A stretch of 64,000 nt of DNA, taken from NCBI RefSeq assembly GCF_030028105.1, contig NC_092378.1, positions 109,481,731-109,545,730 on the forward strand. Reading direction: 5' to 3'. The notes under the pieces were generated by a model. The model was not told the origin of the DNA and searched no databases. It worked only from the letters and a program-made list of their open reading frames with translations. This DNA is from Mobula birostris (taxonomy: Eukaryota). Positions 1 to 64,000 of this stretch are shown in pieces. Each line of letters opens with the position of its first letter. The first letter of the stretch is position 1. Both the position numbers and the translations under genes were made by a program.

Positions 1-239
1 CTTGTATTAAGTCCTCTCTCCCCTTTTCTAATTTATTATTGTGATGATTTTACTATATTCATCTGCTAATAGTTATTGACAGGAATTAATCCTGTGTACG
101 CTGTTGTGTTCTTTTGATTGACAATAACTGAACAAAATCAGCACAGACCCCTAGTGTAGATAATGGACTGTCTTCATTCAATGCTATCAATGATTGCATT
201 CTCCAAATCTTAGTTTTCATTGTAACATTATTAACTTGT

Positions 240-440
240 TGAAATAGTGAAATTGTTTCATTTCCCGGCAATTTCTTGGATCACCAAGCCTAAATGCTTG
301 AAAAAGCAGTGAGTAAAAGAGTTCAGAATTGTCTTCCTGCTCATTTCTCATCAACCGTCGGTAACAAAAATCATTGCTTTTTGAACAGATACCCGGCTGT
401 CATAAGTAATCAATGGCCTAATTAACCATAATCTACTGTA
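240..440. repeat. Dispersed repeat, probable DNA transposon end
   Basis: Similar to 18460-18630 and 19690-19718, ending in ...ACTG|TA; family not determined. Confidence 0.45.
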
Positions 441-3400
441 TTTACCTCAAGAATCCTCTATATTCACTAGAAGGCCTAACTGTCCATTTTATATTTTTCA
501 CTGCTTTGCATTCATTAGCTACTCTCCACCCACCCACCCCCCAACTCCACCTTTTTTTCTTTCTTCCTTTTCAATGTTTTTAGATTTCTATACAGAAGAG
601 TCCAAGAGAATACAGATTATAAAAAAGAAAAAATATAATACCAGATACAGTATATTGAATCACATTAACAAACCTTTTACCCTATATTCATATAGATTAG
701 ATTAATTCGTATTTTAAAGCTGCATTTGAGGAGCCTTAATAACCATGGTTACCTCTTTAAATTAATTTCTTGATCTCTCAAGTCCTGCTGAAGGGTCTCA
801 GCCTGTAATGTCAGCTGTACTCTTTTCATTAGATGCTGCCTGGCCTGCTGAGTTCATCCAGTATTGTGTATGTGTTGCTTGATCTTTACTCCACTGCTAC
901 TAACTCACCATATTTTAACTTATTACTCTGAGTTACATCACCTTTCTTCCATGAACCATGATCTTCAAATCCCATTTCTTTCCTTGATATCCCCACCCTT
1001 ACCTAATCCACAAGCCATGGATGTCAGAGGAAATGCATTGTAGATGAAAGGACTGCAAGAAGAGATGTTTGTTTTCATGTCCCTTGACTGGACAGTGTGT
1101 GTGGTAATAATAGGTCTCAAATGTGACTGCTAACCCAATGAATGCAGCGACAATATGTCCAAATTTTATTGCCGTACAGTACTGAGACACTAATTTTTTT
1201 TTAAAAATGCACTGCATTTTTTTTTGTCTTCCCTGTACCCCACCCCATCCCTCCCCCAGCAAGTCTAATGTTGGTCTCAGCTGTTAATTTAAAAACTGAC
1301 CCACTGCTGTTATTTAATGATAAAATGGCTATGAGAGAAAATCATCCCCTATGAACACATCTCCACTTATATAGTGGATTCAAAGGGAGAAATAGCCCAT
1401 CTTACAAAAATTCACAATATGCTTCATAGCAATACCTCTCAGTGACAAGGAGCTAAACAAAATATCACTGAAATTTCACATCTTACTTTCTGCAGGTTTT
1501 GCAATCTTCCAGACCCAGAAATTAAATTTGTAAATTATTTAAATGTCTAGAATCAGTTATTTATACTTAAAACTGCATCCCAAAGGGAATATTAAATACA
1601 ACTTGCATACAGTTCAAACAATTACATTGTTATACATAAATAGGACAAATGCCTGCACAATTCTCAATGCTGTGGAAATTATGGACAAGTTTTTTAAATC
1701 CAAACATAATTATGGTTTTCATAATCCAACCCCATCTATCACTCCAAGTTAGAGATTAAAAAGTTAGTTTCCAATTCTTGTTTTCAAGATCATTTTTACT
1801 TCACTGTTATGACAATATTGTATCACAACTTTAAGTTACATAAAAAATGTTTAGTTAGTTGTCTTTGGATATCAAAATTTTTACCACTTTCTATTCATAA
1901 CTCACCAATCTGCGAGTCGTTTCTTCAGTGTTTCGTGCTTTGCTTTGCTGTAACTGTAGGTATCAGAAGTTTGAAATTTAGCTTCACAGAAAGCTAAAGC
2001 AAATGGGGATTTAAACAGTGTCACAGCACTAACTACTTCTGGGACAATTCATACCAAGTGAATATTGGTGCAGAGATAAACGGCAGAGAACACCATGCAC
2101 GTTAATTCTTGTACATACCTCTTCCTCATTCTAGCATACCTTCTGATTTCCAAACTGCTGTGGATGTTAAGCATGAATCAATTACAGTCCCCACAGCAAA
2201 CTTCCCTCACCTACCAGTGGTTTACCCCTGTGTTTTTCCTTTCAGGCATCCAGAGGATGCAATCTCTTGGATATCATGGAAACTATGATGGAGGCAAAGA
2301 ACTGCCTCTTATTTCACACTCTCAGTCAACACTATCGGTACAAATACAATATACATTGTAAATCAGAGGTTCCCAATCAGAGACCTACTGACCCCACGGT
2401 TAATGGTAGAGCTCCACAGCATTAAAATAAAAAGTTGAAAACTCCTGCCCTAAATGGATAAATCAGAGGCATGATCTACAGTACTCACTCAAACAACTGC
2501 ACTGCAGCCAAGGCTCACAGAAAGGCGGCTGGTGCAAACCACACTGATTTTCCCTACTGAAATCCGATGGTTGAAGGTATGCAAATATATGCAGCTATAT
2601 AGCTTCCTGTGGACAGGATAGTTCACTGCCACCTCCAGGGTAACATCAAAAATCTTGGTGCTTAATCTCATCCACCATGTTTGCATTCTCGGTATTGCCA
2701 AGGCAAGATTCACTTGAAGTTGTTCTGTTTGTAAACCACCTCCTTTCTCATTAGTGCAGTCTGGCTTAAAGCACTGCAATATAGCAAGTATAATGACTAC
2801 AGGACTAGCAACTTGTTATTCATGGTCACCAACCTTAATTCCTAATGGCTTTTCAAAAGAAATGAGAAAATTGGAGCAGGAGTAGACAACTAGCATTCCC
2901 CACCTCCCCCACCAAGTCATCTCACCATTCAGCATAATCACAGCCAACTCATGTTGGTCTCAGCTTCTCATCCACACCAGCTCCCATAGTCCCAATCTTT
3001 CAACAAGTTATCCATCTTTACCTTAATATCACGAGACTGCACTGAAGAAATTTCTACACACCTCAATTTTAAATGACCGGTCCCTTATATTGTAGCTACA
3101 TCCCCTTATTTGTACCTCTCACTAATGAGAATTTTCAAGTCCCTTGGGATCTCAGACACTTACAGTTTGGATTTAGTCAGCATTTTACCCACTTCACTGC
3201 ACATTCCAGCTTCTGCTGAAGGCTTATAAATATACAAATGGAAAAGTACGTATTTTGTGACTGCGAAAATCTCATAGTTGATGATTATTGATAAGTCACA
3301 AGCAAAAAGTGTGCAAGTGTTGTCACTGGATAGAACCACTCCCCCTGCTAAAACCAGTACTGTATATTTAACTCTGGGGAAAGACAGGACCGTCCCCAAT

Positions 3401-3739
3401 CTGACAAAAAAAGCTCTAGTAGAGTCAGCAGCTCCTGCTTCCCAGTCACCGTCACATTCACACATCTGGAAAACTCTGCAGCTGAAGGAATTAATAAAAG
3501 CTTAATGTTACATTCTGAGAATTTGATGTAAACATCAAAACCCACCTCACCATAAAAGGACACTTAGACACTTGTGACAACCCATGTACAAAGCAGTGTG
3601 TTATGTATATCAATAAGAAATTCTCCATATTTACATCATTAAACTTTTGCTACTAATTAAGGGGGTGGGGGAAGTAGATGGGGTCCAATATTATCTCCTT
3701 GAGCCTGAATTCTGTCAAGATCTGTTTTGTTACTGACCA

Positions 3740-4685
3740 CTCAGAAGAGCTGCCCTTTCATGGTGACCATTTAACTGATCGACTTTAACACCCATTTCTA
3801 TCACTTCCCACACATCTGCTCTCACATCACTCTTTCAACCTTTCCCCAGACAGAATGGAGATAGGTCACCTTTCATCCCACTGGGCTTTGCATCCAGCTT
3901 ATCATCCTTCATCACTTCCATCAGTTCCAACGGGAACTCACCATGAGCCATATCTTCTCCTCTACCCCCTCCCCCCAAATTCTGCTTTCCACAGGAGACT
4001 AGGCAATGTGGGACTCCTTGATCCACTCATCCCTTCCAACCAACCTTTTGCACTTTCCCCAGCAACCTTAACATGTGAGATTTGTACTTTCTCCCTCACC
4101 AGCCAAATATCTAAAAAGCCCTTCCAGATGAGGTGGTGCACCTCCTCCAACATGGTCTTTTGCATTCAGCGCCCATGATGTGCCCCCCCCCACAGCAGCA
4201 AGGTCAAGTGCACACTACACAACTCTTTTGCAGAGCACCTCTACTCCATCCACAATGCCATCTTAAGCTGATGGTGACATCTTATTTCAATTCCACATCC
4301 TATTATTCTCACACTGACCTGTCTATACTCAACTTTCTTCACTGCTACAAAGGCCAAATGCAAATACAAGAACAGTAGCTGACAGCTCAATTGTAGAAAC
4401 AATGGATTTTCTGGTTACCCATTCTCCAAGTTCATTCTACTTCCACCTGTCCACAGTCTCTTTCCCTTTGATCAGCTTCCCTACCCTCCATTACCTACCC
4501 CTCCTGGTTCCATCTGCCAGGCATTCCTCCTTTATCTGGTTCCATCTATCATTTTCCTCTCACTTCTATGTACTGGCTATTTTCTCTCTACTCTCCCTGT
4601 CCTGATGCAAGGTCTCAATCTGAAATGTGACCATCTTTCCACAACCACTGATGTGGTTAACCCAGAGTTCCTCCAGCAGTTTCTT
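3740..4685 (+). mobile_element. Old Penelope-like fragment
   Basis: Degenerate similarity to 42560-43600, including a decayed hammerhead motif near 4600. Confidence 0.6.
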
Positions 4686-5068
4686 TTCCTCTCCATAGAC
4701 CATCATTCAGTGTCTTAATCACTGCTTTGTTTTCTCCCCGTCATTTTTCCCTTTCTCTCCAACAGTTTAAATTTTTGTTTTGATAAACAGCAATATCAAT
4801 GCACTTAATTGTCGTCGTCTTGTACGACCCAGAAAGTTAATGAAACTGGTCTATCATGTACTACAGCAGCTCGGAAGGGAAGAAGGACAGAGATTTTTTG
4901 AGTCCTTTTCCAGGAAGGACCCAACTGGTAACTGGTTCACAGGAAAAATCAATAGTGTGAACATAGAAAAATAAAAAAAGCATGTTTAATCTTTACAGTA
5001 CATTAAGTTAATCCCAATTAGTAAAAAAAACCCAGCATCTTAAACTTGTGCTATTAATACTACCTTAC

Positions 5069-5152
5069 TTTTTCAAAGTCCTTCTTCATTGTTTCCTGGT
5101 TACTACTCAAGAGATTAATTGCATTCATCAATTCTTGTAGTGATCCCATTGC
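5069..5152 (-). CDS. C16orf96: C16orf96-like coding exon 2 (AMGSLQELMNAINLLSSNQETMKKDFEK)
   Basis: Minus strand TTTTTCAG| acceptor, 84 nt in frame with exon 1, |GTAAGG donor; coiled-coil-like peptide resembling the segment that follows exon 1 in this family. The gene presumably continues toward or beyond the left edge. Confidence 0.7.
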
Positions 5153-5577
5153 CTGAAAAAGTGCACACTAGTGATTATTTTGCAGGGAAAAAGACACGTC
5201 ACAGCAACACTGCCAATTATCATTGTACTCTGAAAATGCCAGTTGGAATAACCATGAGCTTGAATTCTAAAAATAAAAGCAAATTTTTAAAGTAGCATTT
5301 CCAAAGCATTCAGAAAAAACTGCACTATACAGCAACCAAGATTCTTAAGTTTTCAAAATAATAATCATTGTTGGAATCACTCAAAGGTCAAGCAGCTTTT
5401 GTGGGAAGATTTAATATTTCAGGTCCGAGACTTCATTTAAAAACTAGAAAAAAAGGAAAGAATATTGAATAGTTTAAGCTGCAGGGAGAGTGCAGGGTAG
5501 ATGGAGAAAATTAAGGAAGTATCTCTGACAGAACATGGCTGTGGTTTCTGTGGAAGAAACTTGTTTATGAAGTTCAA

Positions 5578-6392
5578 ACACGAGAAAATATGCAGATGCT
5601 GGAAATCAAAGCAACAAGCACAAAATGTTAAAGGAACTAGCAGGCCAGGCAGCATCTATGGGAAAACAGTAAACAGTCAACATTTCGGGCCAAGATTCTT
5701 CACCTGGGCTGGAAGAAAAAGATAAGTCAGTAAGGAGGGGAGGGATAAGCACAAGATAGTAGGTGAAAGGTGAAACCTGGAGAGAGGGAGGGGTAAAGTG
5801 AAGAGCTGGGAAGTCAATTGGTGAAACAGATAAAGGGCTTAAGAAGGGGGAATCTGATAGGGGAGGACAGAAGGCCATGGAAGAAAGGGAAGGGGAATGA
5901 GCACCAGAGGAATGTGATGGGCAGGTAAGAAGATAAAGTGAGAGGGAAAGCGTAATGGGGAATGGTGAAGGAGAGGTGGGAGTAAAACAATCACCAGAAG
6001 TTCGAAAAATCGATATTCATGCCATCAGATTGGAGCCTACCCAAAGGGAATACAAGGTGCAGGACCTCCAACCAGAGTATGGCTGCTTTGCAGCAGTAGA
6101 GGAGGCAGTGGACAGACATGTCAGAATGGGAAAGGGAAGTCAAATTGAAATGGGTGGCCACCGGGAGATCCTACTTCTTCTGGTGGATGGAGCATAGATG
6201 CTCAGCGAAGTGGTCTTCCAATCCATGTCAGCTCTCACCGATATAGGAGGCTACATTAGAAGCACAGATACTGTAGATGACCCCAACAAACTCACAGCTG
6301 AAGTGTCGCTTCACCTGCAAGGACTGCTTGCGATCCTGAATGGTAGTGAGGGAGGTGGGGCAAGGGCAGGTGTGGCACTTGTTCAGCTTATC
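5578..6392 (-). mobile_element. Penelope-like 3' fragment (degenerate GIY-YIG + pseudo-LTR)
   Basis: Clear similarity to the 3' ends of the better-preserved PLE copies in this window. Confidence 0.75.
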
Positions 6393-6625
6393 TGATTTGG
6401 CAAGTTAACAAGGCTGATAGCGAGAGAGAACACAGGAACATAAAATCTGTCAAATGCAAAGCTCTACAAAATGCTCAGTAAACAAGTTTGTGCCAACAGA
6501 GAAGCACTGGCCAGTACTGATAACAAGGAGAGCAAGTTATAAGAGGTTATTAAATGCAGTATTGAATCCAGAAGGTTGTAATATAGAAGGGAAGATAAGA
6601 AGCTGTTCATTATCTTACAGTCAGT

Positions 6626-9600
6626 CATAGAAAGGTTCAGCACAGAAACAAGCCCTTTGACCATCTAGTCAGTACCAAACCACTTAAGCTGCCTACTCCC
6701 ATTGACCTGCACTGGAACCATAGCCTTCCATATCCCTACCATCCATATACTGTCCAAACTTCTCTTAAGTGTTAAAATTGAGTTCATATACACCACTTGC
6801 GTGGCAGCTCGTTCCACACTCTCATGACTCTGAGTGAAGTAGCATTTCTTGGTCCCCTTAAACTGGTCACCTTTCACCCTTAATCCATGACCTCTGGTTG
6901 TAGACCCACGCAACCTCAGTGGAAAAACCCAGCTTGCATTTACCCAATCTATACCTTTTAATTTTGTATATCTTTATCAAATCTCCCCTCGTTCTTCTCC
7001 TTTAAAGAATCAAGTCTTAACCTATTCAATCTTCCCTTACAATTCAGGTCCTCCAGACCCAGTGCAGCCTTTTAAATTTTCTGTACTCTTTCAAATTTAT
7101 TTACGTCTTTGCTGCGGGAAGGTGAACCAAAACAATACTCCAAATTAGGACTCAATGTCTGACACACTTCAATGTAACATCCCATCTCCTGTATTCAGTA
7201 CATTGATTTATGAAGGCCAATGAGCCAAAAACTTTAATCTTATCTGTGACACCACTTTCAAGAAATTGTATTCTGTATTCCCAGATCCTTCTACCACACT
7301 CCTCAGTGCCCTACTGAAGTGCAAATCCCTCACACTTGTCTGCATTAAATTTCATCTGCCATTTTGCAGCCCATATTTCCAGCTGGTCCAGATCCCAGAA
7401 GCCACGATAGCCTTCCTCGCTGTTCACTACACCCTCAATCTTGATGTCACCTGCAAGTTTGCTGATCCAGTTAACTACATCATCCAAATCACTGATATAG
7501 ATGACAACAACAACCAATCCAGCACAGATCTGTAACTCTTGCTTCGGCTAGCAGCTTCATATAGGGGATGATAGCCCCCACAGCCCAGCCAAACGTAAGA
7601 AATCTCATTTGGGTGGATGCTGCGCAATGTGACCTGTTACAAATCAGTACCATGAAATAACAAACAGTACACAATATGCAATTAAACAATTGAAATTTAT
7701 AATTCTTAATTTGACTATATGGTTAGCAAAGAAAACAAATAAAAAGGGCCCATTCTCATGAAACAGTCTAATTCGCAACGTTGGAGCTCACTGATAAGGC
7801 CATTCGTCCACCATCGACCTCCTCCGATTATCACTGACCTTCGGCCCCTCACTCCAAGTCCACTCCATCTGGCGGTCTACCAACTCTCTCCATTCGCGCC
7901 TTCTTTCCCCGGCAAAAGACCGCAAATTCCCGGCTCCCAAACACACAAGAATGAACAACATCCCACTCATTGGCCAGCATGCTCCATTATCTCTAGTCAT
8001 AACCCAAGTATTACTGCGACAGAGAAACCATTACCTTAGCAGTGGAAAATTACAGAGAAGCCATTACATTAGCAGTGAAACCTTACAGCGTGTACAGATC
8101 CCTGAGGCACTCCACTAGTCATAGACCTCCAGTCCTCAAAGCAACCATCTACTACCACTCTCTGGCTTCTCCCACAAAGCCAATGTTAATCTAATATACT
8201 ACCTCATCTTGAACACCAAGTGACTGAGCCTTCCTGACCAACCTCCCATGTGGGACCCTGTCAAGCACCTGGCTAAAGTCCATACAGACAACATTCACTG
8301 CCTTGTCTTCATCAACTTTCCTGGTCATTTCCTTGAATCCTTGAATCAGTCCATATCTAATCCTAATACTTCTATACACAGCCCTTTAGAATACCTTCCA
8401 ATAGTTTTCCCACAACTGATGTCAGATCACTGGCCTATAATTTCCTGGTTTAGTTTCAGACCCTTTCTTAAGCAGCAGAACAACATTGATGATCCTCCAA
8501 TGCTCTGGTACCTCACTTGATGCCAAGGATGATTAAAATATTTCTGCTATGCCCCAGCAATTTCTGCACTAGCCTCCTGCAGGGTCCAAGGGAACATCTG
8601 TCAGGCCCTGGGGATCTATCCACCCTAATTTACCTCAGGACAGCAAACACCTCCTCCTCTGTAATCTGTATAGGGTCCATGAAGTTGATGCCACTTCATC
8701 CAACTTCTATAGACCGTGTCTCCTGAGTAATTACAGAAGCAAAAATAAAAAAAACCATCTAAGATCTCTCCCACCTCTTTCGGCTCCACACACAGATTAC
8801 TATTCTGATCTTCTAGAAGATTAATATTATCCCTTTCAATCCTTTTGCTCAGTATCTGTAGAATCCCTTGGATTTTCCTTTCACCTTGTTTGCTGGGGCA
8901 ACCTCATGCCTTCTTTGAGCTCTCCTGATTACTTTAAACGTTCTCCTGCATTTCTTGTACTCCACAAGCACCCCATTTATACCGATCTGCCTATACCTGC
9001 TATGCACCTTTTTTGCCTCAACCATGCCTCAATAGCTCTTGAAAACCAAGGTTTCCTACACCTGGTATCTTTACCTTTTATATTGGTGCTCTTAAAATTT
9101 CATTTTCAAAGGCCTCCCAGTTACCAAGTGCATCTTTGCCCGAAAATATCTAGATCCTTTCTGATAGCATAAAAATTGCCTTTTCTCCAGTTCAGAATCT
9201 CATCCTGAGGACCAGACCTATCTTTCTGTATATCTACTTTGAAACTAATGGCAGTGTGATCGGTAATGCAAAGTATTCCCTTTCACTAGCTTCTCTCACC
9301 TGTCCTGACTCACTCCCAAACATCAGATCAAGTATTGCACACTCTCACACTGGAACTTCTATGTACTGATTAAGGAAACTTACCTGAACACATTTGACAA
9401 ACTCGATCCCATCTAGTCCTTTTACAGTATGGGAGTCCCAGTTAATATGTGGAAGGTTAAAAATCACCTACTATAACAACCTTGTTTCTTGCAAGAGTCT
9501 GCGATCTCTTTACAAATTTGTTCCTCTAAATCCCTTGGATTGTTGGATGGTCTGTAATGTATGTAATGTAGTCCCATTAACATGGTCATACCTTTCTTAT

Positions 9601-11050
9601 TTCTCAGTTCCACCAACAATACCTCACTAGACAAGTTCTCCAGTCTGTCCTGACTGAGCACTGCAATGATGTTTTCCCTGGCTAGTAATGCCACCCAGTC
9701 CTCCTATAATCACTCCCACTGTCACATCTAAAACAATGGAACCCAAAATACTGAGCTGCCAGACCTGGCCTTTTGGCAACCAAGTCTCGCTAATGGCTAC
9801 AATATCATAATTCCAGGTGTTGATCCACGCCCTGAGCTCGCCGTGCTTCCTATGAGATATATACAGCTTAGGACACTAGCTAGATCACATTCAACCTTTT
9901 GATTCCAGAACATCTGAGGTCTTAACAACATGTCCCCAGAACTACTCCATGTTCTGACACTCTAGTTCCATCCCTCTGCAACTCTAGCTTAAACCCCACC
10001 ATGCAGCACTAGCAAACCTTCCTGCTAGGATATTAGCCCCCTCCAGTTCAGGTCCAAACTGATTCTTCTGTATAGGTCCCACCTTCCCCGGAAGGGAGCC
10101 CAATGATCCAAAATTCTTATGCCCTTCTTCCTACACCAACTCCTCGGCCACATGTTCAACTGTATAATCTTCCCATTCCTGCCATCACTAGCAGGAAGCA
10201 CAGGCGGCAATCCTGAGATCATATTCCTTACAGCTCTGCCCTTTAAGTTAACACCCAATTCCCTGAACTCATTTTGCAGAACTTCATCACTCTGTGTCAT
10301 TGGTACCTAAATGGACCACGACCTCTGGCTGTTCACCCTCCCACTTAAGAATACTGAGGATTCAATCCGAAATATCCCAAACTCGGGCACCCAGGAAGCA
10401 ACATACCAACCAGGAATCTCATTCTCATCCACAGAACCTCCTTTCTGTTCTCCCAACTAACAAATTCCCTTTCTCCACAGCTCGCCTCTTCTCCCTCCCT
10501 TCTGAGTCAGAGTCTGACTCAATGCCAGAGATCTGACCACTGTCTTTCCTCTGCTAGGTCATTTCCACCACCCCCTCCCCAACAGTATTCAAAGTTGTTT
10601 AGCTGTTGTTGGGGGGGGGGGGAGGGGGGAAGAGAGAAGAAAGGGAAGATGGCCACAATGATACTCTGCACTGACTGTTTAATCACTTTCCCCTTCCTGT
10701 CACCCAGTCTCCTGCATCTTGCTCCTTGGGTATAACTACCTCTCTACATATCCTATCTATCACCCCTTAGCCTCCCAAATGATCTGGAGTTCAGTTCAGT
10801 TCCACAGCCAATTCTAATGCAGATTGTTGGAAGCGGCAGCTGGATACTCTTCTTGCAGGTATAGTCATTGGTCATTGGAAGTCTCCCTGCCTTCCCACAT
10901 CCCACTATCCTGCCTAGCAACTCTACTGTTCCAACTGAGCAAATATAAAGGAGGAAGATTAGAAAATCTGTGGATGTAAAATACCATCTACAGCTTTTTT
11001 TTGCCTTCTCTCTCCACTCTAAAGACTCGAAGAGCTAAAGCCTAAAAAGA
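6626..11050 (-). mobile_element. Long degenerate CR1 LINE (ORF1 esterase-like domain + ORF2 remnants)
   Basis: ORF1 SGNH/esterase-like fragment (ISGLPPV..LNMW..WC..G.R.LDHW..F.GRWDLY) at 10025-10300; RT fragments MDFSQ..VPHGRL (8191-8379) and WAAKWQMKFNADKC (7311-7517); TRGH 3' motif. Confidence 0.85.
7531..8096. mobile_element. Solo LTR (566 bp) inserted in the CR1
   Basis: TG...CA termini, 4-bp TSD GATC (7527-7530, 8097-8100); removing it restores the CR1 sequence AGCACAGATCCCTGAGG. Confidence 0.75.
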
Positions 11051-11589
11051 AATCTCCACTCTAACTCTGACCACTCCAATGACAGCCACTCTGCTTGCCC
11101 CACCTTACTTTAATATAATCTTGACAATCAATCCCAAACACTACTTGACCACTGCGCAAAGCACCAAACTGCTGCAAGCACTGCCTTTTCTACTCAAGTC
11201 AGTGAACCTGAGCGAACTACTCCTTCTCAGGCTTCTGATCTCTGATTTGGTGCTGCTCGAGGTCTTGTTATAACAGCGATGAGACCACAGAACTGAAATG
11301 CCAGTGATGAAGCAAGATGCTGAATTGAAGTGGACGACAAAAGGAAATTCAGTGTCTCTGGTGCAGACTGAAAACAAATGCTGCACAAAGTTGTCATCTA
11401 ATCTGTGTGGGTTTCTCCAATGTAGAAGAGATCACATCAGCACTGAATGCAATACACTAGATCACAAGAAGAGCAGGTGAACGGTTGCTTCTCCTGTGTG
11501 ACTGTTGTGTCGCTGGATGGTGAAAAAGTGAAAGAGTGATTGGTTGGAAAGCATCATGAGAAGGAGTTATTGAAGAAAAAGGATTAGCA

Positions 11590-11945
11590 GGACAGAGTTA
11601 GAGGGGGATGGTAGCTTCAGGATGCTGAAAGGAGAACAGAGGAAGATACTTAAGGGTAAACTGAGGGGGGAGCTTCTTCACTGAAAGGGCAATATGAATG
11701 TAGAATGAGCTACTGGCAGATGTGATGGATGTGCGTTTGATTACAACATTTAAGAGACGTTTGGATAAGTAAATGGACAGGAGGGGCATGGAAGTCCATG
11801 GTCTTGGTGCAGGTCAATGGGCCTGGGCAGAACAACAGCTCAGCATGGACTACACCAGCCGATGGGCTTTTGTAGAATAACAGTTCAGCATGGACTAATA
11901 ATGAGCCAATGGGCCTGGTTCTGTGCTGTAATGCTCTATTACTCT
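11590..11945 (+). mobile_element. CR1 3' end fragment
   Basis: Reverse-complement similarity to 6626-6900. Confidence 0.6.
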
Positions 11946-13086
11946 GCAAGTTTTGTGAAGATAGCAGAAATTGCAAAGATGATCTGTCCAAAGCAGGAGG
12001 TTGATGAGGTAGGAAGTGGGAATTCTATTGCTCCATCTAGGAGAGGATGCGAGATCAGGGGTTGGGAAATGATATGTGATCAGGGCTTTTATAACTGTAG
12101 TACTGACAGATGATTAAGGACAAAGGAAGACAGCTCCAAAGCACCCGTTTAGCAAGTGTCGTAAGAGCCGACATAGAAGAGACAGAACAGAAAAAAATAT
12201 TAGGGAGTGGAATCCTTTCAGGAAGCTGGAAAGAATGAAGTATATCTAAAACAAGCATGGGCATGTTACGGGCAGAACCTATTCCCACAGATCGGGAAGA
12301 CGACATCAGGGTGCAAACTGGCGGCAAAAGTAATGAAGGGGAAACAAAAAAAAAAGACAGGCACTTGCAAGGTTCCAGAAAACACAGGTGGAGTTGTGGA
12401 AGTTGTTGTTTAACATGAGAATGAGGTCAGCCAGGCAAATCAATGTGTTTGTGGCAGGGAAATGGTCGGGCCACTGTTCAAGTGAGAAGCAGTGCACCGG
12501 GACAATCCTAGTGCATGATCAGGGTGTAAAACAATTGTACATCCATCGCAGATACATTTTCCCTCTGAACACGATCACAAAACCCATCTCCACAATCACC
12601 AAGCTAACCTTTTCTAATATAGCCTTCTTTTGCCTGAAAATCCCATTGAGATTTATTTTAAAATAATTTAGCCTACAAGTTCAAATGCAACTGTACTCTA
12701 GGAAAACAAGAGCCACAGGGATAGACATTGAAATGTCTGTGGAAGATTCACTGGAAATATTATTTTGGATTACACAACATAACTAAAGATACAGATCAAA
12801 AGATGAACTATTACAGCACATTACTTTTTTGGGATCCCCAAACATTAGGAGCTAATGACTTGCCTGCATTTAATCCCATTGGATTTTCCAGTGTATTCCA
12901 ATATCCCTTAATATAATTTAGACTGCAACTCCTTTGACGACTGTAGTGAATGCTTCCCCTACATATTTATGTATATTGATTGGCAAGTGCACTACATTCC
13001 AAATCCAATTAACCCATGGATAGGATGTTAAATTTATCGGTTTTATTAAATAACAGCACCTAATGAACGTTCAGACCGTATCCCAC

Positions 13087-13563
13087 CTTAAGCACTCCTT
13101 CCTCGTTTGCTTCCACCTTTTTTTTGACTTGCATGAGTTGCCACATTTCCTTCACTGGCCCTCCACTGCTGCTGGATAGAGAGCTTTTCCTGCCGCCCGT
13201 CTCCTCTTGGCTGCGGGCCATGAGTTCTGGAACACTGGGCAATTGTCCCAAGATGCCCATCGCGTTTTGGAGCTTTGCAACTTTTTCCTCCAGTTGGTGG
13301 AAGAGAGAAACAGACCTTCCATTCTCCTTGGGTGGACCTTCTTCTGAAGCAGGGGCTTCTTCTGCAGGAACCTCGCCCTTAGAGCTCTTGGGTTTGATAA
13401 ACTCAACCTCTACTTCTTCCACCGTCTTCTGCACATCTCCAAGTTGGAGATGTTCCAAAATACCATGCAATAGTGCATGCAGCGCGTTGAAGTTACACAC
13501 CCCCACCTCGGGAGTGCCGATGGCCAAATTCACAAGCTCCTTTAAAGTAAAAGTGTGCGCCAT
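13087..13563 (-). CDS. C16orf96: C16orf96/QRICH2-family protein, coding exon 1 (159 codons)
   Basis: MAHTFTLKELVNLAIGTPEVGVCNFNALHALLHGILEHL... matches the N-terminal motif shared by C16orf96 and QRICH2; PVKEMWQLMQVKKKVEANEEG motif near the end; donor AAG|GTGGGA at 13086, phase 0; head-to-head with CDIP1 as for human C16orf96. The symbol rests on synteny plus the LLHGILEH motif. Confidence 0.8.
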
Positions 13564-13599
13564 CGCAATCTCTCTAGTAATGCATAAATGTCGCCTTTA

Positions 13600-13830
13600 A
13601 CGCTACCTCAAAAATGCAGTTCAGTTCACAACACGTGCAACCGGCGAAAAGGCGACCAATGGAACTTCACACGTGGCATCGCGGCCAGGGCGTCGTCCAT
13701 TGACACTCCCACCAATCAACGGACGCTCCGTCCCGCCCGTTACACCGCAGTTGCTAAGATACCGGTATAGCTGCGTGGAAACGCCTTTATTCGGGCCGGT
13801 CCCATGTCACCCGAGTTGGTGTTATAGGTT
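13600..13830 (-). promoter_or_regulatory. CpG-rich promoter of the C16orf96-like gene with an RFX X-box-like site
   Basis: Local CpG enrichment just upstream of the ATG; GTTGCTAAGATAC at 13750-13762 fits the X-box pattern GTTRCYANGRNAC; CCAAT and CACGTG motifs nearby. Confidence 0.55.
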
Positions 13831-15164
13831 AATGGCGTTGCAGCTACGGCTTTATGTCATGATCTGCATTGTTCTGACTATAACTCAAAATACTCAGCAG
13901 ATGTTTTTATTTTATATGCATGTATTTTCTCTATGCACCGAGTGGTGGCGTTTGCTGCGTAATTTAACCAACGAGAGGATTCTGAAAGCGACAGGTCCGG
14001 TTTAAATACGCCGAAGGATCTTTCCTTATCTTTTGGCAGCCTGTGCATTTTAACCGATGACCAAAAACAAAACACACACAAACTGGAGTTGCTGGAAATC
14101 TAAAACACAGACAGAAAACTGTTCGGATGCACTCAACAAGTCAAGCAACTGATCATTTGAACGGAGGACTGATCAATGTTTCAGAAACCTTTATTTCTCT
14201 CTCCCACTGATGCTGCCTGAGCTGCTGAACACTTCCAGTGATTTCTGTTCTTTATTTCATGCCCTTGCACGGGATCAGTATTGGCACGAAATTTCTGAAA
14301 AATTTTGCACGAGGTTGCACTTTTCTCGAGTCAGTTCTCATTCAGCTTGTAGCCGTTATCTTAGGCTGGACTCCCAGATTCCACAAATACTTCCACCTCT
14401 GTTGAGCAGGACTTTCAAATCTACAAACAATTTTAACTTTGTTAATCATTGAAAGTATTTTTATCTACTCAGTAAAAAACGTTTATGATAATAAACAGCT
14501 CTGTCAAATTTCTTAACCTTCACTGCTTTGAGAGAAGAACCCATGTTTTCAAATCTCTTGGCACAACTGGCAGTCCTTGGAACTTTTTTCATCTCTTCTA
14601 ACTTTTTGAAAACTTTGGCATTTTTTGTAAGGTATGGCACACAGGTTGGAAGTAGTACTCTAGCTGAGACCAAACCCACTGTTTTAGTTCAACATAACAT
14701 TTTAATTGTGTGTTCTTTTCTGCTGTTCATAAAGTCATATATTCTATTTACATTTTAATAGGCTTCTCAGCTGATCTATCACCTCAAATAAAATTGAGCA
14801 ACTCAACCCTTGTCTCATTGCTCCTAGACTTCGTTTGAATGAAAAGAAATTTCTCTTATTTGAAAAATCCCGGTCCTGCTGAAGGTCTCAGCCCAAAATG
14901 TCAACTGTACTCTATTTTCCATAGATGCTGCCTGGCCTGCTGGGTTCCTTCAGCATTTTGAGCATGTTGCTTGGATTTCCAGCAACTGCAGATTTTCTCT
15001 TGTTTGCCTTCGGTCCTCAAAAATGTTCATTTTTGAACTGAATTTTAATATATTTACTTTTCAATATTTTGAAGTCTAATTTTGATAGAAGCACTGTGCT
15101 TTCTAAAAATAAGTGTGAATATTGCCATCTCTAGTTATTTCCAAACCACAGAAAGCTTAAAACG

Positions 15165-15990
15165 AATGCTGTGTTCAATTCCCTCCGCTGTCTGTAAGAG
15201 ATTTATATATTCTCCCCACGTCCACATGGGTATCCTCCAGGTGCTCTGGTTTCCTCCCACATTCCAAAGATGTATGGGTTAAGGCTGATTTATACTTGTG
15301 CATCAAATGTACACCACAGGTACAGCATAGCCGCATACCCTCCGCTGTACTCTATGCCAAACCCTACGCCATAACCTAACGCACACCTCTCCCAAAATGT
15401 AACTATGCGTCGCGGCGTTGCAGACCGCAACAACTATGATTGGTCCGCTTGGTAGCATCACATTTCCTCCTACGCTGCAATAGCTTGCCATTGGGCGACT
15501 GAAGGGCAAGGAAGGAACTCTGGCTGCAATGCTTTCCATAAAGCTTTACAGACCTCTGAAATTATGGAGGACCCTGTGCTTGATGCCAGTTTGTAGCTAG
15601 CTGCTACAGCCTGTTGACTTCCACCTGAAGCTGAAACTCGAATGGTGATTGCCAGTCTCTGAGTATACTGTGCGTACACTGATGCAAAATAAATGGTTGG
15701 AGACGATGAACCAAATCGTCAAATCTACCTGCTGACATCCGAAAATATTTGAAATGCATTTCCTCATCCATGTCTCTCAGTGGCTTGCGTAGGCTACGGC
15801 ATGAGCTAGTACGCACAAGTATAAATCAGCCTTAAGGGTTAGTAAATTGTGGGCATGCTATGTTGACACTGGAAGCGTGGGTTGTTCTCAGCACATCCTT
15901 GGACTCTGTTAGTTACTGATACAAAATCAAAGCATTTCATTGTATGCTTCAATGTTTCAATGAATGTGTGACAAATAAAGATAATCTTTA
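15165..15990 (+). mobile_element. tRNA-derived SINE (V-SINE-like), split by the Harbinger element
   Basis: B-box-like GTTCAATTCC, central TCTCCCC...GGTTTCCTCCCAC core shared with the SINEs at 29095 and 59965. Confidence 0.65.
15283..15831 (-). mobile_element. Non-autonomous PIF/Harbinger deletion derivative nested in a SINE
   Basis: 19-bp perfect TIR GGCTGATTTATACTTGTGC, TTAA on both flanks; internal Harbinger transposase N-terminal remnants (FKYFRMS..RFDDLV; [24 protein letters not shown]). Confidence 0.85.
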
Positions 15991-16359
15991 TCATTAACAA
16001 CTATTTGTATTTTAATAGTGCCCTTGACATAATAAAATACCTTCATATGCATGCTAACCGAAGATTTAAGAGAAAAAATCAGAAGAACACAGATGTTGCA
16101 TTAAACTAAAAATAAATGGCAAACAATTCTGAGAGAAAGTCTTTGACTTAAGATATTATCTCAGTTTCACTTTTCTGCTTACAGAAAGTTTCCATTTTAA
16201 TTATGAAAGATTTGGGTAAGTCCAGGTAAGGTAAGTCAAGAGCTCACTACAGACAAGCCAGAGAGCTACGTTGGTAAGAACTGAAGGCTTCTCAAAATTC
16301 AAAGTAAATTTATTATCAAATATACATGTCACCATAAACAACCCTGAGATATACAATCT

Positions 16360-18440
16360 ATCTCAATATGCAGGACTAGACTGTGGATTCAGAGAAGTCA
16401 AATGGTGGGGGTGTGTGCTTTATGATAAACTCTTTGTACTTCTCCAATGCAATGGCCTTGTTGTACTCTTGTTCCCTGACCTGGAACATGTAATGATTAA
16501 GTGCTGACCAGTCTACCTACCGAGAACGTGATCCTGACCAGAGTTTACATATCGCCAAAGGCGGATGTTAAACAGGCACTCAGGGTATTGAGTGCTGCCA
16601 TCAGCAATCAAGAAACAGCCTGCCCCAATGCTTTTCAAATCATTGTCAGGAACTTAAAACGGGCTTGCTCGAAGAAATCTCTGCCCAATTAACATCAACA
16701 TATTATTTGTTGCACCAGGGTTCCCAACATACTCGACCACTGCTATACTATGTTTAGGAATGCCTACTGTTTCATGCCCAGAATGTATTTTGGGAAATCT
16801 GATCACTTGGCTGCCCTCCTCCTACCTGCATACAGGCAGAGGCTAAAGAGCAAGGCTCCAGAGGTAAGAACAATAATGAGATAGGGTATCGTGCACAATT
16901 CTGATTTGATGGAGACAGACGTGAGAAGCACAGAGGAACATCTGGAGAAACTTCTGAAATGCCCGGTTCGTTGCTGCTGCTACTGTGCGATCCAGAATCT
17001 CAGGAGGGAAGGCCCCAAATCCTCGGCTTTGCCTGCTGCTGGCGGCCGGGGCTGGGGTCGAAGCGCTTGGCAGGGATGGTGCTCGGTGCTCGGTGTCGGA
17101 GGGCTGGTTGGAGGCTCGAAGTTTTTAGATGACTCAGAGTCGGACTGGTCGGGCATGGCAGGGAGAGTTTTCTTCCTTCTCCCATCTGCGTCAGATGTGG
17201 GACTTTCGAGAGACTTTGAACTTTTTTTTACCATGCCCATGGCCTGATCTTCATCAAGTTACAGTATTGCTTGCACTGTTGTAACTATATGTTATAATTA
17301 TGTGGTTTTTGTCAGTTTTTCAGTCTTGGTCTGTCCTGTGTTTCTGTGATATCACATCGGAGGAATATTGTATCATTTCTTAATGCATGCATTACTAAAT
17401 GACAATAAAAGAGGACTGCGTGTCCTCATAATCTACTCTAAAAAAAAAGAGGCAGAGGAGAGGCTATGGGATTGTTTCGAGTTGGTGGACTGGGCTGTGT
17501 TCAAAGCACCTGAATGAATACACTATGGTTGTCATGGACTTTATAAAAATAGTTGTAGGTGAGTGTGACCTCACAAAATCATTCATAGTCTTCCCCAACC
17601 AGAAGTCCTGGTTGAAACATGAGAATGAAAACATGCTGAGGGCCAGATCAGTGGCATTCATGTCTGGCAACTAAATAAAGTACAAGAAGTTCTGTTGCGA
17701 TCTCTGGAAAGCAACCTCACGTACGAAGTGGCAATTGTGGACCAAATCTGAGTCACTGAAGTATGCTGGACAGCTGTGACAGGGCTTCAATGCTATCAGC
17801 TCCTACAAAGTGACAGGTTTCACTCCCTGATTAGCTCAATCAATGCCTTTACGCTTGTTTTGACTGTCAGACCAGGGCGGCGCCTTCACGAACTCCACAG
17901 CCCCAACGACCCTGTGATTTCAGTCTCTGAGGCTGACGTCAGGAGGCTGAACCCACAGAGAGCGGATGGGGTACCTGGTCAAGCACTAAACCCCTATGCT
18001 GATCAACAGGCTGGAGTGTTCACCAATAGCTTTAACCTCTCACTTTGACAGCTTGAGGTACCTCAGATCCAACACCACCAAGTTCAGGAACAGTTATTAC
18101 CCCTCAACTATCGAGATTCTTGAACAAGAGGGGATAACTTCACTCGCCCCATCTCTGAACTGTACATACAACCTAATAAATCACTTTCAAAAACTCTTCA
18201 TCTCATGTTCTCAATATTTATGGCTTATTTATTTATTTATTATTATAATTTCTACTTGTTTCTTTCTTTGTATATTTGCACAGCTTGTTGTCTTTTGGTT
18301 GTTTATCCATCCTACTGAGTCCAATCTTTCACTGATTTTTATTGTGTTTCTTGTATTTACTGTCAATGCCTGCAAGAAAATTAATCTCAGGGTCTTATAT
18401 GATGATATATATGTCCTTTGCTAATAAATTTATGTTGAAC
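16360..18440 (+). mobile_element. Rex1/Babar-type LINE remnants, interrupted by another element's 3' end (about 16886-17440)
   Basis: Endonuclease remnant VYISPKADV, PNQK.W motif, ADQ.AGVFT..FNLSL and FRNSYYPSTI C-terminal motif. Confidence 0.7.
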
Positions 18441-18730
18441 TTTCAAGTTTATACTTTGAAGTAGTGAAATAGTTTTCCTTTCACTCCTGGATATTTTTGG
18501 CATCTCTAAGCCTGAATGCTTGAAGCCTCAGTGAGCAAAACAGTTCTGAATTCTCTTACTGCTTATTTCTAGCCAACTATCAGTGACAAAAAATATCAAA
18601 TTTTAAAAAAATGTTTTTTGAACACAAATACGTGCTATTTAAAAACTGTTTGCTCTAAGTACAGGGTCGTGTCTAACAACCACATTTGTGCACGAGACTG
18701 ATGCTAGTTAGAAATTGTTCGGCAGTTTTC

Positions 18731-19563
18731 TCAGCAACACACACAAAATGCTGGAGCAACTCAGCAGGCCAGGTAACATCCATGGAAAAGAGTACAGTCA
18801 ATGTTTCAGGCCAAAACCCTTCATCAGTCCCAGAGAGGAAGGGAAAGAGTCAGAGTAAGAAGGTGGGAGGAGGGGAGGAAGAAGTACAAGATGACAGGTG
18901 ATGGGAGAAACCAGGGGAGAGGGAGGGGTGACATAAGGGGGAGGAGCACCAGGGGGAGGTGATGGGCAAGGAAGGAGAAAATGTGAGAGAGGGAAAGAGG
19001 AATGGGTGATGGTGAAGAAGGGGGGGATTGCAATTACTGGAAGTTTGAGAAATCGCTGTTCATGCCACCAGGTTGGAGGCTACCTGGACAGAATATAAGC
19101 AGTTACTCCAACAAACTGAGTGTGGCTTCATCCTGGCAGTTGAGGAGGCTATGGACTAACATGCTGGAAAGCGAATGGGAAGTAGAACTGAAATGGGTGG
19201 CCACTGGGAGATTCCACTTTTTGTGGCAGATGGAGTGAACGTGTTCGGTGAAGTTGTCTCCCAATCTATGTCTGTCCTCACCAATATACAGGAGGCTACA
19301 CCAGGAGCACTGCATACAGCAGATGATACCTCCCTCACTACCAGCAAAGGGAACACGAGTCACACCTTCCCCTACACCTCCTCCCTCATTACCATTCACG
19401 GGAATAAGTGCCACATCTGCCCCTACGCCTCCTCCTGAAGAACTGCCTCAGTCCGAAATGTCAACTGTTTATTCATTTGCATAGATACTGCATGATCTGC
19501 TGAGTTCCTCCGGCATTTTGAGTGTGTTGCTCTGGATTTCCAGCATCTGCAGACTTTCTTGTG
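18731..19563 (-). mobile_element. Penelope-like fragment, minus copy followed by a short plus-strand copy (inverted arrangement)
   Basis: ORF 19103-19414 contains LLYIGE..RLGD..VATHF; pseudo-LTR termini point outward at both ends. Confidence 0.75.
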
Positions 19564-19734
19564 CTTTTGGCAACTTGCTTCTTGTCCCACTTAGGCAGCA
19601 TAGCGTCCCACGAAGGGAATACTGGCAATTTTCTCGATTAGTTTTGTTCTTTAAGATTTGCCCTAAATAAGTGGGTGCCCCAATTAACCAATGGCCCATT
19701 TAATTAGAATCCACTGTATTTAATGACGTATCTG

Positions 19735-20480
19735 CTACTGCTTCACTGAGCAGATGATTCCACAGATTCAGTGCTTTCTTAGAAAAGCAGTTTCTCTGCA
19801 TCTCCATCCTAAATCTACTCCCCCAAATCTTGAGGCTATGTCCAGAAACAAGTGGAAACAACTTTTCTGCCACCATCCAATCTACCTATTTCATAATTTT
19901 ATATGCTTTTATAATATTCCCTCTCATTCTTCCGAATTCCAGTGAGTATAGTCCTAGGTGACTCCATCTTTCCTCATAGGCAAATTTCCTCATTTCCAAT
20001 ATCAACCTGGTGAACCTCTTCTGCACTGCCTCCAAAACCAAAACCAAAATATATATTTTCTCAAGGAAGTAGAGCAGAGCTGTATGAATTACCCCAGGTG
20101 CAGCCTCTCTGTTACCCTGTACATTTGCAACATAACCTTCTGTGTCTTAAAATCAGCCCCTCTAGAAATTAAGACAAACATTCCATTTCCCTTCTTGATA
20201 AACTGCTGCACCTGCAAAACCTTTTACGATTCAAGAAGATGTACTCCCAAGACCCTGTGTCTCTACAATCTTTCACCATTTAAATAATAAACTGAATGGT
20301 GTTCCAAAGTGGTTGGCCTTGTATTTACCAATATTGTACTCCATCTGCCAGAGCCTCGCTCATTTGCTTAACCTAGCTATATCGCTTTGCAGACTTTTCA
20401 CACCCTCTGCACAGTTTAGTGTTATCAGCAAACTTTGATACACTATCTTTGGTCCCCTCTGCCAAATCATTAATGTAATT
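19735..20480 (-). mobile_element. Degenerate CR1 3' fragment
   Basis: Similarity to the 3' region of the other CR1 copies. Confidence 0.6.
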
Positions 20481-20824
20481 TCAGCATTCCCTCCAATTTA
20501 TTCATTAACCTAACTTGCAAATAAATTGTTGTTTTCACATCAAGGTCCCATGCTCCTGAAACACCTTTCCCAAGATCACTGGGAATATCCTTTGTTGGGG
20601 CACTGCAGCATTGAAGGAGGCAGCTCACCGTTTCTTCAAGGGCAATTAGGAACAGTTAGGTGGGATTTTGATTTTTTTCAGCGACACATCCAGATTTGCA
20701 ATTAAACACTTCAAATTACATAATTAATTATTTTTTCAAAACTGCTAACAAATGCTACTTTGTTGCAATTCTATTTGTTGGGCTTTAGAGATTAGTTTAC
20801 CTATGTTATTATAATCTACAATGA

Positions 20825-21260
20825 TGTCTCGGAATTTCCCCGGTTACGCTGCTTCTTTGCAAGGGGAATGAGCGGCGCATGCGCAGCTCCTGTCCTGCGG
20901 GTGCAGAGGATTTCGAGTGGAGACGGCGCCTGGAGCTCCGTAGTACGGCTGCTTGATATTGCCGTGTTGGACGCTAGAGTGGTATGTAAGCTTAAGCAGA
21001 AACAGCGTGAAATAGTTTAAAAGGGGCGAAAGTTGGCTTTTTCACTGAATGTAAGAAAATCAGTTTTTCTATGACCGATCATTGCTGCTGGGGGACGCTC
21101 GCAGCCTTTTTCAGCCTGATTTGTTTTCGGGGGCAGGGCCTTGTCGGGGTTGTAGTCTGTATGTCGCGCAATCCCGTAACTCTCTATCTGTGATTGTAAC
21201 CATTGAACTACATCTCCCAGCGACCCCGCGATTCGCGCCTGCGCAACGATCAAACCTGTC
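20825..21260 (+). promoter_or_regulatory. CDIP1: CDIP1 CpG-island promoter and non-coding first exon
   Basis: CpG-rich island in AT-rich DNA; NRF1-type GCGCATGCGCA at 20875-20885; NF-kB-type GGGAAATTCC (minus, 20831-20840); splice donors GTG|GTATGT (20982) and TAT|GTAAGC (20986). Confidence 0.65.
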
Positions 21261-21793
21261 AAATGTCAAGGCCGTAAATTCTAAGATTGTTATAACTACT
21301 GTAACTGATTCTGTTCTCGGATGACTAGAACATAATTCCTAGTCTTAACTGTGCCACAAGGTAGTCTTGTAAAATTTATATTTTGGCTATCAGCAACAAA
21401 ATTTATCTGCAATACTTTGTTAGAGCAGCTTCGCTAAAAATTCTCGATAATGCAACATCATTCAGTGATAACAAAATGGATTTGTTACGTTAATATTAAA
21501 AGAGACTTATCAAAATAATTTTGCTTAGTGCAAGTTTATTATTGTATGTACAAATGAAATGTAGAAGCCAGCCTCTGAGATAATGGAATTTGAATATTAA
21601 TATTTCAGTCGTTATATATTATACTATATTAATGTATGTTTGGTTAGCCTGGAGTGTTCATTTGGTATTTATCAGCTGTAACACATTTATATGGTGTTTG
21701 AAAAGTGTGTTTTTCATTTTGGTGTTGTATGTAGATAATTTGAGTGTCTCCCCATTTAATGCAATACTCTCTCATATGTTCTCCTGTCTTCAG

Positions 21794-21827
21794 ATATAAT
21801 ACTTAAACGTGGAGTTACAATTGTCAG
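21794..21827 (+). other. CDIP1: Candidate 34-nt non-coding 5'UTR exon of CDIP1
   Basis: Pyrimidine tract TTCTCCTGTCTTCAG| followed 34 nt later by CAG|GTGAAA; no transcript evidence. Confidence 0.4.
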
Positions 21828-23219
21828 GTGAAATAGATCCTCTGTGGATGTTGTGGTTAAAAGTTGTTGTGTATTTTGAATACTTTCGAAACTTTGATTA
21901 AAATCAATGTTATTATTAGATTAGATTAGGTTCAACTTTATTGTCATTGTGCCGAGTACAGATACAAAGCCAATGAAATGCATTTAGCATCTGACCAGAA
22001 ATGCAAAGAATAGTGTTATTTACAAAATAACTGTGAATAAAAGAAGTGCTACAGCACATGAATATAAAGGTGCTGAGACAGTACTTTTATATTTGTGCCT
22101 GTTATGTTGCCTTTTGTCTCAATTTGTCATGTCGGTTTTTCAAATATTTACTTTTTTCATTTTATAAACTGAGTTGCATTTATTGTTAACTGGAGATGTA
22201 TTGTCTTAATGCACATTATATTTTCATTTCTCATTTTTCCCTGAGAGCATTAAAATCTTTGCAGATGTGAAATGATTTGCAATATTGGATTCTACTGTAC
22301 TTGAATATAATTCTATAATTAATTTTTGAAGTTTTAATATTAAAAATTTCAATTTAACTTGATGTAAAATTGTAATACATTATTTCTTAAATAATGCGTG
22401 AGGAGATCGTTTTTAGCACGTCTAAGTTTTGCTTTTATGTTCTTAGACTTCGTGGATCTGCACCCTCCAAATCCAGTGTCTTGTTGTCCCCTTCTGCACT
22501 ATTCTTCATCTTGCTCATTGAAAACTGCAACCAGTGTCCAAATTGCACTACTTCATGAGCACCTATCAACTTTCTGCCTATATTGAAGCTTTGTAAGACC
22601 TGGCATTAACGTTTAGAAGACATAACCTGGTTTTCTTTTCAAATCTTTTTATTATTATTATCCAAAATTAACAAGAGTACATCGAAGTAAGCAACACTTA
22701 CAGTGTCTCAAGAAAGAAAACATTATTTTAAAGATTGAAAAAATTGTAGTGACCAAAAAAAAGAGGGGAAAAAACCCTACTAAGCAAGAAAAAGTGAGGG
22801 GGGGGGAAAAAAACCCCATTAGGTGTTCAACACCGGAGCCATGCATCATCCAAAAAGCTTCTAAAGATAAACATCAAACCACCAGCAAGAAAAAAAAAAG
22901 TACCAAAAATTTACAATTAGATTGTGGAGGAAATCTATCAATTAACTCAAATGATAGTAATGAGCAAATGAACCCCATATTTCTCAAAATCAAACATAGT
23001 TTCAAAGATTCGACTTCAAATGTCTCCCAGACACAGTCAGGATCAAAATTGGAATCAGATTTAATGTCACTTTTTTCACAAACACAAGAAGATCTACAGA
23101 TGCTGGAAATGTTGGAGGAGCTCAGCAGGCCAGGCAGCATCTATGGAAGAGAGTAAAGAGTCGACCAATTGTGCTGAGACCCTTCATCAGGACTGGGTGG
23201 GGGGGGGGGAAGATAAGAG

Positions 23220-25470
23220 GTCATTGTTTTATGGCAGCAGTGCAGTACAATACATAAAAATACAATAAATTACATTAAGGTTATATGTATAAGTTAAATC
23301 AAATAGTGCAAAAAGAGAGCAAACATAGTGAGGTAGTGTTGATGGGTTGTTTGATTGTCCATTCACAAATCTGAGTGTTTCTTCAGACTCCGTACTTCCT
23401 TTCTAATGGTAGTAGTAAGAAGAGCACATATCCTGGGTGATCGGGGGTCCTTAATGATGAATGCCACTTCTTTGAGGCATTGCCTTTTGAAGATGTTCTC
23501 GATGCTGGTGCCCACAATGAAGCTGTCTCAAGTCTGCAATCCTCTGCAGCTTTTTCCAAGCATGTACAGTGGCCCCTCCATTACTGATGGCGATGCAGCC
23601 AGTTGGAATGCTGTTTACTGATCATCTGTAGAAGTTTGCTGGAGTCATTGGTGACGTCCTAAATCTCATCAAACTGCTAATGAAATGTAGCCACTAACAT
23701 GCCTTCTCCATAATTATGTCAATATGTTGGGCCTAGGATAGATCTTCAAAGATGTTGGCACCCAAGAATCTAGAGCTGCTCACCCTTTCCAGCGCTGATC
23801 CCTCGATGAGGAACAGTGTGTATTCCCTCAAGTTCCTCTTCCTGTAGTTCACAATCAATTCCTTGATTTTACTGACATTGAGTGCAAGATTGTGACACAG
23901 TCAGCCAGCCAATGTATCTCACTCCTGTCCGCCTCCTCTTCACCATCTGAGATTCTGCCAAATACAGTTGTCATCAGCAGATTTATAGAAGGTGTTTGAG
24001 CTGTGCGTAGACGCATAGTTGTGAGTATAGAGAGATAGAACAGCAGGCTTAGCACTCATCCTTGAGGTGTGCCTGTATTTAATGTCAGTGAGGAGGAGAT
24101 GTTATTACTGCTCCGCAACACTTAACTCCAGTCCTGATGAGGTCAAGGATCTAGTGCAGAGGGAGGCCCAGGTTTTGGAGCTTGGTGATTAGTTCTGATG
24201 ACGTGATGGTGTTGAACGATGAACAGTAATCAATAAACAGCAGCCTGTCATAGGTATTGTTGTTGTCCAGGTGGTCCAAGGCCGACTGGAGAGCCAGACC
24301 TATTGTGGCGGTAGCCAAATTGCAGTGGTCAGGAGTTAATTCTAGCCATGATCAACCTCTGAAAGCACTTCATCACAGGAGATGTGAGTGGAACTGGGTG
24401 CTAGTTGTTGGGGAAGCTCACTCTGCTCTTGGGCACTGGTATGACTGTCACGCTTTTGAAGAGGTGGGCACTTCTGGCTGCAGCAATGAGAGATTGGAGA
24501 TGTCCTTGAACAGTCCTGCCAGCTTAGATTTTCAGTGCGCTACCGCATACACTGTCAGGGCCTGATGCCTTGTGAGGGTCCACTCTCTTGAAAGATGCTC
24601 TGATGTTGGCTGTTAAGACTGAGATCATAGGGTTACCAAACACTGCAGGGATTTGCACAGGTGTTATTTTATTAACCACTTTCAGAACATGCAAAAAAGA
24701 TATTGATCTTATCTGGGAGTAAAACATTACAGCCATTCATGATAAGTTTTGCTTTGTAGGAAATAATGGTCTGCAAATCCTGCCAGAGCTGATGTACATC
24801 CAGTTTTGTCAATTGGAATTGCTTTATCACTCTTGCAATAGCCTACTGTAGGTCGTACCTCTACTACTTGTAGAGTTCTGCATCACTGGTCTTGAATGCC
24901 ACAGGCCTAGCCTTCAGCGGACTGTGCATCTCCTGATTCATCCATGGCTTCTGGTTTGGCTATGTCCGGAATGTTTTCAAAGGCTTACACTCATCCACGC
25001 AGGTCTTTGTGAATTTGGTGACAGCTGTGATATATTCATTCAGATTCAAAGATGAGTTCCTGAATATTGTGCAGGCTTCCAATTCGAAGCAGTCTCGTGC
25101 ACACTCCTCCACCTCCCTTGACCATACCTTCATGATCCTCATGACTGCTGCTGTGGTCCTGTACGCTAGGAGTGCAAATACAGCCAGGTGGTAAGACTAG
25201 CCAAAGTGTGGACGTGGGCAGGCATGGGTGTAACAGTGGTCAAGTGTGTTGGTTTCGCTAATTCCACAGGGGTTATGTTGGTGGTATTGATCAAGCTTGC
25301 ATGGTTGAGATTTCCTCCAATGATCAGGAAGGCCTCAAGGTGCATGATTGCTAAACTTGGTGCTTAGCTCTTTCAGTGCTTGTCTGACGTTGGCCAGGCG
25401 TGAAATGTACATCACTACCAGAATAACAGTGGAAAACTTACTTAGCAGATAAAATGGACAACACTTGAGA
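23220..25470 (-). mobile_element. Rex1/Babar-type LINE remnant
   Basis: KASGPD, DCFE..W..F and CVDEC motifs on the minus strand; many stops and frameshifts. Confidence 0.75.
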
Positions 25471-25905
25471 GCTGATGTTCCAGAATCTTTCAAGATGACT
25501 TAAAAAACCTACTACTTTGTCTTTGTATCTCTTTTATGGCATGTAGTCTAATTTAGGGAATTCTGTTGGGAAAATGGTGACACTGTCCAGGGCAAAATTT
25601 TCTTTTAATTGGAGAGCTGATCAACTATTTATGTTCTACAGAACTGTGGCATCTTGCTAAAGCTTCTTTGGCAGTGTCCCTCAAAATATGAACTTCCACC
25701 TAAGAAAAACATTGCTCCCATTGCTTATGTCATGAAGACTTTATTGAGTTCTTCGTAGCCACTAAATTACTCCAGTAGTCTAATTATTAATGTAGAAATA
25801 TAAATGTCTGTAGCTATATTCCCTTGTGTAGTTGAAGAAAGCTGCTCATCACCACCAAAATGAATATCTCAGGATGCTGGTATTCATTTATAAATAATAA
25901 TAAAA

Positions 25906-26492
25906 CACATTTTAATTCCACATCCCATTCCCATTCTGACATGTCTATCCACGGCCTCCTCTACTGTAAAGATGAAGCCATACTCAGGTTGGAGGAACAA
26001 CACCTTATACTCCGCCTGGGTAGCCTCCAACCTGATGGCATGAACATTGACTTCTCTAACTTCCGCTAATGCCCCACCTCCCCCTCGTACCCCGTCCGTT
26101 ATTTATTTTTATACACACATTCTTTCTCTCACTCTCCTTTTTCTCCCTCTGTCCTTCTGACTATACCCCTTGCCCATCCTCTGGTTCCCCCCCCCCCCCG
26201 TCTTTCTCCCCGAACCTCCTGTCCCATGATCCTCTCATATCCCTTTTGCCAATCACCTGTCCAGCTCTTGGCTCCATCCCTCCCCCTCCTGTCTTCTCCT
26301 ATCATTTTGGATCTCCCCCTCCCCCTCCCACTTTCAAATCTCTTACTAACTCTTCCTTCAGTTAGACGAAGAGTCTCGGCCTGAATCGTCGACTGTACCT
26401 CTTCCTAGAGATGCTGCCTGGCCTGCTGAGTTCACCAGCAACTTTGATGTGTGCTGCTTGAATTTCCAGCATCTGCAGAATTCCTGTTGTTT
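25906..26492 (+). mobile_element. Penelope-like 3' fragment, same subfamily as 29886-31342
   Basis: THFNSTSHSHSDMSIHGLL...LGSLQPDGMNIDFSNF C-terminus plus pyrimidine-rich 3' region closely matching the reverse complement of 29886-30470. Confidence 0.88.
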
Positions 26493-29094
26493 GGATTATC
26501 TGAACCAGGTTATTTCCATTATATTAATAATTTTGGAACAGGAAGGGGAAAACAATAAACTTCAGGGTATCCCCAGTATTTAAGTGGCACTATGGAATGT
26601 GTTAAAAGATTAATATCCCAAACAATGGAAAAATGCAGCATTGTCTGATACTGCACTGATGGTAGCACAACATTTGTGGTCAAATTCTGGGATTTGGCAA
26701 ATGACCTAAGGCTTGCTTTAAACTTGAGCTGAAATTTATTACATTACCAGATTTTTTTTTATCATTGAGAGCTCTTTGGTACCTTCATTATGTGCAGTGA
26801 TGGTTGTGGTGATTAGGTTTATTTACGCTTCATGTTTGGAATATAACACATGTCCTATGAATTCAAGCAATTATCTGAATTTTTAAGATATTGCTGCAGA
26901 AGCTCCTTGTGGCAGCGTTGAAAGCACAAACATCTTCCGTTACACTTCAATGACTTTTCCTCTATCATAATATCAAAATAAGAATGGTTGCTGCTGGTTA
27001 CAGAGTTCTGTTTCCTTAACTTTCCACCTGCTGATTGCTGGCAAAAAAAGTGCATTTGTATCTAAATTGACATTTGAAAGAAAAGCATCAAATAACTAAT
27101 AACTGGAAGACTGAATTAGAACAAAGAAGATTCTGGAAAATGCTCTGCAAGTTTGCAGTATCTGGAAAGAGAAACAGATAATGTTTCAGGTTGAAGACTG
27201 TTCATCGAAGCTGAGAAAGGCAAAGTTGGTCTTAAGCGATTTTTTTTTCTTTTCTTTTTTTCCTCTCTTCCCCCCCCCCCACCGAGTTTGTGCAGGTTTT
27301 CTCGTGTTTGTGAAAATCAGTTCAAATAGCAGAGAAGTGAAGGGGGAGGGGAATGATGATGGTATGGAGGGGCAATGGATGGAGTGAATGAAATATCTGT
27401 AATAGGATGAAATAATGTTACCATTAGTCGGGCCTCTCACTGGGTCAAAATTCTGGAATGCCATCTAAGAGGCAATGTGGCACTTTGTAGCAAGATATGC
27501 AAAAACTTAAGTTGACTCATCACTTGTAACGGGGCAGTTAGGTAGGGACACTAAATGTAGTGTTCTCAGCAAATCCCATGACTCATAAATGAATTTAAAA
27601 CTTTTAGTTGAGTAGTGGAATTTTGCCAAGACATCGTGTATGGTATGAAGCTCCACCTATTTCTGGTAATTTGAGTCAAGCCAAAATAAGATTGAAGGTA
27701 AAGCTGTATACTGTCTCTGCATGGTTAGTTGCTGAAAGTCTGCTAAGTAAAGCAAACATGTAAAAGAAATATAAATTGGTTATAAAATGGGTTCGATATG
27801 AAGATTAATTTTGCAGTGTTTTATTGAGGGAGTAATTGAATTTCAGGATGTCCATAAATATGTTAGTTCCCTTTGAGGAGGAAAATCATTTTTATTTTAT
27901 TCAATAGCATAACTTAACAAAGATTCCTGCAAAGCTAATTTATTAAAAATGTCATTACACACGCAGGAAAATTTTGCTTTGCCACATAAATGACTAGTAG
28001 GCAGTTGACAGTTTATTTGTATGTAATTTTTCCACAGCTACTCACAGATGAAAACTAATAATTGACTTTGATGTTTTCTTTCCATCACTTTCAGACCACC
28101 ACAACCACTTGTTTATTAGTGAAGACAATTGCTTAAGGTGATACAGAAATTTTCCCATGGCAAAAGGATGTCAATGTTTCAAACTTTTATCAGTGAAAGG
28201 CATTCAAAGATGTTTGAAGGTTCATTTATTATCAAAGCATGTACAACTCTGAAATTTGTATTCTCCAGATAGCCACGAAACAAAGAAATAACATGAAAGT
28301 AATTGAGAGAGAAACGGCAAACCCACCCCCCTGTGCAAAAAAGAATTGCATCCCGATCATCACCCCTCCAAAACCTCCCTCAGCCCCCACAGAACAGGAA
28401 CATTGAACCCCCCCCCCAAAAACAACCCCTCCCCTGCACAAAATACCAATAGAACATTGACCCTCAAACACCCTCCTCTCACACAACAAATGGAAAATCA
28501 AACGGGTGATTTAACAAAAGATGCAGTATATAAAAACCATAGGTCTGAGAAAGTCCACAGTCCATAAACGAAATAGTCCAATCCATAAGTGCAGAGCCAC
28601 ATACCATCCTATGCTATTGCCAACAGTCATCGAAAGAGATGGACACCACACGAGGCAAGGCCTACCCGCCTGCCACAGCGAGCCACAGAGCAATAGACCG
28701 CTCACAGATTCCTCCTCTGGCACTGATCAAAAGGCAGGCAGTTGGCGCTGAAACTTTTTGCTCATTATAGGTGATGGAAATTGTCTTATGATGTACTTGT
28801 TAGCATAGTGCATCACTTGGAATCTGATTATATGTGGTACAAATGAAAATCAAATAATTGTTACAGCAAGGTCAGTTGCTATGATGGCTTCAAGTGGAGA
28901 AATCCCATTGCGCCCATTTTATTCCCACACTTTTTTTCCATTGTCTTTCAAATTGTTTACCCCACAAATATCTGTCTAACTTCTCTCTTGTAGAGCTTTG
29001 ATTACAAAGGGTGATGGAAATGGAGAGCAAATTCCAAGTAAACTAGAGTCTTGAGTAAAGGAACTTCTCCTTTCAGCTCTTTGGAGGTGGGAAG

Positions 29095-29280
29095 GTAGCA
29101 TAGTGGTTAGCAAAACGGTTTACGGTACAGGCAGCCCGGGTTCATTTCCCGGCGCTGCCTGTAAGGAGTTTGTACATTCTCCCCATGACCTTGTGGGTTT
29201 CCTCCGGTTTCCTCTGAGGGTCAGAAGACATAGGCTAATTGGTCATTGTAAGTTGTCCTTTGAGTAGGTGAGCATTAAAT
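29095..29280 (+). mobile_element. tRNA-derived SINE (V-SINE-like)
   Basis: A-box TAGTGGTTAG, B-box GGTTCATTTCC, GGAGTTTGTACATTCTCCCC..GTGGGTTTCCTCC core. Confidence 0.75.
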
Positions 29281-29885
29281 TAACTCTGCTAAATCTCAGT
29301 AAATACATTTTAAATATATGTATCAGTCCATGAACTGTTCAAATGGAAGTGGCTTGCTTCTGCTTTTTCAGAAAAGATAAATATTTATTCTAATTTTCTG
29401 CACCTGCACCTCCTTTTACTCCACTGCAGTTGGAAGGTACTCTGGTACAATTTTCTGAGCCTTTTGTTTTCTTAATATTGACCCAGGATAAATTAGTACA
29501 AAATTGGTCTTCAGTGTAATTGTTTCTTACTGCACTGCTGTACAGTCTTCAGCTAATTGCACTTGGAATGTTGCCTCTGAGGGAAAAATCAGTAGTGCTG
29601 TGCAAATTTCAGACTGCATTTCTATGTAGCTTGCAATATCTTTCAAAACTTGATGTAATGTTTTAATGATAGTAACTGATTAGTATGGTTAATTCAGCCT
29701 TGATTTACTTTGGGCTGGGTCAGATTACACTTGAAACCATGTCAACAAGTTTATTTTGAAAAAGGAAATGAGACCAGCCATGTAAATTTATTGACTCTAA
29801 AAGGCAGAAATAGAAACTTGCTTGTTCACGTGCACGCTTTTTGAAAATGTTAGGGGAAATTGGTAGACTTGCAAGAAGTACACGA

Positions 29886-31342
29886 ACAACAGGAATTCTG
29901 CAGATGCTGGAAATTCAAGCAACACACATAAAAGTTGCTGGTGAATGCAGCAGGCCAGGCAGCATCTCTAGGAAGAGGTGCAGTCGATGTTTCAGGCCAA
30001 GACCCTTCGTCAGGACTAACTGAAGAAAGAGTGAGTAAGGGATTTGAAAGTTGGACGGGGAGGGGGAGATCCAAAATGATAGGAGAAGACAGGAGGGGGA
30101 GGGATAGAGCCAAGAGCTGGACAGGTGATAGGCAAAAGGGATACGAGAGGATCATGGGACAGGAGGTCCAGGAAGAAAGACAAGGGGGGGGGACCCAGAG
30201 GATGGGCAAGGGGTATATTCAGAGGGACAGAGGGAGAAAAAGGAGAGTGAGAGAAGAATGTGTGTATAAAAATAAGTAACAGATGGGGTACGAGGGGGAG
30301 GTGGGGCATTAGCGGAAGTTAGAGGTCGATGTTCATGCCATCAGGTTGGAGGCTACTCAGACGGAATATAAGGTGTTGTTCCTCCAACCTGAGTGTGGCT
30401 TCATCTTTACAGTAGAGGAGGCTGTGGATAGACATGTCAAAATGGGAATGAGATGTGGAATTAAAATGTGTGGCCACTGGGAGATCCTGCTTTCTCTGGC
30501 GGACAGAACGTAGGCGTTCAGCAAAGCAGTCTCCCAGTCTGCGTCGGGTCTCGCCAATATATAAAGGGCCACATCGGGAGCACCGGATGCAGTATATCAC
30601 CCCAGCCGACTCACAGGTGAAGTGGTGCTTCACCTGGAAGGACTGTTTGGGACCCTGAATGGCGGTAAGGGAGGAAGTGTAAGGGCATGTGTAGCACTTG
30701 TTCCGCTTACACGGATAAGTGCCAGGAGGGAGATCAGTGGGGAGGGATGGGGGGGCACGAATGGACAAGGGAGTCGCGTAGGGAGCGATCCCTGCGGAAT
30801 GCAGAGAGAGGGGGGGATGGAAAGATGTGCTTAGTGGTGGGATCCCGTTGGAGGTGGCGGAAGTTACGGAGAATAATATGTTGGACCCGGAGGCTGGTGG
30901 GGTGGTAGGTGAGGACTAGGGGAGCCCTATTCCTAGTGGAGTGGCAGGAGGATGGAGTGAGAGCAGATGTACGTGAAATGGAGGAGATGCGTTTAAGAGC
31001 AGAGTTGATAGTGGAGGAAGGGAAGCCCCTTTCTTTAAAAAAGGAAGACATCTCCCTCGTCCTAGAATGAAAAGCCTCATCCTGAGAGCAGATGCGGCGG
31101 AGACCGAGGAATTGCGAGAAGGGGATGGCGTTTTTGCAAGAGACAGGGTGAGAAGAGGAATAGTTCAGATAGCTGTGAGAGTCAGTAGGCTTATAGTAGA
31201 CATCAGTGGATAAGCTGTCTCCAGAGACAGAGACAGAAAGATCTAGAAAGGGGAGGGAGGTGCCGGAAATGGACCAGGTAAACTTGAGGGCAGGGTGAAA
31301 GTTGGAGGCAAAGTTAATGAAGTCAACGAGCTCTGCATGCCC
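29886..31342 (-). mobile_element. 5'-truncated Penelope-like element (RT thumb + GIY-YIG + pseudo-LTR)
   Basis: ORFs 30734-31396 (LPFLD, YYKPTDSHSYL) and 30319-30768 (GVIYCIRCSRC..LYIGET); 12-bp TSD AGAAGTACACGA at 29874-29885 and 31343-31354. Confidence 0.92.
29981..30018 (-). ncRNA. Hammerhead motif, near intact (AUC site)
   Basis: Minus strand TAGTC-CTGACGA-AGGGTCTTGGCCT-GAAAC-ATC-GACTG; one CpG-type change breaks the ACGT palindrome. Confidence 0.6.
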
Positions 31343-31939
31343 AGAAGTACACGAGATTGATGCTTTATAATTAGAAGCTTTGCTGAATGTTGTCATTATA
31401 AAAATTAAATGTCACACTTTATGAATTAATGTCGTGGTGTAATGTAGAGTTGGCCCGGGCATGGTGGATTCACAGATGCTGTACATCTGGAAAGCCGTCA
31501 AGCATGTTTTGAGGAGAAGCAGGGAGTCTGAGTGCTCATGATTTTGACAGAAGAGTTAGAGTGAAACTTTGTATTTGTTTTCACTGATGGATAACATTGA
31601 CTTCCTGTGCATGATAGCAGTTTCATATCACGCAAAGGAAATCTGAATTGTTTTGCATACATCAACTTCTGGAATGCACTGCCTGGTTAGAATTGAGAGC
31701 AGATATTATTGTACAAATTTGATAATTTTTCATAAGATGCGGAGGTAAACATATGGAGTTTTAAAAAGGTGTAGAATATGTACTTAATGAAAATGGCCAA
31801 CTGGGCTGGTCTCATTTCCTTTTTCAAAATAATTTGAAAACACTGCCTTTTCCATTATGTTTCTTTGTGTGAACTGCTGTATGAAGTTTGAATAATTTCA
31901 GAATTGTGACTTTTGTTTATAAATCAAACACAGGACACA

Positions 31940-32024
31940 ATGTCAGAAGAACCACCACCTCCATATCCTGGGGGACCTTCTGCTCCATTGCTGGAAGAGA
32001 AATCAGGACAACCACCATCAACAG
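31940..32024 (+). CDS. CDIP1: CDIP1 coding exon 1 ([28 protein letters not shown])
   Basis: Acceptor CAG at 31931-31933, ATG 31940, donor CAG|GTAAAG; PPPY and PSAP motifs as in the vertebrate CDIP1 N-terminus; 85 nt, ends phase 1. Confidence 0.95.
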
Positions 32025-32914
32025 GTAAAGACCAAGTTCTAGCAAAGGCCGTAAGACATGGGAGCAGTATTAGGCCATTTGGCCCATCGAGTCTGCTCCG
32101 CCATTTCATCATTGCTGGTCCATTTGTCTTCTCAACCCCAATCTCCTGCCTTCTCCCCATATCCCTTCATTCCCTGACCAAGCAAGAGTTTTTCATATTA
32201 TATACTTCCACTCGTATGTCAAAAAAATTAAATATCTTGGAATAGTTCAGACTTTACGAAAAGAAATTTCAAAACTTTTTGAAGTGAGATGGATATTTTT
32301 ATCAGTTCTATTTCAGTGCTAGACTATGAAAATGAATAGAATAGTTCATTTTAACTTTAACTTTAGTTCTAACTTTATTGATAATTAAAGTGGTTAGGTT
32401 AGAATGACACTTAAAATGAACTTTTTGAGCCTGTATTTTGCAATTTTATATTTAAATAACCACTAATCTTTATTCTTTTTTGCTCATAATCCACACTTTG
32501 TATTTACTTGTTTTTACCATAACGCTCTATTGATCAGAAGAAGTAGTGGGAAAATAGAGTTGTTTGCTAGACAGCTGACTCAAGTGAACCATATTCCAAG
32601 CAACTATCAAGAATCATACTATAATACTTTAAAAAGCTTAATTATAAAAACATTTTTTCTTGGAAAATAAAAGCATGCAAGTTAAGGTTTTGGATGAAAT
32701 AAATAAGTAAACTGGCTTGTTAATTTTTTTCTAAACACTTTGTTCTGGGTGGAAATGCAGAAATAATAACTAGTTAAATGAAGTCAGATCTTGAGTTTGA
32801 AAGCCTACATCATTCACAATAACGTGAATTTTACGTGGTGTAAGAACTTTACTTACACCAGGGGCTGTTTCACTTAAGAGTATGTTGAGGTCTTTGAAGT
32901 CAGTTCCTCAAAGA

Positions 32915-33325
32915 GCATAAGACATAGGAGCAGAATTATGCCATTCAGCCCATTGAATCTGCTCTGCTATTCCATCATGGCTGATCCTGGAACCCACTCA
33001 AACCCATACACCTGTCTTCTCGTCATATTCTTTGATGCCCTCACCGATCAGGAAACTATCAACTTTCACCTTAAATATGCTCACAGACTTGGCCTCCACT
33101 GCAGTCTGGCAGAGCATTCCACAGATTTGCTACTCTCTAGCTAAAAAAAAAATCCACATTACCTCTGTTCCAAAAGATTGCCTCTTAATTTTTAGGTTAT
33201 GCCCTCTAGTTCTGGATACCTCCACCATAGGAAATGTCCTCTCCACATCTGCTCTATGTAGTCCTTTTCAGCATTCGGTAAGTTTCAATGAGATCGCACC
33301 TCTCCTGCATTCTTCTAAATTTCAG
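32915..33325 (-). mobile_element. CR1 3' end fragment
   Basis: CATAAGACATAGGAGCAGAATT tail and 3' region shared with 34061-34470; a shorter copy lies at about 32050-32190. Confidence 0.7.
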
Positions 33326-33539
33326 GCATGGCAAACTGGAGCCACACAAAGATATAGGTAAGATTGGATCTAAAATGATCCAGGCAGTGATTTATTGATG
33401 ATTTCAAAAGTAAGCAGCCTTAATTGAATAATGTAAGATAGTTGGATGTTAAATAAAGAACTTCTGTTCGATAATTATTTGCTTTCTTGTTTAAATTATT
33501 TTTAAATTCATAATACAGAATTTTCCCCTCCCCCTTCAG

Positions 33540-33698
33540 GGTATATGTCACCTGCTGCTACTACTGCTACCACCATTCAACCTCAAGGGTATTCTATGCC
33601 ACCTGATGGTGGACCACCTCCTTATGAGCCAATGCCTCAACCGGGATTTGTGCCCCTTCACACACCTGCAGAAGGTGCCGTGCCAATGCAACCACATG
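33540..33698 (+). CDS. CDIP1: CDIP1 coding exon 2 (proline-rich, GPPPYEPMPQPGF)
   Basis: CCCCTTCAG| acceptor, ATG|GTAACT donor, 159 nt, phase 1-1; an alternative in-frame acceptor lies at 33519. Confidence 0.9.
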
Positions 33699-33814
33699 GT
33701 AACTATCATTGATGTGATTCTGGAATTTGAGAGAATTGAGTGTGTTGTTGGTAATTTCCAATCTAATGAGATACGTGGTGAGGTAAAGTGAGATGAATGC
33801 GCTCTGCAATTGTA

Positions 33815-36430
33815 AACACAAGGGCTTCTGTAGGTGCTGGAAATCCAGAGAACACACATCAAATGCAGAAGGGACTCAGCAGCTCAGTCAACATGGAGGG
33901 GAATAAACAATCGACATTTTAGGCTGAGACCTTTCATCAGGACTGGAAAGAAAGAGGGATGAAGCCAGAATAAGGTTGTGGGGGAAGGGGAAGGAGTGGG
34001 AGGGTTAAAGTGAGAAGGTGGGAGGTAATTGGTGGGAAAGGTAAAGTGCTGAAGGAGGAACTTCATAAGACCATAAGATACAGGAGCAGAATAGGGCCAT
34101 TTGGCCCATCAAGCCTGCGCTGCCATTTCATCATGGCTGATCCAATTTTCCTCTCTGCCTCAATCTCCTGTCTTCTCCCTGTATCCCTTCATGCCCTGAC
34201 CAATCAAGAATCTATTAACGCCTGCCTTAAATATACATAAAGACTTGGCCTCCACAGCTGCCTGACGCAACAAATTCCATAGATTCGCCCCTCTCTGGCT
34301 AAAGAAATTCCTCTTCATCTTCGTTCTAAAAGGATCCCCTTCTATTCTGATGCTGTGCCCACTGGTCTTAATCTCTCCCAGCATAGGAAGCAACCTCTCC
34401 ACGTCCACTCTATCATGGCCTTTCACTATTTGATAGGTTTTAATGAGGTCACCCTTATTCTTCTGAATTCTAGTAAATATTGGCCCAGAGCCATCTAATG
34501 CTCTTCATATGACAAGCCTGGAATCATTTTTGTGAACCTCCTTTGAACCCTCCCCAGTGTCAGCACATTTTTTTTCTAAGATAAGGGGCCCGAAACTACC
34601 CACAATACTCCAAGTGAGGCCTCGCCAGTGCTTTATAAAGTCTCAACATTACATACTTGCTTTTATAATCTAGTCCCTTTGAGATGAATGCTAACATTGC
34701 ACTTGGCTTCCTCACCACAGACCCAACCTGCAGATCAACCTTTAGGGAATCATGCACAAGGAGTCTCAAGTCCCTAAGCACCTAATTTTATTTTTTTGTA
34801 TTTTCTCTCCATTTAGAAAATAGTCAATCCTTTCATTTCTTCTACCAAAGGTACATGACTAAACACTTCCTGACATTGTACTCTACCTGCCACTTCTTTG
34901 CCCATTCCCCTAATCTGTCTAAGTCCTTTTGTAGATTCTCTACTTCATCAAAACTACCTACTCCTCCACCTATCTTCATATCGGCTGCAAACTTTGCATC
35001 AATTCCATCATCCAAATTGTTGACATATAAAGTAAAAAGAATTGGTCCAAACACAGACTCCTGTGAAACACCATTAGTCTCCAGCAGCCAAACAGAAAAG
35101 GCTCCCTTTATTCCTATTCTTTGCCTCCTGCTAATCACCCACTGCTTTGTCCATGCTAGCATCTTTCTTGTAATACCATGAGTTTGTAGCTTGTTAAGCA
35201 GCCTCCTTGTCAAGGCCTTCTGAAAATCCAAGTGCAAAACATCAACTGAATCTCCTTTATCCATCCTGCGTGTTATTTCTTCAAAGAATTCCAACAGATT
35301 TGTCAGGCAAGGTTTTCCTTGGTGGAAACCATGCTGGTTAGGGCCTACTTTATCATGTTCCTCCAAGTACTCTTAAGACCTCGTCTTTCAGAATCGACTC
35401 CAACATCTCTCCAACCACCAAGGTCAGACTAACTGGCCTATAGTTTCCTTTCTTGTGGAGTGACATTTGCAGTCCTCCTCTCTGATAGGAGATGAGACTC
35501 AACATTGGAGAAAGGGGAGGAGGAGAGATGTCAGAGAGAGGTGATGGGTCGGTGAGAAGGGAAAAGGTAAGAAGGGAGCCAGAATAGGATTGGGGGAAAA
35601 AAGGATGAAGAGGAGAGAAATTACTGGAAGTTGGAGAAATCGTGGCAGTAGAGAAGCCGAGGGTCTGACATGTTGGAACGGGAAGCAGAGTTAAAATGGA
35701 TGGTCACTGGGAAATCCTGCCTGTTGTGGCAGACAAAAATTCTTGATGAAGTAGTCTTCCAATCTATTTTTGTCTTGCTGGTTTAGAGGAGGCTGCATCT
35801 GGAGCACTGGGTACAGTACATAACCCCGATAGACTTGTAGGGGAAGTGTTGCCTCGCTTGGAAGGACTTTTTGGGGCCCTGAATGGTGGTGAGGGAGGTG
35901 GTGAAGGGGCAGGTACAGCATTTGTCTGCCACAGCAGGTGGTCCATGGCCACCTCTATTGCTGCCATGAGGCCACTGTCAGGTTAAAGGAGCAACACCTA
36001 ATATTTTGTCTGGGTAACCTCCAACCTGATGGCATGAACATTGATTTCTCTAACTTTCGGTAATTTTGCTCTCTGTTCACTCCTCCCCCCATCCCCCTTC
36101 TCACCTGCCCAGCACCTTCCTCTGAGTCCCTCCTCTTTTCTTTTCTTCCATGGTCCCCTCTCCTTTCCTACCAGGTTCTTGCTTCAGCCCTTTAGCTTTT
36201 CCACATTTCACCTCCTAATTTCTCACATTGCCCCACCTTCATGCTCATCTGGCTTCACCTATCACTTGCCAACTTTTGGCCCTCCAAACCCACTTTTTTT
36301 ATTCTGGCTCCTTACCCCTTCCTTTCCATTTCTGATGAAGAGTTTTGGCCTGAAGCATCAAATGTTTGTTCCCCTCTGTAGATATTGCCTGACCTGAGTT
36401 CCTCCAGCTTTTTTTCTGTGATGCTCTGCA
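33815..36430. mobile_element. Inverted Penelope-like structure (minus 33815-35935, plus about 35945-36430) interrupted by a CR1 insertion
   Basis: Minus pseudo-LTR breaks at about 34060 and resumes at about 35480; plus-strand GIY-YIG C-terminus and pseudo-LTR follow. Confidence 0.65.
34061..35470 (-). mobile_element. CR1 LINE 3' portion
   Basis: ORF 34842-35366 QHGF..CLTNLLEFFEE..LDFQKA..KFAAD; ALARPHLEYC. Confidence 0.85.
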
Positions 36431-38029
36431 ATACTTCTGTAAGAAATTTGCATGAAATGAAGGTTCCTTTTGAAGTGATATTTGCTGATGAACAGAATTT
36501 TATAAATTAATAAGTAACTCCAGTTACTTTTAAAATGTATATGCCTATTTTCTAATACCCTGGATGGATAATATGAAATCTATTGTACAATTATCTGGAG
36601 TTCTTGGCATCCCTTTTGAAATGGAGCAAAAGTATCAGATCCTGGGGGCTTCATTGAAGTGAGTAACTTTTAATGGTGTCATTTGCACTTTCTTGAAAGT
36701 AGTGTGTTTGGGTTGGAATTCTATCCAGACAATTGGGATAACAGTTGTGGAGTCCTCATTTCAGATGAGTGCAATTAAAATCTAAATTTGATTTCATAAT
36801 CCAGAACATACCCTATTTCCATTACTATCAACAGGGAGGAGGTACAAGAGCCTGAAGACTCATACTGAAAGATTTAGAGAAAGCTTCTTCCCCTCCCACC
36901 CCGCCAGCAGCTATCTGAATGGTCCATGAGCACCACTTTTTTGCATATTATTTTTATAACTTAACAATTTTATGTCTTTGTACTTTTCCAAAACAGCAAA
37001 TATTTCTTAGTCTACATCAGTAAGTAATTCTAATTCTACAATCAAAATATTGATTATTTCAGCAAGATGGGTAATTTTCACTTGAGGCCATTTCTTTGAT
37101 TGAGCAATCTAGTTGGTCTCAATTGTGACCTCTTTTCCACATTTGATTTTATTTTTCCTCCATGTTATTTAACCACACCATCAGACAATGCATTCCCAAC
37201 TCTTAACTACATAGTTTTAATTTTCAGGAAGCTGTTTCTCTCTTCTAAACACTCCATTATTATACGTATCCTCAGTTTTAAAGTTTCCTTTCCCCGTCAG
37301 TCTGCTAAATTGAAACACACCATCACTGAAACCTATTGAGTAAATTTCCACTTGTATTTTCTCAAGATACAATTAGTGCGGTATCTTGAGAATAATGGGG
37401 TTAAAAAGTGCAGTGAAATTACTATTGAGAATTTTCTGCTCCAGATGTATGCACCTAACCTTATGGTGAATTGGTTATCTATCATGTTGCCAAGTTGCAG
37501 GCAGTGCTCATTGTTTTTTCATACTTTAAACTTTGTTCAGTTATAAAAAACACAAAAACCTATAATTCTGGAACTAGGCCATATCTGGTGGCAGTTGCAG
37601 CTAGAGAACCTGAACTCGTGTGTTATCTGTTGTTTTTAAAAAAAATAGTAAGTGGAATCAGGAATAATCCATGTGGTCCTTCGAGCCTACTCCATCATTC
37701 ACACCAGCATAAGAATTAGGGGCAGGCCAGTTCACACCTTGGGCTTGCTCTGCCAGGTGGCAACTGATCTGATTGCAGCTTCAATTCTCCGTTCTTCAAC
37801 CCCAGTATTCTTCAGCAACCTAATCAAAAATCTATCTACTAATACCCTCAAAATTATTTGAAGACTTGGAAGTCCCTTGCTCTTTAAGGGTTGAGCTTGT
37901 TTTTCTTCTTTTCCTTGTTTGTCTTAAATATACGATCCCTTACTTTTTAAAGAATTTCTGTTATGTATCAATTCTGTCAAGAGGAAGCATCCAGCATGCA
38001 ATCTATTGAGACCCCTTTTTTAATCATTA

Positions 38030-38570
38030 ACCCCTGTACCTAATAAAGTAGCCACTGATTGTATGTTCGTGGTCTTCTGCTGCTGTAGCCCATCCATTCA
38101 AGGTTCGATGTGCTGTGTGTTCAGAGATGCTCTTCTGCCCACCACCGTTGTACTTGCTGCCTGTTAGGCCACTGGTGCTTAGGGCAGCACATCTCTATTG
38201 TAACATGTGGTTATTTGAGTTACTGTCACCTTCCTGTCAGATTGGACCAGTTTGGCCATTCTCCTCTGACCTCCCTCATTAACAAGGTGTTTTCACCCAC
38301 AGTAATGTTGCTCACTAAGTGTTTTTTTTGTTTTTTTTTTCACCATTCTCTGAAAATCCCAGGAAATCAGTTTCTAAGATGCTCAGACCACCCTGTCTGG
38401 CACCAACAATCATTCCATGGTCTACATCACGTGGATCACATTTCTGCCCCACTCTGAACAACAACTGAACCTCTTGACCATGCTTCTATGCACTGGGATG
38501 CTGATTGTATATTTAAATATTTGCAGCAGTGCGCAAGTGTACAGGTGTACCTAATAAAGTGGCCACATAG
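38030..38570 (-). mobile_element. Tc1-like non-autonomous element, same family as 52100-52662
   Basis: Collinear similarity and the same terminal motif. Confidence 0.7.
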
Positions 38571-40111
38571 CTGATCTACCTCAGTTCAGTTTTCTTGCCC
38601 TAACCTCCATATGACTTAAATTTCTAGATATTAAAGGAGTCATCACTCTGTTTTGTATAGTCGTCTAGTGCTGTAAATCATAGAGATTCACCAACCTCTG
38701 CTTAAAAAGAGTATTCAATTTAATTATAAATATCCTGCCTATTTATGCTGATACTGGGTTGGCTCATTCAAGACTCCATCCAAGTGAAGCGCCTTTCCTG
38801 CATCTAGTCTCTTGAACCAGTAAGAATTTAGTAAGTTTCAATGAGATCATCTCATTAGTCTGAACTATCATACATAATATAGTATGGCAAACCCACCATC
38901 CTGGGAGCTATTCTAGTGAATCTTCATTCCTGAACACTCATCCTCTTGTGCTGCACCTGGATGTTTTTATGACTTGTTTGCATCCTCTAAGTTTTTTTTT
39001 AAGTAATATTCCCCGATCTGTTAACATTTTTTTCAAGTCTTTTCTGCTATTTGTACTGTGGATGTTCTCACTTTGTTTCACCTACCATTTTCTTGCCCAT
39101 TTTTTGGATCTTATTATTAAACCCTCAACATTTTACTCACTATCCCACCTAGTTTTATATAAACAGCGAACTGAACTCCAGTAAGAATTACACTTTCATT
39201 TAAAATCTAATGTTTAATCCCCTTTAAAGAACATTGTATAAGGGAAAGGATATGCAGAACAGTGTGAGACTGATTACATTATCAACAGGGTAACAAAATG
39301 ACCAGTGAAGTATTTTGAAAATGTCAACCTTGGAATTTTCACAGATTAACTCATAGAAATACTATATCAAAGAAGGGGCTATTGAACCCATTCTATTCAT
39401 ATAGGCTACCATTAATTATTTATCTCTGCCAAGGGAAGTGTACTTTTCTAGCAATGTTGTATAATTTCTTAAAAGAAAAGACAGCTCAGCAAATGCTTCA
39501 ACTGGTTCCAATTCTATAGCTCTACCAACATTCTTTTAAATTATCACTACGGCCTATCTTTATATTTCCTTATGACACAGGCAGAGTCAATTCAGCTGCC
39601 TCTCAGAGCAACCAAATTTGAACGCTCATCCCCCCCCCATTTATTTTCTTATTCTTTCTATCATCAGTTCTGTCATCTCCATTCATCAGACCTCCATTCT
39701 GTCATCTGTCATCTCTCTAAATTAGTACTGTGGCAACCTAACTTAAAAGCCAGTACATCTTTGGCACGTGAAAGCAAGTTGGAACACCCGTGAGAAAGAG
39801 AAACTCTGCACGTAACACCATCGGCCAGGATTGAGCCTAGTCTGCTGGGAGCTGTGACACAGCTATACTACCTGCAACACCTCTGCTTCTCCATCTTTGT
39901 GCTATTGCAGTAGGTAGCACTCCAAGGTTAATAGTGTCTGTGACCTCTCTGCTCCTGTCATTGCAAGTAACCCCAGTGGACAACAAGAAGGACATCTTGT
40001 GTAACCAAACATACTTATTTTTTAAATTTTATTTACATGAACAAAGGAAATTGAAGTTTAAAAGATAAGGCTATTGATGTATTGGTAATCTTGTTTTTTT
40101 TTTCTTAACAG

Positions 40112-40394
40112 GATACTATCCAGCTGCTGGACAGTACCCGCCTTCAGGTCCATTTATACCCCCTGGCCATTATCCACCCCCTCCTGGGCACTATCCCCCT
40201 CATAGTGGACAAACAGCAACTGTTATAGTCCCCCCAGGTGCAGCAACAACAGTGACAGTGCTGCAAGGGGAGATGTTTCAAGCTGCACCAGTCCAGACTG
40301 TATGCCCTCACTGTCAGCAGGCTATTACGACCAAGATCACTTATGAGCTAGGCTTATTGAATACGTTATTCTGCCTCTTCTGCTGTTTTATGGG
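40112..40394 (+). CDS. CDIP1: CDIP1 coding exon 3 (start of LITAF zinc-ribbon domain)
   Basis: TTTTCTTAACAG| acceptor; encodes ...[51 protein letters not shown]; GG|GTAAGT donor; 283 nt, phase 1-2. Confidence 0.97.
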
Positions 40395-40566
40395 GTAAGT
40401 GACATTGACTTGAGGTTTTCAAGTCTCGTTAAGAATTCTCATTTTTTTTTACCACGGTCTATTCATTTGAAATTTCTGACCTCTGATTTCATGAACTTTA
40501 ACCTCTCTACTTATTTTCATATTTTCTTGCATGTTTGCACTATTGTTCTTTTTGAATATTAACTAT

Positions 40567-40964
40567 TGTCCTGTACCTTTCGCTAGGTCTTATGTCAGAG
40601 AACCAAAAAAAAATACAGTGGATCTGTTCAAAGACATGTTTATTACTTGCAAGGAGAAACACCTTCACTCCTCATAAATGACAGGCTGTTTCTGATTTAT
40701 AGCGTACAAAGTTTGTTTATATTACAAGTTTTCTGGCCTTTGGCTATTATCTGCTCTGGAGGTCAACTCCTCCACTGTAGTACTCGAGGTCAGTAATATA
40801 TCAATCTCCCCTTAGTTACACAATGAACAACGATCAAGATATTGTATGCCTTTTGCCACACACTTAGCTCATAGCAACATACTCTGGGGTTATACAGGTT
40901 CCATTTTGTTACAGTACAAACTTAAGTAGAACAAAAATCTCAAAGTTCCAAATATATTTCCACA
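40567..40964 (-). mobile_element. Solo LTR (398 bp), ERV/Gypsy-like, antisense in CDIP1 intron
   Basis: TG...CA termini, TSD CTAT (40563-40566, 40965-40968); minus-strand TATAAA (40696-40701) followed by AATAAA (40639-40644) in U3-R-U5 order. Confidence 0.65.
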
Positions 40965-41442
40965 CTATTCTGCAACTTTTATTTCTTTTGTGTTATTTTG
41001 CCTAATCTTATCTTGCTCTTTTCTTTCCATCTTGGCTTGCCTAACTCGTGTTCTGATATCCTCCTGACTACTCTGCCGTTAGACAAATTATTTTCCCTTC
41101 AGTAATCTTCAAGTACTCACCAACATGACTAAGCTATGTTATTATTCTGCAGATATAACTCTGTCCATGTAGGAATAAGAGAATCCTGCATACAATTAGG
41201 AAATTAATATAATGGAATTCCTCTGTCCACCTAGAGGCAGTCATAGAGCTCCTGGATCAATTTTGTGATTTCTTATGCCACCCAGATTTGCAAAGTGTTT
41301 TTTATCCCCGTAACTAATATTGTTTAAGTAATGGAGCAATTTCTCTTTGAAAGAACGAACACTGAACAATGGTGTCCTGTGTTGTAAGATTAACATTAAT
41401 CTTTCACTGATTTTGAGTATCAGCATTCTCCAGTTGTGGCAG

Positions 41443-43631
41443 TCACAACACGCCGGAGGAACTCAGCAGGTCGGGGCAGCATCCGTGGAAACGATCAGTC
41501 AACGTTTCGGGCCGGAACCCTTCGTCAGGACTGAAGAGGGAAGGGGCAGAGGCCCTATAAAGAAGGTGGGGGGAAGGTGGGAAGGAGAAGGTTGGTAGGT
41601 TCCAGGTGAAAAACCAGTAAGGGGAAAGATCAAGGGGTGGGGGAGGGGAGGCAGGGAGGTGATAGGCAGGAAAGGTGAAGAAAGAATAGGGGAAAACACA
41701 ATGGGTAGTAGGAGGAGGTGGAACCATGAGGGAGGTGATAGGCAGCTAGGGGAGGGGGCAGAGTGAAATAGGGATAGGGGAAGAGAGTGGGAGGGAATTA
41801 CCGGTAGTTGGAGAATTCTGTGTTCATACCAAGGGGCTGGAGACTACCTAGGCGGTATATGAGGTGTTGCTCCTCCAACCTGAGTTTAGCCTCAGCATGG
41901 CAGTAGAGGAGGTCATGTATGGACATATTCGAATAGGAATGGGAAGCAGAGTTGAAGTAGGTGGCAACCGGGAGATCCTGTCTGTTGTGGCGGACAGATC
42001 GGAGGTGCTCGACGAAGCGGTCCCCCAATCTGCATTGGGTTTCACCGATGTAGAGGAGGCCGCACCGGATGCAATAGATATGCACACTCGCATGGATCTC
42101 AGCTATGCCTGCCTATTTGTTGGTTATGTGGAACAGTCTGTGCTCCAAACCTATTCTGGTACTGCTCCCCAACTTTTCCTTTGCTACATTGATGACTACA
42201 TTGGTGCTGTTTCCTGCACCCATGCTGAGCTCATCAATTTCATCGACTTTACTTCAAACTTCCACCCAGCCCTCAAGTTCACTTGGTCTATCTCGGATGC
42301 TTCTTCCCCCTTCTTGATCTCTCGGTCTCCATCTCTGGAGACAGACTGTCCACTGACATCTTCTACAAGCCTACTGACTCTCATAACTACCTCGACTATA
42401 CCTCTTCCCACCCCACCACAGGCAAAAATGCCATTCCCTATTCCCAGTTCCTCTGTCTCCGCTGCATCTGCTCCCAGGATGAGGCTTTCCGTTCCAGGAC
42501 ATCTCAAATGTCCTCTTTCTTTAAGGATCGTGGTTTCCCTTCTGTCGTCATCAATGATGCCCTCACCGGCATCTTCTCCATTTCCCGCACTTCAGCCCTC
42601 ACCCCATCCTCCTGCCACCACACCAGGGACAGAGTTCCCCTTGTCCTCATCTACCACCCCACCAGCCTCTGGATCCAGCACATTATCCTCAGCAACTTCC
42701 GCCACCTTCAACAGGACCCCACCACTAAGCACATCTTTCCCTCTCCACCCCTCTCCGCTTTCCGCAGGGATCGGTCCCTCCGCGACTCCCTGATCCACAC
42801 GTCCCTCCCCACGGATCACCCACCCGGCACTTATCCCTTTAAGCGTAAGTGCTACACCTGTCCCCACACCTCCTCCCTTGCCATCATTCAGGGCCCCAAA
42901 CAGTCCTTTCAGGTGAGGCAACACTTCACTTGTGAGTCTGTTGGGGTCATCTATTGCATCCGGTACTCCCGGTGCGGCGGCCTCTACATCGAGGAAACCC
43001 GATGCAGATTGGGAGACCGCTTCATCGAACACCTCCGCTCCGTCCGCCAAAACAGACAGGATCTCCCAGTAGCCACCCACTTCAACTCTGCTTCCCACTC
43101 CCATTCAGATATGTCCATACATGGCCTCCTCTACTGCCATGATGAGGCTAAACTCAGGTTGGAGGAGCAACACCTCATATACCGTCTAGGTCGTCTCCAG
43201 CCCCTTGGTATGAACATAGAATTCTCCAACTTCCAGTAATTCCCTCCCACTCCCTTCCCCTATCCCTATTTCATTCTGCCCCCTCCCCCAGCTGCCTATC
43301 ACCTCCCTCATGGTTCCGCCTCCTTCCACTACCCATTGTGTTTTCCCCTATTCCTTCTTCACCTTTCATGCCTATCACCTCCCTGCTTCCCCTCCCCCAC
43401 CCCTTGATCTTTCCCCTTACTGGTTTTTCACCTGGAACCTACCAGCCTTCTCCTTCCCACCCTCCCTCCACCTTCTTTATAGGGCCTCTGCCCCTTCCCT
43501 CTTCAGAACTGACGAAGGATTCCGGCCCGAAATGTTGACTGATCGTTTCCACGGATGCTGCCCGACCTACTGAGTTCCTCCAGCGTGTTGAGTGTTGCTT
43601 TGACCTCAGCATCTGCAGAGTATTTTGTGTT
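41443..43631 (+). mobile_element. Penelope-like element (RT C-terminus + GIY-YIG endonuclease) with an inverted 5' copy of its 3' end
   Basis: RT motif YIDD, DIFYKPTDSHNYL, and VIYCI..LYIEE/GET GIY-YIG motif; left arm 41443-42079 is the reverse complement of about 42949-43592; 14-bp TSD TCCAGTTGTGGCAG at 41429-41442 and 43632-43645. Confidence 0.92.
41495..41534 (-). ncRNA. Minimal type-I hammerhead ribozyme motif (core intact, GUU site)
   Basis: Minus strand TCAGTC-CTGACGA-AGGGTTCCGGCCC-GAAAC-GTT-GACTGA; AACGTT palindrome. Confidence 0.72.
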
Positions 43632-44301
43632 TCCAGTTGTGGCAGGCCTTCCTTTCTCTATACTCCAGAGTGGTTTCTTTCAGAATCTTACCAAAATGCT
43701 ATGATAGAAATGCATGCCAGAATGTGACCTACTGTTTAAACTGGATCTTTGGTTTTACCATGTAGTATTTAGGTATTTGAAAAAATATGTGCAATTCTGG
43801 AGCTTATAGGAAGATTATTTTGCAATGTCTTAAAATTTTGGTTTTACTGTTTAACACACCTATAGATCCTCATTTAGTTGCATTAGTTGGCAGTGATGAT
43901 TTCACGATAACATGGTACATATCATAACCTGACTATGTCATAATCTACAGCAAGTTTCACAGAAGCGTCCTTTGTAATTTGAAAGATTGCCTTGGTTCAG
44001 TAAAATTACTGTTTTTTTGGCAGGGATGAAGTAAGGAGAAATGAGTCCAAAGCACCTTCAATAAGTGTGTTCTGATTTGTACTTGTGACTTTGCCTAGAG
44101 AATAACTAAATAAAATTCTATAATTTTATAAGAATGGATTTCTTTGGCTGAGGCATTTAAGTGTAAATTCTAATAAGGGTATGAGCATAATTGATGACAC
44201 CTGTTTATTTGATACCACTATATAATGTGTATTAGAAAATCATTGTCATTTGATATATGGTTGCAGAAAGCTTTCATATCTTTCTTTTTCTTTTGATTCA
44301 G

Positions 44302-44413
44302 GTGTGATTTGGGCTGCTGCTTAATCCCATGTTTGATAGATGACCTGAAGGATGTGATGCATACTTGTCCAAACTGTAAAGCTTATATATATACATACAA
44401 GCGTGTGTGTTAA
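44302..44413 (+). CDS. CDIP1: CDIP1 last coding exon ([36 protein letters not shown])
   Basis: TTTTGATTCAG| acceptor, HxCxxC of the LITAF domain, TAA at 44411-44413; total CDS 639 nt = 212 aa. Confidence 0.97.
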
Positions 44414-46860
44414 CGCCAATTCTGGCTCTGTTCAAACCTTAAAAAGATAAACTTAACATTAACTTTTTGTTTCTATTTACACACATGATGCAGCATTGTC
44501 TTGTGCTGTCCAACAAACTGTGAATGCCTTATCTGCAGAGTATATGATTAAGATGAAGATTTATTAATGTATTAATATAGTATCAGTAGAAAGGTTTTTG
44601 TCCAAATTTAAATCAGAAAACAATATTTCATTGCACTTCAACTTATGAAATTCCCAGTAAAGGAAACCCTATGGCTAGCACCTTTTTATGATATTCAGTT
44701 TAAAATTTTGAGCAAGTTGAATATTGATGTGGATTATTGTGCTAAATAGTGTTTGAGAATTAAAAGTGACTATCTAACTTAGGGTATCTTTCAACAGTCA
44801 GCCTTTTGTCCCAAAATATTGCCCACTGCTGCAATATTTTTGTGATGTTTATATTCAACATGTACAGTTTAATATAATGTGCTCTATAGAAAATACACGT
44901 TAAAATGCACACTTTAAACCCCAGGGAAAAATGTTTTGTCATCTGACACAGGTTGCTGCTTAATGGGAGCACATGCATGGAAGTGTTTTGTAATATGATG
45001 TGCATTCATGTCATTTAAATACTTGCAATCAGTGTTTTTTTTTTCCAAATCTTTCCTGATACAGACCTATCAAGTCTGAATTTCTAAACAGTTGGTAGTT
45101 GCTGGGAAAGATACCAAGCTTAAAATGAAGGCCAACTTAAGAAAAACATTATTTATTTTGAAGAGATTAAATGTTTTTAAAGAGCTGTACTATGGTTTTG
45201 AAAGTATTTTATTGTTGCTGTTCTAGTTTAGTTTAAAATGAAAAGGTTCTGAGCCATGAAAGGTGTGTTATTGTGATTATAGTGCACTTGCGTCAATCAA
45301 AATCATTTTAATGGAACTTGAATAGAGGATATTTTTTTAAAAAAATAACATCACCTGTAAGCTTTCAGTCTAAATGTGTAGCTTAGATTTTGTGGATCCA
45401 AAGAATCTTTTTTTTCCAGATTTGAGGAATATTGTCTGTTAAGGATGACTATCAGGATCTTCATGAATGTTCTTTATAGTAGTGTTTGGAAATACTGTAC
45501 AGTGCAGAAATCTTTGACATGTTCAGAATATAAATGTAGTAAAATATCTACACATGCAGCTTGCAAGTATTGCCTTTGCTAAGACTTTGCTGCATATGTA
45601 AATTTGCACTTTTATTTATTGTCTCTATTATGCATCATGAACTTACAAGAAGTATTAAATGTTTTTCTGCTTTAAAAATAGGTTACTGGAATACAAATGT
45701 AATAGAAGAATGCATTAATTTTTCAGAGTGCACAAGGAGGATTATGCATGTGGTTGACTTTATCCTACCTAATATGCTGTGGCTTAATGCATCCACTGTA
45801 ACCACCTTTTGGGTTAAAACAAACTACTTGATGAGATGCTACAGTTGTTGCTAGTTGGAAAGCATTAAGCACTTCTAAATAAATATATTACCAATATCTC
45901 AAATTTTTTATTCATTGAGTGTTTCTGATGTCATCACAATTGTTAGCAATGTCAAAATATTGAGCAAATTTACTTAGATTTAAGTCCCTGTCAGTTCATG
46001 AGTAAATCATTGGAAGGATATATCAGTAGGTCATTTGCACATAGATCACATGTTTATATCACTTTAATTTACATTATATGTTGCATGCAGGATCACTTGT
46101 AAAATGAAGATCAAGATTGAAACAATTCCCTTTTTCAAAATTACAGCCAGTTCTAAGTATGGATTGTTTGATTTTTAATGTTATTCATCAATAACTCATG
46201 CATATTTACACCAATATTTAATAATTCTGTTATATAGGAGTAAGCAGATCTTTCCAACTATGATGAAGCTGCAGGTACAGGATTAATATCTGATGCAGTA
46301 TTTTAATTTGCTGATCTGACAGTTTAAATGAGTTTCACAAGTAGGTTCCCTGTGTGATTGTTAAGTATTGGATTCTTTTTGAAAGAAGGCCTATTTAAAA
46401 ACATATCACGTAATCGCAAGAGGACCTTCTAAGGGCTTCTCTGTCAGAAAAGTTTGAAAATTCCATTTTAAATTAGTCTTGACTGATTTAATTACTTTTT
46501 GTACAAGTCAGCAATATAAAGCCACAACTCCAAAGCATGGGGTAGACAATAGAAATGAAGGATAAATTTTCTTTAAATGCTGTTGTTTGTTTTGCATACC
46601 GGTGAATAATTTACTTCATGTCCTTTTCTTTTGAAACGAGTAGTACTTAATCTGTCTGGTGTGTAAATCTTCTAATACATTTTGATATTTTTGTTAATTT
46701 AAGAGGCTATGTATATTATGCAAAGCTTTTTGTTAGATTATGCCTTGCAATGTCTATTTTTTCTGTAACATTGGGTACAAATTAAAATATGTATATTCAT
46801 GTATTATGTATAAGTATTTACACCTTGGAAGCTAATAAATGCTGATAGCACTATTCTGTT
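44414..46860 (+). other. CDIP1: CDIP1 3'UTR with candidate poly(A) signals
   Basis: About 2.4 kb AT-rich stretch with no recognisable TE; AATAAA at 45878-45883 and 46834-46839, the latter preceded by several TGTA motifs and followed by T/GT-rich sequence. Confidence 0.6.
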
Positions 46861-48699
46861 TTGATCTTAATCTTATCAAAACACTAGAATTACGAATTAC
46901 AAATTCCAAAATGAACACTCTTGTTTTCTCACAATTTACATATTGTTGCTGGACCTAAAGTGCTAGAATTTTATTCCATGAAGATGATCAGATCATTAAT
47001 TTGAAGATTCAAACATTATTGAACAGATTTCATTTTTGCATGTCCCATTAGTTGACCTTATCCTTAAGTTATAAAATATACAAAATTGCTATGGCAATAA
47101 TTTCTCTTTTGTAGTGAATTGCATCAAAAGTGTATTAACTTGATAAGAAATAACAATTACAAAAGTGGAGAGAGCGGAAACTAATTCTGCAGTTTGTAGA
47201 AGTACATCAGACCTTTTGAATTTATTATTATGGGAGCTCAGTGATATTAGGTTGGCCATCATAACCATAGGAAGGCCTGTATAAACTGAACTAAGGAATA
47301 AAGTGGGGCAAAGTATGTACTAAACCCCCAAAGCAATCAGGAGTAGATGGAACAAATTATATATTGGTATATTTGCAAAGTGCAAAAAAAAAGCCTCCAA
47401 TTAGCAACAGTTTGTGAATCAATTATATAAGGTGAGTATTTGTTAAATTCATTTGAAGGAAGCATTAATTTGTATACAGCAAGTTTGGTTCTGGGAAATG
47501 AACTTGACCCTTCATCAGTCTTGGCCCGAAATGTCGACTGTATTTTTTTGCATAGATGCTGCTTGACCTACTGAGTTCCTCCAGCATTTTGTGTGTGTAG
47601 CTGACAACCAATGATATTTTGAAGTTAGTAAAGCAATTGTCCCTTAGTTGTTTGGTGTATTTCACATCCTTCCATATTTTTCTAATCTGTCTCTGGTACC
47701 CACTACTGTGTAAAGGGAAGCTATATTCTAGGTTGTGCAACACATTGTCATGAGGGCCAGGGGAAACACCTCTGGCCACTTTAGCTTGATCTTGTCAAGC
47801 AATTTAGCTAAACCTGCATTTCAGGGCCCCACTTTGTCTTTCAGCTGCCTGGTATGATTGAGAGTGGCAAGGGCAGGTGAAATGATGCTTACACTACAAG
47901 GCTTTCATTAACATGTAACTTTACCTGTAAAGTGAGTACTGCTATCACTTGAGATTTTTTTCAGGAATCCCAAACCAAGGAATAAATTCTCATAATAAAA
48001 ATTAGCAACAGTCCCAGCATCATTTCTGAGTTGGATAAGCTTTTAGCCATGGAGATAACAACGAAGTAACAAGTACATAATCACAATCGGTACATTTGGG
48101 TAACTGCATAAATTCATTTAGAGGTGCACAAATGAACCCTGGGGCAGATACCAGCAGAGTCTTTCAGGATTATGTCTGGCAAATCATACAGTTGCTGCTA
48201 CTTTTCTTGTTATGGTTGTGAACTTCACTTTCAATTATACCCACCATCCTTTATAGTCTTGTATGTAGTGTGCTTCAGTCCACAAAGTCTTTTCAGCCTC
48301 TGACGTGTCATGCTGTAATTTTACTAGTTCATCAAAAAATTTGCTAAGTATTAGCAGCCTGATCATACTGGAGTGCTTATGTAGACATAAAGATCTGCTG
48401 TTGCAAGGAGTCTGCTCATTTGTTCCCTCTAGTTATTTCCTCCTTCCTGTTAGTATGAACCATCAAGTTTATAACAATTGTAGTAAGTAATTGAAAAGTA
48501 AGAAAAGCTTCACAGTTAGTTCACCTTATTTTATCAGAGTTCCAAAGAGGCAAGAAACCCTTTTCAAAAATGTCATAATTGTCCAGTGTCATGTGCTACT
48601 CCCACAGCATAAGAAGATTCAGTGTAAATGTTTACACTGGCGCCAGCTGCAAGGATGCAGGATTTTAAGTTAAAAAAAAATTCAGCTGCTATATGATGT

Positions 48700-49620
48700 G
48701 CACAAACCATGAGATTTGCAATCTGCTGAAGGCCAGATCAATGGCATTTAAATCTGGTGACTTAGAAAGTTACAAGAGGTCTAGGTATCATCACTGGAAA
48801 GCCATCTCATAGATGAAATGGCAATTCTGGACTAAGCTTGAATCAAAGAACGATGCTCAACAGTTTTGGCAGGGCTTGAATGCCACCACCTCTTATAAAG
48901 TTAAATCAAGTGACATGGGTGACAACAGGGCTTTGCATCCAGATGGGCTCAGTGCCTGCTATGTTCGCTTTGACCGTCAAAACATGGGGGAAACATCATG
49001 AACTCCCACTGCCCCAGATGATACTGTCATTTCAGTCCCTAAAACCAAAGTGCAAGCAGCGTTCAGGAGGGTGAACCCTGAAAAACATCTGGCCCAGACG
49101 GGGTACCTTGTCAATTGCTAAAGACCCCTGTGCTGATCAACTGGCTGGAGTGTTCACTGAGATCTTCGGCACTCTGAGGAACCCACCTGCTTGAAGAAGC
49201 ATCAATTATACTGGTGCCTAAGAAGAATGCGGTAACCTGCCTTAATGACTATTGTCCAGTAGCAGATACATCTACAATGATGAAGTGTTTCGAGAGGTTG
49301 GTGATGAAACATATCAACTCTTGTCTGAGAAACAACTTAGATCCACTCCAGTTTCTCTACTGGCATAGTAGATGCCATCTCATTGACTTTTCACTCAACC
49401 CTGGAATATCTAGACAGCAAAGGTGCATACATCAGGATGCTCTTTATTGACTACAGCTCTGTATTAAATACCATCACCCCTCCAACTAATCAATAAGGTC
49501 CAAGACATTGGCCTCAATACCTCCTTGTGCAGTGGATCCTCAATTTCCTCACTGACCCCATTTTGTTCATATTGGCATCAACATATCCACAATCTCCATC
49601 AGCACAGGTGCACCGCAAGC
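48700..49620 (+). mobile_element. Rex1/Babar-type LINE remnant
   Basis: PKK..VTCLNDY.PVA.TS..MKCFERLV..HI motif. Confidence 0.75.
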
Positions 49621-50689
49621 TAACAGATAGATAGGCAGACAGACTGATAGATACTTTATTGATCCCAAAGGAAATTACAGTGTCACAGTAGCATTATAAG
49701 TGCACAGATATATAAACAATAGATGAGAAGTAAGAAATAATAAAAAGTTACCTTAAAAATAAGATTTACAAGTTGAAGATGACAAGATTTACAAGATATA
49801 CAAGTTCACACTAAGATGGTAGTTCAAGAATTTACCGAAATATTAGACAGTAATTGGTGCACATTCACACCATCCAGATAAGAAGTGATGGCCGTATTGC
49901 ACGGGGTGTCTGCGACAGCAGGGTGTGGTATCTATCAATCTATCTGTGCAGGATCCAACCTAGATCATGTTAATCTCATGCAAGATACAATCCAGATCAT
50001 GACAACCTAGCATGGTACACAACTGGGACCACGACGACCTCACGCAGGACACAACCTGGAAACAGCAACCTTTCTTTTTAACACTGCAGCTTTCCAATCT
50101 CAGCAACTAAGGTGTTGGTGTACCTTGATTACTCCACGTGGGAGGAAGTTCGCATTCCAGCAGCAGACTCAGTCCTTTGCTCAAATATGAGCAACCTGAT
50201 CGGCTACCAGGCTGAATTCCTTTCTCCCATATAATAAATAAAGGTTTAGCCATGTTGGTGGAGCTATCATTGTCAATAATAAAATAAAATAATTAAGATA
50301 ACTGGGTCCAGAACCCATGCCCTCTTATAACTCAAACATATTTATAATGCACTTGTGTACAAGGAGAAGGGCATGGTTCCAGTCACCCACACTGTTCTGA
50401 GAACTACTATTTTTATGCAGAATTGACTTGTCAGTTATGGATATTGATTGTTTGCTAAATTTTATATGTTCATATTCCTTACTTGCCATTTAAAGTAGAC
50501 GTGCTAAAAGTCAGTATAAACTTCAAGGTGACTATCGCTATTTGAAGTTAATAAAGCAATTGTCCCTTAATAGTTGGGTGTTCGTTATTCATATCTCATC
50601 TGTCTCTGGCACCCCTACCTAGAAAGGGAAGCTATGTTCTCTCAGTTGATACCACACTGCCAGTCATTCTCACCTATCTGTCTACAGTA

Positions 50690-51500
50690 AGCAGGCAGTC
50701 TCATTTCAAAGGTCTCCCAAGTTTGGATATGATTACACCCTGCCGCAGTCATCCTCACCTGGATGTTGTCTTTAAACTTTGTCTTACTGCAACTTCCACA
50801 CTGGCGCTGTCATACCTTCTTTGTAATGGCACTTACATGCTGGTCTCAGGATAATCTTCAGATATGATAATGCCAAGGAATTCAGAGTTTCTGACCTTGT
50901 CACCTCCGATCCCCTAATGAGGACTGGCTCATAGAACTCTGGTTTCTTCCTCCTATAGTCAATAATCAGCTCTTTGAATCAGAGGTTAATGTGACACTCC
51001 AGATTTTCAGTCTCCCTCGTATATGTTGATTCATCACCATCATTGATTAAGCCAACACCAGTGGTGTCATCAGTAACTTAAATATGGCATAGGAGCCATA
51101 TTTATCTTGAGTCATAAGTGTAAAGGAAGTAGAGCAGGGATCTAAGCATATGCTTCGTGGTGCACCTGTGCTGATGCTGATTGTGGAACAGTTGTTGCCA
51201 ATTGTACTGACTACAGTCTGCAAATGAGGAAATTAAGGATCCAGTTGCACAAAAATCTATTGAGGCCTGGGTCTTGAGGCTCAGTGATTAGTTTTGAGGG
51301 GATGATAGCGTTGAATGCTGAGCTGTTGTTAATGAAGAGTATCCTAATGTATGCATCATCATTGTCCAGATGTTCCAGAGCGGAGTGATGAGCCAATGAA
51401 ATGGGATCTGCCGTTGACCTGTTGTGACAGTAGGCATATTAAAGTGGATCCAATTCACTCCTCAGGCAATTGTTGATATGCTTCATGACCAACCTCTCAA
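50690..51500 (-). mobile_element. Rex1/Babar-type LINE remnant
   Basis: ALEHLD..YIRILFI..SSAFN.IIP motif. Confidence 0.7.
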
Positions 51501-51917
51501 AGAAAACACTTTGTCAACATGGATATAATTTCTACTGAATGACAGGCATTAAGGCAGTATTCCAGGTATGTGGGATTAGTAATCTTGAATTTGGTATAGT
51601 TTTTGTCTCATTGAAGGAGAATTTGCTTGTGGAACAAGTTCACAGAACCTTTGCAAGGTTGAAGCCCAAGCTGATAAGGCGGAGTAAATTGGGTTATATC
51701 ATTGTGAACTTGAAGGATCATGTATTTTACCTGATCAGATAATTTAATTTTAAGGCATATAATTGAATCAGGATTTTGGCATGCACTCCTATCAAGTCCT
51801 GAAGGTACAGGAACAACTGTGGATCAAGCATTTGATCCACAACAAATGTAGACCTCACTCATGTTAGGGTCAACTTCTCCATCAAGTTTCTGAACAATCC
51901 ATGAATACTATCTCATT

Positions 51918-52015
51918 GGCAGTCCTGACGAAGGGTCTCGGCCTGAAACGTCGACTGCACCTCTTCCCAGAGATGCTGCCTGGCCTGCTGCGTTCACCAG
52001 CAACTTTTATGTGTG
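51918..52015 (+). mobile_element. 98-nt Penelope-derived insertion consisting of hammerhead plus short tail
   Basis: 13-bp TSD ATACTATCTCATT at 51905-51917 and 52016-52028. Confidence 0.85.
51919..51958 (+). ncRNA. Minimal type-I hammerhead ribozyme motif (core intact)
   Basis: GCAGTC-CTGACGA-AGG(GTCTCGG)CCT-GAAAC-GTC-GACTGC: 6-bp stem I, CUGANGA and GAAA core, GUC cleavage triplet, ACGT palindrome in place of a stable stem III. Confidence 0.8.
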
Positions 52016-52099
52016 ATACTATCTCATTATTTGTTTTGCAACTCACAGTAATCATTATGCCTTGCACTGTCCTGCTGCTGCAAAATAAATTTCACGACA

Positions 52100-52662
52100 T
52101 ACATTGAGTGATTTCCTATACCCAATAAAGTGGCTACTGAGTGTATGTTCATGGTCTCCTGCTGCTGTATCCCATCCACTTCAAAGCTTGATGTGTTGTG
52201 CATTCAAAGATGCTCTTCTGCAGACCACTGTTGTAATGTGTGTGATTATCTTGAGTTACTGTCACCTTCTTGTCAACTTAACTCAGTCTGGCCATTCTCC
52301 TCTGACCTCTCTGATTAACAAGGCACTTTTACCCACAGTACCATCACTCACTGGATTTTTTTTCTATTTTTGTTTATCACACTATTCTGTATAAACTCTA
52401 GAAGATGTTGTGTGTGAAAATCTCAGGATATCAGCAGTTTCTGAGATACTCAAACCACTCTGTCTGGCACGAACAATCATTCCATGGTCAATGTCACTTA
52501 GATCACATTTCTTCTCCATTCTGATGTTCAGTCTGAACAACAGCTGAACCTCTTGACAATGCTTGAATGATTTTATGCATTGACTTATCGTAACATGATT
52601 GGCTGAATAGATATTTGTATTAACGGGCAGTTGTACAGGTGTACCTAATAAAGCTGCCACTA
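52100..52662 (-). mobile_element. Tc1-like non-autonomous element
   Basis: Transposase N-terminus MEKKCDLSDIDHGMIV.AR..GLSISETA; repeated CCTAATAAAGTGGCCAC-like terminal motif. Confidence 0.75.
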
Positions 52663-53371
52663 ATAATAATCCTGATTCTTATTAGATTATGAAGACACGT
52701 AGTCCTCTTTATTGTCATTTAGTAATGCATGCATTAAGAAATGATACAATATTCTGATGTAGGATTCTACTCGCTATCAGTTAAGGCATGGAATACAAAA
52801 GCAGGAGAATCATACTATACCCGTGGAGATCAGTTTGAGGCACAGCTGGTGAACTGTGTGTAATCCGATCACCATCCTACAGGAACATGTAATTGTACTG
52901 TTGAACTGTGCAGAGATTTACCAGGGGTTAGAAGATTAGTTATGAAAAAACCGGAACGAAGGATAATTCAGGTGTATGAAACGAAGACAGGGTGAATGAA
53001 AACTATTTCCTTTCACCAAATAAAGGATATGGATTTCAGCTACTGTATTTCAAAGAATTAGAGAGAGAAATGGATTTTTACCCAAAGAGTAATGGAGTTA
53101 CTGTTACAATTTAACTGCTTTGAAGAATGATGCTTCAAAGGGCGATGAAGAGTTAGGCAGCAGGCATTCAGGCTTCCTTCAAGTTAGTGAACTAGAACAC
53201 GTTCAACAATTTGTCAGCAGACCTAAATGAATATGCCACAGTCATCACTGATTCCATAAAGACATGCATTGATGGAAGTGTTCCCACAAACATATTCTGA
53301 CTCTTCCCCAACCAAAAGCCATGAATGATCCAGGAGATTCATAATCTACTCTGGGCTAGATCTGTGGTGTT

Positions 53372-56300
53372 AGAACATAGAACATAGAAAGCCTATGACA
53401 CAATACAGGCACTTCAGCCCAGAAAGTTGTGCCGAACACGTCCCTACCCTAGAAATTACTGGGGTTACCCATAGCTCTCTCTTTTTCTAAGCTCCATGTA
53501 CCTATCCAAAAGTCTCTTAAAAGACCCTACCATATCTGCCTCCACCACCATTGCCGGCAGCCCATTCCGAGCACTCACCACTCTGTGTAAAAAACTTACC
53601 CCTGACATCTCCTCTGTACCTACTCCGAAGCACATTAAACCTGTGCCCTCTTGTGGCAGCCATTTCAGCCCAGGGAAAAAGCCTCTGATTATCCACACGA
53701 TTAATGCCTCTCATCATCTTATACACCTCTATCAGGTCACCTCTCATCTTCCCTCACTCTAAGGAGAAAAGGCCGAGTTCACTCAACCTGTTTTCATAAG
53801 TCATGCTCCCCAATCCAGGCAACATCCTTGTAAACCTCCTCTGCACCCTTTCTATGGTTTCCACATCCTTCCTGTAGTGAAGTGACCAGTACTGAGCACA
53901 GTCACAGTGGGGTCTGACCAGGGTCGTATATAGCAGCAATATTACCACTCGGCTCCTAAATTCAATCCCATGATTGATGAAGGCCAGTGCACTGTATGCC
54001 TTTTTAACCACAGAGTCAACCTGCACAGCTGCTTTGAGTGTCCCATGGACTCAGACCCCAAGATCCCTCTGATCCTCCACACTACCAAGAGTCTTACCAT
54101 TAATACTATATTCTGTCATCATATTTGACCTAACAAAATGAACCACTTCACACTTACCTGGGTTGAACTCCATCTGCCACTTCTCAGCTCACTTTTGCAT
54201 CCTATCAATGTCCCGCTGTAACCTCTGACAACCCTCCACACTATCCACAACACCCCTAACCTTTGTGTCATCAGCAAACTTACTAACCCATCCCTCCACT
54301 TCCTCATCCAGGTCATTTATAAAAATCACGAAGAGTAACAGTCCCAGAACAGATCCCTGAGGCACACCACTGGTCACTGACCTCCATGCAGAATATGACC
54401 GTCTACAACCACTCTTTGCCTTTTGTGGGCAAGCCAGTTCTGGATCCACAAAGCAATGTCCCCTTGGATCCCATGCCTCCTTACTTTCTCAATGAGCCTT
54501 GCATGGGGTACCTTATCAAATGCCTGACTGAAATCCATATACACATCTATTGCTCTTCCTTCATCAATGTGTTTAGTCACATCCTCAAAAAATTCAATCA
54601 GGCTCATAAGGCACAATCTGCCCTTGACAAAGCCATGCTGACTGTTCCTAATCATATTATACTTCTCCAAATGTTCATAAATCCTGCCTCTTAGGATCTT
54701 CTCCATCAACTTACCAAACACTGAAGTAAGACTTGCTGGTCTATAATTTCCTGGGCTATCCCTACTCCCTTTCTTGAATAAGGGAACAACATCTGAAACC
54801 CTCCAATCCTCCAGAACCTCTCCCATTCCCATTGATGATGCAAAGATCACCAGAGGCTCAGAAATCTCCTCCCTCACCTCCCATAGTAACCTGGGGTACA
54901 TCTCATCCGGTCCCGGCAACTTATCCAACTTGATGCTTTCCAAAAGCTCCAGCACATCCTCTTTGTTAATATCTACATGCTCAAGCTTTTCAGTCCGCTG
55001 CAGGTCATCCCTACAATCACCAAGATCCTTTTCCATAGTGAATACTGAAGTATTCATTAAGTACCTCTGCTATTTCCTCCAGTTCCATACACACTTCCCA
55101 CTGTCACACTTGATAGGTCCTATTCTTTCATGTCTTATCCTCTTGCTCTTCATATTCTTGTAGAACGCCTTGGGGTTTTCCTTAATCCTGCCCGCCAAGG
55201 CCTTCTCATGGCCCCTTCTGGCTCTCCTAATTTCCTTTTTAAGTTCCTTCCTGTTACCCTTATAATCATCTAGATCTCTAACATTACCTAACTCTCTGAA
55301 TCTTTCCTAAACTTTTCTTTTCTTCTTGAATAGATTTACTAGGGGTGATTGATAAGTTCATGGCCCAAGGTAGGAGGAGTCAATTTTAGAAAACCTAGCA
55401 CATTTATTTTTCAACATAGTCCCCTCCTACATTTACACACTTAGTCCAGCGGTCGTGGAGCACATGGATCTTGGACCTGCAGAAAATGCCCACAGCAAGG
55501 GTGATTGATAAGTTTGTGGCCTAAGGTAGAAGGAGATGAGTTATTAACTTCAAACTTTCTGCATAATCACTCAAAGAGTTAAACTGTATATGCACGTAAC
55601 AAGAGCTGTATAACTCATCTCCTTCTACCTTAGGCCACGAACTTATCAATCACACCCGTACTACAGCCTTTGTGCACCATGGTTCCTGTACCCTCCCACA
55701 ACTTCCCTGTCTAATTGGAATGTATCTATGCAGAACTCCACACAAATATCCCCTGAACATTTGCCACATTTTTTTAATACCTTTCCCTGAAAACATCTGT
55801 TCCCAGTTTAAGCTTCCAAGGTCCTGCCTGATAGCCTCATAATTTCCCTCACTCCAATCAAACACTTTTCTAACTTGACTGTTCCTATCTCTCTCCAATG
55901 TTATTGTAAAGGAGATAGAATTATGATCACTATTTCCAAAATGCTCTCCCACTGAGAGATCTGACACCTGACCAGGTTCATTTCCCAATACCAAATTAAG
56001 TACGGTCTCTCCTCTTGTAAGCTAATCTACATATTGTGTCAAGAAACCTTCCTGAACACACCTAACAAATTCCACCCCATCTAAACCCATTGCTCTAGGG
56101 AGGTGCCAATCCATATTTGGGAAATTAAAATCTCCCATCATGACAACTCTGTTATTATTACACCTTTCCAGGATCTGTTTCCCTACCTGCTCCTTAATAT
56201 CCCTGTTACTATTAGGCGGCCTATAAAAAACACCCAGTAGAATTATTGACCCCTTCCTGTTCCACCCACAGACACTCCATAGACAATCCCTCCATGCCAT

Positions 56301-56900
56301 CCACCTTTTCTGCAGCCCTGACACTATCTCTGATCAACAGTGCCACACCCCACCTCTTTAGCCTCCCTCCCTCTCCTTTCTGAAACATCTAAAACCCAGC
56401 ACTTGAAGTAACCATTCCTGTCGTCTCTGTAATGGCCACATCATAGATCCAAGTACAGATCCACGCTCTAAGTTTATCCGCTTTGTTCACAATACTCCTT
56501 GTATTAAAATAGACACATCTCAAACCATCAGTCTGAGTGCATCCCTTCTCTATCACCTGCCTGTCCTCCCTCACACACTGTCTCCAAGCTTTCTCTATTT
56601 GTGAGCCAATTGCCTCTTCACCAGTCTCTTCAGTTTGGTTCCCACCCCTCAACATTCTAGTTTAAACTCTCCCCAGTAGCCTTAGCAAACCTCCCCACCA
56701 GGATATTGGTCCCCCTGGGATTCAAGTGCAACCTGTCCTTTTTGTACAGATCACACCTGCCCCAAAAGAGGTCCCAATGATCCAGAAATCTGAATCCCTG
56801 CCCCCTGCTCCAATCCCTCAGCCACATATTTATCCTCCACCTCATTCTATTCCTACTCACTGTCACATGGCACAGGTAGAGGTTACTACCTTTGCGGTCC
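53372..56900 (-). mobile_element. CR1 LINE (ORF1 remnant, AP endonuclease, RT, microsatellite 3' tail)
   Basis: GDFNFP endonuclease motif, [45 protein letters not shown] motifs, (AGAACAT)n tail at 53372. Confidence 0.92.
55339..55658. mobile_element. Mariner-type MITE nested in CR1
   Basis: Long TIR GGGGTGATTGATAAGTTCRTGGCCYAAGGTAG; TA flanks at 55337-55338 and 55659-55660; third internal TIR copy at about 55498. Confidence 0.8.
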
Positions 56901-57149
56901 TGTTTTCGGCTGATGACCCAAAGTTATACAAGAAGTCCAAGCACTATCTCCAATGATCATTGTAAATGCATTACAAACTAAACTGGAATCACAATATAAC
57001 TTCCTACACAGGGAGATTGGGCAGTATAAGTGGCAACAACCCATCACTTCCATGGATTTTATGTATGTTTTGTTAGGGAGAACTATGATACACCTACACA
57101 ATTCTCCACGTATCTGGATGTCCCAGTAATTTTAGTCTCTGAGGCCAAT

Positions 57150-58860
57150 ATCCAGGTGTCAGAGGGTGATTCTGCTCTGAACCATTTAGACAACAGGAAT
57201 TTGTACAGCACGCTGATGTTCATCAATGCAGCTTTCTGTTCGACACAATCATCCCATTCAAACTTATCATCAAGCTTCAAGACCCCGGCCTTTGTACCTC
57301 CCTCTGCAACTGGCTGCTCAGCTCCCTCATTGGCAGGACCTCAATCAGTGAGAATTGGTAACATCCCCTCTTTGCTGACCATCAGCATACAGGCAGCTCA
57401 AGACTGCACGCTTTCCTATACATACACGACTGTATGACGAAGAACAGATCCAATGTCATCTTTGAACTTGACGACACTTCTGTTGTTGGATGAATCACAG
57501 GTGGTAATGATTTGACTTACTTGGTTGAGCTCTGTTATAGACAAACTCTCACTCAATGGCAGCAAAACTAAAGGGCTGATTGTTGTCTTCAGGAAGGGGG
57601 AGGGTGAAATTACAATGGAGAGAAGCAACAGCTTTAAATTCCTGCGTGTTAATATATTGGACGATTTTTCCTGGGCCATCGCATAGATATAATCACAAGC
57701 CATGTTGATGCTATGGCCATAAAAAGTTCATCAATGCCTCTAGTTCCTCGGGGGGGGGGGGGGTAAAGTAGTTCGGCATGTTCCCATCAACCCTAATCAT
57801 TTTTATTGATGCACTAGAGAAAAGATTCTGTTTGGTCTTGGTATAGCCTCTGTTCTGCACTTGACCGCAAAAAAAACCCCCTGCAGAGTTGAGTTGTTAA
57901 CACAGCTCAGCACATCATGGGAACCAGCCTCCCCTCTATGGACCATCTACACTTCTCTCTGCCTCAGTAAATCAGCCAACATAATCAAAGGTCCCACCCA
58001 CCCCTGACATTATCTCTACTCCCCTCTCCCACTGGGCAGAAGATACAGAAACCTAAAAGCACACACCAGCAGGCTCAAGGACAGCTTCTATCCTAATATT
58101 ATTGGACTCTTGAGCAGACCTCTTGTATAAGATGGACTCCTGGCTTCATAATCTACCTTATTATGATCTTACACTATCATTTACTCACAGTGCATTTTTG
58201 GGTCGCTTTTACTTTATTCTGCATTGGCACTGTTTTACCTTATTGTAACTCAATGCACTGTGCTATGATCTGTATAAACAACATGCTACACAAGCTTTTC
58301 ACTGTATCATGAAACTAATTAACTAATACTAAAATAAGAAAAGTATGGCAACATCTTTACCCTAGTAGGTGATTAATGAACTGTTAACAAACTCTTACAA
58401 CGTACTGTTGGAAATATCTTGATTAGTTGCATCATGATCCAGAATGGCAATGGAAAAATCTAGGAACACAAGAAGCTGCAGTGAGTGGTGAACTATGTTC
58501 AATACATCACAGGGACACCCTCCCCACCACTGATAGTATCTACAGGTGCTGCCTCAAGAAGGCAACATCTAAAATCAAAGATACCCATCTTTTTGCAGCT
58601 ACCATCAGAGGCCTGAAGTGCTACACCTCCAGGTTCAGGAACAGCCACTGCCCTTTAACCATTCAGTTCTTGAACCAATCAGCAAGATCTTTATCACTAT
58701 AGTTTAGCAATACTAAAATGGATTTTTTAAATGTTTTATGTGAAGGAAGTTTATAATTTACATTAGTTTATCCTCATGAATGCTGCTTAGAAGATGTATA
58801 CCTGTGATGCTGCCATTAGTTTGTCACTGCACTCGTGCATATGACAAGAAACTCAACTTT
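57150..58860 (+). mobile_element. Rex1/Babar-type LINE remnants (two or more)
   Basis: ALNHLD..LMFI and FRNS C-terminal motifs. Confidence 0.6.
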
Positions 58861-59374
58861 GAAGGTTGAAACATGCACATTTAAACTCCTTGGAAGAACT
58901 TGAGCCATAATCTTCAAGGCTATAGCTAATGAATTTGAGTAGTTTACTTTTTGGCTGGCACCTGGGCTACACATTTCTTCGATTCTGACTCTAAATTCAT
59001 TTTGATTCAGGACCCAGTGATCATCACAAAGAAAGTATGCAATACAACATCAGAAGTTTGACTTTTTCCATTTATAATTCTTAACAAGATATCAGGATCC
59101 TTCAAAGAAATTTAAATCACTCAATAAAGTGAGGAAAACTGCATGAAAGACAGTTAAATACGTGTTGAAGTATCAGGAAAAAAACTGTCAACTACTACAT
59201 ACAGTTGAAGATTAAAATGGCCTAACTACCATTGAACTACAACTTAAATGAATTTCGATAAACATTATCAGATATATTAATTATTGCTGAAAGTTCGGTT
59301 TTCTGTAGAAGCATTTCGATACAACTAAAAATGCATTCTTACAAAACTTAGTCAGCAGCTGCCATACAGCAGTT

Positions 59375-59502
59375 TTAATCTCTCCACCGATGTCCACATC
59401 CTGGTTTACAGCACTTGTAAAATGTGGTCATAGGTTCATCAGCAGATCGGGTTTGTATTTGCATGAAATATGCCCGAGGATGTTCACATTTGGGACATGG
59501 CT
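59375..59502 (-). CDS. POLR3K: POLR3K exon 3 (TFIIS-like zinc ribbon)
   Basis: TTTTGCAG| acceptor; EPCPKCEHPRAYFMQIQTRSADEPMTTFYKCCKPGCGHRWRD*; intact RSADE acidic hairpin; total 108 aa. Confidence 0.97.
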
Positions 59503-59964
59503 CTGCAAAAAATGGAGAGAAAATTAATCTTCTTAAAGAAATAAAGTCTATGTTTAGCAGTTGAAGCTCATCTACTTCTCTGTGAATAATGATAGCCTTA
59601 ATTGGTATAGCTTAGTTATTTTTACCTGTCTGCACTTACTTTATCAACATGATTCTATCAATGTAATTGCAAAACAAATTATCCTTCACCTACTGACCAG
59701 TAAATTAAAAGGATTAGAGGGAGGAATGGGATAATGCAAATCTCTAACATGAAAATGCTAGAGAAAAAATTGGAAAGCGTACTCACATTTTTCTGTTTAT
59801 ACAAGTAGAAAATCTCAAGCACAAAACAGAGAGAAATTCCCCACCCTTTTCCTTCATTGCAATAAAGGAAAAAAAACATGATTTAACACTTCACATGTTC
59901 ATGTGTTTCAACAAATAATAATAACTCTTTTATTGACTACAGTGGAGCAGTGGCTATGTGCCCA

Positions 59965-60240
59965 CCACAATAGCACCACAGTTAGTGTGGCACTATTACA
60001 GCTCAGGATTTTCCGGAGCTTGGAGTTCAATCCCCGTGCCCTCTTTTATGTCCTCCCCACGGAGGTTTCGTCCGGGTGCTCAGGTTTTCTCCCACAGTCC
60101 AAAGACGTACCAGTTAGTTGGTTAATTGGTCATAGTATATTATCCCATGATTAGTCTAGAGTTAAATTTGGGGTTGCTGGCAGCAAGGCTTGGAAGACCA
60201 GAAGGGCCTATTCCTCACTGCATGTCTGAGTAAATAAAGA
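59965..60240 (+). mobile_element. tRNA-derived SINE in POLR3K intron 2
   Basis: GAGTTCAATCCC B-box and TCCGGGTGCTC.GGTTTTCTCCCACAGTCCAAAGAC core. Confidence 0.7.
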
Positions 60241-60806
60241 AAGCTCAGGAACAAAGCTGGGTTAACAGTTTTTTTCCCCCCAGTGGTATAAATTGAGAAA
60301 TAAATATTATCGAGACACTAAATGAATTTTCATGCTCTTGAGCTATGATATTTTACATCCTACCTGAGACTTAACATAACATCTGGAAAGTGGCTATAAC
60401 CACTAAGTATTGAACCTATATTATTCGAGATGATATTTATTATTGAAATGAAACTTGAACAAATAGAATTCAACTTTACGTTATCAAATTTCTGGAATGA
60501 AAAGCTTGAAAAGAAATAGATCTCCAACATAGATTGATTAAACTTTCCATTTTGGAAGTTAAAAAATCTACAAGCCCATTAACTGAATATACAAGCAATC
60601 AAATTTAAGTCAACACAATTAAATTTTGTTGAATAAATTGATTTAGAAATATTCAAATAAAAATGGTAAAACATCATCTAGCTGCAATTTATGTAGCAGC
60701 ATCCCTTCTGAATTGCTATTAAAACTCAGGATATCCACAACCACTTCATTGTATAATGTTATTGTAGTTCTTCATTTCAAATATGACTTGTGTTAGCACG
60801 TCATAC

Positions 60807-60894
60807 CTGCTGTAGAGTCAACGTTTTCCCACGCTGCAGCACCACCTAATACATCATCAACTTCTTTCAGCTTGGGATATTTTCTGTTGGTTAC
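60807..60894 (-). CDS. POLR3K: POLR3K exon 2
   Basis: TTGAAG| acceptor, VTNRKYPKLKEVDDVLGGAAAWENVDSTA, CAG|GTATGA donor; 88 nt. Confidence 0.97.
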
Positions 60895-61117
60895 CTTCAA
60901 AACATACGAGAAATATAACAAACATCATACAGCATGTAAGCATAGTCTAAATTTGAAGAAGTGAAGGACGAATAAAGCCTCAATCACAAATCAACACTTC
61001 TAATGCAGCATTTTCCCCAAAAAAACTCAATGCTACATATTAAACCCAATAATGGAACTTGGACTAAAGTTTTAACCAATCTGAAATTCACCAATCTCCT
61101 TATTTCCTCTCACCTCC

Positions 61118-61678
61118 CTATACCCGTCTCTATTTCCTGAGGAGACTGAGGTCCTTTAACATCTGCCAGACGATGCTGAGGATGTTCTACGAGTCTGTGG
61201 TGGCCAGTGCTATCATGTTTGCTGTTGTGTGCTGGAGCAGCAGGCTGAGGGTAGCAGACACCAACAGAATTAACAAACTCATTTGTAAGGCCAGTGATGT
61301 TGTGGGGATGGAACTGGGCTCTCTCATGGTGGTGTCTGAAAAGAGGATGCTGTCCAAGTTGCATGCCATCTTGGACAATGTCTCCCATCCACTACATAAT
61401 GTACTGGTTGGGCACAGGAGTACATTCAGCCAGATACTCATTCCACCGAGATGCAACACAGAGCATCATAGGAAGTCATTCCTGCCTGTGGCCATCAAAC
61501 TTTACAACTCCTCCCTTGGAGGGTCAGACACCCTGAGCCAATAGGCTGGTCCTGGACTTATTTCCTGGCATAATTTACATATTACTATTTAACTATTTAT
61601 GGTTTTATTACTATTAATTATTTATGGTGCAACTAACAAATACCAATTTCTCCCGGGATCAATAAAGTATGACTATGA
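61118..61678 (+). mobile_element. Rex1-type LINE 3' end in POLR3K intron 1
   Basis: LRMFYESVVASAIMFAVVCW...HPLH...RKSFLPVAIKLYN; ends with AATAAAG and a TATGAC repeat. Confidence 0.8.
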
Positions 61679-61679
61679 C

Positions 61680-62220
61680 CCACTCCTCTTATTTCGCCTG
61701 TCCCTTTCTAGTTCATACTGCACTCCATTCTCCCTCCCCAGTACTCCCCCCTCATTCTATTCTCTCCATCTCTTTCCAGCAACACCACCTTTCTCCCCTC
61801 CTCAAATACTCCCCCTCACCCCACAGGATCACTTCCCTGAACAGCCCACTCCCCTCCCTCTGCCTTCACTTCACACCCTACATCTTCCGCCCAGATACTC
61901 CCTCCACTTTCATTCTTCTTCCCACCCCTTCCCCCTCCTCCCACACTCTTTACTTTTCCCTCTCCTTCCATGAACTCCCTCTCCTGCCTCCTCCCCTCCC
62001 TCCCTCTTCCCCTTTCCCTCCCACTCCTTTATCCCTGTTCCCCTCCCTCTCCTACCTCCTCCCCTCTTCCCACCTTCCCTTCCCCTACCTTTTCTCTCCC
62101 CTCCCCCAACAATTGCCCCATCGGTCTCATGGTCAGTTCTTTTCCCCCCACCCTTCCCGTACCAACTCTTCCTACATCCCCAATTCCTCTTATTCTTAAC
62201 TACCCCAAAACCCTTCCCTG
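61680..62220. repeat. Pyrimidine-rich low-complexity tract
   Basis: Almost exclusively C/T-rich on the plus strand. Confidence 0.85.
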
Positions 62221-62226
62221 CCTTAC

Positions 62227-62337
62227 TTTGCGAGTAATGTTGTGGACATAAGGACAAGTGTTACAGGCGAACCGGTAACACTTCTGTCCCTCTTCTACGA
62301 TCAGGACATTCCCGCACGTCGGACAAAAAAGCAACAT
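62227..62337 (-). CDS. POLR3K: POLR3K (RNA polymerase III subunit RPC10/C11) exon 1
   Basis: MLLFCPTCGNVLIVEEGQKCYRFACNTCPYVHNITRK, N-terminal zinc ribbon; donor AAA|GTAAGG; 111 nt. Confidence 0.97.
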
Positions 62338-62530
62338 TGTCCCGGTGCGCCTCCAAAGTGCATCCTCCGGCGAACCCCGTGTCCGGGTATTAGTTCCGTC
62401 CCATGCTGGCTCACGGCCTGGATTCTCGTCGAACAGATCCGCCGGAGAGGCCTAAAGGTTACACTCGTACCTGGTGCAATGGTGGATATGATTTTAGTCC
62501 ACTGTCACTACTGAGTTTGGAGGTGTGTAG
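62338..62530. promoter_or_regulatory. POLR3K CpG promoter, possibly bidirectional
   Basis: CpG-rich segment upstream of the POLR3K ATG; purine/pyrimidine skew reverses across it. Confidence 0.55.
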
Positions 62531-62774
62531 TTTGTCCTTTGCAAATGGTGAATGACGGGAGGTCAGATGAAGTGGACGGAAGGACTGACGGGGTTAAGAA
62601 TATAGGCAAAAAAATTCTGGGAGCGGTTGGGGATGGAGAAGGGGAAAAGTAAGGGCTGGGCTGTGAGGGGAGGGTAAAGGTCGTATGGGGTGAGAAGGAG
62701 AGCCGGGCATAGAAGAACAAAGGTGGAGGAGATTTGGGGTGGGCAGAAGAAAACTGAGGATTGGATAGAGGACA

Positions 62775-63530
62775 AACAAGAGAAAGTCTGCAGATGCTGG
62801 CAACAATCCAAGCAACACACACAAAATGCTGGAGGAACTCAGCAGGCCAGGCAACATCTAATGAAAAGAGTAAACAGTCGACGTTTCGGGCTGAGACCCT
62901 TCATCAGGACTGGGGGAAAAAAAAGATGAGAATTTAGAGCAAGAAGGTGGAGGGAGGGGAGGAAGAAGTACAAGGTGATAGGTGAAACCGGGGGAGGGTG
63001 AAGTAAAGAGCTGGGAAGCTGATAGGTGAAAGAGATAAAGAGCTGGAGAAGGGGGATTCTGATAGGAAAGGGTAGGTGACCATGGAAGAAAGGGAGGACG
63101 TTGTTGGAGGAAGAATAGATGGAATCATGGGAGTTTGGGATTAGCTGGGCGAATGTGGATTAGAAATTGTTGCGTGACTAATGATGGAGGTGAATGCAGG
63201 AAGGCTAGGAAGTGCAGAGTGAGCGGAATGGATGGATGGAATGTGAGGTAGTCTATGTTTAGTCTCACCAATGTGGAGTAGGCTGTGCTGGATACAGTAG
63301 GTGACCCCGAAAAGAGTCACAGGTGAAGTTTTGCCTCACCTGGATGGACTTTTTGGGGCCCTGAATGATGGTAAGGGAGGAGGTAAAGGAACAGGTGTAG
63401 CACTTGTCCCACTTGTAGGGATAGGTGCCTGGAGGGAAATCAGTGAGGAGGGACACATAGACAAAGGAGTCATGGGGAGAGCAATCCATGCAGAAAGTGG
63501 AGAGTATTGGGTGGGGTGGGGGGATATGTG
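62775..63530 (-). mobile_element. Penelope-like fragments with intact hammerhead motif
   Basis: Pseudo-LTR at 62775-63100 and PPGTYP..KCYTC..QGPKKS segment at 63265-63530. Confidence 0.75.
62875..62912 (-). ncRNA. Minimal type-I hammerhead ribozyme motif (core intact)
   Basis: Minus strand CAGTC-CTGATGA-AGGGTCTCAGCCC-GAAAC-GTC-GACTG. Confidence 0.8.
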
Positions 63531-64000
63531 ATATGAAAAAAAAGAGAATGGGGTCAAGTGAGAGAGAATTGATAGGCATTATGAGGAGGTAGAGTAGGAG
63601 AGAGCAAATGTGGAAGGAGAACTGAAAGAGGGAGAGTAAGAGAGGGGAGGAGCGAGTAGGAGAGGAATGGACAAGGGATGAAATAGACTAATAGGAGAGA
63701 TAGGTGGAATAGCAGGGAGAAGGGAGGGAAAGATGACAAGAATGGGAGAATGATGAATGGGACTGGGGAGTGGAGATGGTAGTAGGAAGGAGAATGTGGG
63801 AGGGAATGAGGTATGGACAACGAGGGTAAAAAAGGGAGAAAGGAAGTAAGAGAGCCAGTGGAGAAAGAGCAGAGAAGATGGAGCAGAAGGTTGGGCAAAA
63901 GAAGGAGGAAAAAGGTTAGAGAAAGAGAAAGGGATTTTCTTGAATGGAGACTGAATGAACAAACACACAAATGACAGGAAAGGCGGGGAGGAAAGAGGAG
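63530..64000. repeat. Purine-rich low-complexity tract
   Basis: Strongly G/A-rich on the plus strand. Confidence 0.85.

Follow-up and report, generated by a model that had tools for sequence, protein, structure and literature searches.

Minimal hammerhead ribozymes (min-HHRs) seated in the pseudo-LTR (pLTR) of Penelope-like elements (PLEs) constitute an arrangement already published in 2014, with monomers that do not cut and dimers that cut weakly (PMC4209133). The role of PLE hammerheads is unsettled in the literature (PMC11167929, PMC8557442). We analyzed a 64,000-nucleotide stretch of the Mobula birostris genome (NC_092378.1, positions 109,481,731 to 109,545,730 of the forward strand; hereafter the window), for which the original prediction was a dispersed family of such ribozymes. 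Judged from sequence, all of them belong to the minimal type-I hammerheads and sit in the pLTR of a Neptune-type PLE carried by a batoid genome.

Used without gaps as the query, the window's copy at 51920 recovered all 16 predicted motifs, with 23–38 of 38 positions matching; in shuffled sequences the number of hits was 0.25 for ≥23 matches and 0.05 for ≥24. The strands are as first listed (nine plus, seven minus) and the coordinates agree to within 4 nt, the copy placed at 36331 starting at 36327. The same 60–100 nt of pLTR sequence follows every motif. As predicted, the motifs lie in the PLE 3' pLTR or in short pieces of it: 11 of the 16 adjoin a PLE 3'-UTR or ORF, and five are short pLTR pieces. 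A profile search added four weak or partial pieces at 14185 (+), 14184 (−), 27207 (−) and 5433 (−). At 14070–14250, two pLTR pieces from a divergent subfamily stand head to head, both beginning near GAAAC and without the full motif, and an old degenerate min-HHR with a pLTR remnant lies at 27124–27207 (−); neither locus was in the first list. The weaker remnant from the profile search spans 5379–5433 (−). An Rfam covariance-model scan of the window returned no hammerhead family at E ≤ 1. Motifs and insertions do not correspond one to one, and the 16 motifs represent fewer than 16 independent insertions: the copies ending at 41533 (−) and starting at 43504 (+) look like inverted arms of a single insertion, as do those at 18832 (−) and 19430 (+).

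The predicted consensus is borne out, yet it is matched by few of the copies. CUGANGA is present in 10 of 16 copies, and CUGANGA, GAAA and UH together, which the majority sequence has, are kept in seven, four of which also retain both stems. Only three copies carry the complete motif including the ACGU palindrome; the palindrome is intact in four copies, and 11 of the other 12 read TG or CA. The extra A between positions 9 and 10.1 is found in 15 of 16. The first complete copy (62875–62912, −) belongs to the main subfamily and consists of a 5-bp stem I, CUGAUGA, the extra A, a 4-bp stem II and GAAA-CG-UC; it sits in a 5'-truncated PLE whose tail ends near 62774. The second (51920–51957, +) has a G10.1-U11.1 wobble and heads a pLTR-only insertion of ~96 nt without tail. 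The third (41496–41533, −), with a GUU triplet, a UUCCGG stem II top and no tail, sits on the inverted 5' arm (about 41440–42068) of a large insertion. The main arm of that insertion holds a decayed copy (43504–43541, +; stem I down to 3/5 and stem II to 3/4, no palindrome, divergent tail), 264 nt past the stop of a 5'-truncated, frameshifted PLE ORF (42069–43239, +) that encodes the end of the reverse transcriptase (RT), the thumb region, a linker and a GIY-YIG endonuclease. A near-complete copy at 29981–30018 (−), whose sole defect is G16.2→A, a CpG-type change, lies 300 nt past the stop of another 5'-truncated, frameshifted ORF (30319–31372, −) with an intact C-x4-C-x2-C linker and GIY-YIG domain; its tail ends near 29884.

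These ORFs identify the host element. The ORF at 42229–43239 matches 39 longer proteins. RT is annotated in most of these, and several have GIY-YIG in addition; the highest identity, 66% across half of the query, is with a Chiloscyllium protein. Homologues of the window ORFs carry both PF00078 (RT) and PF01541 (GIY-YIG), the combination of an endonuclease-positive PLE. In the window fragments themselves, the frames that contain the YIDD region and the GIY-YIG motif are broken. Pfam found no PLE domain at E ≤ 0.01 in these pieces, and a GIY-YIG match at E ≤ 0.05 in the ORF at 30319–30915, where C-x4-C-x2-C precedes GIY-YIG. This linker is shared with the homologues and fits CX2-5CxxC. The provisional Neptune-type assignment is made through the Cys-rich linker, which would also fit Nematis, where CX2-5CxxC occurs as well (PMC8557442). 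A Poseidon identity was dropped because of the Cys linker between RT and endonuclease. The architecture is that of a PLE, with a pLTR after the ORF, an optional tail and an adjacent inverted truncated copy, and the motif lies on the sense strand 264–300 nt past the RT/GIY-YIG ORF. Every PLE copy in the window is 5'-truncated; a tandem template is therefore inferred, the window holding neither a full-length element nor a 5' pLTR. Pattern scans for the pLTR flank gave no match in viral or in metagenome contigs, no relative turned up when viral contigs were scanned at the protein level, and a PDB search with the host exon as query gave no match.

The remaining copies show how far decay has gone. 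Two flank each other as the inverted arms mentioned above: 18795–18832 (−; core intact, stem I down to 3/5, no palindrome) in a tailless fragment at 18730–19357, and 19430–19467 (+), also decayed, on an internally deleted arm with tail. Broken motifs lie in PLE fragments at 4597–4633 (+; divergent, in an older fragment at about 3866–4730), 5674–5711 (−; core CAGGUGA, fragment 5569–6390, with tail), 26358–26395 (+; fragment 25905–26491, 92% identical to the 30018 copy) and 36327–36364 (+; A15.1→G, fragment 35941–36430, with an inverted piece at 35619–35925). The copy at 33908–33945 (−; G12→A) retains ~150 nt of 3'-UTR plus tail. The motif at 47506–47540 (+) is rearranged: 47506–47518 is the reverse complement of CUGAUGAAGGGUC, this inverted piece ending at C3, and the remainder runs in the normal direction.

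Changed sites in the main subfamily amount to 7/74 (9.5%) in the core and 21/271 (7.7%) in the flank (p = 0.63). Across all copies, the non-CpG core has 12/154 (7.8%) and the flank 63/533 (11.8%; p = 0.19), so that the core fares slightly better in a test of low power with 16 copies, and CpG sites are changed at 42/127 (33%). Most copies here are decayed and likely inactive, and the density of motifs is thus a measure of dead retroelement ends rather than of ribozymes. The "very large ribozyme population" of the original prediction holds as to abundance; the population is mostly fossil. CpG loss also bears on the proposed stem II loop subfamilies. The loop dinucleotide is CG in four, CA in seven and TG in five of the 16 copies, so that TCTCGG versus TCTCAG fits CpG deamination, and TTCCGG is restricted to the arms of a single insertion, two in number. 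The TCTCAG "subfamily" looks like a product of CpG decay, in which CpG sites would be lost first after insertion; a true TCTCAG subfamily may exist.

Between lineages the picture is different. The conservation of core over flank, absent within the main-subfamily copies, is found between species. With a relaxed descriptor, 12 of 55 related loci (those with ≥400 nt after the stop) contain a sense motif within 700 nt of the stop, 11 of them at 87–104 nt; the antisense control gave one, and shuffles gave a mean of 0.035 and a maximum of 1. The threshold is post hoc: stem I was set at ≥4 bp first (0/55) and then eased to 3 bp, which leaves 43 loci with no motif. We aligned the three intact window copies with eight hand-picked motifs from these loci, giving 11 rows that represent about four lineages. 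Columns without variation comprise the catalytic core, the cut-site U, the extra A and a single base of stem II; of the 9 pairs of helices I and II, 7 vary on both sides in these hand-picked rows. The covariation score is 0.63, against ≤0.16 for slid controls, and was reached by none of 500 shuffles; the two outermost pairs of stem I do not form in 6–7 of the 11 rows. Because the core is kept over the flank across lineages, the motif is a real structure that is under selection in active elements. Selection might instead act on a pLTR structure that binds protein, serves as promoter or is linked to splicing, with no role for self-cleavage and the hammerhead perhaps a passenger. This would agree with the unchanged in vitro insertion of anole hammerhead catalytic mutants (PMC11167929), with the spread of Naiad PLEs without canonical hammerheads (PMC8557442), and with the lack of any copy here that begins at the cut site. 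However, an invariant core and cut-site U with covarying stems are what selection on catalysis predicts, and the anole motif cuts when its own protein is present (PMC11167929), and we regard a non-cleavage role as unlikely.

The original prediction also had the palindromic stem III allow dimeric cleavage. An ACGU palindrome does replace helix III, but cleavage as a dimer takes two intact copies in the same orientation, and 21,379 nt separate the sole such pair in the window, so the claim was overstated for this window. A single motif, lacking helix III, is predicted to form an inactive rod with the core paired to the cut site. Two copies can pair through the palindrome in a predicted double-hammerhead fold of −14.7 to −19.9 kcal/mol, which is 9–19 kcal/mol less stable than the predicted inactive co-fold. 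Cutting after GUC would then require a second copy or the element's protein. These folds weigh on a rival reading, in which the dispersed copies work across the genome as a ribozyme population and cut host transcripts with the help of host proteins or of dimers that abundant repeat RNAs form in trans. In its favour are the three complete copies among the 16 and ~150,000 contigs from one DNA run falling on the stretch; the contig data fit at least 10^5 motifs per genome, an estimate rather than a count. Two further runs (X9 and X12) also contain the stretch, and, being RNA by guess only, they say nothing firm on expression. Yet the main subfamily shows no excess core conservation, the window has no close co-oriented intact pair, and the published monomer does not cleave (PMC4209133). 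G12→A, present in 17–25% of contig depth across four sequencing runs, is no rarer in the presumed RNA runs (22% and 25%) than in the DNA runs (17% and 18%), and no RNA-seq read ends were found at the anole cut site (PMC11167929). A working population is highly improbable.

Insertion boundaries point to how the copies arose. Between four and five of 15 insertion units start at the 5' border of the motif and none at the cut site, which suggests uncut RNA as template; copies starting at the cleavage site were accordingly rejected as a candidate. The border starts are seen in pLTR-only insertions. The 51920 insertion starts 2 nt before stem I and is flanked by a 13-bp target-site duplication (51905 and 52016). 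A broken motif at 780–817 (+; A6→C, A13→U) heads a short insertion starting 3 nt before stem I, with an 8-bp duplication at 769 and 878, and another at 14871–14907 (+; A6→C, G12→A) heads a tailed insertion starting ~3 nt before it. The 5' end of the short piece around 23158–23195 (−; GAAA lost) is ambiguous, 2 to ~28 nt before stem I. The 3' ends fall at two sites ~35 nt apart, for copies without and with the tail; the tail is present in 8 of 16 copies by score, plus the divergent one at 43504, and on one arm only of each inverted pair, as described in PMC8557442. A splice acceptor (pyrimidine tract and CAG before stem I, as in Drosophila Penelope) was considered and is unsupported by the listed joints; among these, with 650 more in existence, a recurrent skip of 62913–62996 has non-GT-AG ends and is present in DNA runs. 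Loose contig ends at 62913 mostly read as the 3'-UTR of another subfamily and were not counted as truncations for that reason.

Rather than by-products of full elements, the short pLTR-only copies could be a non-autonomous family apart, SINE-like or of the retrozyme kind, which has master copies to itself and is mobilised by the PLE protein. Four to five such units start ≤5 nt from stem I, two with clear target-site duplications, A6→C is common to the 780 and 14871 copies, and one chondrichthyan is reported to have non-LTR retrozymes derived from PLE pLTRs (10.64898/2026.07.22.740005). Against this, the short copies share subfamilies with ORF-bearing ones, the 51920 copy being 96% identical to the 30018 pLTR, and the window has no tandem repeats of the unit, which define retrozymes (10.64898/2026.07.22.740005). 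We consider a separate family quite improbable. Our preferred reading, which we hold with high confidence, is that these are min-HHRs of a Neptune-type PLE pLTR, that the dead, shortened copies are likely decaying unselected, and that the ribozyme is likely used only by active full-length elements. By analogy with an anole element of the Poseidon clade (PMC11167929), from which the mechanism is taken over, the RNA of an active tandem element would carry two pLTRs, and the element protein would start reverse transcription inside it, ~95 or 135 nt behind the hammerhead, yielding copies without or with the tail. The cDNA would thus begin just behind the hammerhead and nearly always include it, which would explain the motif density. 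Cutting would probably serve to trim or circularise multimeric RNA late in the cycle.

More tentatively, and at somewhat less than even chance, the short hammerhead-headed insertions may be "strong-stop" cDNAs of the upstream pLTR, with reverse transcription starting on an uncut transcript, ~95–135 nt behind its first hammerhead, and running off at the RNA 5' end, 0–5 nt before stem I. If so, ray genomes would hold 10^4–10^5 fossil footprints mapping the PLE start site, and the ribozyme would be silent during retrotransposition in what would be the largest known genomic hammerhead family. The family is of use as a resource: at least 10^5 copies would permit statistics on insertion starts relative to the cut site, tests of whether intact copies avoid the sense strand of introns, and asking whether dead-ribozyme subfamilies kept spreading.

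Among described systems, the element resembles Neptune endonuclease-positive PLEs (PMC8557442) in the order of RT and C-terminal GIY-YIG, the CX2-5CxxC linker, 5' truncation, the adjacent inverted copy, the optional 30–40 bp tail on one end and the pLTR hammerhead; it differs in that no (TA)n targeting is evident at the window insertion sites. PAc, the Poseidon element of Anolis carolinensis (Frangieh et al. 2024, PMC11167929), likewise has two insertion end points behind the hammerhead that give a tail, ends about 100–135 nt into the pLTR-ORF junction and apparently an uncut RNA template. It belongs to a different clade, and its ORF starts at stem II; here a candidate ATG lies 55–60 nt behind stem I, and its frame stays open through the tail in two subfamilies and not in the third. 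Animal non-LTR retrozymes, reported from one chondrichthyan, are also non-coding, derived from PLE pLTRs and equipped with type-I hammerheads, but they form tandem arrays with a complete motif per unit, in contrast to the dispersed, mostly broken monomers here (10.64898/2026.07.22.740005). The closest match is to the metazoan PLE min-HHRs (Cervera and De la Pena 2014, PMC4209133), which share the type-I topology without helix III, the short helix I, the extra nucleotide between 9 and 10.1, the G10.1-C11.1 pair, the palindromic 15.2–16.2, and mostly solitary copies in truncated PLEs with opposite-strand pairs. The motif of the closest related loci matches that of the Acropora digitifera Neptune in the supplement of that study, file 2 of which lists neither sharks nor Callorhinchus nor Leucoraja. 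With 4 bp, stem II is shorter here than the 7–8 bp of several fish families (PMC4209133). The abundance looks one to two orders above the 4,000–9,000 motifs of coelacanth and Xenopus, which are strict-descriptor counts set against an estimate here (PMC4209133). The class is thus already known and the system is not new; what this locus adds is the host lineage and the very high abundance.

When the window's 51920 copy (copies are named by their window coordinates) served as query in an ungapped scan, all 16 motifs of the original prediction were recovered at 23–38 of 38 matches, with strands in agreement and coordinates within 4 nt. Shuffled sequence gave 0.25 matches at ≥23 and 0.05 at ≥24 in the same scan. 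A profile built from the window copies added four weak or partial pieces, at 14185 (+), 14184 (-), 27207 (-) and 5433 (-). Rfam returned no hammerhead family in the window at E ≤ 1, a miss that we infer to be a limit of models expecting a helix III. The motif reads CAGUC / CUGAYGA / A / GGGU-loop-GCCC / GAAA-CG-UH / GACUG, with the palindrome ACGU in place of that helix.

The host element is a Penelope-like element (PLE). Of 1,590 longer candidate proteins, 39 match an open reading frame at 42229–43239 (+); most of the 39 are annotated as reverse transcriptase (RT) and several also as GIY-YIG. In the alignment, the end of the RT is followed by a C-x4-C-x2-C linker and then the GIY-YIG motif; linkers of this type mark Neptune and Nematis PLEs, according to the accessible part of PMC8557442. 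The motif is in sense orientation, and in the two longest copies it follows the stop codon by 264 and 300 nt. All PLE copies in the window are 5′-truncated and frameshifted, and PLE pieces fill ~15% of it by approximate intervals; an old endonuclease fragment at 11315–11496 (-) has no detected terminal repeat. An ATG ~55–60 nt behind stem I, the first helix of the motif, opens a frame in each copy, for example at 14924–15005 (+), reading MLPGLL... or MLPDLL...; the element's ORF may begin here. The frame stays open through the 3′ tail described below in two subfamilies, with an early stop in the 30018 type.

Insertions end at two 3′ sites ~35 nt apart, and the resulting extension, or tail, is present by score in 8 of the 16 copies, divergent in 43504 and absent from seven. 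Copies 41533 (-)/43504 (+) and 18832 (-)/19430 (+) look like the inverted arms of single insertions, each pair with a tail on one arm only, which matches the PLE layout in the portion of PMC8557442 available. At 19329–19435 (+), the stretch coding for the Cys linker is duplicated in tandem over 51 nt and joined straight to the hammerhead, implying a ~600-nt deletion in the inverted 19430 arm. Other LINE fragments lie at 34842–35372 (-), 54374–55069 (-) and 61068–61544 (+), two with an RVT_1 match and one with ALKBH8_N. The first coding exon of a C16orf96-like/glutamine-rich protein 2-like gene occupies 13060–13596 (-), with 89% identity to the Hypanus sabinus protein and 81% to that of Narcine, an ATG near 13565 and a likely donor near 13085; the PLE pieces at 14070–14250 and 14871 stand 0.5–1.4 kb upstream of it. 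The exon's protein identities mark the window as batoid DNA.

Structural support comes from 86 loci encoding related PLEs, the best 80 of 326 in metagenome contigs and all six in genome contigs. A strict descriptor with a 4-bp stem I found no motif in the 55 loci with at least 400 nt past the stop. Relaxed to 3 bp, it was positive in 12 of the 55, 11 of these at 87–104 nt past the stop; controls gave one antisense match and at most one match in shuffles. The common motif of the positive loci matches that of the Acropora digitifera Neptune element in the part of the PMC4209133 supplement at hand. Three intact window copies were aligned with eight locus motifs hand-picked from about 20, giving 11 rows from about four lineages. 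No change is seen in the catalytic core, at the extra A or at one base of stem II, and seven of nine pairs vary on both sides, with a covariation score reached by none of 500 shuffles; the two outer stem I pairs are kept in few rows. With about four lineages and a weak outer stem I, this sequence comparison supports, rather than proves, a hammerhead structure. In its anatomy the motif is a minimal type-I hammerhead (min-HHR) of the PLE kind. In one apparently full-length related PLE (L013:74–3490), a frame stays open through the 5′ hammerhead at 97–134, so that ribozyme and coding sequence overlap. Six eukaryote-type PLE loci (L081–L086) sit within bacterial MAG records, probably as host DNA contamination, and one of them (L086) has a coral-type min-HHR.

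The genomic copies are much decayed. CUGANGA is intact in 10 of 16, together with GAAA and UH in seven, with both stems as well in four, and with the ACGU palindrome in three. Changes affect 42/127 CpG sites, 12/154 non-CpG core sites and 63/533 sites of the 34-nt flank (core versus flank, p = 0.19). Restricted to the main subfamily, with eight copies, the figures are 7/74 for core and 21/271 for flank (p = 0.63); this weak test gives no sign that the core is protected relative to its flank, nor of the excess conservation sought in the original prediction. The palindrome dinucleotide is TG in eight copies, CA in three, GG in one and CG in four, and the loop dinucleotide CA in seven, TG in five and CG in four. 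TG and CA are products of methyl-CpG decay, and the window's CpG o/e is 0.28. The TCTCAG loop thus need not define the subfamily that had been proposed. Among the differences listed for contigs at ≥80% likeness, G12→A takes 17%, 22%, 18% and 25% of depth in four sequencing runs, G12 being the general base of the hammerhead; the intact base is not enriched in two runs guessed to be RNA relative to the other two. The short hammerhead-headed copies 780 and 14871 (+) both have A6→C (CUGCUGA), which could point to a source that went on spreading with an inactive ribozyme, or reflect chance or copying from the similar CCUGCUGAG just downstream.

The genomic copies are probably for the most part not working ribozymes. 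Intact monomers are predicted to form a rod with the core paired to CGUC (-12.6 to -12.9 kcal/mol, against -8.6 to -10.5 when open), and the best co-fold is predicted to be favoured over the double hammerhead by 9–19 kcal/mol. The window holds a single co-oriented intact pair, 21,379 nt apart. The accessible text of PMC4209133 reports no cutting by a min-HHR monomer and weak cutting by dimers. For the anole PLE hammerhead, the part of PMC11167929 available describes cutting only with its protein present, dispensability for insertion in vitro and no RNA-seq read ends left.

If the element behaves like the anole PLE, reverse transcription would begin internally on the RNA, behind the hammerhead, from either of two positions. 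Two start sites would explain the tail, and nearly every insertion would carry the motif because it lies within the first 135 nt copied. Selection would hold the core in place while a lineage is active, probably because the core serves to trim multimeric RNA with help from protein or dimer formation, and copies would decay once inserted. Among 15 insertion units (19430, an internally deleted arm, omitted), none begins at the cut site and four end within ~5 nt of the stem I start: 51920 (+; -2, 13-bp duplication), 780 (+; -3, 8-bp duplication), 14871 (+; about -3) and the inverted piece of 47506–47540 (+), a 5′ inversion of 13 nt whose joint overlaps by 2 nt and which stops at C3. Copy 23195 is an ambiguous fifth. 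With nulls chosen post hoc, this pile-up has p = 0.01–0.0004 (uniform over 200–500 nt) or 0.096 (100 nt). Inversion joints with one end at the stem I border (62907–62913) occur in all four runs, and one inverted copy in a related locus (L052) likewise begins at stem I. On the simplest reading, border-starting units are cDNAs from an uncut RNA, with priming behind its upstream hammerhead and synthesis continuing off the 5′ end; alternatively, the hairpin may have made the RT stop or switch template. Twin priming in L1 yields 5′ inversions of the 47506 kind, and 35619–35925/35941–36430 resembles a larger case. Two extra G at 51918–51919 separate the target-site duplication from stem I. Copying an RNA cap can add non-templated G; as a cap trace, a pair of letters in a single copy is no proof.

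The abundance foreseen in the original prediction stands, but intact ribozymes are a minority of it. A 601-nt stretch is matched by 150,699 of 21.8 million contigs in one run (X1) and 169,390 of 29.4 million in another (X5). Summed depth over the motif is ~2.4–2.9 × 10^5 times flank depth, a figure that is no copy number. Both are compatible with at least 10^5 related sequences. The motif density is very high, yet the copies are mostly fossils.

A literature search, with subscription papers mostly beyond its reach, found no paper with the PLE hammerheads of rays or sharks as its subject. Shark and skate names are absent from supplement file 2 of PMC4209133 (file 1 may bear on this), as are 'Penelope', 'PLE' and 'ribozyme' from the main text of a shark and ray genome preprint (10.1101/2025.06.08.657570). 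The available part of 10.64898/2026.07.22.740005 reports retrozymes from a single chondrichthyan, along with PLEs of the Neptune and Poseidon clades in five classes of vertebrates. The feature is real, correctly recognised and of a known kind, in a host lineage that is new or little-described: the window motif has all the traits of the min-HHR of Cervera and De la Pena, as set out in the accessible sections of PMC4209133.
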